DNA from: Actinomycetales bacterium
GTDB taxonomy: Bacteria; Actinomycetota; Actinomycetes; Actinomycetales; Dermatophilaceae
NCBI GenBank assembly: GCA_016711095.1
Contig: JADJTP010000003.1
Span: 273,378 to 337,377 of the forward strand
DNA: 64,000 nucleotides
Reading direction: 5' to 3'
Shown here in pieces: positions 1 through 64,000 of the stretch. Both the position numbers and the translations under genes were made by a program. Position 1 is the first letter of the stretch. Each line of letters opens with the position of its first letter. The notes beneath the pieces are model-generated. The model was given only the letters and a program-made list of their open reading frames with translations. It ran no database searches and was not told the DNA's origin.

Positions 1-1537
1 GCCGAGTGATGCCGTCGAGCAACAGGACGACGTCGTGCCCGAGCTCCACGAGGCGCTTGGCGCGCTCGATCGCCAACTCGGCAACCGTGGTGTGGTCGTC
101 GGCGGGCCGGTCGAATGTCGAGGCGATGACCTCGCCGCGGACCGTCCGCTGCATGTCGGTGACTTCTTCGGGCCGTTCGTCGACGAGCACGACCATGAGG
201 TGAACCTCAGGGTTGTTGGTGGTGATCGCGTTGGCGATGGCCTGCAGGATGAGCGTCTTGCCGGCCTTCGGCGGGCTGACGATCAGACCACGCTGGCCCT
301 TACCGATCGGCGACACGAGGTCGACGACCCGGGTCGTGATGATGTTCGAGGCGGTCTCCAGACGCAGGCGCTCCTGCGGATAGAGGGGGGTGAGCTTGCT
401 GAACTCGACCCGGTTGCGGGCCTCGTCTGGGGTCATCCCGTTGACTGTGTCCAGGCGCACCAAGGGGTTGAACTTGGCCCGGTTGGCAGTCTGTGCCAAG
501 CCGGGGTCCCCGTCCGGGACGGCCTTGACCGCCCCAGTCACGGCGTCGCCCTTGCGAAGGCCATGCCGACGGACCAAGCCGAGCGGCACATAGACGTCAC
601 CCGGCCCGGGCAAGTAGCCCGAGGTGCGCACGAAGCCATAGTTGTCCAGCACATCGAGGATGCCGGCCACCGGCACGATGACGTCGTCGTCAGCGATGGG
701 CACGTCCTGCTCGGACAAGTCCTGGCCGCCCGGGAGCATGCCGCCAGGCGTGCGCCCGCGCTTGCGGTCGCGGCTGCGCTGGCGGTTGCGTCGGCGTCCG
801 GACCGGTCGGTGTCGTCGTCGTACCTGTTCTGGCTCTGCTGGCCCGGCTGACGATCCCGGTACTGACCCTGACCGCCCTGCGCGCTTTGCTGCCGGTCCT
901 GCTGGCGGTCCTGCTGGCGCCCTGCGAGCCTTGCTGCCGGTCCTGCTGGCGGTCCCTGCTGGCGCTCGCCCTGCGAGCCTTGCTGGCGCTCGCCCTGCGA
1001 GCTTTGCTGCCGGTCCGGTTGGCGGTCCGGTTGGCGGTCCGGTTGGCGGTCGCCCGGCGAGCTCTGCTGCCGGTCCTGCCGGTCCTGCCGGTCCTGCTGC
1101 CGGTCGGCCGAACGGTTGGGCCGATCCGAGCGAGCATCGCCATCGCTCTGGGCCGACCCTGCACCTTCCCTGGCGGGCTCCGTCACCGCGTCGGCCGGTC
1201 GGCCGTCTGCCGCGGCAGGCCCATCAGCCCGTGCCCGCTCGGCGCCTGCGCCCTGGGCGGCCACGGCCCGTCGGGGGGCACGCCGCGCGGTGCCCGAACC
1301 CGAAGCGGTGGTAACGGGTTCGGTCTTGGCAGCCCCGCTTGCCTCCCCCGGACTGCCTGCGGACCCCTGACCGGCCTGGCGCGAAGCGATGGCGGCGACC
1401 AGGTCGCCTTTGCGCATCTTTGCCGAGCCGGTGATCCCCAGCTGGGTGGCCACGCCCTTGAGCTCGACCAGTTTCAGGCCGCTGAGACCGCCTTGGCCAG
1501 CACGAGTGCCGGTCGCGACCTCGGTGGTGTCTGTCAC
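1..1537 (-). CDS. rho: transcription termination factor Rho (3' end runs off the window start)
   Basis: The minus-strand frame is open from 1537 to the window edge; it is missing from the ORF track because there is no stop in the window. GTG at 1537 follows a GGGGAAGGA RBS. The N-terminus VTDTTEVATGTRAGQGGLSGLKLVELKGVATQLGITGSAKMRKGDLVAAIASRQ is a Rho_N domain. A long R/D/Q-rich insert follows, then LDVLDNYGFVRTSGYLPGPGDVYV and the P-loop SPPKAGKT. Confidence 0.95.
   Translation of the reverse strand, partial: MTDTTEVATGTRAGQGGLSGLKLVELKGVATQLGITGSAKMRKGDLVAAIASRQAGQGSAGSPGEASGAAKTEPVTTASGSGTARRAPRRAVAAQGAGAERARADGPAAADGRPADAVTEPAREGAGSAQSDGDARSDRPNRSADRQQDRQDRQDRQQSSPGDRQPDRQPDRQPDRQQSSQGERQQGSQGERQQGPPAGPAARLAGRQQDRQQDRQQSAQGGQGQYRDRQPGQQSQNRYDDDTDRSGRRRNRQRSRDRKRGRTPGGMLPGGQDLSEQDVPIADDDVIVPVAGILDVLDNYGFVRTSGYLPGPGDVYVPLGLVRRHGLRKGDAVTGAVKAVPDGDPGLAQTANRAKFNPLVRLDTVNGMTPDEARNRVEFSKLTPLYPQERLRLETASNIITTRVVDLVSPIGKGQRGLIVSPPKAGKTLILQAIANAITTNNPEVHLMVVLVDERPEEVTDMQRTVRGEVIASTFDRPADDHTTVAELAIERAKRLVELGHDVVLLLDGITR
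961..1097 (-). repeat. in-frame tandem nucleotide repeats encoding the DRQQ/DRQP/GERQQGSQ low-complexity insert of Rho
   Basis: On the plus strand: 2 x 24 nt GGCGCTCGCCCTGCGAGC(C/T)TTGCT at 961-1008, 3 x 12 nt TCCGGTTGGCGG at 1014-1049, and 3 x 9 nt CGGTCCTGC at 1071-1097. Confidence 0.85.
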
Positions 1538-1730
1538 GAAGGATCCTTCCCCTCGTTCGTCGGCATCCCAAGGGGAGCCGGGTGTGCGGCCGGCGACTGC
1601 CAGCCGGTCAGTGGAAACCCCGACAGCGCGGACGCGACATAGACGTCAAGCGCCTGTCAAGTGGGGTGATGCCCCCGCGCACTTTCGGACTGATCAGCCC
1701 TCCCGCGCGGTGCACGCCCAATGTAACACC

Positions 1731-2705
1731 TCACCGCGCTCGGACATGCACTCCGCGCGCGGGTATACCGGGCACGAGTCGTCGCCACTGCGACTGCTCA
1801 CCGCCCGCGCTCACCTGCTCCACCCGCGCGTTTGTCGTGAGCACCACGACGCTGGGCCCGGCCCCGGAGATCGCGGCAGCATGGCCCTGCGCTCTGAGCC
1901 GGTCGACCAACGCCATCGAAGCGGCATACGAGGAACGCCGAGCCTGCTGGTGTAGCCAGTCGCGGGTGGCCGGCACGAGCAGGTCGGGTCGGCGGGTCGC
2001 CGCCTCCACAAGCAGCGCAGCGCGAGCCGAGTTCAGTGCCGCCTCTCGCAGTGGCACTCGCTCCGGCAGCAACGCCCGAGCCGTGTGGGTGGCCAGAGTC
2101 GCCTCGGGGACGAAGACGACCGCCGCGAGCTCGGGATGCAGCGCCAGCCCGATGGTCACCGTCGAATCGCCGCGCTCGGCGCCGTCATCGTCGGTCCAGG
2201 AGAGCGTCATCCCGCCGAAGACCGTGGCCGAGGCGTTGTCGGGGTGGCCCTCGAGCTCGCTGGCAAGGTCGTTGATCGCCGGGAGATCGATGGCCAGCTC
2301 GTCCCCAGGCCGGGCCGGCGACCCCGCCGCAGCCCGCCGCGACCATGCCCAAAGTCCTTGTGCCGCAGCCACACCCGCGACGATGGCGGTCGCCGACGAT
2401 CCCATACCGCGGCCGTGCGGGACGGCATTGCGGGTCTGCATGACCAGGCCGGCCGGGACGTCCACGCCGAGCTCGCGCAGCCCTCGGACCATCGAGCGAT
2501 AGACCAGGTGCGACTCGTCGCGAGGGACACCGTCGGCCCCGGAGCCCTCCACCTCAACCACCAGACCGGGTTCAGCGACCACGGTGAAATCCAGCTCGTC
2601 CCACACCCCGAGGGCCAGGCCCATCGAATCGAACCCCGGCCCCAGGTTGGCGCTGCTTGCCGAAGCGCCCACCCGGATCGCTGCGCCGACGGGGACCGCG
2701 GGCAC
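1731..2705 (-). CDS. thrB: homoserine kinase
   Basis: Intact 324-aa ORF with a GTG start. It carries the GHMP kinase signatures SSANLGPGFDSMGLAL and PHGRGMGSSATAIVAG and sits between thrC and rho. Confidence 0.93.
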   Translation of the reverse strand: MPAVPVGAAIRVGASASSANLGPGFDSMGLALGVWDELDFTVVAEPGLVVEVEGSGADGVPRDESHLVYRSMVRGLRELGVDVPAGLVMQTRNAVPHGRGMGSSATAIVAGVAAAQGLWAWSRRAAAGSPARPGDELAIDLPAINDLASELEGHPDNASATVFGGMTLSWTDDDGAERGDSTVTIGLALHPELAAVVFVPEATLATHTARALLPERVPLREAALNSARAALLVEAATRRPDLLVPATRDWLHQQARRSSYAASMALVDRLRAQGHAAAISGAGPSVVVLTTNARVEQVSAGGEQSQWRRLVPGIPARGVHVRAR

Positions 2706-2711
2706 GTGAAC

Positions 2712-3816
2712 TCAGCGCTCCATGCCCAGGGCGACGGCGGCGGCATACGCTTCGGCGGCGATCCGCGTCGGCGCGACCTCGGTGCCGTCGGGACGCTTCA
2801 GGGCCCACTGCGGGTCCTTGAGCCCGTGGCCGGTGACGGTGCACACGATGCGAGCCCCCGCCGGGACCTCGCCGGCCTCAGAACACGCGAGCAGGCCCGC
2901 GACCGAGGCCGCCGACCCTGGCTCGACGAACACCCCCTCCTTGGCCGACAACAACCGATGCGCAGCGAGGATTTGCTCGTCGGTCACGGCGTCGATGCGA
3001 CCGCCCGAGTCGTCGCGAGCGGCGACGGCTTGGGCCCATGAGGCCGGGTTGCCGATCCGGATCGCCGTCGCGATCGTCTCGGGCTCGTCGACCGGGTGGC
3101 CCAGGACGATCGGGCCGCCCCGGCGGCCTGGAATCCCCACATGCGGGGCAGTCGCGTCGCCGGCCCACCGGCCCCTGCCGGCCCCGCGGCCCCTGGCGTG
3201 CCCGCGGCATACTCGCGGTAACCCCGCCAATAGGCGGTGATATTGCCCGCGTTGCCGACCGGCAGACAGTGGATGTCCGGCGCGTCGCCGAGGGCATCGA
3301 CGACCTCGAAGGCCGCCGTCTTCTGCCCCTCGATCCGGGCCGGGTTGACCGAGTTGACCAGCTCGACCGGATAGCTCTCGGCGAGTTTGCGCGCGACGGT
3401 CAGGCAGTCGTCGAAGTTGCCCTCGACCTGCAGCAGGGTCGCCCCGTGGGCGATGGCCTGGCTGAGTTTGCCCATGGCGATCTTGCCGTCGGGCACGAGC
3501 ACAGCGCACGCCATGCCGGCCTTGGTCGCGTATGCCGCGGCGCTGGCACTCGTGTTGCCGGTCGAGGCGCAGATCACCGCCTTCGCGCCGTTCGCCGCGG
3601 CGACCGAGATCGCCGTGGTCATCCCCGGTCCTTGAAGGAGCAGGTGGGGTTGAGTCCCTCGTACTTCAGCCAGACCTCTGCGCCCACCCGCTCGGATAGG
3701 TATTCCGCGGCGATGAGTGGGGTGCCGCCCTCCAGCAGAGTGACGACCGGAGCTCCGGCGAGCATCGGCAGCCGGTCGGCGTATTCGGCGATGACCCCGC
3801 GCCATTGGTGAGCCAT
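2712..3816 (-). pseudogene. thrC: threonine synthase, split into three frames as sequenced (two 1-nt indels)
   Basis: N-terminus [17 protein letters not shown]...[16 protein letters not shown] (ORF 3619..3816). It continues as [32 protein letters not shown]... in the frame of ORF 2984..4027, then as [26 protein letters not shown]...ALGMER in the frame of ORF 2712..3509. The junctions are at the C4 run 3623-3626 (FKDRG|MT needs one more base) and the G3 run 3112-3114 (AAGAA|PIVLG). Confidence 0.9.
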
Positions 3817-3818
3817 GA

Positions 3819-5195
3819 TCAGACACCTTCCACACGCATAACGGAGATGACGCCTCGGACGACCGGCAGAGCGGCGAGCGCTTCGACGGTCGCCGCGAGA
3901 GCCGCATCGGTCGCCGAGTGGGTGACGACGACGAGACTCGCTCGTGCAGCGGCACCACCGTGAGGCGGCAACTGCCGCTGGCGGACGGTCTCGATCGAGA
4001 CGTCGTGTGCCGCGAAGGCGGTCGCAATCTGAGCGAGCACTCCCGGACGATCGGCGACGTCGAGACTGATGTGATAGCGGGTCATTGCCTGGCCCATGTC
4101 GAGTAGGGGCAGGTCGGCGTAAGCGCTCTCGCCGGGCCCGCGCCCGCCGCCGACCTTGTGCCTGGCCACCGCGACGACATCGCCGAGCACGGCGCTTGCT
4201 GTCGGGTCGCCACCGGCTCCCCTGCCGTAGAACATCAGCTGTCCGGCTGCGTCGGCCTCGACGAAGACGGCGTTGAACGCCTCACGGACACTGGCCAGCG
4301 GGTGGCTGCGGGGATCATCGCGGGGTGCACCCGCACCGAGACCCCAGCCGGAGTGCTTCCCGCACCGTCGGACCGTTCGCAGATGGCGAGCAGTTTCACG
4401 ACGCAGTCCATGTCCTTGGCAGCCTGGATATCGGCGGCACTCACCTCGGTGATGCCCTCGCGGTGCACGTCGCGACCCGAGACCCGGGTGTGGAACGCGA
4501 GGCTCGCCAGGATCGCGGCCTTCGCCGCAGCGTCGAACCCCTCGACATCGGCGGTCGGGTCGGCCTCGGCATAGCCGAGGGCCTGGGCCTGGCTGACCGC
4601 ATCGGCGAAGCCCGAGCCGGTCGTGTCCATTTTGTCCAGGACATAGTTGGTCGTCCCGTTGACGATGCCCATGACCTTGCGGACGCTGTCACCGGCGAGA
4701 GACTCGCGCAGCGGGCGCAGCAGTGGGATGGCGCCGGCGACCGCCGCCTCGAAGTAGAGGTCGACTCCGCCCTCGCGCGCCGCGGCATACAGGGGTGGGG
4801 CCGTCCTCGGCGAGCAGCGCCTTGTTGGCGGTGACAACCGAGGCGCCGGCCCGCATGGCCGCCAGGATCAAGGTCCGGGCCGGTTCGATGCCCCCGATGA
4901 CCTCGATGACGACGTCGACCTGGGTGACAAGAGCAGCCGAGTCGGTGGTGAACAGAGCCGGGTCGACGCCGGCCGCCGCGCGATCGCGACCGGCGCGGCG
5001 CACGCCGATGCCCACGAGGTGCAGGGGCCTGCCGACCCGCGCTGCCAGGTCGTCGGCGTGCTCGGTGAGCAGCCGAGCCACGGCCGAGCCCACGACCCCG
5101 CAGCCGAGCAGGCCCACCCGAATCGGCCCGTCGGCGTCGCGCTCGGGCGGCGCGGACCGCTCGGCACGGACGGATTCAGAAACGTCGGTCACCAC
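3819..5195 (-). pseudogene. hom: homoserine dehydrogenase, split into three frames as sequenced
   Basis: N-terminus IRVGLLGCGVVGSAVARLL...ANKALLAEDGP (ORF 4689..5195), then LYAAAREGGVDLYFEAAVAGAIPLL...VRVHPAMIP (ORF 4235..4837), then the ACT-domain end [21 protein letters not shown]...RVEGV (ORF 3819..4235). The junctions are at the G4 runs 4792-4795 and 4310-4313. Confidence 0.9.
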
Positions 5196-5218
5196 GACAC
5201 ACCATCATCGTGCATCGC

Positions 5219-6636
5219 TCACACGTCCAATGCCAGCAGGTCCTCGACCGTCTCACGGCGGACGATGATGCGGGCCTCCCCGTCCCGCACCGCGACGACG
5301 GGTGGGCGGGGGTGTGGTTGTACTGGCTGGACAGCGCGCGACAGTAGGCCCCCGTGCCAGGCACTGCGAGCAGGTCCCCCGGGCCGACGTCACCGGGCAG
5401 GAACTCGTCCTTGACGACGATGTCCCCGCTCTCGCAGTGCTTGCCGACGACTCGGGAGAGGGCTGGCCGCGCGGTCGAAGACCGGCTGGCCAGAGTGCAC
5501 GAGAAGTCGGCGTCATAGAGGGCCGTGCGCACGTTGTCGCTCATCCCGCCGTCAACCGACACATAGGCACGGCGGGCCCCCCCGTCGAGCATGACCTGCT
5601 TGACCGTGCCCACCTCGTACAGCGTGAACGTGCTTGGGCCGGCGATGGCTCGGCCCGGCTCGATGGAGATGCGGGGCACCGCAACTCCCCCGGATCGGCA
5701 CTCGCGCTCGACGATCTCGGCCATGTCGGCGGCGAGTTGGGTGGGGAGCAACGGGGCGTGTTCGGAGGTATAGGCGATGCCGAAGCCGCCCCCCAGGTCG
5801 AGCTCGGGCAGCTCGATGCCGTGCTCACGAGCGATCTGCGCATGCAGGCGGAGCACCCGACGAGCCGACACTTCGAAGCCCGAGGTGTCGAAGATCTGCG
5901 ATCCGATGTGGCTGTGCAGGCCGAGCAGCCGCAAATGTGGGGCGTGCGCAAGGATCCGCCGCACGGCCTCGGCGGCCTCCCCCGACGCAAGCGAGAAGCC
6001 GAATTTCTGGTCTTCGTGCGCAGTCGCTATGAACTCGTGGGTGTGGGCTTCGACCCCGACGGTGACCCGCACGAGCACGGGTGCGGTCCGGCCCCGTTCA
6101 GCGGCAATGCCGGCCAGCCGGTCGATCTCCTCGACCGAGTCGACGATGATCCTTCCGACCCCGTGATCGACGGCGGCGGTGAGCTCCCGGACGCTCTTGT
6201 TGTTGCCGTGCATACCGATTCGAGCCCCAGGCATCCCGGCGCGGATGGCGACGGCGAGCTCCCCGCCGGAGCACACGTCGAGGAACAGGCCGTCGTCACG
6301 GATCCACCGGGCGATCTCCGTGCACAGGAACGCCTTGCCCGCGTAGTAGACGTCAGCGCCGCCGCACAGCCCGTCGAACATCTCCTGATAGGTATGCATG
6401 AAGTCCTTGGCGCGGGCCCGGAAGTCGGCCTCATCGACGACATAGGCCGGCGTCCCGAATCGCCGAGCGAGCTCGGTCACCGACACCCCGGCGACGCTGA
6501 GCACCCCGTCCCAGGACCGCCCGACGCTGGTGGACCAGAGCGAGGGATGCAGGGCGTTGACGTCTTCAGGCTGCTGCAGCCACGTCGGCCCGCGATAGCC
6601 GTCGGCGTGCAGAGCACCGGCTTCGTGTGCGCGCAT
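5219..6636 (-). CDS. lysA: diaminopimelate decarboxylase; the last ~30 codons are shifted by a 1-nt indel, so the track ORF runs on to 5176
   Basis: A 486-aa ORF with [26 protein letters not shown] and [13 protein letters not shown]. After the G5 run at 5308-5312 the conserved end [29 protein letters not shown] is read in the adjacent frame, with its stop at 5219-5221. Confidence 0.92.
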
Positions 6637-6639
6637 GCC

Positions 6640-7359
6640 TCACATCCTCTCGGGGGCAGACACCCCAAGCAGGGCCATTCCACGCTCCAAGACGCGCAGT
6701 CCGGCCTGCGATATCAGGACGCGGGTGCGATGGTACGGCTGCACCAGCGCACCGGGGCGGGTCGGGATCGCTGGACAGCTCTGCTCCCACGGCAGGTATG
6801 CCGCGGCGACCGCCGCCAGCGCGCCCACAACACCTGATGCCCGAACCGGGGCATCGAGCCGTCTGGGGGCATCGAGCAATTCGACGACGAGCGCCTGCTC
6901 GAGCGGGTCGGTCAGCCCCGCCGCGACATCCTCGTCCGTGGCCGAGGCCGCATCGAGGCCCAGAGCCCCCGCCTGCCCTGCCAGCCGGACGGCCCGCGCA
7001 TGCCCGAGGCCCGCCGCCGCCCCCCACGCCGACGACGGATCAAGCGGGCCGAGCTCGCCGGCGGGCTTTGGCGGCATACCGGCTCCCAATGCGAGCTCGC
7101 GCAGCGCTGCGGCCACCGCGGCCACGCTCAGGCGTAACTCAAGCAACCCATCCTGTCGGGCAGTCGCCGTGGCGCACCACGGGTGACCCGCGATCCGGTC
7201 GGCGAGCGCGGGTGGGTGAACACCGGCGCGCATCGCCTGTGCACTCACCCAGACCCAGGGAGCTCGGTCGGTGCGCTCCAACGGCGCCGGGGTGCCAGGG
7301 CGGCCACCCAGGGATGCCGCCGCGTCATCGATGGCGTTGGCGATGTCGCGGAGACTCAC
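6640..7359 (-). CDS. ArgS-like protein lacking the catalytic core (ArgS N-terminal-like region plus DALR anticodon-binding domain)
   Basis: About 239 aa from GTG 7359, which overlaps the upstream stop as GTGA. The C-terminus ...LISQAGLRVLERGMALLGVSAPERM matches the near-universal ArgS end. The N-terminal part LERTDRAPWVWVSAQAMRAGVHPPALADRIAGH...LLELRLS resembles the ArgS Add-1 domain. I see no HIGH or KMSK motif, and the protein is less than half the ArgS length. The stop lies 3 nt before the lysA ATG. Confidence 0.75.
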   Translation of the reverse strand: MSLRDIANAIDDAAASLGGRPGTPAPLERTDRAPWVWVSAQAMRAGVHPPALADRIAGHPWCATATARQDGLLELRLSVAAVAAALRELALGAGMPPKPAGELGPLDPSSAWGAAAGLGHARAVRLAGQAGALGLDAASATDEDVAAGLTDPLEQALVVELLDAPRRLDAPVRASGVVGALAAVAAAYLPWEQSCPAIPTRPGALVQPYHRTRVLISQAGLRVLERGMALLGVSAPERM

Positions 7360-7757
7360 CGCATCGGCGAGACGAAGGACCGGCCCTCGCGAACGAACCC
7401 GTCGATGAGCTCGACGAGGACGTCGGGGTCGAAAGGTTTCTGCACGCACGCGTCGATGCCCCGAGCCTGCATCGCCGAGATGTCCTCGAAGACCGTGATC
7501 GCGGTTGCCATGACGATGGGGATGACGTCCAGCGACGGCATCGACCGGATCCGTTCCAGCGCCCACCACCCGTCCCGCGGCGACATCTGCGCATCCAGAA
7601 CGATGGCCCCCGGCAGCCGGCCCGAGCCATGCAAGCCCTGCAGCACGAGCAACGCGGCTGCGCCGTCGCACGCTTCGATGACCTCAAAGCCTTCGAGCTC
7701 AAGATTGATGCGCAGCAACCGTCGGATAGACATGGTGTCGTCGCAGACGAGAACCAT
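7356..7757 (-). CDS. single-domain response regulator (CheY-like receiver only)
   Basis: 133 aa from ATG 7757, preceded by a GGGGAGAAG RBS. MVLVCDDTMSIRRLL carries the acidic pocket DD, VLDAQMSPRDG the phospho-acceptor Asp, IVMATA the conserved Thr and VQKPF the conserved Lys. There is no output domain. The longer track ORF (to 7964) runs through the tRNA gene and is rejected. Confidence 0.85.
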   Translation of the reverse strand: MVLVCDDTMSIRRLLRINLELEGFEVIEACDGAAALLVLQGLHGSGRLPGAIVLDAQMSPRDGWWALERIRSMPSLDVIPIVMATAITVFEDISAMQARGIDACVQKPFDPDVLVELIDGFVREGRSFVSPMR

Positions 7758-7889
7758 CTTCTCCCCATGAACCGGTGCCCCCACCGTGGGTTCCACGATG
7801 TGAAGCCTAGGCTGATACCCTCCTGCAGGCACGACAAACTGGCAGATCGACGCGTCGGGAGTCCACATCGTGGACCTCATCGTCGCTCG

Positions 7890-7963
7890 GCCCCCGTAGC
7901 TCAGGGGATAGAGCACCGCCCTCCGGAGGCGGTGGCGCAGGTTCGAATCCTGCCGGGGCACCA
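7890..7963 (+). tRNA. tRNA-Arg (anticodon CCG)
   Basis: Cloverleaf read by eye. Acceptor 5' arm GCCCCCG, D arm GCTC/GAGC, anticodon stem CCGCC/GGCGG with loop CTCCGGA (CCG at 7923-7925), T arm GCAGG-TTCGAAT-CCTGC, and an encoded CCA. The 3' acceptor strand has GGGG where GGGGG is needed for full pairing, which suggests another run-length error. Confidence 0.85.
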
Positions 7964-7988
7964 AGCCACAGATGCCCGACCAGCGGCC

Positions 7989-9018
7989 TCAGCGTTGTTC
8001 CGCGTCGGTGATCGTGCCGACGAGCTCCTCGATCACATCCTCGAGGAAGACCACACCGCTCACCCGGCCGTCCTGCTCCACGACCCGCGCCAGGTGCGAG
8101 CCGGTGCGTTGCATGGTCGCCAACACGTCCTCGATCTCGTCACCGGGACCGACAGTGGCCAGTCGGCGTAGCCGTTTGCGCGGCACTTTCGCCGTCCGTC
8201 GCTCGGAGTCCGCGGCATACAGGACGTCCTTCAGGTGCAGGTAGCCGGCGATCTGGCCGTCCTTGTCGACGAACGGATAGCGGGAGAAGCCGGTCTGGGC
8301 GACGAGTCGCTCGACGTCTTCCGGGGTGGCCCCGCGCACGACCGTCACGAGCCGGTCCGTCGGCACGCACGCGCGGCGCGCGCGAGAACTCCAGGGCCGA
8401 ACGCAGCCCCTGGCGGCCTTGGCCGATGAGCCCCCCGACCGCTCCTCGGCCAGGATGTGACCCACCTCGTCCGGCAGTGAATGCCGAGGCGATCTCGTCC
8501 TTCGGCTCGATCCGGAAGATGAGGCGCACCAAGGATTTCAGCCCCTCCATCACCGCGACCAGCGGACGCAACACCCGCGAGACAAACAGCAGCGCGGGCA
8601 CGAGCAGCAGGGCGGAGCGCTCGGGGCCGGCGAGGGCGAGGTTCTTCGGGATCATCTCGCCGACGACGACGTGCAGATATACGACGATGAATAGCGCGCC
8701 GGCCAGGGCCAGGGCATCCACCCACAAGGCACCCAGCGGCAGGAGGCCCGCGATCGGCAGGAGGATCTCGTGCAGGGCGCTCTCGGCCAGCGCCCCGAGC
8801 CCGACCGAACAGACGGTGATGCCGAGCTGGGCCGTCGCGAGCATCGACCCCATCTGTTCGAGGGCGGCCAGGCAGGTCGCGGCCCGTGCGCTGCCGGCTG
8901 CCGCCAACGGCTCCAGGGCCGAGCGGCGCGCGGCCATCGCCGCGAACTCGGCCCCGACGAAGAACGCATTGCCCATGAGCAAGCCGAGCGAGACCCACAG
9001 CGCCGTGGTGTGACTCAT
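7989..9018 (-). pseudogene. DUF21/CBS-pair (TlyC/CNNM-type 'hemolysin family') membrane protein, about 3 frameshifts as sequenced
   Basis: N-terminus MSHTTALWVSLGLLMGNAFFVGAEFAAMAARRSALE...GEMIPKNLAL...RIEPKDEIASAFTA. The text then alternates between two frames (EVGHILAEERSGG / LIGQGRQGLRSALEFS / ACVPTDRLVTVVRGATPEDV...VFLEDVIEELVGTITDAEQR). The junctions are near 8470-8475, the C6 run 8431-8436 and about 8370-8385. The ATG overlaps the upstream stop as ATGA. Confidence 0.8.
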
Positions 9019-10369
9019 GAGACGCCCGTCCCACCGGTCTGCGAGTCCTCCTGGGTCGGCGACGATTCCGGCGGCACCGGCACGAACCGCACCCGGGCGA
9101 CCCGCCGGCCCTCCATCCGCTGGACGCGAACCTCCCAGCCTGGCAAGCGGACTGCATCGCCGCGCTCGGGTACCCGGCCCAAGGCCGCCACTCGCGCAGC
9201 CGCCCATCCAGGGCGCCCGCTCGTATGGCGCTGGTCCGGCACCGCGACCCCGAGCCGGGCGGCGCGCCTCGTCCGGGCAGCCGGGGCACCGACCACGAGC
9301 CGTCGCTGGCCCGGCGGCCGGAGACCCCCGCACGGTCATGTTCGTCGGCGATTTCGCCGACGAGCTCCTCGACAACGTCTTCGAGGGTGACGACGCCCGA
9401 TGTGCCGCCGTACTCGTCGACGACGAGCGCGAGCTGCAAACCCGACTCTCGCAGTTGGGCGAGCAAGGCCTCGAGCCGGATCGTCTCGGGAACGACAACG
9501 TGTCCGACCATGAGCGCCGACACCGGCACCCTCGCTCGACGCTCCGGCGGGACGGAGATCGCCCGCTTGAGATGGACTATGCCGTCGATGTCGTCCCAGT
9601 CCTCACCGACCACAGGGAACCGCGAGTGGCCCGTCGAGCGGGCCAGGTCGACGACGTCGGCGGCGCTGGCGGTCCGCTGGATGGAGGTGGCCCGCATCCG
9701 GGGGGTCATGACGTCGGCGGCGGTGCGGTCGCCGAAAATCGAGGGTCCGGGTCACCCGCTCGGCCGTCGATGCTTCCAGCGTCCCGACCTGGGCCGAGCG
9801 CCGCACCAGACTGGCCAACTCCTGGGGCGTCCGAGCGCCGGACAACTCTTCCCCGGGCTCGATGCCGACGAGCCGTAGGAAGCCGTTGGCTGAGCCGTTG
9901 AGCAGAGCGATGAGCGGCTTGGCCGCCACGGCGAAGATGCGCACGGGCACTGCCACGACCTTTGCCGTCGCCAGCGGCGCGGAGATGCCCAAGAACTGCG
10001 GCACGAGTTCGCCGAACACCATCGAGAACGCGGTGACGAGCACCAGCGAAGCCGCGGTGGACACCGACTCGACCGACGAGGCCGGCAGCACCTCCGACAG
10101 AGGTCCGGCCAGCAACCGCCCGACCGAGGGCTGAGCCAGGAACCCGACGAGCAGGGTCGTCAGCGTGATGCCGACCTGGGCTGCGGAGAGCTGCGTCGAG
10201 AGCCAACGCAGCGAACTCAGCACGACGCGGGCTCCGGAGTCGCCCGCATCAACACGGCCCGTTGGACGGCGGGCCGGTCCAGCGCGACCAGCGAGAACTC
10301 GACCGCGACGAAGACCGCGGTGCCCAACGTCAGCACGATCGCGAGCAACGCGAGGAGCCATTCGCCCAT
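9015..10369 (-). pseudogene. DUF21/CBS/CorC_HlyC (TlyC/CNNM-type) membrane protein, at least 4 frameshifts as sequenced
   Basis: The true N-terminus MGEWLLALLAIVLTLGTAVFVAVEFSLVALDRPAVQRAV (ATG 10369) is out of frame with the rest, DAGDSGARVVLSSLRWLSTQLSAAQVGITLTT.... The later pieces are FGDRTAADVMTPRMRATS...LVVDEYGGTSGVVTLEDVVEELVGEI and the CorC end LGRVPERGDAVRLPGWEVRVQRMEGRRVARVRF. The junctions are near 10255-10262, the A4 run 9735-9738, about 9285 and about 9262. Confidence 0.8.
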
Positions 10370-10449
10370 AGTCCACTCACTCTAACCGCGCCCGTCGACG
10401 TCGACCGTCAGGGCACCAGTCAGTCCGGCCATCCACACCGCCCCGGCAT

Positions 10450-10487
10450 GTATGCCGCGCCACGAAATCCGCCCCGAGGCGGCATAC
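10450..10487. repeat. inverted pair of the abundant 9-mer (GTATGCCGC ... GCGGCATAC) in a divergent promoter region
   Basis: GTATGCCGC at 10450-10458 and GCGGCATAC at 10479-10487 are separated by 20 nt. They lie between the tlyC-like start (10369, minus) and the acyl-CoA dehydrogenase start (10498, plus). Confidence 0.8.
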
Positions 10488-10497
10488 CGGGGAGATC

Positions 10498-12438
10498 ATG
10501 TCTGTCATGACGTTGACCAGCCCGCCCACGCCCAGCGACCCCACCCCGACGTCGGCTCCCTCGGCCAGCCCCACCTATGCCGAGTCGCGCCAGGTCGCCG
10601 AGGCCGGCCGGGAGACCGACTGGAAGCTGCCCTCCTTCGGCAAAGAACTCTTCCTCGGCACCTTCCGGCTCGACCTCATCCATCCGCAACCGGTCCCGGA
10701 CCCCGAGGCAGAGGCCGAGGGCGCCGAGTTCCTCGCGCGGGTGCGGGCCTTCCTCGTCGAGCATGTCGACCCTCTGCAGATCGAGCGTGACGCCAAGATC
10801 CCCGACCATGTCATCGAGGGAATGCGCCAGCTCGGTGCCTTCGGCGTGAAGATCGACAAGAGCTACGGCGGCCTCGGGCTCTCGCAGCTGACCTACACCC
10901 GGATGCTTTCCCTCGTCGGCACCTACAACGCTGCCCTCGCCGTGCTGGTGAGCGCTCACCAGTCGATCGGCCTGCCCGAGCCGTTGCGCGGCTTCGGCAC
11001 CGAGGAACAGAAGCAGGCCTGGCTGCCGCGGATGGCACGCGGGGAGATCTCGGCGTTTCTGCTCACCGAGCCAGACGTCGGCTCCGACCCGGCCCGGATG
11101 AGCTCGAGCGCCGTCCCGCTGCCCGACGGCAGCGGCTACGTCCTCAACGGCCAGAAGCTGTGGGCGACCAACGGGACCGTCGCGACCGTCGTCGTGGTCA
11201 TGGCCAAGGTGCCCAAGAGCGAGGGCCACCGCGGTGGGATCACCGCCTTCATCGTGCCGACCGACCTGCCCGGAGTGCGAGTCGTGACCCGAAACGACTT
11301 CATGGGCTTGCGCGGCCTGGAGAACTCCCTCACCGAGTTCGAGAACGTCCACGTGCCCACCGACGCGGTCATCGGTGCCGAAGGCCTGGGCCTGAAGATT
11401 GCCCTGACCACGCTCAACACCGGTCGCCTCGCCGTCCCGACGATGTGCGCGGGGGCCTCGCGGTATGCCCTGAAGATCGCCCGGGAATTCGCGGTGACCC
11501 GCAACCAGTGGGGGAAACCGGTGGGCAAGCACGACGCCGTCGCCCAACGGCTGGCACTCATCGCCGGATCGGTCTTCGCCCTCGAGGCGATCGTCGACGT
11601 CGCGACCAAGCTCGCCGACGACCATCGCAACGACATCCGTATCGAGGCGGCCCTCGCCAAGCTTTTCAGCACGGAACTGGGCTGGGTGGTCATCGACAAC
11701 ATGGTCCAGATCCGCGGCGGGCGCGCCTACGAGACGGCCGAGTCGCTGCTGCGACGTGGTGAGGCTCCGATCCCCGCCGAGCAGCTCCTTCGCGACATGC
11801 GAATCAACCGGATCTTCGAAGGCTCCACCGAGATCATGCACTTGCTCATCGCCCGCGAGGCGGTCGACCAGCACCTGCAGGTCGCCGGTGACCTGCTGAC
11901 AACCCGCAAACCGGCCGAGTTGGCCCGGGCCGGTGCGAAGGCCGGGAAGTTCTACGCCGGGTGGTTCCCTCACCTGGCCACCGGCGAGGGCCAGAACCCC
12001 CGCGCGTATGCCGAGTTCGGCGAGCTCGCGACGCACCTGCGGTTCGTCGAACGCAGTGCCCGCAAGCTAGCCCGCTCGACGTTTTATCTCATGGGCCGTT
12101 ACCAGGGCCGCCTGGAGCAGAAGGGCGCCCTGCTCGCCCGCGTCGTCGACATCGGCGCCGAGCTCTTCGCGATGTCCTGCTCGGTCGTGCGGGCCGACAC
12201 CAAAGGGCGCGTCGAGCGCCCCGAGCACGCCGAGGACGCCGCCCAGCTCGCCGACCTCTTCTGCCGACAGTCCCGCCGCCGCGTCGACGAGCTCTTCCAC
12301 GAGCTGTGGCACAACGACGACGACCTGGCATATGGGGTGGCGATGGACGTGCTGAGCGGGCGGCACCTGTGGTTCGAGGAGGGCATCCTCGATCCGGCCG
12401 ACCCCCACGGCGAGGTGCCCAACCACACGACCGACTGA
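10498..12438 (+). CDS. acyl-CoA dehydrogenase family protein (long, ~646 aa)
   Basis: Intact ORF with IPDHVIEGMRQLGAFGVKIDKSYGGLG, LLTEPDVGSDPARM, QIRGGRAYETAE and IFEGSTEIMHLLIAREA. Confidence 0.88.
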   Translation: MSVMTLTSPPTPSDPTPTSAPSASPTYAESRQVAEAGRETDWKLPSFGKELFLGTFRLDLIHPQPVPDPEAEAEGAEFLARVRAFLVEHVDPLQIERDAKIPDHVIEGMRQLGAFGVKIDKSYGGLGLSQLTYTRMLSLVGTYNAALAVLVSAHQSIGLPEPLRGFGTEEQKQAWLPRMARGEISAFLLTEPDVGSDPARMSSSAVPLPDGSGYVLNGQKLWATNGTVATVVVVMAKVPKSEGHRGGITAFIVPTDLPGVRVVTRNDFMGLRGLENSLTEFENVHVPTDAVIGAEGLGLKIALTTLNTGRLAVPTMCAGASRYALKIAREFAVTRNQWGKPVGKHDAVAQRLALIAGSVFALEAIVDVATKLADDHRNDIRIEAALAKLFSTELGWVVIDNMVQIRGGRAYETAESLLRRGEAPIPAEQLLRDMRINRIFEGSTEIMHLLIAREAVDQHLQVAGDLLTTRKPAELARAGAKAGKFYAGWFPHLATGEGQNPRAYAEFGELATHLRFVERSARKLARSTFYLMGRYQGRLEQKGALLARVVDIGAELFAMSCSVVRADTKGRVERPEHAEDAAQLADLFCRQSRRRVDELFHELWHNDDDLAYGVAMDVLSGRHLWFEEGILDPADPHGEVPNHTTD

Positions 12439-12452
12439 TCGGCGGCATACGA

Positions 12453-12494
12453 AAAGTCCCCTCCCAACGTGGTGACACCCTGGGAGGGGACTTT
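12453..12494. terminator. bidirectional hairpin terminator between convergent genes
   Basis: AAAGTCCCCTCCCA (12453-12466) pairs perfectly with TGGGAGGGGACTTT (12481-12494) around a 14-nt loop. It lies between the acyl-CoA dehydrogenase stop (12438) and the permease stop (12515). Confidence 0.7.
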
Positions 12495-12514
12495 CGGTTA
12501 GGGGCGTGTGGCGC

Positions 12515-13378
12515 TCAGCCTTTCACGGCCCCGGAGGTCATGCCGCGGATCATGAAGCGCTGAAGCACCACGAAGACGATCATCGGCACGACGATCGAGA
12601 TGAACGCCCCCGCGGTCAGCAGTTCAGCACCCTGTCCCTGGCTGCCGAGCAGTTGCTGCAGCTTGACGATGACCGTCGTGTTCTCGCTCCTGAGGAAGAG
12701 CTTGGCCACGAGCAGGTCGTTCCACACCCAGAGGAACTGGAGCGTGGCGAACGCCGCGATGGCGGGGATCGACATCGGCGCCACGAGCCTCCAGAAGGTC
12801 TGGAAGTGGCTGCACCCATCGATCTTCGCCGACTCGACGACACTGCGCGGAAGTGTGCTCATGTAGTTGCGCAACGTGTAGATGCACAGCGGCATACCGA
12901 ACCCGGTGTGCAGCAACCACACCGCGATGTACTGCCCGGAGATGCCGAGACCACGCGGGCCCAGGAGGTTGAGCATCGGCTGGAACGCGACCTGGATCGG
13001 CACGACCATGACCGCGATGATGAGCAGGAAGAACAGCTCCTTGAACCGGAACTCCATGAACGTGAACGCGTAGGCGGCGAACGCTGCGAACATGATCGGA
13101 ATGATGGTGGCCGGGATCGCGATGACGAGGCTGTTGATGAACCCCGCCCCGAAGTCCTGCCCCGTCCACGCGCCGGAGTAGTTGCTCGCCGTCCAGTCCG
13201 CCCCGAAGGGGTTGAGCAGGGCGGTCCACCAACCGGAGGAGAGCGCGTCGTCACGGCTACGGAACGACGTGACGAGCAGGCCCAGGGTCGGGACCGTCCA
13301 GAGCAAAGCCACGATCGTCATGACGACAATCGAGAAGGTGCTCCTGGGTCGACCGTCCTTCATCAGTTTGCGGCTCAT
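12515..13378 (-). CDS. carbohydrate ABC transporter permease (MalG/AglG-like)
   Basis: 287 aa from ATG 13378, which overlaps the upstream stop as ATGA. MSRKLMKDGRPRSTFSIVVMTIVALLW..., with the EAA-type loop VVESAKIDGCSHFQTFWRLVAPM. Confidence 0.88.
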   Translation of the reverse strand: MSRKLMKDGRPRSTFSIVVMTIVALLWTVPTLGLLVTSFRSRDDALSSGWWTALLNPFGADWTASNYSGAWTGQDFGAGFINSLVIAIPATIIPIMFAAFAAYAFTFMEFRFKELFFLLIIAVMVVPIQVAFQPMLNLLGPRGLGISGQYIAVWLLHTGFGMPLCIYTLRNYMSTLPRSVVESAKIDGCSHFQTFWRLVAPMSIPAIAAFATLQFLWVWNDLLVAKLFLRSENTTVIVKLQQLLGSQGQGAELLTAGAFISIVVPMIVFVVLQRFMIRGMTSGAVKG

Positions 13379-14526
13379 CGGGCTCCCTCCTCGTCGCGGA
13401 AGTGCTTGATCTGGTACCAGATGAGCGGGGTCACTGCGATGAGCAGGACGACCACGATCGCGGTGGCCTGGCCGGCCTCGCTCGCCGCGAACAGCTTGTT
13501 GAAGAAGAGGTTCGCGATCACGTTCGTGCCGTAGGCGCCGTTGGTCGAGACATAGACGATGTCGAAGATCTTGAGCACCGTGATGAAGACGGTCACGAAG
13601 ACCGTAATGATCGAACCCTTGATCTGCGGGATGACGACCTGCCAGAAGATCTGGAACTCGCCCGCACCGTCGATTCGAGCCGCCTCGAGAGTGTCCTCCG
13701 GAACGCCCTTGATGGCCGAGCTGAGCAGGACCATCGAGAAGCCAGCCTGCAACCAGATGAGGATCACCATCAACAGGATTGAGTTGAGCTTGACGGTCTC
13801 GATCTGGAGCCAAACCTGCGGGGACCCGCCCAGGCCCGTCCAGATCGCGTTGAGCAGACCGGTCTGGGTCTGGCCCGGGTTGTTGTAGGCGTAGACGAGA
13901 CCCCAGATCGCGGTGGCTCCGACGGCCGAGATGGCCATCGGCAGGAAGACCAGGCTCTTGGCGAGCTTCTCACCGCCTGCCGAGAGCTTGTCAGACAGGA
14001 CCGCGACGATGACGCCGAACGCGACGACGAGCGCCGGCACAATGAGCAGCCACAGGACATTGTTGATGATCGACTGCCGGAACTCGTTGTCCGCGAAGAT
14101 CGTCTGATAGTTCTGCAGCCCTACGTAGGCGGTGCTGTCGCGGTTGGCGAACGAGTAGTTCACCGTCTGGAAGGTCGGATAGATGAGCATCAAGGCGACG
14201 AGCCCGAAGCCCGGAAGCAGGAACGCGTAAGGGATCACGCCATCGGAGAGCCGGTTGGGCAGACCCTCGACGAACATGTTCAAGAAGTAGAAGAGCAGTG
14301 CGGCTCCGCCGACTCCGCCGACGACCGCGAGCAGCCCGACGACGATCTTGCTGCCGAACTTCTCCGGGTAGTAGCCGAAGGCGAGGAAGAGGTTGGCCAG
14401 ACCCCAGACGATGGCTGCCATCCCCACAATGCCGATGGCGATCTTGCCCGGGTTTGCGCGCATGGCGCGCTCCGGATCCCGTGCTTGGGCGCGACCCGGC
14501 GCCACGGTGGCGGTGTCGGCGCTCAT
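13375..14526 (-). CDS. carbohydrate ABC transporter permease (MalF/AglF-like, extended N-terminus)
   Basis: Contains LEAARIDGAGEFQIFWQVVIPQIKG and multiple transmembrane segments. ATG 14526 overlaps the binding-protein stop as ATGA. The track start at 14538 is in frame and remains an alternative. Confidence 0.85.
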   Translation of the reverse strand: MSADTATVAPGRAQARDPERAMRANPGKIAIGIVGMAAIVWGLANLFLAFGYYPEKFGSKIVVGLLAVVGGVGGAALLFYFLNMFVEGLPNRLSDGVIPYAFLLPGFGLVALMLIYPTFQTVNYSFANRDSTAYVGLQNYQTIFADNEFRQSIINNVLWLLIVPALVVAFGVIVAVLSDKLSAGGEKLAKSLVFLPMAISAVGATAIWGLVYAYNNPGQTQTGLLNAIWTGLGGSPQVWLQIETVKLNSILLMVILIWLQAGFSMVLLSSAIKGVPEDTLEAARIDGAGEFQIFWQVVIPQIKGSIITVFVTVFITVLKIFDIVYVSTNGAYGTNVIANLFFNKLFAASEAGQATAIVVVLLIAVTPLIWYQIKHFRDEEGAR

Positions 14527-15872
14527 GACTTCGGCCACGTCGCTTCGATGCTGTCAGCCGTCGCCTGTGAGCTCTGCCCGTTGACCCACTTGACCATCTC
14601 GGTCCAGAAGGTGCCCGAGCCGACAGCCTTGGGCATGACGTCGGAACCGTCGAAGACGATGGTGTCGGCCTCGTTGGCCATGGCGGCGACGGTCTTCGTC
14701 AACTGGTCGGGGTAGTTGGCGACGTCGAAGGTCTTGTGCGGCGACATCCAGCCACCAGCCTTGGCCCACGGTCCACCGAACTTGTCCGAGGTGAGGAACT
14801 GCATGACCTTCTTCGCGTCGTCGTCGTTGCCGTTGAACAGCGCCGCGAGGTCGCCGCCACCGAGCAGAGACGTCCCCGAGAAGCCACCCTCGAACTCTGG
14901 GGCCGTGAACAGCCCGACCTCCGAGTCGATGTTCGCGGCGATCGTCTTGGGCAGGAAGCCTGCGTAGAAGCTGCCCATCTTCATCAGCATGCACGCTGGG
15001 GGGTTTGTGAACGCGGGCGTCATGGCCTCACCGAACGGGGTGGCGGTGATGCCCTTCGTGTCGCCGAGCACCTGGCCCGGGGTCTTGGCGATCTTGGCGA
15101 ACTCGTCGAAGGCCTTGACGATGCGCGCGTCGTTGAAGGGAATCCGGTGGTAGATCCAGTCCTGGTAGACGTCGGGACCGTACATCTTGAGCACGAGCTC
15201 CTCGATCCAGTCCGTGCCGACCCAACCGGTGGCCTGGTCCGATTCCCACCCCATGCACCACGGTGCCGCGCCCTTGCCCTTGATCTGCTGGGAGAGAGGC
15301 CCGACCATCTCCTGCCACGTGGTCGCCGGCTTCAGCCCGGCGGCGTCGAACGCCTTCTTCGGATACCAGATGAGGCTCTTGACGGCGTTGCGCATCGGGG
15401 CGCCGTAGACACGGCCCTTGTAGCGCGTCGCGTCGAGCAGGCCCGGCAGGAGGGTCGAGTCGAGCTTGTCGTAGTCGAGGTAGGTGTCGATGGGCTGGAC
15501 CTTGCCCTGGGCTGCGAACTCGATGAGTCCGCCGGGCTGCGGGAAGAGCCCGATGTCCGGCGTGTCTCCCGAGGACACCTTCTGTTTGACGGTGGTCGTG
15601 AAGTCTTGGTCTGCGGTGTACTGGATGTCAATGCCGGATGTCTGCTCGAACTCCGCGAGCGAGGCGTTGAAGCGCTTCTCCTCGTCACCGCCGAAGGCCC
15701 CGAGGATCGTCACCTTCTTGTCGCCGTCGGCGCTGCCACCGTCGACGAAGCCGCCGAGACCCGCGCCGCCCCCGCCGCCGGTCGGATTGGGGTTCTGAAG
15801 ACACCCCGCGAGCGCCGTCATCGCGATCACCACGCCACCGGCCAGGACGACTCTCTTTCGCATTCCATTCAT
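14523..15872 (-). CDS. ABC transporter substrate-binding lipoprotein (sugar family 1)
   Basis: 449 aa. The lipobox LAGC sits in MNGMRKRVVLAGGVVIAMTALAGCLQ. A GAAGGAG RBS lies 7 nt upstream of ATG 15872. It is the first gene of the operon containing the two permeases. Confidence 0.88.
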   Translation of the reverse strand: MNGMRKRVVLAGGVVIAMTALAGCLQNPNPTGGGGGAGLGGFVDGGSADGDKKVTILGAFGGDEEKRFNASLAEFEQTSGIDIQYTADQDFTTTVKQKVSSGDTPDIGLFPQPGGLIEFAAQGKVQPIDTYLDYDKLDSTLLPGLLDATRYKGRVYGAPMRNAVKSLIWYPKKAFDAAGLKPATTWQEMVGPLSQQIKGKGAAPWCMGWESDQATGWVGTDWIEELVLKMYGPDVYQDWIYHRIPFNDARIVKAFDEFAKIAKTPGQVLGDTKGITATPFGEAMTPAFTNPPACMLMKMGSFYAGFLPKTIAANIDSEVGLFTAPEFEGGFSGTSLLGGGDLAALFNGNDDDAKKVMQFLTSDKFGGPWAKAGGWMSPHKTFDVANYPDQLTKTVAAMANEADTIVFDGSDVMPKAVGSGTFWTEMVKWVNGQSSQATADSIEATWPKS

Positions 15873-15938
15873 CGCGACTCCTTCGTCAACGGTGGACCCG
15901 TCGCTGGTGACCTAGATCACACATCCGGGCGCGTTCCC

Positions 15939-15944
15939 ATTATA
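15939..15944 (-). promoter_or_regulatory. candidate -10 box (TATAAT) for the sugar ABC operon
   Basis: Plus-strand ATTATA is a perfect TATAAT on the minus strand, about 67 nt upstream of the ATG at 15872. I found no convincing -35 element. Confidence 0.35.
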
Positions 15945-16104
15945 GCCTTGGCCGAAACCGGATCCGGCGATGTCTGCAAAGAAGTTTCCAGGCCGTGAGC
16001 TAAAACGGCGTCCGCCTGGACGGCGCGATCCGGCGGGGCAGGTCCTCGCGCAGGCCCGAGTCGTGTTTCGATGGACCCATGACTTCACGATCAGGAGTGC
16101 GCAC

Positions 16105-17139
16105 ATGACTCTGAGCACACCCAACGCACCCGCTCCCACCGTCGCCCGCGGGGACGCCCTCGGCGGACAGTCGATCGTCGTCACGCAGCTCACCAAGCGC
16201 TTCGGCACACTCACCGCGGTCGACCACCTCGACTTCTCCGTCCAGCCCGGTCGGGTCACCGGGTTCCTCGGACCCAACGGCGCGGGGAAGACCACGACAC
16301 TGCGGATGCTGCTCGGGCTGGTCCGTCCGACCTCCGGCACGGCGACCATCGGCGGGGCGGCATACCACGATCTGCCCCGACCGTTGCAGACCGTCGGGGC
16401 TGCGTTGGAATCGACGAACTTCCACCCGGGCCGCAGCGGACGTGACCACCTGCGGGTGCTGGCCGCGGCGGCGGGCATCGGTGATCGGCGGGTCGACGAG
16501 TTGCTGGACCTCGTCGGCATCCCGGCACCGGCCCGCCAGCGCGCCGGCGGCTATTCGATGGGCATGCGCCAGCGCCTGGGTCTGGCTGCCGCCCTGCTGG
16601 GCGACCCGCAGGTGCTGCTGCTCGACGAACCCGCCAACGGGCTGGACCCGGAGGGGATCCGCTGGCTGCGCGAGTTCCTGCGTCACCTGGCTTCGACGGG
16701 CAAGACGGTGCTCATCTCCAGTCACATGCTCTCCGAGGTCGAACAGACCGTCGATGACGTCGTCATCATCGCCAACGGCCGAAGCGTCGCCCAAGGCTCG
16801 ATTGATGAGCTGCGTGGCGAACCGACGGTGTTCGTCCGGGCCGCCGACGAGCCATCGCTGCGCAGCGCCCTGCTCGCCGGAGGACTCGTCGCCGAACCTG
16901 CCGAGGGGGGCGGTCTGGCCGTGCGAACGCATGACGTGACCCGAGTCGGCGAGCTCGCCTTCCTAGGCGGCGTGGCCGTTCACGAGCTGCGCCCGCTGGC
17001 CAGCGACCTTGAAGATCTCTTCCTGCGGCTCACCTCGGCCCCCGAGCACCGCAACCGCAATCTCGGCGCCGCCGATGGTCTCGCTACGGGCAGCGAGCCA
17101 GGCCGACCGATCACCACCCTGCCTAGGGGGACCGACTGA
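16105..17139 (+). CDS. ABC transporter ATP-binding protein (ABC-2/DrrA-like)
   Basis: ATG 16105 follows a CAGGAG RBS. Walker A GPNGAGKTT, signature YSMGMRQRL and Walker B LLLDEP are present. The track ORF start at 15970 adds an R/P-rich, non-protein-like extension. Confidence 0.9.
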   Translation: MTLSTPNAPAPTVARGDALGGQSIVVTQLTKRFGTLTAVDHLDFSVQPGRVTGFLGPNGAGKTTTLRMLLGLVRPTSGTATIGGAAYHDLPRPLQTVGAALESTNFHPGRSGRDHLRVLAAAAGIGDRRVDELLDLVGIPAPARQRAGGYSMGMRQRLGLAAALLGDPQVLLLDEPANGLDPEGIRWLREFLRHLASTGKTVLISSHMLSEVEQTVDDVVIIANGRSVAQGSIDELRGEPTVFVRAADEPSLRSALLAGGLVAEPAEGGGLAVRTHDVTRVGELAFLGGVAVHELRPLASDLEDLFLRLTSAPEHRNRNLGAADGLATGSEPGRPITTLPRGTD

Positions 17140-17936
17140 TGTTGCTCGCGATCCGTTCGGAGTTCCGCAAGTTCTTCACCACCCGGATGTGGTGGGGCAT
17201 GGGCCTGGCCATCGTGCTGTCGGGTCTCGCCTTCGCCGCACTCAATGGGCTGCTGCTGACCAGCTCGGCGATGCAGGACATGGGCCTGAGCGCCCTGTCC
17301 GACGCAGAGCTGGCGCGCACCGTCTACACCGGCGGTCTCCAGGTCGCCTATGTGCTCACCTTGGCCATCGGGGTGCTCATGATCGGCTCGGAGTATCGTC
17401 ACAAGACGATCACCGGCACCTTCCTGGCGACCCCCAAGCGAGTGAAGGTCATGCTCGCCAAGGTCGTCGCGTTGTTGGGGATCGGCGCCGGCTATGGTGC
17501 GGCAGCGCTCGTCTCGTCGTTCGCCGTCGGTGCCATCGTCCTCAACGTCAAGGGCTACCCCATCTGGCCGGACTCCTCGATCGGGCGCACGCTGTTGCTC
17601 GGCCTGCTCGTGCTGGGCCTCTGGGCGCTCATCGGGCTCGGCATCGGCATCCTCATCCCCAACCAGATCGTCGCCCTGTTCGTGGCCATCGGGGTTGCCT
17701 GGATTGTAGAACCGCTGTTGACGTTGCTGTTCTCTTCCCAGGAGTGGGGCCGCGGGCTCGTGCGTTTCTTCCCCTCCAGCGCGACAACATCGGTGCTCGG
17801 CGCCTCTGCTCAGGCTGGCCCTGGTATCAGCATCCCGACGTTCGAGTGGTGGGGCGCAGCCCTCGTGCTGATCGCCTATGCCGCGATCATGGCGGTCATC
17901 GGCTCGGCGCTCACCGTCCGCCGCGACGTCACCTGA
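17139..17936 (+). CDS. ABC-2 type transporter permease
   Basis: 265 aa, MLLAIRSEFRKFFTTRMWWGMGLAIVLSGL..., with about 6 transmembrane segments. The start overlaps the ATPase stop as TGATG. Confidence 0.85.
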   Translation: MLLAIRSEFRKFFTTRMWWGMGLAIVLSGLAFAALNGLLLTSSAMQDMGLSALSDAELARTVYTGGLQVAYVLTLAIGVLMIGSEYRHKTITGTFLATPKRVKVMLAKVVALLGIGAGYGAAALVSSFAVGAIVLNVKGYPIWPDSSIGRTLLLGLLVLGLWALIGLGIGILIPNQIVALFVAIGVAWIVEPLLTLLFSSQEWGRGLVRFFPSSATTSVLGASAQAGPGISIPTFEWWGAALVLIAYAAIMAVIGSALTVRRDVT

Positions 17937-18198
17937 TCGCCGCGGCATACCGGCCGTGTGCTTCCCACCGCAGCGCCGGTCTGCCGCCTGATCACCGCGA
18001 CGCTTGCAGTGGGGTGCGCCGGACCGGCGCGCCGTCGCCGTCCCTGGCCGTTCCGCATGGCGGTGAGGCGTTCCGGCTCGGATGGGCGCGGGCTAGTCTG
18101 AGACCGGCCGCGCGTGTCGCATGGACCTGCGCCGTCGCGCACCCCCAGGCAGCCGTCCCCGACGTCACCGTCGACGCACCGAAAGAGGCGAGGCACCC

Positions 18199-21100
18199 GT
18201 GCCAGACCAGCCGAGAACCGAGCACCCCAGCGGATCGTTCGGACCCAACGAGTGGCTCGTCGACGAGCTCTATGAGCAGTATCTGGCGGACAAGGACTCG
18301 GTAGACCGGGCTTGGTGGGGGTTCTTCGCGGACTACAGGCCCGAGCACTCCTCTGGCCCCCTCGGAAACGGTGCCCAGGCTGGGGCAGCGCCCCTGGCCG
18401 CAACGCCCGTGGCAGCGGCACCCGCACCAGCGGCACCCGCGCCAGTTGCACCCGCACCCGCACCCGCGGCACCCCCACCAGCACCAGCGGCACCCGCACC
18501 AACGGCATCCGCACGCGTGGCACCTGCACCAGCGGCTCCCCCGTCGGTTGCACCCACGCCACGTGACATCCCGGCACCGACGAGCCCGCCTCCGCCGTCG
18601 GAGTCGCAGCTGCGCCCTCTGCGGGGCCCGGCCGCGCGCATCGTCGTCAACATGAATGCCTCCCTGCAGGTGCCGACCGCGACCTCGGTGCGCTCGGTAC
18701 CCGCGAAACTGCTCGTCGACAACCGGGTTGTCATCAACAACCACCTCGCCCGCTCGCGGGGCGGCAAGGTGTCCTTCACTCACCTCATCGGATATGCCCT
18801 GGTCAAGGCCCTCAAGATCATGCCGGAGATGAACCAGGCGTTCGGCGAGCAGGACGGCAAGCCGGTCGTTATCGCGCCGGCACACATCAACCTGGGCTTG
18901 GCGATCGACTTGGCCAAGCCCGACGGAACCCGTCAGCTTCTCGTCCCGTCGATCAAGTCGGCCGAGACGATGGACTTCGTCCATTTCTGGTCGGCGTATG
19001 AAGAGGTCGTCAAGAAGGCCCGCGCTGGCAAGCTGACGGTTGAGGACTTCGCCGGGACGACCCTGACGTTGACCAACCCCGGCACGATCGGCACGGTCCA
19101 CTCCGTGCCGCGGCTCATGCAGGGCCAGGGCGCGATCATCGGGGTCGGTGCGATGGAATACCCGGCCGAATGGCAGGGCGCCTCCAACGAGACCCTCAAC
19201 CGCAACGCCGTCAGCAAGACCCTCACTCTCACCTCGACCTATGACCACCGGATCATCCAGGGCGCGCAGAGCGGCGACTTCCTGCGACTGGTGCACCGGT
19301 TCCTGCTCGGCGGCGAAGGCTTCTACGACGAGATCTTCGCCAGCCTCCGTGTCCCCTACGAGCCGATCCGCTGGGTGCAGGACGTCTCGGCGACCCACGA
19401 CGATGACATCAACAAGGTCGCTCGAGTGCAGGAGCTCATCCACGCCTATCGCGTGCGCGGACACCTGATGGCCGACACCGACCCCTTGGAATACCGCCAG
19501 CGCCGACACCCCGACCTCGACGTGACCGAGCACGGCCTCACCCTGTGGGACCTGGACCGGCACTTCGCGACCGGAGGCTTCGGTGGCCAGTCCTTCCTCA
19601 AACTGCGCCAGATTCTCGGCATCCTGCGCGATTCCTATTGCCGGACCGTCGGTATCGAGTACATGCACATCCAGGACCCCGAGCAACGCCGGTGGATCCA
19701 GGACAAGTGCGAGGTCATGCACGAGAAGCCCTCGCGGGACGAGCAGATGCGCATCCTGCGCCGACTCAACGCCGCCGAGGCCTTCGAGACGTTCCTGCAG
19801 ACCAAGTTCGTCGGCCAGAAGCGCTTCTCGCTCGAGGGTGGCGAGTCGGCCATCGCTCTGCTCGACCGGATCCTCTCGGCCGCCGCGGAAGAGCACCTCG
19901 ACGAGGTGTGCATCGGTATGCCGCACCGCGGCCGACTCAACGTGCTGGCCAACATCGCCGGGAAATCTCCCGGCCAGATCTTCCGTGAGTTCGAGGGCAA
20001 GTCCGACCCAACGTCAGTGCTGGGCTCCGGGGACGTGAAGTATCACCTCGGCACCGAGGGCACCTTCCTCGCCGAGTCCGGCGCCTCGACGAAGGTCTAC
20101 CTCGCCGCCAACCCCTCCCATCTGGAGGCGGTCAATCCGGTGCTCGAGGGCATCGTCCGAGCCAAGCAGGACCGGCTCAACCTCGGCGGCGAGGCATTCA
20201 CCGTGCTGCCGATCCTCATGCACGGAGACGCAGCCTTCGCCGGCCAGGGCGTCGTCGCTGAGACCCTGCAGCAGTCCGAACTACGCGGCTACCGCACCGG
20301 CGGCACGATCCACGTCATCGTCAACAACCAGGTCGGCTTCACTACCTCACCGTCTTCGTCGCGTTCGTCGGTCTATTCCACAGACGTCGCGCGGATGATT
20401 CAGGCGCCGATCTTCCACGTCAACGGCGATGACCCCGAGGCGTGTGTGCGGGTCGCCGAGTTGGCGTTCGAGTTCCGCCAGACGTTCAAGAAGGACGTCG
20501 TCGTCGACATGGTGTGTTACCGCCGTCGCGGTCACAACGAGGGCGATGACCCGTCGATGACCCAACCGCTCATGTACCGCCTCATCGAGGCGAAGCGTTC
20601 GGTCCGCAAGCTCTACACCGAGTCTCTCATCGGTCGCGGAGACATTGGCGTCGACGACGCGGCCGCTGCCCTCCGCGACTACCAGCAGCAGCTCGAACGG
20701 GTCTTCCTGGAGACCAGGGACGCCCAGTCCGCTCAGGTGCCCGGCCCTTCGGGATCCGGCGACAGCGAATCGGACGTGGTCGGGCACGGCGGGCTGGAAA
20801 AGCCGGCAGCGCAGGTGCAGGACGACGCGCGACGGCCCCGCGACTGGCGGCATACGGCGATCTCCCGCGAGATGCTCGAGACTCTCGGCGACGCGTGGTT
20901 GCGACCGCCGGCCGAATTCACCGTCCACCCCAAGCTCAAGGCGCTCATGGAACGGCGTTCGCAGATGGTCCGCGAGGGTGGCATCGATTGGGGCATGGGC
21001 GAGCTCATGGCCTTCGGCTCCCTGCTGATGGAGGGCACCCCGGTCCGGCTCACGGGCCAGGACAGCCAACGAGGCACCTTTGTTCAACGCCACGCCGTGC

Positions 21101-22017
21101 TCATCGACAAGGTCAACGCGCGGGAGTGGACCCCGTTGCTGTATCTGCAGGAGGGGCAGGCCAGGTTCTGGGTCTACAACTCACTGCTGTCGGAGTATGC
21201 CGCCTTGGGCTTCGAATACGGCTACTCGGTTGAGCGGCCCGATGCGCTCGTCGTTTGGGAAGCGCAGTTCGGAGACTTCGCCAACGGTGCACAGACCATC
21301 GTCGACGAGTTCATCTCGTCGTCGGAGCAGAAGTGGGGCCAGCGCTCGTCGGTGGTCATGCTGTTGCCGCACGGCTTCGAAGGCCAGGGCCCCGACCACT
21401 CCTCGGCCCGGATCGAGCGCTACCTGCAAATGTTCGCCGAGGACAACATGACGATCGCCTATCCCTCGACTCCGGCGTCGCACTTCCACTTGCTGCGCCG
21501 GCAGGCCTACGCTCGCCCGCGCCGACCGCTCATCGTCTTCACGCCGAAGTCGATGCTGCGCCTCAAGGCCGCCTCCTCGATGCCCGAGGACTTCCTCAAC
21601 GGCGGGTTCCGGCCGGTGCTGCCAGATACTCGGGTGATGGACGGCGCTGCAGTGACTCGGGTGTTGCTCGGTTCCGGCAAGCTTGTCTGGGAGCTGGAGG
21701 CCGAGCGCGAGCGGCGCGGCGACTGGGCTACCGCGATCCTGCGCGTCGAGCAACTGGCGCCGCTTCCCGCCGCCGAGATCGTCGAGGCGGTCCGCGCGTA
21801 TCCGCATGCGGATCTGGTCTGGGTTCAGGACGAACCCAAGAACCAGGGCGCCTGGCCATTCGTCGCGCTCAACCTCCCCGAGTTGCTCGCCGAGCAGGGC
21901 GAGACGCGGGCGCTGCGCGTCGCCTGCCGTCCGGCCTCGGCCTCACCGGCCACCGGATCACACAAGAAGCACGAGATCGAGCAAGCCGCACTCATGGAGC
22001 AGGCGTTCGGCCGCTGA
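18199..22017 (+). CDS. kgd: multifunctional 2-oxoglutarate metabolism enzyme (E1o with N-terminal E2-like acyltransferase domain, Kgd/OdhA type)
   Basis: GTG 18199 follows an AGAGG RBS. It has [16 protein letters not shown], a P/A-rich linker, the succinyltransferase-like [21 protein letters not shown], and the E1 motifs [14 protein letters not shown] and [13 protein letters not shown]. The gene is intact over 3.8 kb. Confidence 0.93.
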
Positions 22018-22023
22018 CCGATC

Positions 22024-22056
22024 CGCTGCTGGACTCGATCCTCCCGTCGAGCAGCG
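22024..22056 (+). terminator. imperfect hairpin downstream of kgd (candidate terminator)
   Basis: CGCTGCT (22024-22030) pairs with AGCAGCG (22050-22056). There is additional inner pairing with one mismatch. Confidence 0.3.
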
Positions 22057-22094
22057 ATTGACCGGCTCAGCGCCTGCGTCCGGCTATCTCGGAC

Positions 22095-23567
22095 GTGAGC
22101 AACGCGGCATACGGCAACGCCCCGCGAGCCCCCCTTCCGGAGCACGCTGGACGTATGCCGCCCACCTCGCCCGCCAGCCTCACCTTCCTCGGCGCCGCCG
22201 GCACGGTCACTGGCTCCAAGAACCTGGTGACCGTCGGCGCCCGCCGGATCCTCGTTGACGCGGGGATGTTCCAGGGGGAGAAGAAATGGCGAGTGCGCAA
22301 CTGGGCCGACTTCGAGGTGGCGCCCGACACGATCGGCGACATCGTCCTCACCCACGCGCACATGGACCACTGCGGCTATCTGCCCGCGCTCGTGCGCCAG
22401 GGTTTCGATGGCCCGGTGTGGTGCACGGAGGGCACCCGGCTGCTGGCCGAGATCGTCCTGCGCGACGCGGGCTACCTTGCCGAACGCGACGCGGTGGATG
22501 CAGCCCGGGGCGGCTGGTCGCGGCACAACCCGCCGCTGCCCATCTACACCGGCGCCGATGTCGAACGGGCGCTGCCGCTGCTCACCCCGGTGGAGGTCGA
22601 CGCCGACGCCGACCTCGGAGACGGGGTCACGCTGCGCTTCACCCGGGCCGGACACATCCTCGGCTCAGCCTCGGTCACTCTCGACACCGGCGCGTCGAGC
22701 GTGCTCTTCTCCGGGGACCTCGGCCGCCACGACCACCCCGTGCTTCGGCCGCTGGGCACGCCGCCGGGGGCGGCATACGTCGTCGTGGAATCCACCTACG
22801 GCGATCGGGAGCATCCCGACCCGCTCGGTATGCCGCACGAGGCCTTCGCCGACGCGATTCGGCGGGCGGTGGCACGCGGCGGCTCGGTGCTCGTGCCGGC
22901 CTTCGCCGTGGACCGAGTCGAGGTCGTGCTGCGGGCGCTCACCCAGTTGCGCGAAGACGGCCGGATCCCAACGGTGCCCATCTATGTCAACTCCCCGATG
23001 GCCTCGGCCGCCCTGGCGGTCTATCGCCGGTCGGTCTCGGAGTTGCGTCCCGACCTCGACATCAACGACTTCTTCCGCATCAGCGACCTCGTCGAGATCC
23101 ACTCCGCCGAGGAGTCGATGGCGCTGACCAGCGGCCGACGACGTGGCTCGAGCATCATCCTCACCTCCTCGGGCATGCTCAACGGCGGCCGGGTCCTGCA
23201 TCACCTCGAGCGCATGCTCCCCGATGCCCGCAACGCGGTAGTCCTCACCGGCTTTCAGGCGGCCGGCACCCGAGGGCGGGCGCTCGCCGACGGCGCCACC
23301 GAGCTGAAGATGCACGGTCACTATGTCCCCGTGCGGGCCGAGATCGTCCGGGACGACGAGTTTTCGGTGCACGCCGACGCCTCGGATCTCCTCGACTGGC
23401 TGCGCGCACTCGATCCTGCGCCGGCGACGGTCTTGGTCAACCACGGCGAGCCGGAGGCGTCCGAGGCTCTCGCGGCCCGCATCAGGCGCGAGCTGGGCCT
23501 GACCGCGGTGGTCCCGGCCCACGGTGAGCGAGTCGTCCTGCCTGATCCCGGGCGAGCCGAGGACTGA
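22095..23567 (+). CDS. MBL-fold metallo-hydrolase with beta-CASP/RNA-specificity domain
   Basis: 490-aa ORF with a GTG start; a later start at MPPTSPASLTFLG is possible. It has the HxHxDH motif LTHAHMDHCGYLP and the C-terminal FSVHADASDLLDWL. Confidence 0.85.
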   Translation: MSNAAYGNAPRAPLPEHAGRMPPTSPASLTFLGAAGTVTGSKNLVTVGARRILVDAGMFQGEKKWRVRNWADFEVAPDTIGDIVLTHAHMDHCGYLPALVRQGFDGPVWCTEGTRLLAEIVLRDAGYLAERDAVDAARGGWSRHNPPLPIYTGADVERALPLLTPVEVDADADLGDGVTLRFTRAGHILGSASVTLDTGASSVLFSGDLGRHDHPVLRPLGTPPGAAYVVVESTYGDREHPDPLGMPHEAFADAIRRAVARGGSVLVPAFAVDRVEVVLRALTQLREDGRIPTVPIYVNSPMASAALAVYRRSVSELRPDLDINDFFRISDLVEIHSAEESMALTSGRRRGSSIILTSSGMLNGGRVLHHLERMLPDARNAVVLTGFQAAGTRGRALADGATELKMHGHYVPVRAEIVRDDEFSVHADASDLLDWLRALDPAPATVLVNHGEPEASEALAARIRRELGLTAVVPAHGERVVLPDPGRAED

Positions 23568-23596
23568 GCAACCCCGTGCCGCGATAGCCTCCACCT

Positions 23597-23821
23597 GTGT
23601 ATTTCACCGACCGTGGCATCGAGGAGCTGACCGAACGCCGCGGGCAGGAGCAGGTATCCGTCGAATGGCTTGCCGAGCAGTTGCGCACCTTCGTCGACCT
23701 GCACCCGCAGTTCGAGACCCCGATCGAGCGCTTGGCGACCTATCTCGCTCGGCTCGCCGATGATGACGACGGCGACCATGATGATGAGCAGGACGATGAC
23801 GAGCAGGACGATGAGGAGTGA
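23597..23821 (+). CDS. small conserved acidic protein (DUF6104-like)
   Basis: 74 aa with a GTG start: YFTDRGIEELTERRGQEQVSVEWLAEQLRTFVDLHPQFETPIERLATYLARL plus a D/E tail. I recognise it as a conserved actinobacterial family, but the family name is from memory. Confidence 0.65.
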   Translation: MYFTDRGIEELTERRGQEQVSVEWLAEQLRTFVDLHPQFETPIERLATYLARLADDDDGDHDDEQDDDEQDDEE

Positions 23822-23828
23822 GCACTAG

Positions 23829-24563
23829 GTGACCGACGACCACCACGGACTCGAGCGCGAGCTCGGGTCGGGGCACGGCTCCCCCGGCGCTGGACCGGCC
23901 TATCCAAGCGCCACCGATGGCGAGCCGGCCACCGAGTTCACCCCGAGCGCGGCCTTCACGGTCGACGAAGAGGGACGCCGCGACGTCGGGCTGTGCTTCG
24001 TCGGCGGCTCCATCACGGCCGGCTATGGCGACCCAAAGGCCCTCGGCTGGGTCGGGCGTGTCGTCAGCCGCACCCAGCACCCCGATGTCGATCTCACGGC
24101 ATACAACCTCGCGGTTCGGGGGCAGGACTCCGGTGACGTCGTGGCGCGCTGGCGCGAGGAGTGTATGCCGCGCTGGACCGGCCGCGCCGAGCGACGGCTG
24201 ATCATCAGTGTCGGGTTGAGCGACCTGGCCCGGGGCATGACGACCGCCCGCTCGCGGCTCAACCTCGCCAACGTCCTCGACGACGCCTCGTCCAAGGGCA
24301 TCGCGGCCTTCGTCGTCGGGCTGACCCCGTCACTCGACGCGGACCTGAACTCGCAGATCGAGGCCCTCGCTCAGGCCCAGGCTGACGTGTGTTCGCGCAG
24401 GGGCGTCACCTATGTGGACTGCTTCCGGCCGCTGGTCGGCCACGACCAATGGCTTTCAGACCTAGCGGCCGGCGACGGCACGCACCCGGGCCAGGCTGGC
24501 TATGGCCTCGTCGCGTGGCTCGTCTTGCACGGCGGCTGGGGGACCTGGATGCGGCTGCCCTGA
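23829..24563 (+). CDS. SGNH/GDSL hydrolase family protein
   Basis: Block I FVGGSITAGYG and block V DGTHPGQAGYGLVA are present in a 244-aa ORF. Confidence 0.8.
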   Translation: MTDDHHGLERELGSGHGSPGAGPAYPSATDGEPATEFTPSAAFTVDEEGRRDVGLCFVGGSITAGYGDPKALGWVGRVVSRTQHPDVDLTAYNLAVRGQDSGDVVARWREECMPRWTGRAERRLIISVGLSDLARGMTTARSRLNLANVLDDASSKGIAAFVVGLTPSLDADLNSQIEALAQAQADVCSRRGVTYVDCFRPLVGHDQWLSDLAAGDGTHPGQAGYGLVAWLVLHGGWGTWMRLP

Positions 24564-24594
24564 CCCGGCTGCCCTTACCCCCTTGCGTCACGAC

Positions 24595-24641
24595 AACTCG
24601 CGATATAACGTGTCTCCATCAGACGCGATATAACGCGAGTT
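24595..24641. promoter_or_regulatory. AT-rich repeat element, candidate PadR operator overlapping the promoter of the DUF4097-padR operon
   Basis: AACTCGCGATATAACG (24595-24610) and CGCGATATAACGCGAGTT (24624-24641). The direct repeat CGCGATATAACG occurs twice, 25 bp apart, and the outer arms AACTCGCG/CGCGAGTT are inverted. The second TATAAC lies about 22 nt upstream of ATG 24655, just before the GGAGGA RBS. Confidence 0.5.
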
Positions 24642-24654
24642 ATCGGAGGATGGC

Positions 24655-25655
24655 ATGGCTGAGGAATGGATCGTCGACGGCCCACGGGTCCTCGACATCG
24701 GCGGCGAAAACGAACGAGTCGAGAAGGTGATCGTCGGCATCATCGGCGGCCACGTCGATGTCGTCACGCATGACGACTCACCAACCGCCCGGGTGGAGGT
24801 CTCTCGGGTCGAGGGTTTGCCCTTGCGGGTCAGTTGGGACGGGCGCACCCTCAAGATCCTGCACGGCAAGGACATGGATGCGGGCCTGCTCGACACCCTT
24901 CGCCGGCTCGTCGAGACGGTGGGCAGTCAGCGAGCACACGTGAGCATCTCGGTGCCCGCGCAGGCTAAGGCGTCGCTGAGCACGGTGAGCGCCCCGATCG
25001 TGGCGAGCGGCCTACGTCGCGGGGTCACCGCCAACACCGTTTCGGGAGAGCTGACCATCAGCGATATCCACGGCGACACGTCGCTCAACACCGTGAGCGG
25101 GGCGACCGAGTGCGCCGACCTGGTCGGCGACGTGAAGATCAACTCGGTGTCAGGAGCCGTCACGGTCCAGTCCAGCGAGATCCCCAAGGCAAGCATCAAC
25201 ACCGTGAGCGGCGAAGTCGCCCTCGACGTCCGCAACTCCAGGATGGCCGTCAAGTCCAACTCGGTGAGCGGCGACGTCACCATCCGCGCCCCGTTCACCG
25301 GGTATTCCGTAGCGGCAGCCAGCGCGACCGGCCATGTCGTCGTCGACGGCCAGTCGTTGTCGGCCTCATTCACCGGCCGGGTCCGGCGGGCCGGGCAGCC
25401 GCCGTGGAGAGTGGCGTGGGGCCAGCCTGCGCAGCGGCGACGAGTCACTGCAGCTCAAGGCCCATTCAGTGTCCGGCAATGTCGTGCTCCTGCGTTCGGG
25501 CGCCCCGTTCCGGCGACCCCGGCAGCCTCGGCTCGCCCGAGGCACGGCCGAGCTCGCCCCAGGACGCGGGCCCGACTCCATCCCCGCAAGATGCTCCCGG
25601 CCCGGCGTGGCCCGCGGGCGACTCCGCGGGGGATCAGCCGCAGGACCAGCCGTGA
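24655..25655 (+). pseudogene. DUF4097 (putative adhesin/LiaG-like beta-helix repeat) protein, 2 frameshifts as sequenced
   Basis: Repeated TVSG/SVSG strands: NTVSGELTISD, NTVSGATECAD, NSVSGAVTVQS, NTVSGEVALDV, NSVSGDVTIRA, then HSVSGNVVLL in the next frame. The tail ...DSAGDQPQDQP* is in the third frame and ends at TGA 25653-25655, which overlaps the padR GTG. The junctions are at about 25375-25400 and the C4 run 25503-25506. Confidence 0.75.
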
Positions 25656-26350
25656 GCCCGGTGTTCGCGCACGGCCAATTGCGGCTCTACCTGCTGGCGC
25701 TGCTGGCGGAGGGCCCGCGCCACGGCTACGACATCATCCAGGACCTCGAAGCCCGGTTCGGTGGCCTATACACCCCGAGCGCAGGCACGGTCTATCCGCG
25801 GCTCGCGAAGCTCGAAGAGGAGGGCCTGGTCGAGCGATCCGACGAGGGCCGCAAGTCGACCTACCGGATCACCGAGGCCGGGCGAGCCGAGGTCGCCGGA
25901 CGAACGGCCGAGATCGAGGGCCTGCAGGCAGACCTCGATGCGTCGGTGCGGCATCTGGCCGATGAGGTCCGCGAGAACGTCCACGGCCGCTCGGCCGACC
26001 TGCGTGCCGAGCTCAAGGCTGCCGCGCGAGCCGCCCGGACCACAGCCCGCCCCGCCGGCGGTGCCTCGACGCAGGCGCGGGGGTCCTGGCCCTGGAGCGA
26101 CGACACAGCAGCCGGTATGCCGCCCGCCACTCCGTGGGCGGCGCGATCCGCCGGCCGGGGCTCCGCCGGTCCCGGCGCTGGCGCCACCGATTGGGCCGAG
26201 CTTGAGCGTGCGGCAGCCGACCTGCGAGCGCAGGCTCGGGATCTGTGGCAAACGCACGGGCTCACTCCCAGCCAGACCCGGGAGATCCGCGAGATCCTGA
26301 CGGAGGCGTCCCGGCGGATCGGCGAGGTGTTGCGATCGGCGCGCGGCTGA
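25652..26350 (+). CDS. PadR family transcriptional regulator with long C-terminal extension
   Basis: GTG 25652 forms a GTGA overlap. The winged-helix text is LRLYLLALLAEGPRHGYDIIQDLEARFGGLYTPSAGTVYPRLAKLEEEGLV. Confidence 0.85.
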   Translation: MSPVFAHGQLRLYLLALLAEGPRHGYDIIQDLEARFGGLYTPSAGTVYPRLAKLEEEGLVERSDEGRKSTYRITEAGRAEVAGRTAEIEGLQADLDASVRHLADEVRENVHGRSADLRAELKAAARAARTTARPAGGASTQARGSWPWSDDTAAGMPPATPWAARSAGRGSAGPGAGATDWAELERAAADLRAQARDLWQTHGLTPSQTREIREILTEASRRIGEVLRSARG

Positions 26351-26408
26351 AGGTGGACCGGCAGGCAACCCGTTGACGTGGGCGGGTCGCGGGCGAGCGA
26401 CGAGAGTG

Positions 26409-26822
26409 TTAGTCGGTGCTGGTCCCCCGGGCCGCGATCGTCGCCCCGACGGCCAGCACAACCGCCACGGTGAGCGACCCCGCGACTGCCCACTGCCCGG
26501 CCCTGAACATCTCGACGATCACCGGGATCAGCAAGGCGTGCCAGACAACGGTCGGCGTGCCCGGCCACGACGAATACCCAAGCCACAGCTTGGCAAGCAG
26601 GCCCATGCCCGCCGCGAAGAGGAGGATGAGGACCGACTCCGTGAGCACCCTGGCGGTGTCGGTGGCCTGTCCGCGAGCGAGCTCGAGCAGCCCATAAAGC
26701 CCGAAACCGGCCATGACCGCCGCCTGGGCGGCACACACGACTGCGGCAACCCGGCGAGCCGGGTGCGATGCGTTGCTCGCCTGTGGCGCCCTGGTCGGCG
26801 GGTCGATCCGGTCGCTGGTCAC
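26409..26822 (-). CDS. small integral membrane protein (unknown function)
   Basis: About 137 aa from GTG 26822, with four hydrophobic segments (AAVVCAAQAAVMAGFGLYGLL, VLILLFAAGMGLLAKLWLG, VVWHALLIPVIVEMF, VAGSLTVAVVLAVGATI). The longer track ORF adds an R/P-rich N-terminus. Confidence 0.6.
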   Translation of the reverse strand: MTSDRIDPPTRAPQASNASHPARRVAAVVCAAQAAVMAGFGLYGLLELARGQATDTARVLTESVLILLFAAGMGLLAKLWLGYSSWPGTPTVVWHALLIPVIVEMFRAGQWAVAGSLTVAVVLAVGATIAARGTSTD

Positions 26823-27249
26823 GGCGACGAGCCTACGCGAGCGGGCGGCATACGTGCTGACCGGGGCGGTCGTCTGACGATCCGACGCGCCGGCGTGACC
26901 GAGCCGAGCGCGGGTCCAGACCTGCCGCCGCGCCCCGCCGGGCGGGCCCGAAGCCACGTCCAGCCCCACCCGGGCGAGGGCCGCCCTCCAAGAACCGACA
27001 GGTGCCTTCGGGAACAAACGTGATCCATCTCCGGTTGCTGGGATAGGCCTCGGCGGGCCACAATGGCTTGTTGGCCTCACAATGCTGCGGGTGCCAACGG
27101 TGCAGGAGCGAGGGGGTATCTCGCCGAGCTGAGCATCACCCCATTCCGCCTAGGGCCGACGGCCGGTCCAGAACGACACGATGACGATGAAGCGCTTGAC
27201 CGAACTCGACCCTGCACTGCACAGACGCGCGACAAGGAGCACGATCCAC

Positions 27250-27498
27250 ATGGACTGGCGGGACCGCGCTGCCTGCCTCGACGAGGATCCGGAGCTGTTC
27301 TTCCCGATTGGGAACACTGGCCCTGCGATCATGCAGATCGAGGAGGCAAAGTCTGTGTGCCGTCGGTGCGAGGTCGTCGACACCTGCCTGAAGTGGGCGC
27401 TGGAGTCCGGCCAGGACGCCGGCGTGTGGGGTGGGCTGTCCGAGGACGAACGCCGAGCGCTCAAACGACGCAACGCGCGGGCACGCCGCGCAGGCTAG
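27250..27498 (+). CDS. whiB1: WhiB family redox-sensing transcriptional regulator (WhiB1-like)
   Basis: ATG 27250 follows an AAGGAG RBS. MDWRDRAACLDEDPELFFPIGNTGPAIMQIEEAKSVCRRCEVVDTCLKWALESGQDAGVWGGLSEDERRALKRR carries four Cys and the GVWGG turn. It lies next to pdtaS, as in Mtb Rv3219/Rv3220c. Confidence 0.92.
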   Translation: MDWRDRAACLDEDPELFFPIGNTGPAIMQIEEAKSVCRRCEVVDTCLKWALESGQDAGVWGGLSEDERRALKRRNARARRAG

Positions 27499-27517
27499 CG
27501 CCCGACGGCCGCGCAGC

Positions 27518-28996
27518 TCAGGTCGGCAATCGGCGTAGCCGGGCGGTGAACCGGACCCGAGTGCCAGCAGGTTCGGCGGCCGACCACGAGATCCGGCCGC
27601 GCAGATCCTCCACGAAGGACTGGACGATCTGCGTCCCCAGCCCAGCGCCGGCGGGGAGCCGCCCTGCGGGCAGGCCGACTCCGTCATCCGTCACCGTCAC
27701 CGTCAGCACGTCTAGGTCGTCCTTGCCCGGCGAGCGTCGGGCCTCAACCGTGATCGTCCCGCCAACCTCCGCAAGCCCGTGCTCGGCGGCGTTGTGGACC
27801 AGTTCGCTCACCACCATCGCCAGCGCGGTCGCGTCTTCGGCGCGCACCCTTCCGAAGGACCCGACGCGGCGCACCTCGACCGGTCCCACCCCTCCGGTCA
27901 CCTCGACGACCGCGCGCACCGCGACGTCGGCCACGTCGTCGAAGGCCACCGTCTCGTCAAGGCCACGGCTGAGGGTGTCGTGGACGAGCGCGATCGTGCC
28001 GACCCGGCGCACTGCCTCCGCGAGAGCATCGCGGCCCTGCCCATCGGGCATCCGCCGCGCCTGCAACCGCAAGAGTGCCGCCACAGATTGAAGGTTGTTC
28101 TTCACCCGATGGTGGATCTCGCGGATGGTCGCGTCCTTGGTTATCAGCTCCTGCTCGCGCCGGCGCAACTCGGAGATGTCCCGCATGAGCAGGATCGCCC
28201 CGATCCGTTGACCCGCCTCGGTGAGCGGGATCGCTCTCATGGAGACGGCCTGTCCGGCATTGGTCACCTCGGTCCGCCACGGCTGCCGACCGGTGAGCAC
28301 GAGCGGCATCCCTTCGTCGATCGGCGCGACGTCCCGCAGCGTGGAGGTCACGACCTCCGCGAGCGAGGCACCGAGAATCTCGCCGACGTACCCGAGGCGG
28401 TGCAACGCCGACACCGCGTTGGGGCTGGCATAGATGATGATCCCCTCGACGTCGAGTTTGATCACTCCGTCGCCCACCCGTGGCGACCCGCGGCGCAGAC
28501 CCGTCGGCGCCGTCAGGTGTGGGAACTCACCGCTGGCCACCATCCGCGACAGTGCGTCCGCGGTGGCCAGATAGGTCAGTTCCAGACGGCTGGGGGTCCG
28601 CATCACCGACAGATTCGTATGCCGCGTCAGCACCGCGATGGGCCGCCCGGCGCGAACGACCGGGATCGTCTCCTCGCGAATGGGCAGGTCTTCGGCAGAC
28701 TCGCTGTCGCGCTCGCGGCCGATCCGCACTGCGGTGAAGGCGGCCTCGAGCAGCTCGGCCCGGCTGGCTGTGGGCTGGCGCTCCACCTGGTCGCGGAAGT
28801 AGACCGTCTGGCCGGTCGTGGGCCGCACGTGGGCGACCGCCCGCCAGTGCGCCCCGGAGCCGCGCACCCACAGGACGAGGTCGGCGAACGACAGGTCCGA
28901 AAGCAACTGCCAGTCCGACACGAGCAGCCGAAGCCATTCCTCATCGAGCGCCGGGAGCGCCGCGTGCTCCTGGATGAGCTCGGACAGGGTGGCCAC
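27518..28996 (-). CDS. pdtaS: sensor histidine kinase PdtaS-like (GAF-PAS-HisKA_2-HATPase)
   Basis: 492 aa, intact. It has N-terminal WQLLSDLSFADLVLWV, the H-box EIHHRVKNNLQSVAALLRLQ and the ATPase region ELVHNAAEHG...DDGVGLP. Confidence 0.88.
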   Translation of the reverse strand: MATLSELIQEHAALPALDEEWLRLLVSDWQLLSDLSFADLVLWVRGSGAHWRAVAHVRPTTGQTVYFRDQVERQPTASRAELLEAAFTAVRIGRERDSESAEDLPIREETIPVVRAGRPIAVLTRHTNLSVMRTPSRLELTYLATADALSRMVASGEFPHLTAPTGLRRGSPRVGDGVIKLDVEGIIIYASPNAVSALHRLGYVGEILGASLAEVVTSTLRDVAPIDEGMPLVLTGRQPWRTEVTNAGQAVSMRAIPLTEAGQRIGAILLMRDISELRRREQELITKDATIREIHHRVKNNLQSVAALLRLQARRMPDGQGRDALAEAVRRVGTIALVHDTLSRGLDETVAFDDVADVAVRAVVEVTGGVGPVEVRRVGSFGRVRAEDATALAMVVSELVHNAAEHGLAEVGGTITVEARRSPGKDDLDVLTVTVTDDGVGLPAGRLPAGAGLGTQIVQSFVEDLRGRISWSAAEPAGTRVRFTARLRRLPT

Positions 28997-29065
28997 AGCC
29001 GGAGCCTAATGGCCCAGGTCACCGCCTCGTCACCGGTGGGATCTGCGGCGGCGCCCAGGCCGGAT

Positions 29066-29127
29066 CGACCGGGGGTGATGACGCGGCTGACCAGCCGGAC
29101 GGGGTTGATGACGCGGCTGATGACGCG
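29066..29127. repeat. direct repeats upstream of pdtaS
   Basis: TGATGACGCGGCTGA occurs at 29066-29080 and 29106-29120. A third partial copy, GATGACGCG, is at 29119-29127. The element lies 70-130 nt upstream of the pdtaS start (28996, minus). Confidence 0.75.
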
Positions 29128-29270
29128 CCAGGTGCTGTCCTCACAACACCCCACGCGTACCAGCGGATCGTTCAGGCCCGGCACCCGCCACGCCGCTGAA
29201 GGTTCTCGACGCCGACCGGACTCGTGCTCGCTCACCGGTGCGGGTGTGACCCGGGGGGTCGCCGCTGGGC

Positions 29271-32200
29271 TCACCCCTCTGCTGCCGTGGTCCGCACGAA
29301 CGCCCGCAACGTCCGCAGGGCGACCGACAGGGCAGCGATGTTCGGCGTATCGAGCCGCAAGATCGCCTGCAGACCCGATCGGGCGCGGTCCAAAGCCTCC
29401 GAGTTGGCCTTGGCCCACTGGTTGAATCGGCTCTTGGCGTCCAGGGCCGGGTCACTCGCGGAGAGCACCGCCCGGGTGATGCCGTCAAGGACGGCATACA
29501 GGTCGTCGCGCAACGCGCCCCGAGCCAAGGCGTCCCAGCGGTCCTCTCGCGACAGTTGGCTCACCCGGTAGAGCATGTCGTCGATTCCGAAGCGTTCGGA
29601 CGCGTGGTAGTAGACCCGCAGCACGTCGTCGGTCGGCACGCCGGTAGCGTGCGCGATCTCGACGATGTCGAGCATCGAGAAGACATCCAGCAGCGAGGCC
29701 GTGCGCAGGGCCAGGGCCTCGGGGACCTGGGTTGCGACGAGGTCAGCCGCGGCCCGGTCCAGCCGTCGCCGCTCGGAGCCCTGCAGGACGTCGGGAACGA
29801 CCGCCGCGAATTGCGTCACCGGACCCTGGAAGCGCTCGATCTCGGCGGCAATGTCGATGGAGCCGGGGCGGGCAGTGAGGAACCAGCGGATGGCACGGTC
29901 CAGGAGCCGACGGAACTCTAGAAAGAGCACCGTCTGGGTCATGGTCGGCACGGTCGAGTCGAGCGCCTCGACCGCCGCCACGTAGTCGGCAAGGCCGAAC
30001 ACCTCCCGGCAGACGACGAAGGCCCGCGCGATCTGTTCCGCGCTGGCGTTGGTCTCTTCCTTGGCCCGGAAGGCGAAGGTGATGCCGCCGCCGTTGACCA
30101 GCGAGTTCACGACCGAGTTGACGATGATCTCGCGTTTGAGGGGGTGGCGGTCGAGTTGTTCATCGTGCTCAGCACGGATCCTGCTCGGGAAGTACTCGGC
30201 CAGGGTGCGCCGGAACCACGGGTCGTCGGGCAGCGAGGTCGGCAGCAACGCGGCCTTGAGGTCCAGCTTGGAGTAGGCGACGAGCACGGAGAACTCCGGC
30301 GACGTGAGGCCCCTGCCGTCCGCTTGCCGCCCGACGATCTCGGCATCGCCGGGGAGGTACTCCAGGCTGCGGTCGAGGTCGGCGTTCTGCTCGAGGTGAT
30401 GGATGAGCCGCTGATGGACCGGGAGCATCGTCAGCTCCTGGGCTCTGGCGTTGCCGAGCAAGACGTTCTGCTCATAGTTGTCCCGCAGCACCTGGGCTGC
30501 AACCTCGTCTGTCATCGACGCGAGCAGCGCATTGCGTTGCTTGATCGTCATGTCACCGTCGCGGACCAGCGCGCCGAGCAAGATCTTGATGTTGACCTCG
30601 TGGTCACTGGTATCGACTCCTGCGGAGTTGTCCAGGGCGTCGGTGTTGACCCGGACTCCGGTGCGGGCGGCCTCGATCCGGCCGAGCTGGGTGAATCCCA
30701 GGTTTCCACCCTCGCCGACGACCTTGCAGCGCAGTTGCCGGCCGTTGACCCGGATGGCGTCGTTGGCTCGGTCACCGACTTCCGCGTTGCCTTCCGATGC
30801 GGCCTTGACGTAGGTGCCGATGCCCCCGTTCCACAGCAGGTCGACCTTGGCCAACAGCACGGCCCTCATGAGTTCCGCCGGGGTCATCGCGGTCACCGAC
30901 GGGTCGATCGTCAACACCGCGGCCATCTGGGGCGTGATGGGGATGGACTTCGCTGACCGGTCGAACACCCCACCGCCGGCACTGATGAGTGAGCGGTCGT
31001 AGTCGGCCCAGGACGAGCGGGGCAGCTTGAACAGCCGCTGTCGCTCGGTATAGCTGCGCGCCGCGTCCGGGTTGGGGTCGAGGAAAAGATGCCGATGGTC
31101 GAAGGCCGCAATGAGCCGGATGTGCTCCGACAGCAACATGCCGTTGCCGAAAACGTCGCCGGACATGTCGCCGACGCCAACGCAGGTGAAGTCCTCGGTC
31201 TGGGTGTCGCTGCCCATCTCCCGGAAGTGCCGTTTGACCGACTCCCACGCGCCCTTGGCCGTGATGCCCATTCCCTTGTGGTCAAAACCTGCTGAGCCAC
31301 CCGAGGCGAAGGCGTCGTCGAGCCAGAAGCCGTAATCCTGGGACACTGCGTTGGCGATGTCGGAGAACGATGCTGTCCCCTTGTCGGCCGCGACGACGAG
31401 ATAGGAGTCGTCGGGGTCGTGGCGCACGACGTCTACCGGGGGCACGAGAGTGCCCGACGAGCGGTTGTCGGTGATGTCCAACAGTCCCGAGATGAAGATC
31501 CGATAGGACGCGATCCCCTCGGCCAGCCAGCCGTCCCGGTCCACGACCGGGTCAGGCAGTGCCTTGGGGTAGAAACAGCCCTTCGAACCGGTCGGGACGA
31601 TGACGGCGTTCTTGACCATCTGAGCCTTGACCAGACCGAGCACCTCCGTGCGGAAGTCTTCGCGCCGGTCGCTCCAGCGCAGCCCGCCGCGAGCCACCTT
31701 GCCGAAACGCAGGTGCACGCCTTCGACACGGGGGCTGTAGACCCAGATCTCGAACATCGGACGCGGAGCCGGCAGGTCGGGCAGCGCCTTGGGGTCGAGC
31801 TTCATCGCGAGGTAGCCGTGGTGCTGGCCCTCGGCGTCGAGCTGATAGTGGTTGGTGCGGGTCGCGGCCCGGACGATCGCGAGCAAGGCACGCACGATCC
31901 GGTCATGGTCCAGGCTCGTGACCTGCACGAGGGCATCGGTGATGCGCTCGACGATCTCGTCCTCGGCGACAGCACGCTCGGGACCGGCGACACCGGCATA
32001 CCGGGTGGGGTCGAACCGGGTCTCGAAGAGGTCGACGAGATCGCGGGCGATCCCGGCATTGGCCACGAGCGCCGCCTCGACATAGTCCTGCGAGAAAGTC
32101 GCCTGCGTCTGGCGCAGATACTTGGCCAGCGCCCGCAGAACCACGACCTGACGCCAGTCCAGCTCGGCCCGCAGGACGAGGGCGTTGAAGCCGTCGGATT

Positions 32201-34148
32201 CGGCTCCGCCGCGCCATACGGCACCGAAGGCGGCCTGGAACCGCTGCCGACACGGCTCCCGATCGGTCCCCTCGCCCCACCACACTGCCGAACGCGCGCG
32301 CAGGCCGAAGTCGTAGACGTGCACGCGCGTGCCGTCGCCGCGGCGCAGGATGTAGGGGCGTTCGTCGGTTACCTCGACACCCATATGGGTGAAGACCGGC
32401 AGCACCCGCGTGAGCGTCAGCGGGGTGCGAGTGTAGAGCTTGAACCGGCGGTCCTCGCGCGGGCCCCCCGGCTCGGCATACATGGTCAGGGCGACGTCGT
32501 CGGCGCTGGAGAGCGACTCGATCCGTCGCATATCGGCGATGGCTACCCGCGGCGTGAAGTCCTCCTTGTAGGCCTCGGGGAAGGCCTTGCCGTAGAGCCC
32601 GGCAAGCCGTACGCCGAGCTCCTCGCCGTGTTCCGTGCGGGCCGCCTCGAGCAGGTCCTCGTCCCAGGTCCGGGTCGCCTCGACGATCTCCTCTTCCAGG
32701 GCCTCAGCGTCGACGTCGGGGATCTGGGCGCCCTTGGGCACGCGCAGGACGAAGTGGACCTGAGCGAGCGGGGACTCGCTCACCCGGGTGGTGAAATCGA
32801 CGCTCTCGGCGTCGAACGCCTTGCGCAGGATCCCTTCTACACGCAGTCGGACGGCCGTGTTGTAGCGGTCGCGCGGCAGGAAGACCAGGGCCGACATGAA
32901 CCGGCCGTAGGTGTCCTTGCGCAGGAAGAGTTTGGTGCGGATCCGCTCGTGGAGGTGAACCACGGTCTCGGCGATGCTGGTGAGCGTCGCGGCGTTGGTC
33001 TGGAACAGTTCGTCGCGCGGATAGCTCTCCAGTACCTGCAACAGGTCCTTGCCCGAGTGGCTGTCGGTCGTGTAGCCGACCGAGTCCAGCACCGCGCTCG
33101 CCCGGTCGCCGAGGATCGGGATTTCGAGAATGGACGCGGTGTATGCCGCGGCCGCGAACAGCCCGAGGAATCGGTGCTCGCCGGTCACCACACCGGCCGC
33201 GTCGAAGGTCTTGACGCCGATGTAGTCGAGGTAGACGGGGCGGTGTACGGTCGCCCGCGAGTTGGCCTTGGTGATGATGAGCAACTCCGCGTCGCGCGCA
33301 CGTTGTTGGGCCGGCGGGCTCAATCGCGCGAAGGCCGCCGATCCGGCCGAGTCGTAACGCAGCAGCCCCAGTCCCGACCCGGTCACCGGGTGCAGGACGG
33401 TCTCTCCGTCGCGCTCTCCGAGAACGTATTGGCGATAGCCGAGGAACGTGAAGTGGTTGGCGGCGAGCCAGTCGAGGAAGCGCACCCCTTGATCGGTTTC
33501 TTCCGCCGGGATGCCAGCCGGCCCGGCGCGGCGCAACTCGTCGGCGAGCACCTGACACCGGTCGCGCATCTTGGGCCAGTCTTCGACGGCGTCACGGACG
33601 TCGCCAAGGACCCGCCTGAGCTCGTCGGTGAGCGCCGCGCGTTCGCCGGCATCGCTCATCCGGTCGATCTCCAGGTGCATCCACGACTCCGGAGCCACCC
33701 CGAACTCGCCGTGGGGAGCCTTGTCTGAATCGAGAACATCCTGCAAGTCCCCGACGGCGTCGCGCTGCACGACGAGTTGCGGGTGCACGACGAGGTGGAT
33801 CCCATGACGGCCACGGGTCAGGGCCATCGTCACCGAGTCAACCAGGAACGGCATGTCGTCAGTGACGATCTGGATGGCGGTGTGCTGTGACGCCCACCCC
33901 TGGACTTCGACTGTGGGGTTGTCGACGGTGACGTTGGAGGTTCCCCAAGGGCGCTGCCGAGCGACGTCGCGGTGGGAGAGGGCCGCGCCGAGCAGATCCT
34001 CCGGTGCGCGGGCCAACAGGTCCTCGGTCGCGACATGTCGGTAGTAGCGCACCAATAAGTGCTCGATGGGCGCCGCCGAATCCATCTGGGCCAGATCGGC
34101 GGCCGCCCGAAGGACATGGGCGCGGGACTGTTCAAGCGAGGAGCTCAT
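29271..34148 (-). CDS. gdh: NAD-specific glutamate dehydrogenase, large (~1625 aa) type
   Basis: Start MSSSLEQSRAHVLRAAADL at ATG 34148. The sequence matches large Bac_GDH throughout (e.g. FLVDSVTMAL, GGLRWSDRREDFRTEVLGLVKAQMVKNAVIVPTGSKG, VVGEGGNLGFTQLGRIE). The 1807-aa track ORF adds an R/P-rich 5' extension and is rejected. Confidence 0.92.
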   Translation of the reverse strand: MSSSLEQSRAHVLRAAADLAQMDSAAPIEHLLVRYYRHVATEDLLARAPEDLLGAALSHRDVARQRPWGTSNVTVDNPTVEVQGWASQHTAIQIVTDDMPFLVDSVTMALTRGRHGIHLVVHPQLVVQRDAVGDLQDVLDSDKAPHGEFGVAPESWMHLEIDRMSDAGERAALTDELRRVLGDVRDAVEDWPKMRDRCQVLADELRRAGPAGIPAEETDQGVRFLDWLAANHFTFLGYRQYVLGERDGETVLHPVTGSGLGLLRYDSAGSAAFARLSPPAQQRARDAELLIITKANSRATVHRPVYLDYIGVKTFDAAGVVTGEHRFLGLFAAAAYTASILEIPILGDRASAVLDSVGYTTDSHSGKDLLQVLESYPRDELFQTNAATLTSIAETVVHLHERIRTKLFLRKDTYGRFMSALVFLPRDRYNTAVRLRVEGILRKAFDAESVDFTTRVSESPLAQVHFVLRVPKGAQIPDVDAEALEEEIVEATRTWDEDLLEAARTEHGEELGVRLAGLYGKAFPEAYKEDFTPRVAIADMRRIESLSSADDVALTMYAEPGGPREDRRFKLYTRTPLTLTRVLPVFTHMGVEVTDERPYILRRGDGTRVHVYDFGLRARSAVWWGEGTDREPCRQRFQAAFGAVWRGGAESDGFNALVLRAELDWRQVVVLRALAKYLRQTQATFSQDYVEAALVANAGIARDLVDLFETRFDPTRYAGVAGPERAVAEDEIVERITDALVQVTSLDHDRIVRALLAIVRAATRTNHYQLDAEGQHHGYLAMKLDPKALPDLPAPRPMFEIWVYSPRVEGVHLRFGKVARGGLRWSDRREDFRTEVLGLVKAQMVKNAVIVPTGSKGCFYPKALPDPVVDRDGWLAEGIASYRIFISGLLDITDNRSSGTLVPPVDVVRHDPDDSYLVVAADKGTASFSDIANAVSQDYGFWLDDAFASGGSAGFDHKGMGITAKGAWESVKRHFREMGSDTQTEDFTCVGVGDMSGDVFGNGMLLSEHIRLIAAFDHRHLFLDPNPDAARSYTERQRLFKLPRSSWADYDRSLISAGGGVFDRSAKSIPITPQMAAVLTIDPSVTAMTPAELMRAVLLAKVDLLWNGGIGTYVKAASEGNAEVGDRANDAIRVNGRQLRCKVVGEGGNLGFTQLGRIEAARTGVRVNTDALDNSAGVDTSDHEVNIKILLGALVRDGDMTIKQRNALLASMTDEVAAQVLRDNYEQNVLLGNARAQELTMLPVHQRLIHHLEQNADLDRSLEYLPGDAEIVGRQADGRGLTSPEFSVLVAYSKLDLKAALLPTSLPDDPWFRRTLAEYFPSRIRAEHDEQLDRHPLKREIIVNSVVNSLVNGGGITFAFRAKEETNASAEQIARAFVVCREVFGLADYVAAVEALDSTVPTMTQTVLFLEFRRLLDRAIRWFLTARPGSIDIAAEIERFQGPVTQFAAVVPDVLQGSERRRLDRAAADLVATQVPEALALRTASLLDVFSMLDIVEIAHATGVPTDDVLRVYYHASERFGIDDMLYRVSQLSREDRWDALARGALRDDLYAVLDGITRAVLSASDPALDAKSRFNQWAKANSEALDRARSGLQAILRLDTPNIAALSVALRTLRAFVRTTAAEG

Positions 34149-34303
34149 CGTGTGAAACCCGTTTCTCGTCAGTCGTGGAGGACGTCGTTGTTCCCCAGTC
34201 CGAGCGTATCGGCCGTGGATGCGGGGAGTCGACGACGTCGGGGGACTTCGGTCCCTGGGGACAAACTCGGCGGTGACTGGGAGGTCGGGTCTATCGTGGG
34301 GCG

Positions 34304-34636
34304 ATGGCCACCGGAGCGGGGCAGGCGGCAGTGGCGGGGGGCGTGGGTGGCACGCGTGCAGACCTCGCGGCCCGGCTGCGCGCCCACGCGCTAGGCGCCT
34401 CGGAGTTGCTGCTGGACCTCGACCCGATCCTCGGCGAGCACGGGCCGCAGGCTGAGGTCGACCACTTCGTCGAGCACGCAGCCGATGCGCTGCGCGCCGT
34501 GGCCGAGCTCGCCGGCGCCCTGAGTGGACACGCCGGCCGAGCACGGCCCGCGACGTCCGTCGAGGAGGATCCCGAGGAGGATGCGGCGAGCGGGAACGGC
34601 AGACCGGGTTCGTGGCGCCCGGGTGCCCGATGGTGA
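34304..34636 (+). CDS. hypothetical protein (110 aa)
   Basis: The ORF has GC-rich third codon positions and a helical-looking core, ADLAARLRAHALGASELLLDLDPILGEHGPQAEVDHFVEHAADALRAVAELAGAL. It is divergent from gdh. I recognise no family. Confidence 0.4.
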   Translation: MATGAGQAAVAGGVGGTRADLAARLRAHALGASELLLDLDPILGEHGPQAEVDHFVEHAADALRAVAELAGALSGHAGRARPATSVEEDPEEDAASGNGRPGSWRPGARW

Positions 34637-35100
34637 GCGGGCTCGGAGGTGCCGATCCGGGTTCGGTCTCGCGCCTCGGTGGAGCGCTGCGCACCAGTGC
34701 CGCCAGGTTGGCGGCCGACCACGTCGGGCTGACGTCGGCTGCCGGGCAGACCCCGCTGGGGACCCTGACGGGGCTCGTCGTGCAGCGCCTCGACGCGCTC
34801 GGATCGGCGTTGCAGGTGCATTCTCAGGAGCTGGCCGAGCTGACTGTGGCCGCGACGGCCCTTGGTGATCGGGTCAGGGTCGATGGGCTGCACCTGGACG
34901 GTTGGCGAGTCGTCGAGCCGTTTGGCATCGCGACGAGTCAGGCGGCCGCGCGTCGTCTAGCGGCTCAGCCCGAGCTGCAGGCTCAGGCCGACCGGATCGC
35001 TTCGCGGATCGGGCGGATCCGCGCGCAGCTCGCGCGCCAGCTCGACCAGGCTTCGGCCGATCTCGCAGCCGCCGCTCGCACGGCCCGATCGGCCGGCTGA
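34630..35100 (+). CDS. hypothetical protein (~156 aa)
   Basis: ATG 34630 overlaps the upstream stop as ATGGTGA; GTG 34612 and GTG 34633 are alternatives. The text is ...LGTLTGLVVQRLDALGSALQVHSQELAELTVAATALGDRVRVDGLHLDGWRVVEPFG...IASRIGRIRAQLARQLDQASADLAAAA. I recognise no family. Confidence 0.45.
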   Translation: MVSGLGGADPGSVSRLGGALRTSAARLAADHVGLTSAAGQTPLGTLTGLVVQRLDALGSALQVHSQELAELTVAATALGDRVRVDGLHLDGWRVVEPFGIATSQAAARRLAAQPELQAQADRIASRIGRIRAQLARQLDQASADLAAAARTARSAG

Positions 35101-35222
35101 GTGGGCACGTGGTTGATTGGGGGGCTCCCGCCGGGCCGAGTGGCTCGCGAGGCAGGTCGTTTGTCCAGGTCGGGCGATCCCGTAGCGCCCTCGAGCGTCG
35201 CGACGGGGTAATCTCGGGCGCC

Positions 35223-35735
35223 ATGCGCATCACCGAGACTCTGGTCTATCCCGCGCCGGCCGACGTCGTCTTCGCCATGATGACCGACGAGCAGTTCCAT
35301 GCCGAAGTGTGCCTGGCCACTCACGCAATGTCGCACACAGTATCGGTGACTTTCACGGCGGGCGGGCCCGAAGCCGGCGCTACCGTAGTGACGCACCGCC
35401 TGATGCCTACCGGTGGTTTCCCCGAGTTCGTGCGGTCGATGGTCGGGCAGAGCATCGACATCGCCCAGACCATCGTCTACGGCCCGCCGAGTGCCGACCG
35501 CGGGCGGGTCGGCCAGGCGAGCATCAGTATCGGCTCGGCGCCGATCGGGTTCCGGGGGACGATCACCATCATGGCCGTGGACGAGGACGACACCGAAGTG
35601 CTCGTCGAGGGTGACCTCAAGGCGACCCTTCCGTTCGTCGGCGGAAAGATCGAGTCGGCCGCGGCCCCGTCGGTCATCACCGGCATCACCCGGGAATACG
35701 GCGTCGGCCTGAAGTGGCTCCAGGCGCGCGCCTGA
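35223..35735 (+). CDS. DUF2505/SRPBCC-like protein
   Basis: 170 aa from ATG 35223: MRITETLVYPAPADVVFAMMTDEQFHAEVC...LPFVGGKIESAAAPSVITGITREYGVGLKWL. The family call is from memory. Confidence 0.6.
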   Translation: MRITETLVYPAPADVVFAMMTDEQFHAEVCLATHAMSHTVSVTFTAGGPEAGATVVTHRLMPTGGFPEFVRSMVGQSIDIAQTIVYGPPSADRGRVGQASISIGSAPIGFRGTITIMAVDEDDTEVLVEGDLKATLPFVGGKIESAAAPSVITGITREYGVGLKWLQARA

Positions 35736-35780
35736 CCGGTCGGCCCGCAGGCTCAGCGCATCACGCCCTGCTTCTAGGGC

Positions 35781-37408
35781 TCAGCCCATCGACGGGTAGC
35801 GGTAGTCGGTCGGGGGCGCGAACGTCTCTTTGATCGATCGCACCGACGTCCAGCGCATGAGGTTCTGCGCCGCACCGGCCTTGTCGTTGGTGCCCGAAGC
35901 GCGTCCGCCGCCGAAGGGTTGCTGGCCGACGACCGCGCCGGTCGGCTTGTCGTTGATGTAGAAGTTGCCGGCGGCATACCGCAGCTTATGGCTCGTGCGG
36001 GCAATCACCTCGCGGTCTTGCGCGATGACCGCGCCGGTCAGTGCGTAGGGGGCGAAGGACTCCATCTGATCGAGCATCCGGTCGTAGGACCGGTCGGGGT
36101 ACACGTGGACGGAGAGGATCGGGCCGAAGTACTCGGTGCGCAGCGACTCGTCGGCGGCGTCGTCGACCTTGAGGACCGTCGGACGGATGAAGAAGCCCTC
36201 GGAGTCGTCGTAGGTGCCGCCGGCGACTACCTGGATGCCCGCGGTGGCGTGGGCCCGGTCGATGGCGGCCTTGTGGTCGGCGAACGCGCCGGCGTCGATG
36301 ACCGCGCCCATGAAGTTCGAATGGTCGGTGACATCGCCCTGAGTGAGTCCGTTGACCTCGTCGGCAAGCTCAGCGCCCAGCTTCTTCCAGATCGAGGCCG
36401 GCACGTATGCTCGCGAGGCGGCCGAGCATTTCTGGCCCTGAAACTCGAAGGCCCCGCGCACGAGCGCCGTGCGCAGCACGTCGATATCGGCTGACGGGTG
36501 GGCCACGACGAAGTCCTTACCGCCGGTCTCGCCCACGAGCCGCGGATAGGTGCGATATCGGGCGATGTTCTGGCCGACCTCCGACCACATCGAGTGGAAG
36601 ACGCCGGTCGAGCCGGTGAAGTGGATGCCGGCGAAATGGGGGTCGTCGAGGACTGCCTTGGTGAGCGTGGCGCCGTCGGAGGTGACGAGGTTGATGACCC
36701 CCGGCGGAAGGCCGGCCGCTTCGAGGATCGCCATCGTGTAGTGGGCCGCAAGCTGCTGGGTGCGGGCCGGCTTCCACACGACCGTGTTGCCCATGAGCGC
36801 GGGCGCGGTCGGCAGGTTGCCACCGATGGCCGTGAAGTTGAACGGCGTCACTGCATACACGAAGCCCTCGAGCGAGCGATAGTCCGAGCGGTTCCACACG
36901 CCCTTGGAGTTCAACGGCGGCTGCTCGGCGAGGATCTGCTGCGCGAAGTGGACGTTGATCCGCCAGAAGTCGATGAGCTCGCACGCCGAGTCGATCTCGG
37001 CTTGGGGGCGGTTTTGCTTTGGCCGAGCATCGTCGCGGCGTTGAGGGTGGCCCGCCAGGGGCCTGAGAGCAGCTCGGCGGCCTTGAGCAGGATGGCCGCC
37101 CGGTCGGCGAAGGCCATGTCGCGCCACATCGGGGCAGCGGCCTTAGCGGCCTCGACGGCGCTGGCGGCCTCGGCCGGTGTGACGAGCTTCATCGTGCCGA
37201 GGAGCTTGCGGTGCGCGTGCGGCTGAACCACCTTGGCGGTGCGCCCGCCGCCCATGACCTTGCGACCGCCGATGGTGCTGGGCAGCTCGATGTCCGATGC
37301 GGCGATCCGGGCGAGCTCGGCGTCGAGCTCGGCGCGCTCGGCGCTCCCGGGCGCATAGCCGAGCACTGGCTCGTTGGCCGGGGCAGGCACACGGAAAAGG
37401 GCGTCCAT
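35781..37408 (-). pseudogene. pruA: L-glutamate gamma-semialdehyde (1-pyrroline-5-carboxylate) dehydrogenase, one frameshift as sequenced
   Basis: N-terminus MDALFRVPAPANEPVLGYAPGS...ATMLGQSKTA (ORF 36911..37408), then QAEIDSACELIDFWRINVHFA...VGETGGKDF...FEFQGQKCSAASR...YRYPSMG (ORF 35781..37127). The junction is at the G5 run 37004-37008; one more base restores ...KTAPQAEIDS.... Confidence 0.88.
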
Positions 37409-37623
37409 CGGTGGTTCCTCCTGGGTGTGGCGGGCGCCATCGACGGTCGCTGCGACGGGTGCTCAACGGGCGGTCGACGGTTAGCCCATCGTGTCACGTC
37501 CCCGCCCTCGCGCAGCAGCACGAGGGGCTCTCTGACCGCGGGGGCGGACGCCCGTAGCGACGGGTGAGTGGGCCGTGCAACCCTAGCGACGTGAGCAACG
37601 CGGCCACCGAGGCGACAACACCC

Positions 37624-38619
37624 ATGGAACACGTCGCGGTCTTCGGGACCGGCAGCTGGGGGACGGCGTTCGCGTCGGTGCTCGCCGAAGCCGGGTGCCG
37701 GGTGAGGATGTGGGGGAAGTTCGCCGACGAGGTCGACGACATCCGCCGCTACCACGCGAGCGTGCGCTATCTGCCCGACCTGCAACTGCCGGACACCGTC
37801 TCGGCGACCACCGATGCCGCCGAGGCGCTCGACGGAGCCGGCATCGGCATCCTCGCGGTGCCCGCCCAGACCCTGCGTGCCAACCTCGCCGAGTGGGGCC
37901 CGCTGCTGCCCCCCGGAATCATCCTCGTCTCGCTCATGAAGGGCCTGGAGAAGGGCACCTCCAAACGCATGTCCGAGGTCGTCATCGAGTCCCTCGGCCT
38001 GCCCGCCGAGCAGATGGTCGTCGTGTCCGGCCCCAACATCGCCCGGGAGATCGCCGCCCGTGAGCCAGCTGCAACCACCGTCGCCTGTGCGTCGCTCGCC
38101 GCGGCCCAGCGGGTCGCCGACGCGTGCGCAACCCCGGCTTTCAGGCCCTATGTCCACGACGACGTCATCGGTGCCGAGCTGGGCGGAAGCGTCAAGAACG
38201 TGATCGCGGTGGCCTCCGGCATGACCGAAGGTCTGGGTCTGGGCGACTCCGTGACGGCGGCCGTCATCACCCGGGGGCTGACGGAGATGCGCGAGCTCGG
38301 CGAGGCGATGGGCGCCCACCCGGCCACCTTCGCGGGACTGGCCGGCGTCGGCGACCTCGTCGTCACCTGCCTCTCTCGCCACTCCCGCAACTCGACCTTC
38401 GGACGCCGCCTCGGCACCGGCATGACCGTCGATGAGGTCATCGCCGTGACGAAGCAGACCGCAGAAGGGATCGCCTCCTGCGGGGCGATCCTCTCGCTCG
38501 CCCAAGCCCACGACGTGCACATGCCGATCGTCGCGAACGTCACCGCCGTGGTCCAGCAGGGGCGCACCGCAGCCGAGTTCGCGCGGGTGCTACGTGCGGA
38601 CGTCCTCGAAGGATTGTGA
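37624..38619 (+). CDS. gpsA: NAD(P)H-dependent glycerol-3-phosphate dehydrogenase
   Basis: Contains MEHVAVFGTGSWGTAFASVLA, GPNIAREIA and KNVIAVASGM. The upstream in-frame starts at 37564 and 37591 are possible but not needed. Confidence 0.9.
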   Translation: MEHVAVFGTGSWGTAFASVLAEAGCRVRMWGKFADEVDDIRRYHASVRYLPDLQLPDTVSATTDAAEALDGAGIGILAVPAQTLRANLAEWGPLLPPGIILVSLMKGLEKGTSKRMSEVVIESLGLPAEQMVVVSGPNIAREIAAREPAATTVACASLAAAQRVADACATPAFRPYVHDDVIGAELGGSVKNVIAVASGMTEGLGLGDSVTAAVITRGLTEMRELGEAMGAHPATFAGLAGVGDLVVTCLSRHSRNSTFGRRLGTGMTVDEVIAVTKQTAEGIASCGAILSLAQAHDVHMPIVANVTAVVQQGRTAAEFARVLRADVLEGL

Positions 38620-38631
38620 GAGTCTGTCGCG

Positions 38632-39420
38632 GTGAGCGTGGCGGATTACCCCTATTTCGCGCCGCCCCCGATCGCGCTTGCCCACCGCGGCGGCGCAGAT
38701 TTCGCTGCGAACCATGGCATTGAAAACACGCTCGCCGCTTTCACGACCGCCGTCACCATGGGCTACCGCTATCTGGAGACCGACGTCCATGCCAGCGCTG
38801 ACGGGCGGCTGGTCGCCTTCCACGACCGTTACCTCGATCGCGTGACCGACCGCACCGGCGAGATCGCCCGGCTGCCGTGGCGCGAGATCGCCGCAGCCCG
38901 CGTCGGCGGACGGGAGCCGATCCCGACCCTCGATGACCTGCTCGAGGCGTTTGCAGACACCCGGATCAACATCGACATCAAGGCCCGCTCCGCGGTCACC
39001 CCCCTGTGGGAGACGATCCGGCGGCACGCGGCCTACGACCGGGTCTGTGTGGGGTCGTTCTCGCAGCGGCGGCTCGCCTCCTTCCGGCGGCTGGCCGGGC
39101 CACGGGTAGCCACCGCAGCGGGACAGTGGGGCGTCGCGGCGCTGCGCTATCTGCCGCGCGCGGCCTCGGTCTTGGCCCACTCACCTGGGCAGGTCTTGCA
39201 GATCCCGGTCAGGCACGAGTTGGGCGGGCGCACGCTCACCCTCGTCACCCCCGGCCTCGTCGACACCGTGCACCGGTTCGGAATGCACCTGCATGTCTGG
39301 ACGATCGACGAACGTGACGAGATGCGCCGGCTGCTCGACCTTGGTGTCGATGGGCTGATCAGCGATCGAATCGACGTTCTACGGGATGTGCTCACCGAGC
39401 GCGGGGCGTGGCCGTCGTGA
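38632..39420 (+). CDS. glycerophosphodiester phosphodiesterase family protein
   Basis: GDPD motifs ALAHRGG...ENTLAAF and YLETDVHASADGRLVAFHD are present in a 262-aa ORF. Confidence 0.85.
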   Translation: MSVADYPYFAPPPIALAHRGGADFAANHGIENTLAAFTTAVTMGYRYLETDVHASADGRLVAFHDRYLDRVTDRTGEIARLPWREIAAARVGGREPIPTLDDLLEAFADTRINIDIKARSAVTPLWETIRRHAAYDRVCVGSFSQRRLASFRRLAGPRVATAAGQWGVAALRYLPRAASVLAHSPGQVLQIPVRHELGGRTLTLVTPGLVDTVHRFGMHLHVWTIDERDEMRRLLDLGVDGLISDRIDVLRDVLTERGAWPS

Positions 39421-40877
39421 CCGCGGACGCTCCCGGGCCGAAGGGTGCGGCATACCGGCTGGTCACCGTGGCCCTGGTGCTGCTCACGACGATGATCGCC
39501 TTTGAAAACATGGCGGTGACCACGGCCATGCCGCTGGCCGCCGCCGAACTCGGTGCCGTGGCGTCCTACGGCCTGGCCTTCTCGGCGATGATGACCGCGA
39601 TGCTGCTGGGCATCGTCCTGGCCGGGGCATGGGCCGATCGCTCGGGGACCTTGCCTGCGATGTTCAGCGGTCAGGCCCTCTTCGTCGTCGGCACCGCCGC
39701 CTGCGCGGCAGCGCCGACCTTCGGGCTGCTGCTCATCGGGCGTGCTGTCACCGGCCTGGGCGCCGGCCTGATCACCGTCGTCGAGTTCGTGGCGGTCGGG
39801 CGCGTCTATCCGCCGTCGCTGCGCCCGCGGGTATTCACCTGGTTGTCGGCGGCCTGGATTCTGCCGTCGCTCGTGGGGGCGCCGCTGGCCGGCTGGCTCG
39901 CGGCGAGTCTCAGCTGGCGGTGGGTCTTCTGGGCGGTCCTGCCGCCGGCGCTGGTGGCCGTCGCCCTGGTCGCCGTGCGGCGGAACTCCTTCGGGTCTGC
40001 TCGCCGCGCGGCCGGCACAACCGGTGTCGCCGGATCCGACGCCGAGCTGGCAGACCCAGAAGCCACCCCGATCGAGCGTGCCGAGCACCGGCGGCTGGCC
40101 CGCCTCGGCGGGGCGGTCGCGCTCTCGGCGGGAGTGGTCCAGCTGGCCATCCACGAGCGCCCGCCCGTGCTGTCCGCGCTCGCCGCGCTCGGCGTTGTCG
40201 GGCTCGGCGGGGTCATCATCAGCGCTCCCCGGCTATTGCCCGCTGGCACCTTCCGCGGCGTAAGGGGCCTGCCCTCGGTCATCGCCTCCCGCGGCCTGCT
40301 CAACGGGTCGTTCATCGGCGGCATCTCGTTTGTGCCGCTCATGCTCAACCGTGAGCGCGGTATCGACCTCACGTCCGCCGGCATCGTCCTGGCTCTCGCC
40401 TCCCTCGGGTGGAGCGCCGGCTCGTGGTGGCAGGGCCGTTCCCGGCTGCGGGGTCCGATCGAACGGGCCCGCCTCGTCGTCGTCGGCGCGGCCCTCGTCG
40501 CCCTCGGAATCGCCGGACTCGCGCCGCTCGCGGCCTGGCCCACAGCGCCGATCCCGCTCTTTGCCGTAACCCTCGCCGTCGCGGGCCTGGGCATGGGCGC
40601 CGGCTCGACGACGCTGTCGGTGCTGGTGCTTGACCTCTCGCCCCAGCAGGAGCATGGGCGGGCGTCGGCGGCCCTGCAACTGTCGGACGTGCTCGGCTCG
40701 GTCATCGCCGCGGCCGCAGCGACAGCCATCTTCGGCGCCGTGCATCGCGACGGTGCGGCCACGGCATACGTGCTCATCTGGGGTGCGCTGGCGGCCGTCG
40801 GCGCGCTCGGGGTGCTCACCGGAGCGCGCTGCGCGCCGGCCTCAGCGAGCGATAACGTCGCCACCGCGCGTGGTTAA
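39417..40877 (+). CDS. MFS transporter
   Basis: About 12-14 hydrophobic segments, with MFS-type loops (GAWADRSG, GRAVTGLGAG). GTG 39417 overlaps the GDPD stop as GTGA. The track start at 39408 is an in-frame alternative. Confidence 0.85.
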   Translation: MTADAPGPKGAAYRLVTVALVLLTTMIAFENMAVTTAMPLAAAELGAVASYGLAFSAMMTAMLLGIVLAGAWADRSGTLPAMFSGQALFVVGTAACAAAPTFGLLLIGRAVTGLGAGLITVVEFVAVGRVYPPSLRPRVFTWLSAAWILPSLVGAPLAGWLAASLSWRWVFWAVLPPALVAVALVAVRRNSFGSARRAAGTTGVAGSDAELADPEATPIERAEHRRLARLGGAVALSAGVVQLAIHERPPVLSALAALGVVGLGGVIISAPRLLPAGTFRGVRGLPSVIASRGLLNGSFIGGISFVPLMLNRERGIDLTSAGIVLALASLGWSAGSWWQGRSRLRGPIERARLVVVGAALVALGIAGLAPLAAWPTAPIPLFAVTLAVAGLGMGAGSTTLSVLVLDLSPQQEHGRASAALQLSDVLGSVIAAAAATAIFGAVHRDGAATAYVLIWGALAAVGALGVLTGARCAPASASDNVATARG

Positions 40878-41489
40878 GCGCACCCACCACCCGCTGCGCG
40901 ACACCCGCACCGACGCGTCGTTCGGCCGGACAAACCCCAGCACGTATGCCGCGAACGCCGCCCCCGCGGGCACTGGCGCAGAGCCCGTCGTCGGGATGGC
41001 ACGAGCCCAGACCGTGGTCCGGAGTGCCTGCACCGCAAGGGAACCCGCGGACGCGCCGACCGCAGCTGCCTCGCCGATCTCGGCTATCCCGGCCCGAGCC
41101 ACTTCGACAAGCTCCGCCGCTGCAAGCTCCCCGTCGCTGCTCCACCCAGACAAGGCCGGCAGCGCCCCGGACCAGGAGGCACGGACGTTCGCCGGCGGCA
41201 CGGCCAGCCGCGTGGCGCCGTCACCGTCCCGCGCGAAACGGTCGGCGAGCGCCGCCGACGTCACGACGACATCGAGTTCAGCGGGCTGAGCGAGGTGCAG
41301 ACCGCGCACGCCGAGGGCGCTGCCCTCGGCGAACAGTCCCGTACCCGGCAGGACTGCGACCCAGACGGCCAGGGTCGAGCCGAGGACTTGAAGCCGGACG
41401 GCACCGTCGGGGTCGGCCCCCCGGCCGCGCCTGACGAGGGTGGCCAGATCGGCATACCCGAGGGAGTCGGGGAAGACGAGCTCGCTCAT
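40842..41489 (-). CDS. hypothetical protein (215 aa)
   Basis: Intact ORF MSELVFPDSLGYADLATLVRRGRG...; I recognise no family. It has a 4-nt overlap with the upstream thioesterase gene. Its 3' end overlaps the convergent MFS gene by about 36 nt. Confidence 0.5.
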   Translation of the reverse strand: MSELVFPDSLGYADLATLVRRGRGADPDGAVRLQVLGSTLAVWVAVLPGTGLFAEGSALGVRGLHLAQPAELDVVVTSAALADRFARDGDGATRLAVPPANVRASWSGALPALSGWSSDGELAAAELVEVARAGIAEIGEAAAVGASAGSLAVQALRTTVWARAIPTTGSAPVPAGAAFAAYVLGFVRPNDASVRVSRSGWWVRLTTRGGDVIAR

Positions 41490-41962
41490 CGGCGACGCTT
41501 CAGCGGAGCGGGACCGCCGAGCCGGACGATCAGAGCGCTTCGTTCCTCGGCCGTCATCCGCCGCGGCGAGTTCGCGGCGAAGTCGAAGAGCGCGAGAGAG
41601 GTGGCCGCGACGGCATACGTCACGCCGGCACCGACACCGGCGGGGTCGCGTACGACGTAGGCCAGGTCATAACCCGCCCCACCCACCTTGGTCACCCACA
41701 GGTCCACGGCGACCGGCTCGGGCCGGTAGTCGAGCTGGGCGCGGTATTCGATCTCGTGGCGTGCCACGATGATCCCCCGCTCGAGCAGGGCCAACCCCTC
41801 GGGGAACCACCGCGGCAGAGCCGCGACCCGCGCATCCTCGAGCAGGCGCAGGAACTGGGTGTTGTTGACGTGGCCGTAGGCGTCCATGTCCGACCAGCGC
41901 AGCGGCACGAGCACCTGGGTCGGCGGGTGGCTCGCGGCGGCGACGGCGGACATGGGCGACAT
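41486..41962 (-). CDS. acyl-CoA thioesterase, hotdog fold (4HBT/YbgC-like)
   Basis: 158 aa. LVPLRWSDMDAYGHVNNTQFLRLLEDARV is the typical 4HBT N-terminus. Confidence 0.8.
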   Translation of the reverse strand: MSPMSAVAAASHPPTQVLVPLRWSDMDAYGHVNNTQFLRLLEDARVAALPRWFPEGLALLERGIIVARHEIEYRAQLDYRPEPVAVDLWVTKVGGAGYDLAYVVRDPAGVGAGVTYAVAATSLALFDFAANSPRRMTAEERSALIVRLGGPAPLKRRR

Positions 41963-42024
41963 CTTCTCAGGTGCCCTGGCCCGGGCGCCCGACCCGCGCC
42001 CGGGCTACCCTCGCGAATGTGAAG

Positions 42025-42990
42025 ATGCCCGAGGAGACCCCGGACGCTGTCAGCGACCTGCTTGATGTGCTCGACCTGCGATGCCTCGGCGAAGCCCGCA
42101 TCCGGGTCGAAGGAGCACCGGGCGACGAGGAGAGCGACCTCGGGGTGAGCAACCCGGTCGTGTTCGTCGGTCGCAGCCAGAAGCAGGCCCACGGCCGGGT
42201 GTTCGGCGGGCAGGTGCTCGCCCAGTCGATCGTGGCGGCCGCTCGCACGGTCGCCTCGGACACCGGCATCTCGCGCCCGATCCACTCGCTGCATGCCTAT
42301 TTCGTCCGCGGCGGAGACGACTCCCACCCGATCCGCTTCGTCGTCGAGCGGGCCCGGGACGGGCGGTCCTTTTCGACCAGGCGCGTGCAGGCCGTGCAAC
42401 GCGGCCTGACCATTCTGTCGATGGGGTGCTCCTTCCAGGAGCCGGCTGACGGGCTGGACCACCAGGACCCGATGCCGCCGGTGCCGGATCCCGATGACGT
42501 GCCGACCCTGGCCGACGCCCTCGGCGAGCACCTCGACCCGGCGGCGGCGCAGTTCTTCGCCGCCCGCCGGCCAATCGAGTTGCGTCACGTCGAGGGCAAC
42601 ATCTACGTCAAGCCCGGCCGCCACCGCGCCGACCGCCAATCCGTGTGGCTGCGAGCCCGCGGCGAGCTTCCCGACGACCCGATCATCCACGCAGCCGTGC
42701 TGGCGTACGCCTCGGACTATCCGCTGCTGGAACCGATCCTGCGCAAACACGGCATCGCCTGGCGCGACCCGCGGCTGCGGCCCGCGAGCCTTGACCACGC
42801 GATGTGGTTTCACCGGACCCCACGGGCCGACGACTGGGTGCTCTACCGGATGTCCAGCCCCTCGGCTTCGGGCGGCCGCGGCCTGGGCATCGGACGCATG
42901 TTCGCGGCCGACGGCACCCTCATGGTGTCGGTCGCGCAGGAGGGCATGCTTCGAATCAAGGACACGCCGAGCGCCAAGTCCACCTCATGA
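42025..42990 (+). CDS. tesB: acyl-CoA thioesterase II (double hotdog), copy 1
   Basis: Contains VFGGQVLAQSIVAAARTV, HSLHAYFVRGGD, RDGRSFSTRRVQAVQ and DHAMWFHR. The start is ATG 42025; GTG 42019 is possible. Confidence 0.85.
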   Translation: MPEETPDAVSDLLDVLDLRCLGEARIRVEGAPGDEESDLGVSNPVVFVGRSQKQAHGRVFGGQVLAQSIVAAARTVASDTGISRPIHSLHAYFVRGGDDSHPIRFVVERARDGRSFSTRRVQAVQRGLTILSMGCSFQEPADGLDHQDPMPPVPDPDDVPTLADALGEHLDPAAAQFFAARRPIELRHVEGNIYVKPGRHRADRQSVWLRARGELPDDPIIHAAVLAYASDYPLLEPILRKHGIAWRDPRLRPASLDHAMWFHRTPRADDWVLYRMSSPSASGGRGLGIGRMFAADGTLMVSVAQEGMLRIKDTPSAKSTS

Positions 42991-43919
42991 CCGACCTGCC
43001 CCCGTATGCCGTCGCCGACCTGCTGCCCGCGCTCGAGCTGCGCGAGACGGCCGTGGTCCGAGTGTCCTGGACGGTGGAACCCACTGACGCCGACGCCGAG
43101 ATCGGCCTGCCGGATCGGGCGGCCCGGGTCTTCACCGGCCCGAGCCAGAAGCAGCGTTATGAGCGGACCTTCGGCGGCCAGCTCCTGGCCCAGGCGATCA
43201 TCGCGGCCGGGCACACCGTGCCCGGAAAAGTGCTGCACTCGACGCACACGACCTTCCTGCTGTCCGGCGCTGACACCGACGACGTGCACTACATCGTCGA
43301 GCCGCTCACGGACGGGCGGTCGTTCTCGACGCGACGGGTCAGCGTGGTCCAGCACGGGCTACTGCTGGCGACCGTGCTCGCGTCCTTCCAGGAGCGCTCC
43401 GAAGGCCTGGATCACGCCGAGCCCGGGCCGGCGGCGCCCCCGCCCGAGCAGCTGCCAAACGTCGCCGAGGCGCTCGCCGGGGCGCCGGAGCCCTATGCCG
43501 TCGTCACCGTCCTGGACGGACCGATCGAGTTGCGCCACGTCGAGGGCCACCTCTACGCCGGCGCTCGACCCGAACAGGTCGCCCGGCAAGGTGTGTGGCT
43601 GCGGGCCCGTCGGGAATTGCCCGCAGACCCGCTCGTGCACGCGGCATACCTCGCGTACGCCTCGGACTACTCGATCCTCGAAACCGTCCTGCGCCGCCAC
43701 GGCACCGCCTGGTCGGACCCGCGGTTGCGCCAGGCGAGCCTCGATCACACCATGTGGTTCCACCGCCCCGGCCGCGCCGACCGGTGGGTCCTGCACGTCG
43801 GCCACTCCCCCTCGGCCTCAGGCGGGCGCGGGCTGGGTCTCGGGCGGATGTATGCCGCCGATGGCACCCTGCTCGCCTCGATCGCCCAAGAGGGAATGCT
43901 TCGGCTGAAGCAGCCATGA
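42987..43919 (+). CDS. tesB: acyl-CoA thioesterase II (double hotdog), copy 2
   Basis: ATG 42987 overlaps the copy-1 stop as ATGA. Contains TFGGQLLAQAIIAAGHTV, TDGRSFSTRRVSVVQ and DHTMWFHR. It is a paralogous tandem copy. Confidence 0.85.
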   Translation: MTDLPPYAVADLLPALELRETAVVRVSWTVEPTDADAEIGLPDRAARVFTGPSQKQRYERTFGGQLLAQAIIAAGHTVPGKVLHSTHTTFLLSGADTDDVHYIVEPLTDGRSFSTRRVSVVQHGLLLATVLASFQERSEGLDHAEPGPAAPPPEQLPNVAEALAGAPEPYAVVTVLDGPIELRHVEGHLYAGARPEQVARQGVWLRARRELPADPLVHAAYLAYASDYSILETVLRRHGTAWSDPRLRQASLDHTMWFHRPGRADRWVLHVGHSPSASGGRGLGLGRMYAADGTLLASIAQEGMLRLKQP

Positions 43920-43926
43920 GAGACCC

Positions 43927-43974
43927 GCCGTGACGGTGCCCAGTCGCGACCAGCCCAGCCGTGACGGAGCCCAC
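43927..43974. repeat. direct repeat upstream of fabG-like gene
   Basis: GCCGTGACGGTGCCCA (43927-43942) and GCCGTGACGGAGCCCA (43958-43973), 31 bp apart, lie 85-130 nt upstream of GTG 44058. Confidence 0.7.
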
Positions 43975-44057
43975 GGTGGCGCGCGTCGCATCGCCGGTGC
44001 GCGGCATACCGGGCGGTCGTAGGCTCGGACCATCTCGCACCGACCCTAGGAGCACCC

Positions 44058-44816
44058 GTGAGCACGACCCCACGCACTGCCATCGTCACCGGCTCCGCCC
44101 GCGGAATCGGGGCCGCCACCGCCAAGCGCCTGGCCGCCGACGGGCACGCCGTGGCCGTCCTTGACCTTGACGAAGCGGCTTGTGCGGAAACCGTTTCCGC
44201 GATCGAAGAGGCCGGTGGTAAGGCATTCGCCGTCGGAGTCGACGTCGCCGACTCCGCGTCGGTGACGGCCGGGGTCGCCCGAGTGGCGGCCGCGCTGGGC
44301 GGCCCGACGATCGTCGTCAACAACGCCGGGGTCACTCGCGACAACCTGCTGTTCAAGATGACCGAAGAGGACTGGGACCTGGTCATGGCCGTGCACCTGC
44401 GCGGCGCCTTCCTCGTCACCAAGGCTTGCCAGCCGTTCATGACCGAGGCCAAATTCGGCCGCATCGTCAACCTGTCCTCGACGTCGGCCCAGGGCAACCG
44501 CGGCCAGGCCAACTACGCCGCCGCGAAGGCCGGCATGCAGGGCTTCACCAAGACCCTCGCCATCGAGCTCGGCAAGTATGGGGTGACGTGCAACTCGATC
44601 GGCCCCGGGTTCATCCAGACCGAGATGACGAAGGCGACCGCTGACCGGCTCGGGGTCCCCTTCGAGGACTTCATCGCGTATGCCGCCAAGGAGATCCCAG
44701 TCGCTCGGGTCGGCCAGCCCGAGGACATCGCTGCGACGGTGTCGTTCCTCACCAGCGACGAAGCAGGATTCGTCAACGGCCAGGTCATCTACGTCGCCGG
44801 CGGCCCCAAGGACTGA
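44058..44816 (+). CDS. fabG: 3-oxoacyl-[ACP] reductase / SDR family oxidoreductase
   Basis: Contains TGSARGIGAATA (TGxxxGIG), NNAG, and the YAAAKAG catalytic Tyr/Lys, in a 252-aa ORF. The FabG-versus-generic-SDR assignment is not certain. Confidence 0.8.
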   Translation: MSTTPRTAIVTGSARGIGAATAKRLAADGHAVAVLDLDEAACAETVSAIEEAGGKAFAVGVDVADSASVTAGVARVAAALGGPTIVVNNAGVTRDNLLFKMTEEDWDLVMAVHLRGAFLVTKACQPFMTEAKFGRIVNLSSTSAQGNRGQANYAAAKAGMQGFTKTLAIELGKYGVTCNSIGPGFIQTEMTKATADRLGVPFEDFIAYAAKEIPVARVGQPEDIAATVSFLTSDEAGFVNGQVIYVAGGPKD

Positions 44817-44826
44817 CCGAGCCGAG

Positions 44827-44858
44827 CGCGCCCTACGCCAATCGCGCCCTACGCCAAT
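44827..44858. repeat. perfect 16-bp tandem duplication spanning the ppk2 stop codon
   Basis: CGCGCCCTACGCCAAT occurs at 44827-44842 and again at 44843-44858. The second copy contains the ppk2 stop (CTA at 44849-44851 on the plus strand). Confidence 0.85.
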
Positions 44859-45910
44859 GCGGTCTCGGGCGCGCTCGTCTCGGTGGTGGGATCGGGAGCC
44901 GCGAGGACCTCAGCGGGTGCCGGGGTTTCGACGGCGACCGGAGCCTGCGCGGCCGCAGGCTCTTCGTGAGCCTTGTGACCGTGGTCGTGAGGCCCATCGC
45001 CGGACTTGCCGTCATGGGACTTCTTGTTCTTCTTTGGCTTGTCCGCCTTCGCCTTCGCTTTGGCCTTGGCCTTCTTGCCGTCGACGTGCTCGAGCGTGTG
45101 CGCGTGGTCGGGCACGTAACGGTTCGACTCGCGCGGGGGCCGGTGGTAGCCAATTGCCTCAGGGCGCGAGGGGATCTCGACCGGCTTGGGGTGAATGTCC
45201 TGATAGGGCACCGTCGAGAGCAGATGAGCGATGATGTTGATCCTCGAGGACTTCTTGTCATCGGATTCGACTGTGTACCAAGGCGAGTCGGACAGGTCAG
45301 TGAACTGCATCATCGTGTCTTTCGCCCGCGAGTAGTCCTCCCACCGGGAGATCGACTGCATGTCCATCGGGGAGAGCTTCCAGCGACGCATCGGGTCGTT
45401 GGCGCGTGACCGGAATCGGGCCTCTTGCTCCACGTCGCTCACCGAGAACCAGTACTTGCGCAGCAGCACGCCGTCGTCGATGAGCATCCGCTCGAAGCTG
45501 GGTGCCTGGCGCAGGAACCGGGCGTATTCGACGTCGGTGCAGAACCCCATGACCCGCTCGACGCCGGCCCGGTTGTACCAGGATCGGTCAAAGAGCACGA
45601 TCTCGCCGGCTGCGGGCAGGTGCTCGACGTAACGCTGGAAGTACCACTGGGTCTTCTGGCGCTCCGTGGGGGCCGGCAGGGCAGCGATCCGGGCGTGCCG
45701 GGGATTGAGGTATTCGGTCATCCGCTTGATCGACGAGCCCTTGCCCGCGGCGTCTCGACCTTCGAAGAGCACGACGAGTCGGGCTCCCGTCTCGATGATC
45801 CACTGCTGCATCGTCACCAGTTCGGCTTGGAGGCGTTTGAGCTCCTTCTCGTAGGTGTCGGTGTCAAGCTTGAGGATTCCTGTCGCGGTGTACTTCGCCA
45901 TGGGCGGCAT
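44849..45910 (-). CDS. ppk2: polyphosphate kinase 2 with Lys/Ala-rich then Pro/Ala-rich C-terminal tail
   Basis: ATG 45910 follows a GGAGG RBS (MPPMAKYTATG...). PPK2 core: FEGRDAAGKGSSIKRMTEYLNPR and VLFDRSWYNRAGVERVMGF. Tail: HVDGKKAKAKAKAKADKPKKNKKSHDGKSGDGPHDHGHKAHEEPAAAQAP.... Confidence 0.88.
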   Translation of the reverse strand: MPPMAKYTATGILKLDTDTYEKELKRLQAELVTMQQWIIETGARLVVLFEGRDAAGKGSSIKRMTEYLNPRHARIAALPAPTERQKTQWYFQRYVEHLPAAGEIVLFDRSWYNRAGVERVMGFCTDVEYARFLRQAPSFERMLIDDGVLLRKYWFSVSDVEQEARFRSRANDPMRRWKLSPMDMQSISRWEDYSRAKDTMMQFTDLSDSPWYTVESDDKKSSRINIIAHLLSTVPYQDIHPKPVEIPSRPEAIGYHRPPRESNRYVPDHAHTLEHVDGKKAKAKAKAKADKPKKNKKSHDGKSGDGPHDHGHKAHEEPAAAQAPVAVETPAPAEVLAAPDPTTETSAPETALA

Positions 45911-46120
45911 TGTTCCACCTCCGGGCCTCCCTGTCGCCAACGGTCTCGCATGCCGTTCATCTCGCGTTCACCCGTGCTTAGCTCGGTGGGCACCGAGGAA
46001 GCCGCGCGGCCGAGACTCCGGCGCTCGGCCGCGTGTGCCCTCACGGGTCGGCGAGGAACAAGCGACGGGGCCGCGGCGTTCGACCGAGGACAGCCTCGCG
46101 ACCACATACCGGAGAGCCCG

Positions 46121-46381
46121 ATGTCCGATTTCACGCCCACGGCAGGCACCGTCACCATGTTCACGACGACGTGGTGCGGCTACTGCCGTCGGCTCAAGAG
46201 CCAGTTGGAACGCGAGGGCATCGCGTTTGCCGAGGTCGACATCGAAGGCCTTCCGGAGGCCGCCGACTTCGTCATGAGCGTCAACGGCGGCAGCCAGACC
46301 GTGCCGACTCTTATCTTCCCGGATGGCTCGTCGGCGGCGAATCCCTCGATCGGGCAGGTCAAGGCACGCCTGGCGAGCTGA
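46121..46381 (+). CDS. mycoredoxin (glutaredoxin-like, CGYC)
   Basis: 86 aa, with a GGAGAG RBS. TMFTTTWCGYCRRLKSQLEREGIAFAEVDIE and TVPTLIFPDGS are present. It corresponds by synteny to Mtb Rv3198A. Confidence 0.88.
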   Translation: MSDFTPTAGTVTMFTTTWCGYCRRLKSQLEREGIAFAEVDIEGLPEAADFVMSVNGGSQTVPTLIFPDGSSAANPSIGQVKARLAS

Positions 46382-46391
46382 TCAATCGCGG

Positions 46392-47435
46392 TCACGTCGG
46401 GGCCGGACGCCAGCCTTCCAGGACCGGTCGGCCTGCCACGGCGTCAACGTCGTCGCCGAGCCACCGCTCGATCAGGCGCCGGGCGATGGAGATCTCCCCG
46501 GGCACCCGGATCTCTCCGCCGCGCAGCAGCGCGGCATACTCCGCACGTGTCACCCACCGGACCTCGGCCATCTCGGTCGGCTCCGGGTGCAGGTCGGTTG
46601 TCACCGCCCGCGCCGTAAAGCCGAGCATGAGCGAGGCCGGAAACGGCCAGGGCTGACTGCCGAGATAGCGCACCGCGGTGACCTCGACTCCGGACTCCTC
46701 GGCGACCTCACGGACGACGGCCTGCTCCAGGGACTCCCCAGGCTCGACGAACCCGGCGAGCACCGAGAACTGGTTGTCCGGCCAGCCGATCGCTCGCCCG
46801 AGCAGCAAGCGCCCGGCGTCGTCGATCACCGACATGATGACCGATGGGTCGGTCCGCGGGAAGTGGTCGCTGCCGTCGGACACACACCGGCGCACCCACC
46901 CACCCTGCACCGGCTCGGTCTCTGCCCCGCACCGGGGGCAACGGGAATGAGTGTTGTGCCAGTGGGCCAGCGCCTGCAAAGTCGTGACGATCGACGCGTC
47001 GAGCGGGCGCAGCCGCGAGCCGACGGCGCGAAGGGTTCGCCACGACTCGCCCGCGGCGCCGTGAGGGGTGGCGCGGGTCGGCGCGCTTGGCGCGGTTGGC
47101 GCGGTGGGCTCGGGCGCCTCGATCACCCCCACGTATGCCGCGCCGCCCTGGTCGTTGCCGAGATAGACCGCCACTGCCTCGAGGTCGGCGGACTGCCCGG
47201 TGCGGTGGACGAGGGACAGCCCGCCGTGATCGCGCACGAGCACCCGATCACCCCGGATCGCCACCACTCTGGTGTTCGGATCGTCTAAGAGACGATGGAC
47301 GAGGTCGGGTTCGGTGCGTAGTTCGGCATGCCGGTCGAGCCCCTCGGCAGCGAGCAGCAGCCCGCGCAGCGGTGTCGTGTCGGGCTCCGGGCGGGCGACC
47401 CCGGTCGGCAGATGCTGATGCTCTGGCGCGGTCAC
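46392..47435 (-). CDS. nudC: NAD(+) diphosphatase (NADH pyrophosphatase, Nudix)
   Basis: Zinc ribbon CPRCGAETEPVQGGWVRRC, Nudix box LAGFVEPGESLEQAVVREVAEESGV and the SQPWPFP motif are present. Confidence 0.88.
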   Translation of the reverse strand: MTAPEHQHLPTGVARPEPDTTPLRGLLLAAEGLDRHAELRTEPDLVHRLLDDPNTRVVAIRGDRVLVRDHGGLSLVHRTGQSADLEAVAVYLGNDQGGAAYVGVIEAPEPTAPTAPSAPTRATPHGAAGESWRTLRAVGSRLRPLDASIVTTLQALAHWHNTHSRCPRCGAETEPVQGGWVRRCVSDGSDHFPRTDPSVIMSVIDDAGRLLLGRAIGWPDNQFSVLAGFVEPGESLEQAVVREVAEESGVEVTAVRYLGSQPWPFPASLMLGFTARAVTTDLHPEPTEMAEVRWVTRAEYAALLRGGEIRVPGEISIARRLIERWLGDDVDAVAGRPVLEGWRPAPT

Positions 47436-47541
47436 CTCGGCAGCCTAACCACTGGGCCCGGCCGGGCCACCGGCAGACGCGGTCCCCGTCGGCGTGCCAC
47501 ACCTCCCGAGCGAAACTGGACGCACGGCATACGGTGGGAGG

Positions 47542-48960
47542 GTGACTTCAACACGCAGAAGCCTGGCCTTCCTCGCGGCCCTGGCCAGCTCAGCCGTCGC
47601 CGGCCTGGACCCGGTGTCGGTGCGGGCGCTCGCCGGCGAGGGTGAAGCCGATCTCGATATCGCCCTCGTCGTCGACACCGACGACCGGCACTGGGTGATC
47701 CGGTGCCCGAGCACTCCTGCCGCCGGCGCGCGCCTGGCGTCATCGACCGCATTGCTGCCGCTACTCGCCCGCCGCGTGCCGTTTCAGGTGCCGCTACCTC
47801 ACGGGTTCATCGCCGTGGCCGAGGGCCGAGCGACAGTCCACCGGCAGCTGCCGGGCAGACCGTTGCGTCTGGAGGGCCTGCCCCCGGGGTCGGGCCTGGC
47901 TGCCGAGCTCGGCCGGACGTTGGCTGCCATCCACAACCTGGATCGAGCCGTGTTCGAGGAGGCCGGTGTTCCGGGGTACGACGCCGACAGCTATCGCGCC
48001 CGTCATCTGGCCGATCTGGATCGCGGCGCCGCGACCGGTCACGTCCCCACCTCGTTGCTCGCCCGGTGGGAGAACGCCCTCGACGACGTCACCCTGTGGC
48101 GCTTCGCGCCGACCCCGATCCACGGTCGGATGTCGGGTCGGCACGTCCTGGCCGCCTTCGACTCCGAGGACGATGCAACCTCCGGTCATGTCAAGGCCGT
48201 CGTCGGGTGGGAGGACGCGGTCGTTGCCGACCCCGCCGAGGACCTGGCGGACATCGTCGCCCTCGCTCCTGCCGCGGCGCTCGAGTCCGTGTTGGAGGCC
48301 TACGCGAACTCCCGGATCGAGCGCCCCGACCCGCATCTGCGACGCCGGGCGAAGTTGGCGGCTGAGCTGCGTCTGCTCGGTGATCTGTTGACCGCGACAG
48401 GCGCGGGGGCGGCCGACGACGTCCGCGTGTGTGCGGCGGAACTGCAACGTCTCGACGAACGGGTCGCGGAGGGCGACTTGGCTGCGCCGGCGCCCACGCC
48501 GCTCGTCCCACGTCCGGTGCCCGTGTCGGGCGCCGCCGATCCGGGCGTCTCTCGCGATGACTCTGGTCAGAGCGCAGGTGCGGACCCTGGTGAGGACACG
48601 GTAGGAATCCTGCCGAGGGGCGCGGCGATCGGCCCGGAGGCCGAGGCCACCCAGGAGATCGACGCCGAGCACATCGCCAAGGCTCGGGCGGCAAGCCGGT
48701 CGGCCGCCGCAGGCAACGTCAGCGCAGCCGCCTCCAGCAGCGACCCTGCCGACTCCAGGGACGACCCCACGGACGACTCTGGAGACGCCTCGGGGGACGA
48801 CTCGGGGGACGACTCAGCGGACAACTCCGTGGACGACTCCGTGGACGACTCAGGGGACGACTCCAGAGAAGACCCTGGGGACGGCCCCGAAGGCGGCAGC
48901 GACCAAGCGCCAAGCGCCGCGAGCAAGACGCCCTCGGGGGTGACTGCACCCCTGCCTTGA
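47542..48960 (+). CDS. phosphotransferase (APH/choline-kinase-like fold) with acidic Asp/Ser-rich C-terminal tail
   Basis: GTG 47542 follows a GGGAGG RBS. The kinase-like core has IHNLD and VVGWEDAVVADPAEDLADI (the Brenner/DxD-like region). The tail is ...DPADSRDDPTDDSGDASGDDSGDDSADNSVDDSVDDSGDDSRED.... Confidence 0.7.
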   Translation: MTSTRRSLAFLAALASSAVAGLDPVSVRALAGEGEADLDIALVVDTDDRHWVIRCPSTPAAGARLASSTALLPLLARRVPFQVPLPHGFIAVAEGRATVHRQLPGRPLRLEGLPPGSGLAAELGRTLAAIHNLDRAVFEEAGVPGYDADSYRARHLADLDRGAATGHVPTSLLARWENALDDVTLWRFAPTPIHGRMSGRHVLAAFDSEDDATSGHVKAVVGWEDAVVADPAEDLADIVALAPAAALESVLEAYANSRIERPDPHLRRRAKLAAELRLLGDLLTATGAGAADDVRVCAAELQRLDERVAEGDLAAPAPTPLVPRPVPVSGAADPGVSRDDSGQSAGADPGEDTVGILPRGAAIGPEAEATQEIDAEHIAKARAASRSAAAGNVSAAASSSDPADSRDDPTDDSGDASGDDSGDDSADNSVDDSVDDSGDDSREDPGDGPEGGSDQAPSAASKTPSGVTAPLP

Positions 48961-48989
48961 GGCCGTGCGCGGGCATGCCGCGCACGGCC
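48961..48989. terminator. bidirectional hairpin filling the whole gap between convergent genes
   Basis: GGCCGTGCGCGG (48961-48972) pairs perfectly with CCGCGCACGGCC (48978-48989) around the loop GCATG. Confidence 0.7.
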
Positions 48990-51900
48990 TCAACCCGCAG
49001 CGGCGGGGATGCTCGCGAGCAGCGTGCGTAGTTCGCTCTCGCCCGGCAGCTCGGGCCGAACGGTCCGCCCGGTCCGGGCGTAGTAGAACGCCGCGTCGAC
49101 CTGCTCAGGAGCCAGCCCACGCAGCCGACCGTAGGCGAGGGCATAGGCACCGAGCTGCAGCGCCCGGTGTGCTGCTGCGGCGCCGATCGGCGGGTCGCCG
49201 GTCTTCCAGTCGACGACCGTCACTCCCCCGTCTGCTCGGGCGAAGACCGCGTCGATCCGGCCGCGGACTGCGATGCCGTCGACGACGGTCTCGATTGCGA
49301 CCTCGACGTCGAGAGGCACCTCGGCGGCCCACTCGCTGGCCAGGAACGTCGCCTTGAGAGCGGGAAGCTCCGCGTCGTTGCCCGGGTCCTGGTCAGCCGA
49401 GCCCGGGAGCTCGCTCGGATCGAGCAGAGCCGCTCGCGCGAAATGCTGTTCGACCCACGCGTGGAAGGCGGTGCCCCGACGGGCTGCCAGGGCCGGTTCG
49501 CTCGGCATCGGACGGCGCAGCCCATTCGCGAACCGCACCGGATCGGCCGCGAACTGCACGACGTCGGACGCCGAGATGTGCGTGGGGACCTCGACGATCG
49601 TCGCGGTACGACTTCCCGCCGAACGTCGCTCGGTGAGCAACATCTCGACGTCGGCGGCATACGGATCGGCCTGGACAGCGGCGGCAGCGGCGGCCCCGGC
49701 AGTGACGGTCCTGGGAGAGCCCGAGCTGTCAGTGGCTGCGTGCCTCTCGGGCCCGATGCCCAGCGTCTCGCGTGCGGCGGAGACGACCGTGGCCGCGCGG
49801 CGGACGGCCTCCACGCGGGTGTGGTCGGGGTCGGGGGGCCAGAGGACGACGACGCACTCTTCGTCGACCGGGTTGGCCGGCACCGCCAACGGGTCGGGCA
49901 TCGGCGCCCACTCTGTGACCCGCAGGCCGAGCTCGTCGCGGGCACGCACGAGCTCGCGCATGAACCGAGACGTGACTCGATGCTTCTTCTGACTGCTCCA
50001 CACGCTCGTGGTGAGCAGCAGGCGCTGTCGGGCCCTGGTGACTGCGACATAGGCCAGTCGGCGCTCCTCCTCGAGCCCTCGCTGGCCCTCGGCAGTGCGG
50101 AAAGTCTTGCGCCGAGCCTCAAGCTCACCGAGGTCTTTCGCTCCCGAGCAGCGAAGCACGGGCAGTCCGTCGGCGTCCCCCCGCAGCGCGTAGGGGACGC
50201 CCGCTGCGCCGATCGTCCACCCCGACGGAGCCGGGTCGGGCATGGTCCAGCGCTTCCCGTCGTACCGCGGATTCGGGTTGCTCATCGACGCCGGGAAATT
50301 GAGCTCAGTCAGACCGGGCACCGCGACAACGTCCCATTCCAACCCCTTGGCGGCGTGCACGGTGAGGATTTGGACGGCGTCTCGCGAGGGTTCGGCGGTT
50401 GCCTTCTCCAGCCCCCGCTCCTCGGCGATCGCCGCGTCGAGCCAGGCGAGAAACCCGGCGAGGCTTGGCCGGTCGGCCGCTGTCGAGAACTCGGCTGCGA
50501 CGTCGGCGAAGGCGTCGAGGTGGGCGCGGGCAGCCTCGGGCGTGTAGTCGGGCCGGGCCAGCACCTCGACGTCCAGGCCCAGGGCGCGTTCGGCCTCGCC
50601 GACCAGCTCGGCGAGCGGCAGACCGGTGAGACGCCGCAGCCGCCGGATCGCTTCGGCCAGCCCACTCAACCTCGCGAGCACTCCCTCGCCGAACCGCTGA
50701 CCGTCACCGCCGCGCCACTGGGGCGGCGGCAGGTCATCGAGGGCCTCGACCAGGCTCGGTTCGTCGACGACGTCGGGGGCCAGGTCGACCAGGGGCCCAT
50801 GAGGGTCGTCGAGCCCCGTGTCCTCGTTGCGACCGGCCGGGTCAAGATCGAGCCCCAGCTCGCCGCGCTGCTGCGCCAGGATTACCCGCTGGCGGAAACG
50901 CGCCCACTCATGCAGCGCGTCGAGATCGGCGGCACCGAGTCGGCAACTCGGCCCCAGGAGCAGCCGCATGAGGGCGTCGCCACGGCTGGGGTCGGCGATG
51001 ACCCGAAGAGCCGCGACGAGGTCGACAACCTCGGGCGTGAGCAACAACCCGCCGAGCCCGACCACCTCGAAGGGCACGCCCGCGTCCTCGAGGGCCGCCA
51101 TGATCGGCCCGAACTGGGATCGCTTGCGGCACAACACCGCGGCGGTGGTGGTCGCGCGCGATCGGACCCGGACCAGCCACTGCGCGACGTATGCCGCCTC
51201 CTCAAGATGCGTGGTCAGCCTCGCCGCCTCGACGTCTCCGGGGCCTGCTCCGGCCCGCGCCCGCAGCGGGGCGACATCGACTCGAGCCTTCTCGCGAAGT
51301 GGGGCGGACACGATGTTGGCGGCGGCGAGGATGGCCGCGTCGTTGCGCCAGGTCGTCGACAGCTGCAGCACGGGGGTCCGCGACCCGTCAGAGAACTCGT
51401 CGGGGAAACGGGTGAGCGTCGTCGCGCTGGCCCCCCGCCAGCCATAGATCGACTGGTGAGGGTCACCCACAGCCGTGACCGGCACAGGCTGCCCCGCGGC
51501 GACGAACAGCGAGCGCAGCAGGACGAGCTGGGCCTCGGAGGTGTCCTGGAACTCATCGAGCAGCACGACCCTGAAACGGGCTCGTTCGTCGCGTCCGATC
51601 TCGGGAAAGTCCCGCGCCAGACGAGCAGCAAGGGCCACCTGGTCGGCGAAGTCGAGGGCGTCGCGAGAACGTTTGAGCTCATCGAAGGTATCGACGACCG
51701 GCAGCAGGGCTCGACGGGCCACGAGTGCCGTGCGCATCTCGACCAGACCGGAGGGCATCGAAGCGGGCTTGGTCGGAAGCGGCGTGGCGTTGAGCGCCCC
51801 GATGACCTGATCAAGCTCGCGGCGCAGGTCATCGGTGCTGAGCAGGTGTTCGGCCAACTCGCCGGCCAGATCGACGACGGCGGAGATGGCGGTCGACTCA

Positions 51901-52406
51901 GCGAAGTGCATCTCGGTGAGGTCGCCGTCGAAGCCGGCGACTGCTTCCGCGGCATACTGCCAGGCTGCGGCTTCGGACAGCAGCCGGGAGTCAGGCTCGC
52001 GACCCAGGCGCAGTGCGTTCTCGCGCACGAGGCGGCCGGCGTACGAGTGATAGGTGGAGATGGTGGGGGTGCCACCGAGCGCTTCGGCTCCCTGGTCGTC
52101 TCGACCCGGCACCCACAGCCCGGCGTGCTGGACTCGCCGGAGCCGCAACGAAACTCGTTCGGCGAGCTCGGCGGCGGCCTTGCGAGTGAAGGTGAGCCCG
52201 AGCACCTGGTCTGGCTGAACGAGGCCATTGACGACGAGCCAGACGACCCTGGCAGCCATCGTCTCGGTCTTGCCGCTGCCCGCGCCGGCGACGACGAGCA
52301 GCGGTTGCAGCGGGGCCTCGATGACGGCGGCCTGCTCGTCGGTCGGGGGGTGGGCCAAACCCGAGGCAGCGGCGACCTCGGCTGCCGAAAGGCGGCCGGC
52401 GCTCAC
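48990..52406 (-). CDS. adnB: ATP-dependent helicase-nuclease subunit AdnB (UvrD-like motor plus RecB-type nuclease)
   Basis: GTG 52406 overlaps the adnA stop as GTGA. It has Walker A VVAGAGSGKTETMA, LLDEFQDTS, LTVHAAKGLEWD and the C-terminal nuclease RGRIDAVFARADGGVTVVDWKTG. The 1571-aa track ORF is an artefactual 5' extension. Confidence 0.88.
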   Translation of the reverse strand: MSAGRLSAAEVAAASGLAHPPTDEQAAVIEAPLQPLLVVAGAGSGKTETMAARVVWLVVNGLVQPDQVLGLTFTRKAAAELAERVSLRLRRVQHAGLWVPGRDDQGAEALGGTPTISTYHSYAGRLVRENALRLGREPDSRLLSEAAAWQYAAEAVAGFDGDLTEMHFAESTAISAVVDLAGELAEHLLSTDDLRRELDQVIGALNATPLPTKPASMPSGLVEMRTALVARRALLPVVDTFDELKRSRDALDFADQVALAARLARDFPEIGRDERARFRVVLLDEFQDTSEAQLVLLRSLFVAAGQPVPVTAVGDPHQSIYGWRGASATTLTRFPDEFSDGSRTPVLQLSTTWRNDAAILAAANIVSAPLREKARVDVAPLRARAGAGPGDVEAARLTTHLEEAAYVAQWLVRVRSRATTTAAVLCRKRSQFGPIMAALEDAGVPFEVVGLGGLLLTPEVVDLVAALRVIADPSRGDALMRLLLGPSCRLGAADLDALHEWARFRQRVILAQQRGELGLDLDPAGRNEDTGLDDPHGPLVDLAPDVVDEPSLVEALDDLPPPQWRGGDGQRFGEGVLARLSGLAEAIRRLRRLTGLPLAELVGEAERALGLDVEVLARPDYTPEAARAHLDAFADVAAEFSTAADRPSLAGFLAWLDAAIAEERGLEKATAEPSRDAVQILTVHAAKGLEWDVVAVPGLTELNFPASMSNPNPRYDGKRWTMPDPAPSGWTIGAAGVPYALRGDADGLPVLRCSGAKDLGELEARRKTFRTAEGQRGLEEERRLAYVAVTRARQRLLLTTSVWSSQKKHRVTSRFMRELVRARDELGLRVTEWAPMPDPLAVPANPVDEECVVVLWPPDPDHTRVEAVRRAATVVSAARETLGIGPERHAATDSSGSPRTVTAGAAAAAAVQADPYAADVEMLLTERRSAGSRTATIVEVPTHISASDVVQFAADPVRFANGLRRPMPSEPALAARRGTAFHAWVEQHFARAALLDPSELPGSADQDPGNDAELPALKATFLASEWAAEVPLDVEVAIETVVDGIAVRGRIDAVFARADGGVTVVDWKTGDPPIGAAAAHRALQLGAYALAYGRLRGLAPEQVDAAFYYARTGRTVRPELPGESELRTLLASIPAAAG

Positions 52407-55400
52407 AAGGTCGCCCCTTCGGATTGGGCCGGGCACGAGGTCTTGACCGGGCAGTTCCGGCAGTGCGTGCCTGGCGTCGCCGCGAACCGTGACCCCGCCA
52501 TCCCCTCGGCGGTCCGAGCGATCAGCTCGTGTGCCCAGCGCGGGTCGGGGTCGGCCTCGAGGGCGGGCTGCACTTGGAGGGTGACCGACTTGTTGGCGGC
52601 CTTGCCAACATGCAATAGAGCGGCTCCGCCGCTGTGGACGCCGAACTCGCCGCAGCCGCCCTCGACCACGGCCGCCTGGTAGACCCCGAGCTGGGGGTGG
52701 CGGGCGATGGCCTGGTTGGTTGGTTTGCTCGACCCGGTCTTGTAGTCGAGGACCCGCACCGCCCCACTCGGGTGCCGCTCGAGCCGGTCGAGCTTGCCAG
52801 TCACCGTCGCCCGGCCGATCTGGACGACGATCTTGAGCTCGGCCGCCACGGGCTTCCAGGTCGCGGCCTCGGCCGAGGCGAAGTAGCCGGCGAGCCGGGT
52901 GGCCATCGCGGCCGCCTCTGCCCGCTTTCGGGCATCGACCCAGCCCGGCGGGAGGCCCAACTGGGGCCAGCGGCGCTCGATCTCGACCTGCAGGGTGGGC
53001 GCGTCGACGTCGCCGAGATCGGCGACGACGTCGTGGACGAGGGTGCCGATGGTCGCCGAGTCGCTCTTGAGCCCGTCGCCGCCGCACGCCCGCAACAACC
53101 ACTGCAGGCCGCAGGCGCCGAACTGCTCGACCTTCGAGGGCGAAACCCGAACGCTCTGGCCCTCGGCTCGGCGCGGCCGCTCCACGGGGTCGGGCACGAG
53201 CGCCCACCACGATCCCGGGTCCGCTCCGGGCACACCTTCGTCGGCGAGCCGGGCCAAATGGCGACCGGCCTGCGCAGCGAGCACGCCGTCGGGCGAGGTG
53301 GCGGCCTGGCGCAGAGCGCCGACCAGACCGGCCAGGGTGAGCGCCCGACCGACCTCGGTGAACGGTCGGATGCCGTCGATCGCGTCGGCGCGAGTCGTGA
53401 CCTCGGCGTTCCCGACGGCAGCACCGGCGGGCGGCGGACCGAGCGGATCCACCAGGTCGAGATAGACGGAGGGTTGTTCGTCGTCGCTGCGGACGGCGCA
53501 CATCAACACCCGCTCGCTGGCCCGGGTCAACGCGACGTACAGCAACTTGGTTTCGTCGTAACCGACCGCGGCATGGGCGGCCCGCGCCGACCCGCCGCGA
53601 CCGGTGAGTACATCGACAAGACGCTCCGAGCCCAACAGCGATCCCCGCAGCCGCAGGTCGGGCCACACCCCTTCCTGCACGCCCGCGATGCACACGAACC
53701 GCCACTGGCCCCCGGCCGCGGCGGCGGGGGTGAGCAGGGCGACGGCATCGGTCGACGGGGCGCGCAATGCGAGGGTGTCGCCGGGGACCTCCTCGCTGCG
53801 GATGTGGTCGAGGAAGGCGTCAGGCCCGGATCCGGGAAGCCGGTCGGCATGACGGGCGGCTGCGACGAAGAGGGCGACGACGGCGTCGAGATCCCGATCG
53901 GCGCGAGCCCCGGCGGCGCCGCCGCCCAGGGCGGTGCGCCGCCATGGGTCGGCCAGGCCCAGCGCCGACCAGATGGCCCAGAGCACCGACTCAGCGCTCA
54001 CCCCGGCCGCCCAGCCGTGACCGTCCGGGGCCCGCCGGGCAGCACCGACACCGGCGACGACCGCCCGGGTGATCCTGCGCAGCGGGCCCCCGTCCGGACC
54101 CGACAGCTCGGAGGTGATGGCATCCCCGACGGCCGATGCGAGCAACTCGTCGCTGCTGCGCCGTCCCCCTGCGTCGAGCTCTTGGCGCCGCAGCGCCCGA
54201 CGCAGCCGACGCAGACCTACGGCGTCGGCCCCGCCCAGCGGCGACAGGCACAGGTCGGCGGCTTCTGCCGGGCTGAGCCGCGCCGATGGGTCGACCGCCC
54301 ACCGCAGCGAGAGCTCGAGCAATCCGAGCAACGGCCTGACGGCCACCTCCTCACGGACCGGCAGCTCAACCGCCGGAGCAGCGACCGGCACACCAGAGGC
54401 GGCCAGGACCCGGCGCAATGTCCCGCTGCGTCCGCGGCCGCGGACGACGACCGCCATCTCGCGCCACGGCATACCGTCACGCAGGTGAGCCCTGCGCAGC
54501 GCGGAGGCGACGTATGCCGCCTCCTGGGCTGCCGAGCGCAGCAACGCCACCTCGACGTGGCCACCGTCGCGGGCTGGGGCGGTGCGGCGCTGAGCACCCC
54601 CACCGGTAGCTCCGATCCGGCGGGCTACCTCTGCCGCGGCCGCGTGAAGGACGGCAGGCGTGCGGTATGCCGTGCCGAGCACCACCGTGGGGGCGTCGGC
54701 GAGGGCGGGCCAGAGCGACCACCAGAGCAGCCGAGGATCGGCACCCCGGAAGGTCTGGACCGAGCGGTCGGGGTCGCCGAGCAGAACGACCTGCAGGCCG
54801 GGGTGCGCGATCGTCCGCAGCAACCGGGCAGCCGCCCAGGTGAGTTCCTGGGCGTCGTCGACGACGACGAGACGCACCTGCTCACGAAGCCGGGCGAGCG
54901 CGTCGGGGTCGTCGTCGAGCAGTTCGGCGGCAGCGGTGAGGATCCAGGCTGGGTCGTAGGCGCCGGGCCGCGAGAGGGCGGTGACCTGGTCGTATTCGTC
55001 GAGGACTTCAGCCGCGGCGAACCATTCGGGCCGGCCGTGGACCTGGCCGAGATGGGCCAACTGTTTGGCATCCACACCGTGCTCGACGGCCCGCATAAGC
55101 AGGTCGCGCAGCTCGGCGCGAAAGCCTCTGGTGCCGAGAGCGGCGGACAGTTTCTCGGGCCACAGCGGACCGCCGCCAGATTCCGCATGGCCGGCGAGCA
55201 GATCGCGCAGCACGACGTCCTGCTCGGGACCGCTGAGCAGCAGGGGAGCCGGGTCCCCACGCAGGGCGGCCTCGCGACGCAGGATGGAGAATCCGAAGGC
55301 CTGATGAGTCCGGGCGAGCGGTTCGGTCGACGTACCACCGAGGCGGGCGGTGACTCGCTGACGCAAGGTCGCGGCGGCGGCACGGGTCGGGGCGAGCAGC

Positions 55401-55594
55401 ACGCACTCGTCGGGGGCAAGCCCCACGCGGGTCACCCGGTCGACGACGAACTCGACGGCCAGGGTCGACAGCCCCGAGCCCGGCCCGCCGAGCACCCTGG
55501 CCACCGGCGCCTGCAGGGCGAGGGCAGCGCGCTGCGAGTCATCGAGCGACGGCGCGTCGACGACGAGCGCTGGAGGGCGTCGCAGGGTGAGCAT
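52403..55594 (-). CDS. adnA: helicase-nuclease subunit AdnA (degenerate motor, RecB-type nuclease with Cys cluster)
   Basis: 1063 aa. It has a degenerate P-loop GGPGSGLST, VVDDAQELT, the nuclease TGKLDRLERHPSGAVRVLDYKTG and the terminal CRNCPVKTSCPAQ. It sits upstream of adnB, as in Mtb Rv3202c/Rv3201c. Confidence 0.85.
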   Translation of the reverse strand: MLTLRRPPALVVDAPSLDDSQRAALALQAPVARVLGGPGSGLSTLAVEFVVDRVTRVGLAPDECVLLAPTRAAAATLRQRVTARLGGTSTEPLARTHQAFGFSILRREAALRGDPAPLLLSGPEQDVVLRDLLAGHAESGGGPLWPEKLSAALGTRGFRAELRDLLMRAVEHGVDAKQLAHLGQVHGRPEWFAAAEVLDEYDQVTALSRPGAYDPAWILTAAAELLDDDPDALARLREQVRLVVVDDAQELTWAAARLLRTIAHPGLQVVLLGDPDRSVQTFRGADPRLLWWSLWPALADAPTVVLGTAYRTPAVLHAAAAEVARRIGATGGGAQRRTAPARDGGHVEVALLRSAAQEAAYVASALRRAHLRDGMPWREMAVVVRGRGRSGTLRRVLAASGVPVAAPAVELPVREEVAVRPLLGLLELSLRWAVDPSARLSPAEAADLCLSPLGGADAVGLRRLRRALRRQELDAGGRRSSDELLASAVGDAITSELSGPDGGPLRRITRAVVAGVGAARRAPDGHGWAAGVSAESVLWAIWSALGLADPWRRTALGGGAAGARADRDLDAVVALFVAAARHADRLPGSGPDAFLDHIRSEEVPGDTLALRAPSTDAVALLTPAAAAGGQWRFVCIAGVQEGVWPDLRLRGSLLGSERLVDVLTGRGGSARAAHAAVGYDETKLLYVALTRASERVLMCAVRSDDEQPSVYLDLVDPLGPPPAGAAVGNAEVTTRADAIDGIRPFTEVGRALTLAGLVGALRQAATSPDGVLAAQAGRHLARLADEGVPGADPGSWWALVPDPVERPRRAEGQSVRVSPSKVEQFGACGLQWLLRACGGDGLKSDSATIGTLVHDVVADLGDVDAPTLQVEIERRWPQLGLPPGWVDARKRAEAAAMATRLAGYFASAEAATWKPVAAELKIVVQIGRATVTGKLDRLERHPSGAVRVLDYKTGSSKPTNQAIARHPQLGVYQAAVVEGGCGEFGVHSGGAALLHVGKAANKSVTLQVQPALEADPDPRWAHELIARTAEGMAGSRFAATPGTHCRNCPVKTSCPAQSEGATL

Positions 55595-55643
55595 GACCTC
55601 ATCCCATCATGTGGCCCCGACAGTCAATCGAGTGCCCGCCGAG

Positions 55644-55982
55644 TCAGACCGACGCCACCTCCGGGCGCCCGTGCGGCCCCGGCCACCGGGCTCTCACCAG
55701 GTCGACACGGACATCGCCGGACGGCATACCGATCAGGGGAGTGTTTTCGTCACGGTAGTGCTCGGCGGCCGCTGCGCCGAGCCCCCGTGGTGGCAACCCG
55801 CCGGCCCGCACGACGCGCCACCAGGGCACGTCGGAGCCGTAGCGGCTCATGACCTGGCCCGCCTGCCTCGGCCCCCCTGAACCGACCCAGCGGGCGAGGT
55901 CGCCGTAGGTCGCGACCTGGCCGGGCGGAATCTGCTCGACAAGCTCCAGAACGAGCTCAGCATGCTCGGGCAGCGCATCCAT
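55644..55982 (-). CDS. MGMT-family DNA-binding domain protein (alkyltransferase-like)
   Basis: 112 aa from ATG 55982. It has IPPGQVATYGDLARWVG...PWWRVV and lacks the PCHR active-site Cys motif. This matches the Mtb Rv3204 position. Confidence 0.75.
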   Translation of the reverse strand: MDALPEHAELVLELVEQIPPGQVATYGDLARWVGSGGPRQAGQVMSRYGSDVPWWRVVRAGGLPPRGLGAAAAEHYRDENTPLIGMPSGDVRVDLVRARWPGPHGRPEVASV

Positions 55983-55992
55983 CGCCAGCCCC

Positions 55993-57186
55993 TCAATAGG
56001 TTGCCTGGGACGGGTCGACGTCACGCACCCAGGCGAGCACACCACCTTCGAGGTTGGCGGCATACCGCCAGCCGGCAGCCATCGCGTGGCGGGTAGCGTC
56101 CGCAGATCGGATGCCGGTCTTGCAGACGAAGACGAGCGGCTGGGCAGGCGTGCCCAACTCACGGCGAGAGAAGGCGATCCCCGAGCGCAGGTCCGCAAGT
56201 TCGACCGCCACCGAGCCGGGCACCGAGACGATAGCGCGCTCGGGGGCCGAGCGGACGTCGATGACCAGTGGCGGGTGCGGGCGCCGCAGTTCGGCGGCGA
56301 GATCGCGCGCACTGACGCTCGGGACCGGGGGGTGGGTCGCTGAATCCTCCGTCACGGGGATCTGAGCTGGTCCGGCGTGGGCGTCGGCAGCCTGCGCGGA
56401 GAGGGCAGGCATGCCGCACACCGGACACTCGGGGTCAGCCGTGACCGGCAGCGTGTCCCAGCTTTGGCGCAGCCCGTCGTGCACCAACAACCGCCCGATC
56501 AGCGGTTCGCCGATGCCCAGCACAAGCTTGAGCGCCTCGACGGCCTGGATGCAGCCGATCGTCCCGACGAGCGCGCCGAGCACTCCGGCCTCGGCGCACG
56601 AGGGCACCGCGTCGGCTGCTGGTTCGCTGGGGAAGACACAGCGATAGCAGGGCCCGTGGTGGGCCCACCACACCGACACCTGCGCGTCGAAACGCAACAC
56701 CGATGCCCACACGTGCGGAACTCCCGCGCGGGCGCATGCCTCGCCAAGCAGATAGCGCGTCTCGAAGGTGTCGGTTCCGTCGACGACCACGTCGTATGCC
56801 GCGACGAGCCCCGCCGCGCTGTCGTGGGTGACCCGGCCGGCATGCGTTTCCACGCGTACGTCGGGGTTCAGTCGGGCCACGGCTTCGGCCGCGGTCACGA
56901 CCTTGGGCCGTCCGAGATCCGCTGTGCCATAGGCGATCTGGCGTGGCAGGTTGGTGAGGTCGACGGTGTCGTCGTCGGCGATGCCGAGGGTTCCGACACC
57001 GGCGGCCGCCAGATAGAGCAGAGCGGGCGAGCCGAGCCCCCCGGCGCCGACGACCAGGACACGTGCGGCGGCGAGGCGACGCTGGCCGTCGAGGCCGATC
57101 TCGGGCAGCAGCAGGTGGCGGGCATAGCGAGTGCGCTGGGCCGCATCGAGTGTTGTCCTGGCGTCCATTGCTGGCGAGGCTAACAT
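55993..57186 (-). CDS. moeZ: adenylyltransferase/sulfurtransferase MoeZ (ThiF/MoeB domain plus rhodanese)
   Basis: Contains RYARHLLLPEIGLDGQRRLAAARVLVVGAGGLGSPALLYLAAAGVG, CxxC pairs, and the C-terminal rhodanese VCKTGIRS. The start is uncertain: ATG 57186 or ATG 57168. The track ORF start at 57330 is too long. Confidence 0.85.
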   Translation of the reverse strand: MLASPAMDARTTLDAAQRTRYARHLLLPEIGLDGQRRLAAARVLVVGAGGLGSPALLYLAAAGVGTLGIADDDTVDLTNLPRQIAYGTADLGRPKVVTAAEAVARLNPDVRVETHAGRVTHDSAAGLVAAYDVVVDGTDTFETRYLLGEACARAGVPHVWASVLRFDAQVSVWWAHHGPCYRCVFPSEPAADAVPSCAEAGVLGALVGTIGCIQAVEALKLVLGIGEPLIGRLLVHDGLRQSWDTLPVTADPECPVCGMPALSAQAADAHAGPAQIPVTEDSATHPPVPSVSARDLAAELRRPHPPLVIDVRSAPERAIVSVPGSVAVELADLRSGIAFSRRELGTPAQPLVFVCKTGIRSADATRHAMAAGWRYAANLEGGVLAWVRDVDPSQATY

Positions 57187-57284
57187 TCCCCCTTCGGACC
57201 CCCGCTGGGCTACCCGCGAGTAGGATGGCAGGGACGGTAAGTCATGCCCGCGCCGCGGGCCCGATCGCACGAGCGAGGCAAGCG

Positions 57285-58079
57285 ATGCCGGTGGGCAACG
57301 ACCCGCGACGCCGCGTCGCGGCTGCCGCACCCGGCATACCGAAGGTCTCGACGGCTGCGGCCGTCACGGCCCCCACCACCCCGTCGCGGACGACCGCACC
57401 GATGCCGACCGCGACGACCAGCACCACCTCACGGCCCGCCCGTGGCCAACGCCTGCCCCGCCCTGCTCGGCGCGCCCAGCTGCTGGCCGCCGCGCAGGCC
57501 GCGTTCGTCGAGTCCGGCTACTACGCCGCCGCGATGGACGACATTGCCGCCCGCGCCGGGGTCTCCAAACCCGTTCTCTATCAACATTTCCCCGGCAAAC
57601 TCGAGCTGTATCTCGCCTTGCTCGACGAGCGCGCCAGCGACTTGGTCGTCGCGGTCCGCGCGGCCCTTGACACCTCGACCGATAACAAGGAACGCGTCTT
57701 CGCGACGATCTCGGCCTACTTCGAGTTCGTCGCCCGCGACGGCTCGGCCTATCGGCTGCTGTTCGACAGTGACCTCATCAACGAGGAGGCCGTGAGCAGC
57801 CGGATCGACGAGGCTCTCACCCGCTGCGGCGAGGCCTTCGCCGACCTCATCACGGCCGACACCAAGATGAGCCGAGCCGACGCGATGGTGCTTGCCATGG
57901 CCCTCACCGGGATGGCCCAAGTAGCCGCGCGCAACTGGGCGGTCCTGGACACCACCGTCGGGCGCCAGGAGACGGCCCGCCTGGTCGGGCAGCTCGCCTG
58001 GCGCGGGCTCGGCGGCTTCCCCAAGGTCGCCCGACCCGCCGAAGCGCCAGCCGCCGGGGAACACGCCGCGCCCTCATAG
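57285..58079 (+). CDS. TetR/AcrR family transcriptional regulator
   Basis: HTH MDDIAARAGVSKPVLYQHFPGKLELY, with a P/T-rich N-terminal extension. The start is uncertain (57285 or 57402). This matches the Mtb Rv3208 position. Confidence 0.82.
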   Translation: MPVGNDPRRRVAAAAPGIPKVSTAAAVTAPTTPSRTTAPMPTATTSTTSRPARGQRLPRPARRAQLLAAAQAAFVESGYYAAAMDDIAARAGVSKPVLYQHFPGKLELYLALLDERASDLVVAVRAALDTSTDNKERVFATISAYFEFVARDGSAYRLLFDSDLINEEAVSSRIDEALTRCGEAFADLITADTKMSRADAMVLAMALTGMAQVAARNWAVLDTTVGRQETARLVGQLAWRGLGGFPKVARPAEAPAAGEHAAPS

Positions 58080-58107
58080 AGTTGAGTCATCGCAAGACAC
58101 GACACGG

Positions 58108-58139
58108 CGTATGCCGCGTCGCCACCGTCGCGGCATACG
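58108..58139 (+). terminator. hairpin made of an inverted pair of the abundant motif, 29 nt after the TetR stop
   Basis: CGTATGCCGCG (58108-58118) pairs perfectly with CGCGGCATACG (58129-58139) around the 10-nt loop TCGCCACCGT. Confidence 0.6.
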
Positions 58140-58199
58140 GGCTCGGGCATCTCCGGCGCCCGACAGCGAGCCGGCGTCGACAGTGAAGGGACAGACCAC

Positions 58200-58424
58200 G
58201 TGGAGGTCAGGATCGGCGTGCGCGAGGTCGCACGCGAGATTTCGTTTGAAAGCGACCAGACCGGCGTCCAGGTGGCCGCTGCGGTCGCCGACGCGCTGCG
58301 CGACGGCAAGGTCCTGGATCTCACCGATGACAAGGGCCGCCACTACCTCGTGCCGGCGGCGGCGATCGGTTTTGTCCATTACGGCGAGTCCGAGAAGGGC
58401 CGAGTCGGCTTCGGAGCGCAGTAG
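58200..58424 (+). CDS. DUF3107 domain protein (Mtb TB9.4/Rv3208A-like)
   Basis: 74 aa with a GTG start: VEVRIGVREVAREISFESDQTGVQVAAAVADALRDGKVLDLTDDKGRHYLVPAAAIGFVHYGE. Confidence 0.82.
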   Translation: MEVRIGVREVAREISFESDQTGVQVAAAVADALRDGKVLDLTDDKGRHYLVPAAAIGFVHYGESEKGRVGFGAQ

Positions 58425-58483
58425 GTCGCTTTTCGGGGCACAGTAGGTCTCTTTCACAGTGCAGTAAGTCGGCTTCGGAGCGC
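58404..58483 (+). repeat. short direct repeats re-iterating the 3' end of the DUF3107 gene
   Basis: GTCGGCTTCGGAGCGC occurs at 58404-58419 (the last codons of the CDS) and again at 58468-58483. CAGTAGGTC occurs at 58419-58427 and 58441-58449, and CAGTAAGTC at 58462-58470. Confidence 0.8.
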
Positions 58484-58608
58484 TGCAACCCGCCGGGTCG
58501 AAATCCCCACTCACATGTCTAGTCATGAGACTTTTGAGTTGGGGAGCCCGCCCCACCCGGTTCGCCGGGTCATGCACCGGCTGTCTAGCGCAGCCAGAAG
58601 GAGAGAGT

Positions 58609-58863
58609 ATGAGCATCCTTGGGGCCATCGTCGGCGGACTCATCGTCGGCCTGTTGGCACGCTTCATCCTGCCCGGACGGCAGGGCCTCAGCCTGCCCAT
58701 CACGGTGGGCATCGGAATCGTCGCGGCGTTGCTTGGATGGTGGGTCGCCGGCCTGATCGGTGTCCAGAGCACGTCCGGAGTCGACTGGTTGCGTTGGCTC
58801 ATCAGCGTCGTCATCGCCGCCATCGGCATCGTCATCTATGGCTCGGTCACCAAGAAGGCCTGA
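58609..58863 (+). CDS. GlsB/YeaQ/YmgE family stress-response membrane protein
   Basis: 84 aa from ATG 58609, preceded by a GAAGGAGAG RBS: MSILGAIVGGLIVGLLARFILPGRQGLS... Confidence 0.82.
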   Translation: MSILGAIVGGLIVGLLARFILPGRQGLSLPITVGIGIVAALLGWWVAGLIGVQSTSGVDWLRWLISVVIAAIGIVIYGSVTKKA

Positions 58864-58946
58864 CCGCTTCACCACCCTGTGGGGCTCGGCCGATCCCGGC
58901 CGGGCCCCACAGTCGCTTCGGGGCCCGAGTCCTCGACGAGCCGAGC

Positions 58947-59636
58947 TCAGGCCGACAGCCCGAGTCGACCCATCCGTTCGGTGTGTGCCTGGGTCATCCG
59001 CGCGAACATCCGACCTGCCTCGTTGATGTCAGACCCCGGCTCACCACCCAGGAGCAGCGCCGTGAGCGAGTCGCGTTCGACGGCAACGCTTTGCGTCGCC
59101 TGCATCGTCTCGCCCATGATTCGCCGCGCCCACAGCGAGAGCCGTCCGCCGAGTCGTTCGTCCGCAGCAATCGCCACGCGGACCTCGGCGACGATCGCCT
59201 CGGCGTCGGGCACGCTGGTGAGCATGTCGACGACGAAGTCGCGGTCGGCGCCCGAGAGGTGCCGAGCCATCTCCAGGTGAAAGTCGCGGACGATCCCGTC
59301 GCCGACGTAGGCCTTGACGATCCCCTCCAGCCAGTCACTCGGCGTGGTGCGGGTGTGGAACTGGTCGACGGGCGTCATGAAGGGCGCCATCGCCGCCTCC
59401 GCTGACGCCCCGTGGGCCTCCAGACGTCGGCCCACCCGCTCACACCGCTCGAACATGGCAGCGGCCATCCGCGCAAACGTGAGCTTGGCCGCCAGGTGCG
59501 GGGTCATCTGCGCGTCGGCTGCCAACTCCTCGAACCCGGTCAGTTGCGCATAAGCCAGCGCCCCCAGCAGGTCGACGGCGGCCGCATCCCCGGGAGGCAC
59601 CTTGTCACCGGGGAACACAGCAGCGTCCGTCGTCAT
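58947..59636 (-). CDS. ferritin-like fold-containing protein
   Basis: 229 aa from ATG 59636: MTTDAAVFPGDKVPPGDAAAVDLLGALAYAQLTGFEELAADA.... It is the conserved neighbour of DUF3107 and the DEAD-box helicase in actinobacteria. The family name is from memory. Confidence 0.6.
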   Translation of the reverse strand: MTTDAAVFPGDKVPPGDAAAVDLLGALAYAQLTGFEELAADAQMTPHLAAKLTFARMAAAMFERCERVGRRLEAHGASAEAAMAPFMTPVDQFHTRTTPSDWLEGIVKAYVGDGIVRDFHLEMARHLSGADRDFVVDMLTSVPDAEAIVAEVRVAIAADERLGGRLSLWARRIMGETMQATQSVAVERDSLTALLLGGEPGSDINEAGRMFARMTQAHTERMGRLGLSA

Positions 59637-59898
59637 GGCGCTGACTGTATCGGCGGCATACGGGTTGGCCAATGGGTCCACTCTCCCGAGGCCGACGTGT
59701 CGAGCCGACCGCCGGACCGCCGCCTCACCGTCCGGTAGACTCGCACGCGTACACGGTGCCCGATCGGCCCGAATCGACACCCGCCGAGTGGCTCGGCGAC
59801 CTTCACGAAGACCTCCGATCGGCCCCTCAAGCCGACTTCGGCCGCGCACTTCATCGTGCCGACGGCCGTCGCGGCCCGATCGGAAGCGACCAACACTT

Positions 59899-61558
59899 CA
59901 TGACTCCCTTGGTGCCTCAGAGCATCGAACCCACGTTTGCCGACTTCGGCGTCCACCCTGACATCGTCGCCGCCCTGACCGAGGCCGGGATCGTCCACCC
60001 CTTCCCGATCCAGGCGATGACCTTGCCGGTGGCCCTGGCCGGGCACGACATCATCGGCCAGGCCAAGACCGGTACTGGCAAGACTCTCGGCTTCGGTGTG
60101 CCGATCCTGCAGCGCGTCGTCACCCCGACTGACCCCGGCTACGCCGACCTGGCCAAGCCCGGCAAGCCACAGGCTCTGGCCGTGGCGCCCACCCGTGAGT
60201 TGGCCGTGCAGGTGTCCGGCGACCTCGAGCGCGCCGGCAAGCAGCGCGGCGCCCGGGTGCTCACCGTCTACGGTGGCCGGGCCTATGAGCCGCAGATCGA
60301 GGCCCTCAAGCGAGGCGTCGAGGTCGTCGTCGGCACCCCCGGGCGGCTCATCGACCTGGCGAAGCAGGGCCACCTCGACCTGTCGCAGGCTCGGATGGTC
60401 GTGCTCGACGAGGCCGACGAGATGCTCGACCTCGGCTTCCTGCCCGATGTCGAAACCCTCATGTCGAAAACCCCGTCCGGCCGCCAGACCATGCTTTTTT
60501 CGGCGACCATGCCGGGCGCGATCGTCGCACTGGCCCGGCGCTACATGACTCAGCCGACCCACATCCGGGCGATGGGCGACGAGACCGAGAACGCCCACAC
60601 CGTCAAGGCCATCGAGCAGTTCGTCTATCGGGCCCACGCGATGGACAAGGTCGAGTTGCTCAGCCGGGTGCTGCAAGCCGAGGGACGCGGGCTGTGCCTG
60701 GTCTTCACCCGCACCAAACGCGCCGCCGCGAAGATCACCGAACAACTCACCGAGCGAGGTTTCGCAGCCGCCGCCATCCACGGCGACCTCGGCCAGGGAG
60801 CCCGCGAGCAGGCGCTGCGAGCCTTCCGGCACGGCAACGTCGACGTCCTCGTAGCGACCGACGTCGCTGCCCGCGGTATCGACGTCGAGCACATCACCCA
60901 CGTCATCAACTATCAGTGCCCGGAAGATGAAAAGACGTACGTCCACCGGATCGGGCGGACCGGGCGCGCCGGCAACACCGGCATAGCGATCACCCTCGTC
61001 GACTGGGAAGACATGCCCCGGTGGTCGATGATCGACCGACAGCTGGATCTGGGCATCCCCGAGCCGGTCGAGACCTACTCCTCCTCCGAGCACCTGCACG
61101 CCGACCTCGACATCCCGTCCGGGCTCAAGGGCTATCTCGGCAAGGAGCAGCAGACCCGAGCCGGTCTGGGCGCCGAAGAGCTGGAGGACCTCGGCGAGAC
61201 GGGCCGATCCGGGGGACGTCGGGGCACCTCGGGTCCTGGCAGCCGCGACGGCCGCAGCGATCGAGGGGACCGCTCTGGTGGCGCACGCTCGGGTACGAGC
61301 AATGGCGACGGCACGAGCCAACCGCCCCGCGAGCGCAACCGGCGACGCACCCGTGGCGGCGGCGACGACGGAAGTGGTTCGGCGGTTACCGGCGCGCCCG
61401 TCACCGCCACGAACACCACCCCCTCGCCCGCCCCGACCACTGGCACGGCACCCCGGGACACGCAGACCTTCGACGCCCAGGCCGCCGCTCGCCGCCCGCG
61501 GCGTCGTCGTCGCGGCGGCTCGGGCAGCTCGACCCAGGCGCCCGCCACCTCCATGTGA
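59899..61558 (+). CDS. rhlE: DEAD-box ATP-dependent RNA helicase with Arg/Gly/Ser-rich C-terminal tail
   Basis: It has the Q motif FADFGVHPDIVAALTEAGIVHPFPIQ, AKTGTGKT, VLDEADEM, SAT and HRIGRTGRAG. A 262-nt untranslated region lies upstream. The track ORF start at 59672 is rejected. Confidence 0.9.
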
Positions 61559-61585
61559 CTCCGGCGCAACCCCCGGTCAGCGCCG

Positions 61586-61618
61586 ATCCCGTATGCCGTG
61601 ATCCACGGCATACGGGAT
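61586..61618 (+). terminator. perfect 15-bp hairpin made of an inverted pair of the abundant motif, 28 nt after the rhlE stop
   Basis: ATCCCGTATGCCGTG (61586-61600), loop ATC, then CACGGCATACGGGAT (61604-61618). Confidence 0.7.
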
Positions 61619-61702
61619 TGTGGTGTGACGGGCCATGAGCGGCGCGGGAGCAGGCTGGTAGCGTCGGACCGACCCCACCAACCGTCGGAAGAGGGAAATC
61701 CT

Positions 61703-62683
61703 GTGAGCACTGCACCCGTCAAGGTGGCCGTCACCGGCGCAGCCGGCCAGATCGGCTACAGCCTGCTGTTCCGCATCGCGAGCGGTGCGCTTCTCGGCCC
61801 GGACACCCCGGTGCAACTGCGCCTGCTGGAGATCACCCCCGCCCTCAAGGCTCTTGAGGGTGTCGTCATGGAGCTCGAGGACTGCGCCTTCCCGACGCTC
61901 GCCGGCGTCGAGATCGGCGACGACCCCGAGGCGGTTTTCGACGGCGCGAACCTTGCGATGCTCGTGGGCGCCATGCCGCGCAAGGAGGGCATGGACCGAG
62001 CCGACCTGCTGGCCGCCAACGGCAAGATCTTCACCGGCCAGGGCGCCGCGCTCAACAAGGCTGCTGCGGATGACATCAAGATTCTCGTCACTGGCAACCC
62101 GGCCAACACCAACGCCCTGATCGCCATGGCCAATGCCCCCGACATCCCCAGGGAGCGCTTCAACGCCCTCACCCGGCTGGACCACAACCGCGCCAAGAGC
62201 CAACTAGCCCAGAAGCTCGGCGTGCCCGTCGACTCGATCACCAAGCTCGCGATCTGGGGCAACCACGACGACTCGATGTATCCCGACCTGTACAACACCG
62301 TCGTCGACGGCAAGATCGCGGCCGACCTCGTCGACGAGGCGTGGATCACCGACACGTTCATCCCGACCGTCGCCACCCGCGGCGGGGCGATCATCAAGGC
62401 GCGCGGTCTGTCTTCGGCGGCATCGGCAGCCAACGCGACCATCGATCACATGCGCGACTGGGCGCTCGGAACTAGCGACTGGGTCTCGATGTCGGTGCCG
62501 TCCGACGGCTCCTACGGCCTCGCCGAAGGCGTCGTCTCCTCGTTCCCCTGCGTCTGCAGCGACGGGGCGTACACGATCGTCCAGGGCATCGAGCTGTCCG
62601 ACTTCTCGATGGAGCGGATCAAGGCGTCCGTGGCTCGCCTGGAGTCCGAGCGCGACCAAGTGAAGGCCCTCGGCCTCATCTGA
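61703..62683 (+). CDS. mdh: malate dehydrogenase
   Basis: GTG 61703 follows a [13 protein letters not shown]. Contains [37 protein letters not shown] and TRLDHNRA. Confidence 0.92.
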
Positions 62684-62692
62684 ACCACCTTT

Positions 62693-62727
62693 GAGCTGCA
62701 CTCTGAGCCCACCTCAGAGTGCAGCTC
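62693..62727. terminator. bidirectional hairpin terminator between mdh and the convergent DUF3017 gene
   Basis: GAGCTGCACTCTGAG (62693-62707), loop CCCAC, then CTCAGAGTGCAGCTC (62713-62727). The stem is a perfect 15 bp. Confidence 0.75.
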
Positions 62728-62767
62728 CATGCTCGGACGTTGCGTCACGCTCGCGGTCGGGTGGACG

Positions 62768-63079
62768 TCAGAGGCGAACGAGGGCGAACGCGACGGCCAC
62801 CGCCACCGCGAGACCGAGCAGGCTGACCACGTCGAGCCATGGCCGACGCACGGCGAGCCCACCGGCCCCCTGGCGGGGCAGCACCGCCCGCAACACGGCC
62901 CCGAGTCCGAAGGCGCTGGCGAAGAGATAGCCGCCGGAACGCAGTTGCCCAAAAGCGGCGACCGCGACTCCCACGCCGGCGATTCCGGCAACCAACCACC
63001 AGACACCCAACCGCCGCAGGCGCCGCCAGTCGCTGGGCTCGGGCTCCGGTTGGGCCGCGCCGGGTTGAGGCTGCGTCAC
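62768..63079 (-). CDS. DUF3017-like small membrane protein
   Basis: About 103 aa from GTG 63079, which overlaps the folD stop as GTGA. It has [27 protein letters not shown] and a second transmembrane segment [18 protein letters not shown]. The 348-aa track ORF is an antisense artefact of folD. Confidence 0.6.
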
Positions 63080-63963
63080 CGCGTCGACGCGCCCGATACG
63101 TGGCGCTCGGCCGCCTGCACGACGTTGGCCAGCAGCAGCGCGCGAGTCATCGGCCCGACGCCTCCCGGATTGGGGCTCACCCAGCCGGCCACCCGCGCGA
63201 CGTCGGCGGCCACGTCGCCGGCAACCCGCGAGCGGCCGGTGGCCTCGTCGATGACCCGGCTCACCCCGACGTCGAGCACCGCCGCCCCCGGCTTGACCAT
63301 GTCGGCGGTGACGATGTCGGGAACCCCGGCGGCCGCGACGACGATGTCGGCCTGTCGCACCTCGGCGGCAAGGTCGCGAGTCCCGGTGTGACACAACGTC
63401 ACCGTCGCGTTCTCCGATCGGCGGGTGAGGATGAGACCCAGCGGTCGACCCACCGTCAGCCCCCGTCCGATGATGCAGACCTTGGCTCCGGCGATCGGGA
63501 CACCGAAGCGCCGGAGCAACTCGATGACGCCCATCGGGGTGCACGGCAGCGGCGCCGGCCGACCAAGCACGAGCCAGCCCAGGTTCGTGGGGTGCAGGCC
63601 GTCGACATCCTTGGTCGGGTCGACGCGTGACAGCAGCTTCATCTCGTCGAGGCCGGTGGGCTGCTGGACGAGAAAGCCCGTGCACGACGGATCGGCGTTG
63701 AGCTCGTCGATGACCGCCTCGACCTCGGCCTGCGTCGCCGTGGCCGGCAGGTCGCGGCGGATGCTGCGGATGCCCAGTTCGGCGCAATCGCGGTGCTTGG
63801 CCCCGACGTACCACTGGCTGCCGGGGTCATCTCCGACGAGCACCGTGCCCAGGCCGGGCACGACCCCCCGGTCGGCCAGCGCTGCGACCCGCACAGCGAG
63901 CTCACTCTTGACCTGGTCGAGGGTGGACTTGCCGTCGAGGATGCGAGCGTTCACGCCGGACAT
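63076..63963 (-). CDS. folD: bifunctional methylenetetrahydrofolate dehydrogenase (NADP+)/methenyl-THF cyclohydrolase
   Basis: 295 aa, intact. Contains [40 protein letters not shown] and NPGGVGPMT. Confidence 0.93.
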
Positions 63964-64000
63964 CTTCCCACGCGGCGCGGCTGCACCCCTGGCGCGGCTG

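Follow-up and report, generated by a model that had tools for sequence, protein, structure and literature searches.

What does it mean that one short word recurs about once per kb, on both strands, throughout a 64-kb window (the whole stretch of actinobacterial DNA analysed here), and does it matter to the proteins encoded there or to the DNA itself? Searched for exact matches, the whole window yields 60 occurrences of CGGCATAC/GTATGCCG, of which 37 are + and 23 are –. These are the counts of the original prediction, whose coordinates also agree (its 9-mer starts being the 8-mer starts minus 1), save that the start of one complement copy is 51189 instead of 51190. Immediately 5′ of CGGCATAC stands G in 44/60 and A in 11/60 copies, as had been counted before, and the flanks outside positions –2 to +1 have background composition, which marks CGGCATAC as a short word rather than a longer repeated element.

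Previously 2–3 copies had been expected from composition; shuffles and low-order Markov chains give 1–3. Plain composition is by itself a poor null, under which codon-shaped words such as GTCGACGA are also ~20-fold enriched. Against the 60 copies observed, dinucleotide shuffles of the window give 1.22 (maximum 4) and Markov orders 1–3 expect 1.1–2.8, orders of at least 4 being unusable because they are contaminated by CGGCATAC itself; shuffling synonymous codons across 44 kb of coding sequence assigned with confidence leaves 2.9 ± 1.6 copies vs 35 observed. Other high-GC actinobacteria (58 loci, 1.24 Mb), taken as an empirical null, have 0.016 copies/kb, or ~1 per 64 kb, compared with 0.81 copies/kb in word-bearing loci, a ~50-fold difference. 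One-mismatch variants of CGGCATAC stay at background level, with no enrichment, and the synonymous precursor CGGCGTAC is depleted 4.5-fold. The hyperabundance of CGGCATAC, ~1/kb on both strands, is confirmed as real.

The word-bearing family consists of soil and wastewater actinobacteria. Repeating the count in related genera shows the word in many Dermatophilaceae/Intrasporangiaceae at 0.3–1.3 copies/kb, some close relatives being without it: it is present in the window species, L081–L086, L003–L006, L024 (Lapillicoccus), L009 (Serinicoccus), L328, L331 and L454; L330, L001 and L007 show it weakly, and L002 and L327 lack it. Cultured carriers are Pedococcus dokdonensis and a Knoellia sp., and 120 further metagenome loci carry the word, whose distribution in the clade shows both gains and losses. 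In near relatives the copies are maintained at orthologous positions, with exact retention of 31/43 word sites at 78% nucleotide identity vs 19% of control 8-mers; between deeper lineages the positions are not retained (7/41 vs 14.5%).

Within genes, the word is read in four of six possible ways, as x-Ala-Tyr, Tyr-Ala-x, Gly/Arg/Cys-Met-Pro and Arg-His-Thr. The readings originally listed are correct, and independence of reading frame holds only in part, for these four; the other two, which need a Cys or an ATA codon, occur essentially only in non-coding or unassigned DNA. Of the tripeptides that the word could encode, 44/65 (68%) in the window do use it, as do 38–100%, by peptide class, in word-bearing relatives, vs 29/780 (3.7%) in word-free genomes and relatives, and these tripeptides are themselves ~2-fold commoner. 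In kgd, the sites are built with the rare codons GGT, GCA and TAT in place of the GGC, GCC and TAC of other genera. There is no preference for the transcribed strand (23 sense vs 31 antisense copies in the window), and non-coding DNA is ~3-fold enriched, ~15/60 copies lying in the ~7.7% of the window that is non-coding on our own gene map. Rare synonymous codons, near-saturated compatible sites and non-coding enrichment strongly support the earlier view that the word acts as a DNA signal and not as a protein motif. It overrides normal codon choice, as do the uptake "self tags" of Neisseria and Haemophilus.

Ala-Ala-Tyr is read at 3530..3537 (–, thrC), 6796..6803 (–, a hypothetical gene adjoining lysA; also in L082, L083 and L086), 16358..16365 (+, ABC ATPase), 33141..33148 (–, gdh; also in L086), 39448..39455 (+, 5′ part of an MFS transporter), 43642..43649 (+, thioesterase), 47133..47140 (–, nudC), 51189..51196 (–, adnB) and 56794..56801 (–, moeZ), and Thr-Ala-Tyr at 40762..40769 (+, 3′ part of the MFS transporter) and 54665..54672 (–, adnA). 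Tyr-Ala-Ala is found at 1922..1929 (+, within thrB, a – strand gene), 2741..2748 (+, 3′ part of thrC), 3205..3212 (+, thrC), 8213..8220 (+, CNNM gene; also in L082, L083, L086 and L024), 21195..21202 (–, kgd, through the rare TAT; also in L024 and L086), 26846..26853 (+, in an unannotated – strand ORF), 35972..35979 (+, aldehyde dehydrogenase), 43850..43857 (–, thioesterase), 44678..44685 (–, SDR gene), 46532..46539 (+, nudC), 49655..49662 and 51950..51957 (both +, adnB) and 56058..56065 (+, 3′ part of moeZ). Its variants are Tyr-Ala-Glu at 12006..12013 (–, acyl-CoA dehydrogenase) and 32474..32481 (+, gdh; also in L083 and L086), Tyr-Ala-Val at 29492..29499 (+, NAD-glutamate dehydrogenase; also in near relatives) and 41611..41618 (+, in a – strand thioesterase gene), and Tyr-Ala-Gly at 31994..32001 (+, gdh; also in near relatives). 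Gly-Met-Pro is encoded at 12890..12897 (+, ABC permease), the sole copy in the 3.4 kb of a single low-GC sugar-transporter insert and a slight hint on word density outside core DNA, at 19916..19923 (–, kgd, as GGT ATG CCG with the rare GGT; also in L004, L009, L024, L083 and L086) and at 26115..26122 (–, 3′ part of a PadR-family gene). Arg-His-Thr appears at 20848..20855 (+, kgd; lineage-specific) and 28617..28624 (–, pdtaS kinase; also in L082, L083 and L086).

Some copies lie outside genes or at their edges. Non-coding copies stand 5 nt past the acyl-CoA dehydrogenase stop (12443..12450, +), 7 nt past that of an ABC-2 permease (17943..17950, +; also in L082 and L086), between the moeZ stop and the adnA start (55722..55729, +) and in the divergent region between a MiaE-like and a DEAD-box helicase gene (59654..59661, +). 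Others fall where the hom reading frame is broken (4783..4790, +; also in L086), where two acyl-CoA thioesterase genes meet (43004..43011, –), at or upstream of the SDR gene start (44002..44009, +), in the start region of an APH-family kinase gene (47525..47532, +) and at the moeZ start or the adjoining divergent intergenic region (57332..57339, +). The coding status of 7072..7079 (+) is uncertain, and 40944..40951 (–) and 41450..41457 (+) are within the unassigned region 40878–41485, which has a Pfam match in neither strand.

Among word pairs less than 80 bp apart, 26/27 are inverted, in two spacing classes, each orientation-specific. Inside genes, the pairs are 22105..22112 (+, Ala-Ala-Tyr) with 22153..22160 (–, Arg-Met-Pro) and 22771..22778 (+, Ala-Ala-Tyr) with 22828..22835 (–, Gly-Met-Pro) in the beta-CASP RNase gene, 54467..54474 (+, Gly-Met-Pro) with 54512..54519 (–, Ala-Ala-Tyr) in adnA, and 24097..24104 (+, Thr-Ala-Tyr) with 24163..24170 (–, Cys-Met-Pro) in the GDSL lipase gene, the last kept as a pair in L082, L083 and L086. 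The hairpins of intergenic pairs are perfect (–31 to –58 kcal/mol); the word forms the base of the stem, and the interior varies. One intergenic pair lies between divergent genes (left arm 10450..10457, –; right arm 10480..10487, +). A hairpin at 58108..58139, 3′ of a TetR gene, has a basal stem of 11 bp (–25 kcal/mol; arms 58109..58116, –, and 58131..58138, +), and a perfect 16-bp hairpin at 61582..61624, 3′ of the DEAD-box helicase gene, reaches –31.2 kcal/mol (z = –6.4; arms 61591..61598, –, and 61606..61613, +) without a T tail. The pairs had been called terminator-forming; as the hairpins have no T-tails, a role in termination is at most suggested.

These features recall the DNA uptake sequences (DUS/USS), and the comparison made in the original prediction holds on every sequence-statistical feature that was tested. 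The reference values (PMC1939737; PMC7811141) show a true USS spacing of also ~1 kb (PMC7811141), an over-representation of USS and DUS that a single mismatch reduces 92-fold and 82-fold (PMC1939737), a sharp fall like that of our word, and paired USS in two spacing classes in H. influenzae (PMC7811141), the same kind as the inverted pairs described above. Shared as well are the use of both orientations, the lack of replication polarity, post-gene hairpin pairs, a family-level distribution and an effect on the proteome, with which uptake sequences are reported to evolve jointly in a broadly similar manner (PMC2817400). Unlike these sequences, the word is only 8–9 bp long, below the 10–12 bp of DUS, and lacks the flanking AT tracts of USS. 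No prior description of such a word in Actinobacteria was found in the literature, in line with what had been stated, and the 64-kb window holds no competence or pilus genes; competence is plausible here because Micrococcus luteus, of the same order, is reported to transform naturally, with Flp pili (PMC4322843).

Our leading, still tentative explanation is that RCGGCATAC is a clade-specific, DUS/USS-like self-DNA tag, near-saturated through preferential import or integration and probably read in a strand-specific manner; the bias in uptake or recombination, the reader protein and competence itself are what we infer. A component of the pathway bringing homologous DNA into the chromosome would read the exact word, either at DNA binding and import in natural transformation or as the incoming single strand is processed immediately afterwards. 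Word-bearing fragments or alleles would then enter or recombine more often than word-free ones, point mutations creating the word would be over-transmitted (molecular drive) and destroyed copies replaced. Over time nearly every position tolerated by the protein could be filled, via rare codons and even shifted amino-acid usage, and non-coding DNA too, where inverted pairs would also provide the stem bases of hairpins that follow genes.

A recombination signal of the Chi type, raised originally as an alternative, would have as candidate reader the AdnAB helicase-nuclease encoded in the window (adnB-adnA, 48990..55594, –). The word has no replication-strand polarity, its orientations being 124:108 (53:47) in kgd-oriented loci, all with negative GC skew, and 295:268 (52:48) when GC skew is used to orient 48 independent metagenome loci; such balance speaks against Chi or KOPS, and no Chi is known for AdnAB (PMC5314763). 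A non-polar Chi-like signal is unlikely, and conversion driven by methylation or repair appears more improbable still. In AdnA, the Walker A motif is GSGLST, its lysine lost.

Up to ~1 kb apart, neighbouring copies favour opposite orientation, which means that one orientation is not equivalent to the other. This alternation is a new finding and the sole feature that misfits a plain, orientation-blind uptake receptor, as the known ones are (PMC1939737); the same neighbour analysis of true USS gave no opposite-orientation preference in 120 viral contigs, a weak comparator owing to redundant prophages. The original prediction had passed over it. Since neighbours avoid a shared orientation within ~1 kb, the reader of a self-DNA tag would probably be strand-specific. 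Copies in + and in – orientation would then each serve a strand or direction of their own, and a second copy of like orientation would be redundant.

An exact search of the window recovers the asymmetric word CGGCATAC 37 times on the plus strand and 23 times on the minus strand, where it is seen as its complement GTATGCCG, giving a density of 0.94 copies per kb; the copy positions of the original prediction agree with this search, save for one that is 51189 and not 51190. Among the 8-mers of the window the word ranks second in frequency, and once its 5′ G is included it ranks first among the 9-mers. When the 60 copies are aligned, position –1 (G in 44 copies, A in 11) is the sole flanking position with clear information, positions –2 and +1 show a weak preference for G or C and the remaining flanks are at background, and therefore the unit is a short word of 8–9 bases, with the consensus (C/G)(G/A)CGGCATAC(C/G), rather than a piece of a longer repeat. 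Dispersed repeats of the REP or MITE type were rejected on the same grounds, information being near zero outside –2 to +1 and the interiors of the hairpins built by the word differing between loci, and a Rfam scan of the window returned one tRNA only, with no match for the word.

In principle the abundance could simply follow from base composition or from codon or dipeptide usage, or could reflect the remains of mobile repeats (MITE, REP). A point in favor of such an origin is that codon-shaped words, for example GTCGACGA, also reach an apparent enrichment of about 20-fold when the expectation is taken from plain composition, a model that is for this reason misleading as a null. Dinucleotide shuffles of the window give 1.2 expected copies (maximum 4) and Markov models of orders 1–3 give 1.1–2.8, against the 60 observed; Markov orders 4–6 were set aside, their sub-words deriving mostly from the word itself. 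Because the composition null is unsafe and Markov models of order 4 or higher echo the word, two codon-aware nulls were added. A synonymous-codon shuffle, preserving every protein and the overall codon usage, predicts 2.9 ± 1.6 copies (maximum 9) in 28 confident genes (44 kb), in which 35 are observed, so that the hyperabundance originally claimed holds against both Markov and codon-shuffled expectations. Furthermore, 58 kgd-centred loci of other high-GC actinobacteria (1.24 Mb) contain 20 copies (0.016 per kb), versus 147 copies in 182 kb (0.81 per kb) of word-bearing loci, a gap of about 50-fold between loci of the same coding style. The excess belongs to the exact word: the 24 one-mismatch variants, summed, occur at the background rate, and only CGGCGTAC deviates clearly, being the commonest synonymous precursor and depleted 4.5-fold. 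The uptake sequences USS and DUS behave in the same way, a single mismatch reducing their over-representation 92-fold (H. influenzae) and 82-fold (N. gonorrhoeae; PMC1939737).

The signal operates at the level of DNA and not of protein. The window has the gene content of an ordinary actinobacterial core chromosome (rho, thrB, thrC, hom, lysA, kgd, NAD-gdh, gpsA, adnB-adnA, moeZ, mdh, folD), and the frame in which each copy is read was assigned by codon-usage scoring of the six frames around it, GC-phase frame calling having proved too noisy. Four readings occur in coding DNA, namely x-Ala-Tyr (.CG GCA TAC), Tyr-Ala-x (TAT GCC G..), Gly/Arg/Cys-Met-Pro (.GT ATG CCG) and Arg-His-Thr (CGG CAT AC.), but the two readings that require a Cys or an ATA codon are found essentially only in non-coding or unassigned DNA; the independence of reading frame first attributed to the word is thus true of four frames and fails for the other two. 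Relative to transcription, 23 copies are sense and 31 antisense, similar numbers, so that the word is not an mRNA signal. In the codon alignment of kgd, the word sites use the rare codons GGT (Gly), GCA (Ala) and TAT (Tyr) at residues for which word-free genera use GGC/GGG, GCC/GCG and TAC, and the copies arose through several different substitutions, amino-acid changes included. The strongest single test of DNA-level action is the saturation of compatible tripeptides: 44 of the 65 present in the window (68%) are spelled as the word, as are 38–100%, according to peptide class, in near and distant word-bearing relatives, versus 29 of 780 (3.7%) in word-free actinobacteria. Such tripeptides are about 2-fold commoner in word-bearing genomes, and therefore amino-acid usage is also shifted by the pressure. 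Finally, about 15 of the 60 copies lie in the approximately 7.7% of the window to which our own gene map assigns no gene, a 3-fold excess in line with the earlier estimate of about one fifth of copies in about 7%. Rare codons, the four readings, saturation and this non-coding excess bear out the DNA-level signal of the original prediction. An artefact of codon usage, composition or mobile elements is refuted by the rare codons that build the copies, the use of four frames and of non-coding DNA, the 50-fold fewer copies in genomes of the same codon style, the saturation, the synonymous shuffle, the unconserved flanks and the lack of a Rfam match, and we give it practically no credence. As a separate observation, about 600 bp at 40878–41485 hold two word copies (40944 and 41450) and an ambiguous coding signal, and Pfam gave no match there on either strand.

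The enrichment extends beyond the window, reaching 0.3–1.3 copies per kb in word-bearing relatives, which were sampled as comparison loci (numbered with L) from other genomes and metagenomes, many of them centred on kgd. L081 (GCA_049292595.1), an NCBI MAG of the window's species, is 99.5% identical over 6.1 kb and keeps 9 of 9 sites (an exact look-up of the Mdh protein of the window gave no record), and the other nearest relatives (L082–L086, 84–88% Kgd identity) carry 1.1–1.3 copies per kb. Densities of 1.34 and 1.3 copies per kb are found in L331 (MAG GCA_037046615.1) and in L454, another word-rich locus, followed by an Intrasporangiaceae MAG (L004, 1.04), L006 (0.94), Lapillicoccus (L024, 0.92), two activated-sludge loci (L328/L329, 0.88), L003 (0.67), the cultured Knoellia sp. 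p5-6-4 (GCA_029222705.1, 0.56) and Pedococcus dokdonensis (LT629711.1, 0.52), L005 and Serinicoccus (L009), both with 0.50, and L330 (0.29). The word is scarce in Intrasporangium sp. (L007, 0.12) and in L001 (0.09), it has a density of 0 copies per kb in L002 and in L327, from the complete genome CP053707.1, and the other actinobacterial families sampled have essentially no copies. In metagenomes, scanning for the word in its extended hairpin form retrieved at least 120 loci, from activated sludge and soils, with a median of 0.63 further copies per kb beyond the seed among the matches listed. The core word is identical in all of the word-bearing lineages and the flank preferences alone drift; no alternative “dialect” words were found in the word-poor or word-free L001, L002 and L007. 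In near relatives (78% nucleotide identity), 31 of the 43 alignable window sites are retained exactly, versus 19% of control 8-mers taken from the same alignments, and in more distant word-bearing lineages the figure is 7 of 41, versus 14.5% of controls. These figures indicate active maintenance within a lineage and largely independent accumulation in different lineages.

Two further observations concern acquired DNA. The sugar ABC transporter operon at 12515–15911 has one word copy in 3.4 kb, is missing from the syntenic loci of the near relatives L082, L083 and L086, and is probably a recent insertion; the GC content of the copy-free stretch 12890–16358 is 0.643 versus 0.695 for the window. 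The extended hairpin form has no match in IMG/VR viral contigs, which may reflect sparse sampling of host phages, and scans of viral contigs for inverted pairs of the word gave chance matches of mixed GC, uninformative on the phages of these hosts.

The patchy presence in close relatives, as for a gene that is gained and lost, and the very sharp specificity with one depleted precursor would both suit a methylation-linked repair or conversion process, in which a methyltransferase or nickase and mismatch repair convert near-matches into the word. The precedent is the model proposed for HIP1 (GCGATCGC) of cyanobacteria, likewise an octamer present about once per kb in coding and non-coding DNA with lineage-specific presence and absence, the function of which is still unknown and for which a repair drive has been proposed (PMC4390886). 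However, HIP1 is palindromic, with methyltransferase sites, whereas our word is asymmetric and depends on its orientation. From the depleted precursor one would deduce a change from G to A (C to T on the other strand), opposite to the direction of very-short-patch repair, which runs from T:G to C:G, and the copies arose through several substitutions, some of them changing amino acids. Since, in addition, the model does not predict the alternation of orientations described below and the Pfam gene map of the window contains no methyltransferase or repair nuclease gene, we regard methylation-linked conversion as very unlikely.

The replication polarity of the word is weak at most. In kgd-oriented loci, all with negative GC skew, its orientations split 124:108 (53:47, P = 0.32), and 295:268 (52:48, P = 0.27) in 48 independent loci from metagenomes, each oriented by the GC skew of the locus itself, with a Spearman correlation between word orientation and GC skew of 0.29 (P = 0.045). 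The strand distribution that the original prediction proposed to examine is thus without replication bias when judged, as here, from the GC skew of loci. This bears on the possibility that the word is a site for a chromosome-handling protein, either nucleoid-associated, an SMC-type loader or barrier, or a pump of the FtsK/SpoIIIE/TraB type. DNA pumps read 8-bp asymmetric words (KOPS, SRS, TRS) directionally, through winged-helix domains, and both the length of our word and its orientation-dependent arrangement would fit such a reader. KOPS and SRS are, however, strongly polar toward the terminus, a skew that was found in none of about 60 loci, and TRS/clt are clustered direct repeats on plasmids, unlike the dispersed copies and inverted close pairs seen here. 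Moreover, organism-level selection on approximately 4,000 sites is unlikely to beat codon usage to 68% saturation, so that a chromosome-handling role seems to us most improbable.

At short range the arrangement is strongly ordered, 26 of the 27 neighbours less than 80 bp apart being inverted. At distances under 40 bp the order GTATGCCG..CGGCATAC prevails (12 to 1), for the most part between genes, and at 40–80 bp the order CGGCATAC..GTATGCCG prevails (10 to 3), inside genes in the window; in H. influenzae, close USS pairs at gene ends likewise form two spacing classes that depend on orientation (PMC7811141). The intergenic inverted pairs form perfect hairpins (–31 to –58 kcal/mol, z = –6 to –9), in which the word is the base of the stem and the interior varies between lineages and loci, and several of which follow the kgd stop codon in different lineages, such as L083 and L003. 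The inverted pairs had been described as terminator-forming: inverted hairpins do occur after genes, but they have no T tail and a canonical terminator scan does not pick them up. Directly downstream of kgd, the window's species and its MAG L081 also have a beta-CASP/RMMBL (RNase J-like) gene (22095–23567 in the window), with four word copies in 1.5 kb arranged as two inverted pairs, at a position where relatives have an acyl-CoA dehydrogenase gene or nothing.

Orientation also alternates over longer distances, a feature absent from the original prediction. In the window it changes at 42 of the 59 steps between neighbours (permutation mean 28.4, P = 0.0002), and at 27 of 38 when only neighbours at least 500 bp apart are considered. 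The same is seen in lineages that mostly share no orthologous sites with the window, with 96 changes in 138 steps and 65 in 95 at 500 bp or more (P ~ 0.001), and in 48 metagenome loci, where 264 of 415 neighbours at least 100 bp apart are inverted (P < 0.0003). The inverted fraction in the metagenome loci is 0.90 at 40–100 bp, 0.81 at 100–200 bp, about 0.7 at 200–750 bp, about 0.58 at 750–1500 bp and about 0.5 beyond 1500 bp. Furthermore, plus-strand copies are evenly spaced (CV 0.58 versus 0.97 for random placement, P = 0.0002). A 5′/3′ position bias within genes was considered as the cause and rejected, being significant in the window and reversed or absent in L082, L083, L086, L328 and L331. 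Hairpin-seeded sampling was likewise rejected, the same design applied to true USS giving no inverted excess beyond the seed pairs, although this comparator, 120 viral contigs made up of redundant prophages with co-oriented genes, is a weak control. The search behind it showed Pasteurellaceae USS hairpin pairs to be common in IMG/VR viral contigs, with at least 120 loci (L455–L574) and 0.52 USS per kb. It follows from the alternation that plus and minus copies are not interchangeable over about 1 kb, which points to a strand-specific reader of the word; the possibilities include recognition on single-stranded DNA after import, a tracking enzyme, and pairing or templated copying in single-stranded stretches. 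The alternation is a new constraint on any mechanism, and could expose a strand-specific step missed in the classical systems.

A tracking enzyme is what a Chi-like signal without replication polarity would require. AdnAB or RecBCD, moving along DNA, would recognise the word on one strand and cease degradation there; linear incoming DNA and two-ended breaks would need an oriented copy on each side, leading to dense, even and alternating copies, and word-bearing alleles would gain a conversion advantage. The Chi sites of RecBCD and AddAB are asymmetric, 5–8 nt long, over-represented in their host and read on one strand, and the word is an asymmetric 8-mer in a window that encodes adnA-adnB. Its orientation-dependent spacing and its neighbour alternation of 67–70% would be natural for a tracking, strand-specific enzyme, and in E. 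coli flanking inverted Chi sites protect linear DNA. At its N-terminus (55450–55500), the AdnA of the window has the Walker A sequence GPGSGLST, in which Leu takes the place of the catalytic lysine (GSGLST), and erosion of the AdnA-type ATPase has been tied to the origin of Chi recognition (PMC5314763); the same work describes AdnAB as without a known Chi and putatively Chi-independent. The lysine is missing in about 11 of 121 AdnA proteins (that of the window and 120 homologues), replaced by Leu, Ser, Thr or Arg, mostly in close relatives, which suggests relaxed constraint on the ATPase in this clade. The loss was rejected as a correlate of the word: it is sporadic and does not track it, the lysine being kept in the word-rich L454 (1.3 per kb), in Knoellia and in Pedococcus. 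A further point against a Chi-like signal is that close relatives lack the word. Chi sites that have been characterised lie preferentially on the leading strand, and the Chi alternative of the original prediction finds no such co-orientation here (53:47 and 52:48). A 50-fold enrichment and 68% saturation, with codon preferences overridden, are far beyond any Chi described to our knowledge, and the tiny fitness value of a single site could hardly produce them. Taken with this evidence, a Chi-like function appears unlikely.

The reading that we favor, tentatively and short of calling it probable, is that the word is a self-DNA tag of the DUS/USS kind, with a strand-specific step as the likely twist; we grade it so because the word shares its set of features with one well-studied precedent, yet the known uptake receptors are orientation-blind (PMC1939737). 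The resemblance to these sequences suggested in the original prediction extends to the density of about one copy per kb on both strands, the cliff at one mismatch, the effect on codons and proteome and the hairpin pairs, and likewise to the roughly 50-fold enrichment, the near-saturation of synonymous sites, the non-coding excess, the presence or absence of the word across a family and its maintenance within lineages. The USS of Pasteurellaceae (AAGTGCGGT core) is similarly an exact short word, without replication bias, that lies in peptide-compatible frames of coding DNA and affects the proteome, is enriched in non-coding DNA, and is common to a family with variation between lineages (PMC7811141, PMC1939737, PMC2346458); its close inverted pairs, with their two spacing classes, form hairpins after genes (PMC7811141). 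The word differs from USS in its unrelated sequence, its occurrence in a different phylum of monoderm bacteria with about 70% GC, the absence of AT-rich flanking segments and the preference for opposite-orientation neighbours, which reaches about 1 kb and is not seen among the true USS of viral contigs, a weak comparator. The DUS of Neisseriaceae is hyperabundant and non-palindromic as well, occurs as inverted pairs in terminator-like hairpins and is family-wide with lineage differences, and it acts as a marker of self DNA (PMC3630211). DUS are 10–12 bp long and the word 8–9 bp, and the word has no clear dialects, its core being identical in all lineages. Since these bacteria are not expected to have the minor pilin of type IV pili represented by ComP, any receptor would be new. 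Within the 64-kb window no competence or receptor gene was found on the Pfam-based gene map. Natural transformation with Flp/Tad pili is reported for Micrococcus luteus, of the same order (PMC4322843), which makes uptake biologically plausible.

For an uptake tag, accumulation would come from drive, that is, a transmission advantage per site. For USS, molecular drive through biased DNA uptake is deemed sufficient to account both for accumulation and for fairly even spacing (PMC7811141, citing Maughan et al., 2010; PMC1939737), and the observation of even USS spacing is attributed to Karlin et al., 1996 (via PMC1939737). The sheer magnitude of the effect also speaks for drive, which we would prefer to organism-level selection, because one extra copy among thousands hardly outweighs codon optimality. 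A bolder version, which we consider doubtful, is that Gram-positive Actinomycetota may have in this word their first sequence-specific self-DNA signal for genetic exchange, and that its recognition, unlike that of DUS/USS, may take place on single-stranded DNA or depend on an enzyme tracking along DNA, with plus and minus copies serving different strands; it would then represent a new class of orientation-sensitive drive element between uptake sequence and Chi. Strand-specific reading would explain the alternation of neighbours within about 1 kb.

In the open-access literature we found no description of the word in the relevant taxa, nor of uptake sequences in Actinobacteria/Actinomycetota, and searches with the word alone were swamped by Illumina adapter sequences. 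What appears to be new is a word that behaves like an uptake or self-recognition sequence but belongs to a phylum new to such words, is unrelated in sequence and follows an orientation rule undescribed for the classical cases. Most of what is known of sequence-specific self-recognition in gene exchange comes from two proteobacterial families, and a third, independent case would make self tags a recurrent outcome of the machinery for DNA import or recombination. A further implication would be ongoing natural transformation, or some other route of homologous exchange, in ecologically important bacteria not known to be competent, which include wastewater phosphate-accumulating relatives and soil Dermatophilaceae. 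In practice, the word could be added to constructs as a handle for genetics and could serve as a marker separating native from acquired DNA, and the cultured carriers Pedococcus dokdonensis and Knoellia sp. make these ideas directly testable.

Some minor observations concern the integrity of genes in the sequences used. In the window, thrC and hom (2712–5195) each run through two or three reading frames, with Pfam PALP and Homoserine_dh matches that shift frame near 3100, 4235 and 4760, and the CNNM genes (8140–10376) look frame-broken; long-read assembly may have introduced these interruptions as indel errors, or the genes may be real pseudogenes. No indels occur in the 6.1 kb that the window has in common with L081. 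A tRNA gene (7890–7960; Rfam RF00005, 58 bits) lies between a response-regulator gene and the CNNM genes. In L331, pdtaS and NAD-gdh (15893–22314) are called in several pieces, and are either frameshifted or an assembly artefact. Finally, a 23-kb locus of Kineosporia mesophila (L011) has over-represented 8-mers of its own, with GAAGGCTC present 13 times and AAGGCTCG, AGCCACCT and GGTAGCCA 9–10 times versus fewer than 0.5 expected from other actinobacteria, and these may belong to a different repeat or word system.
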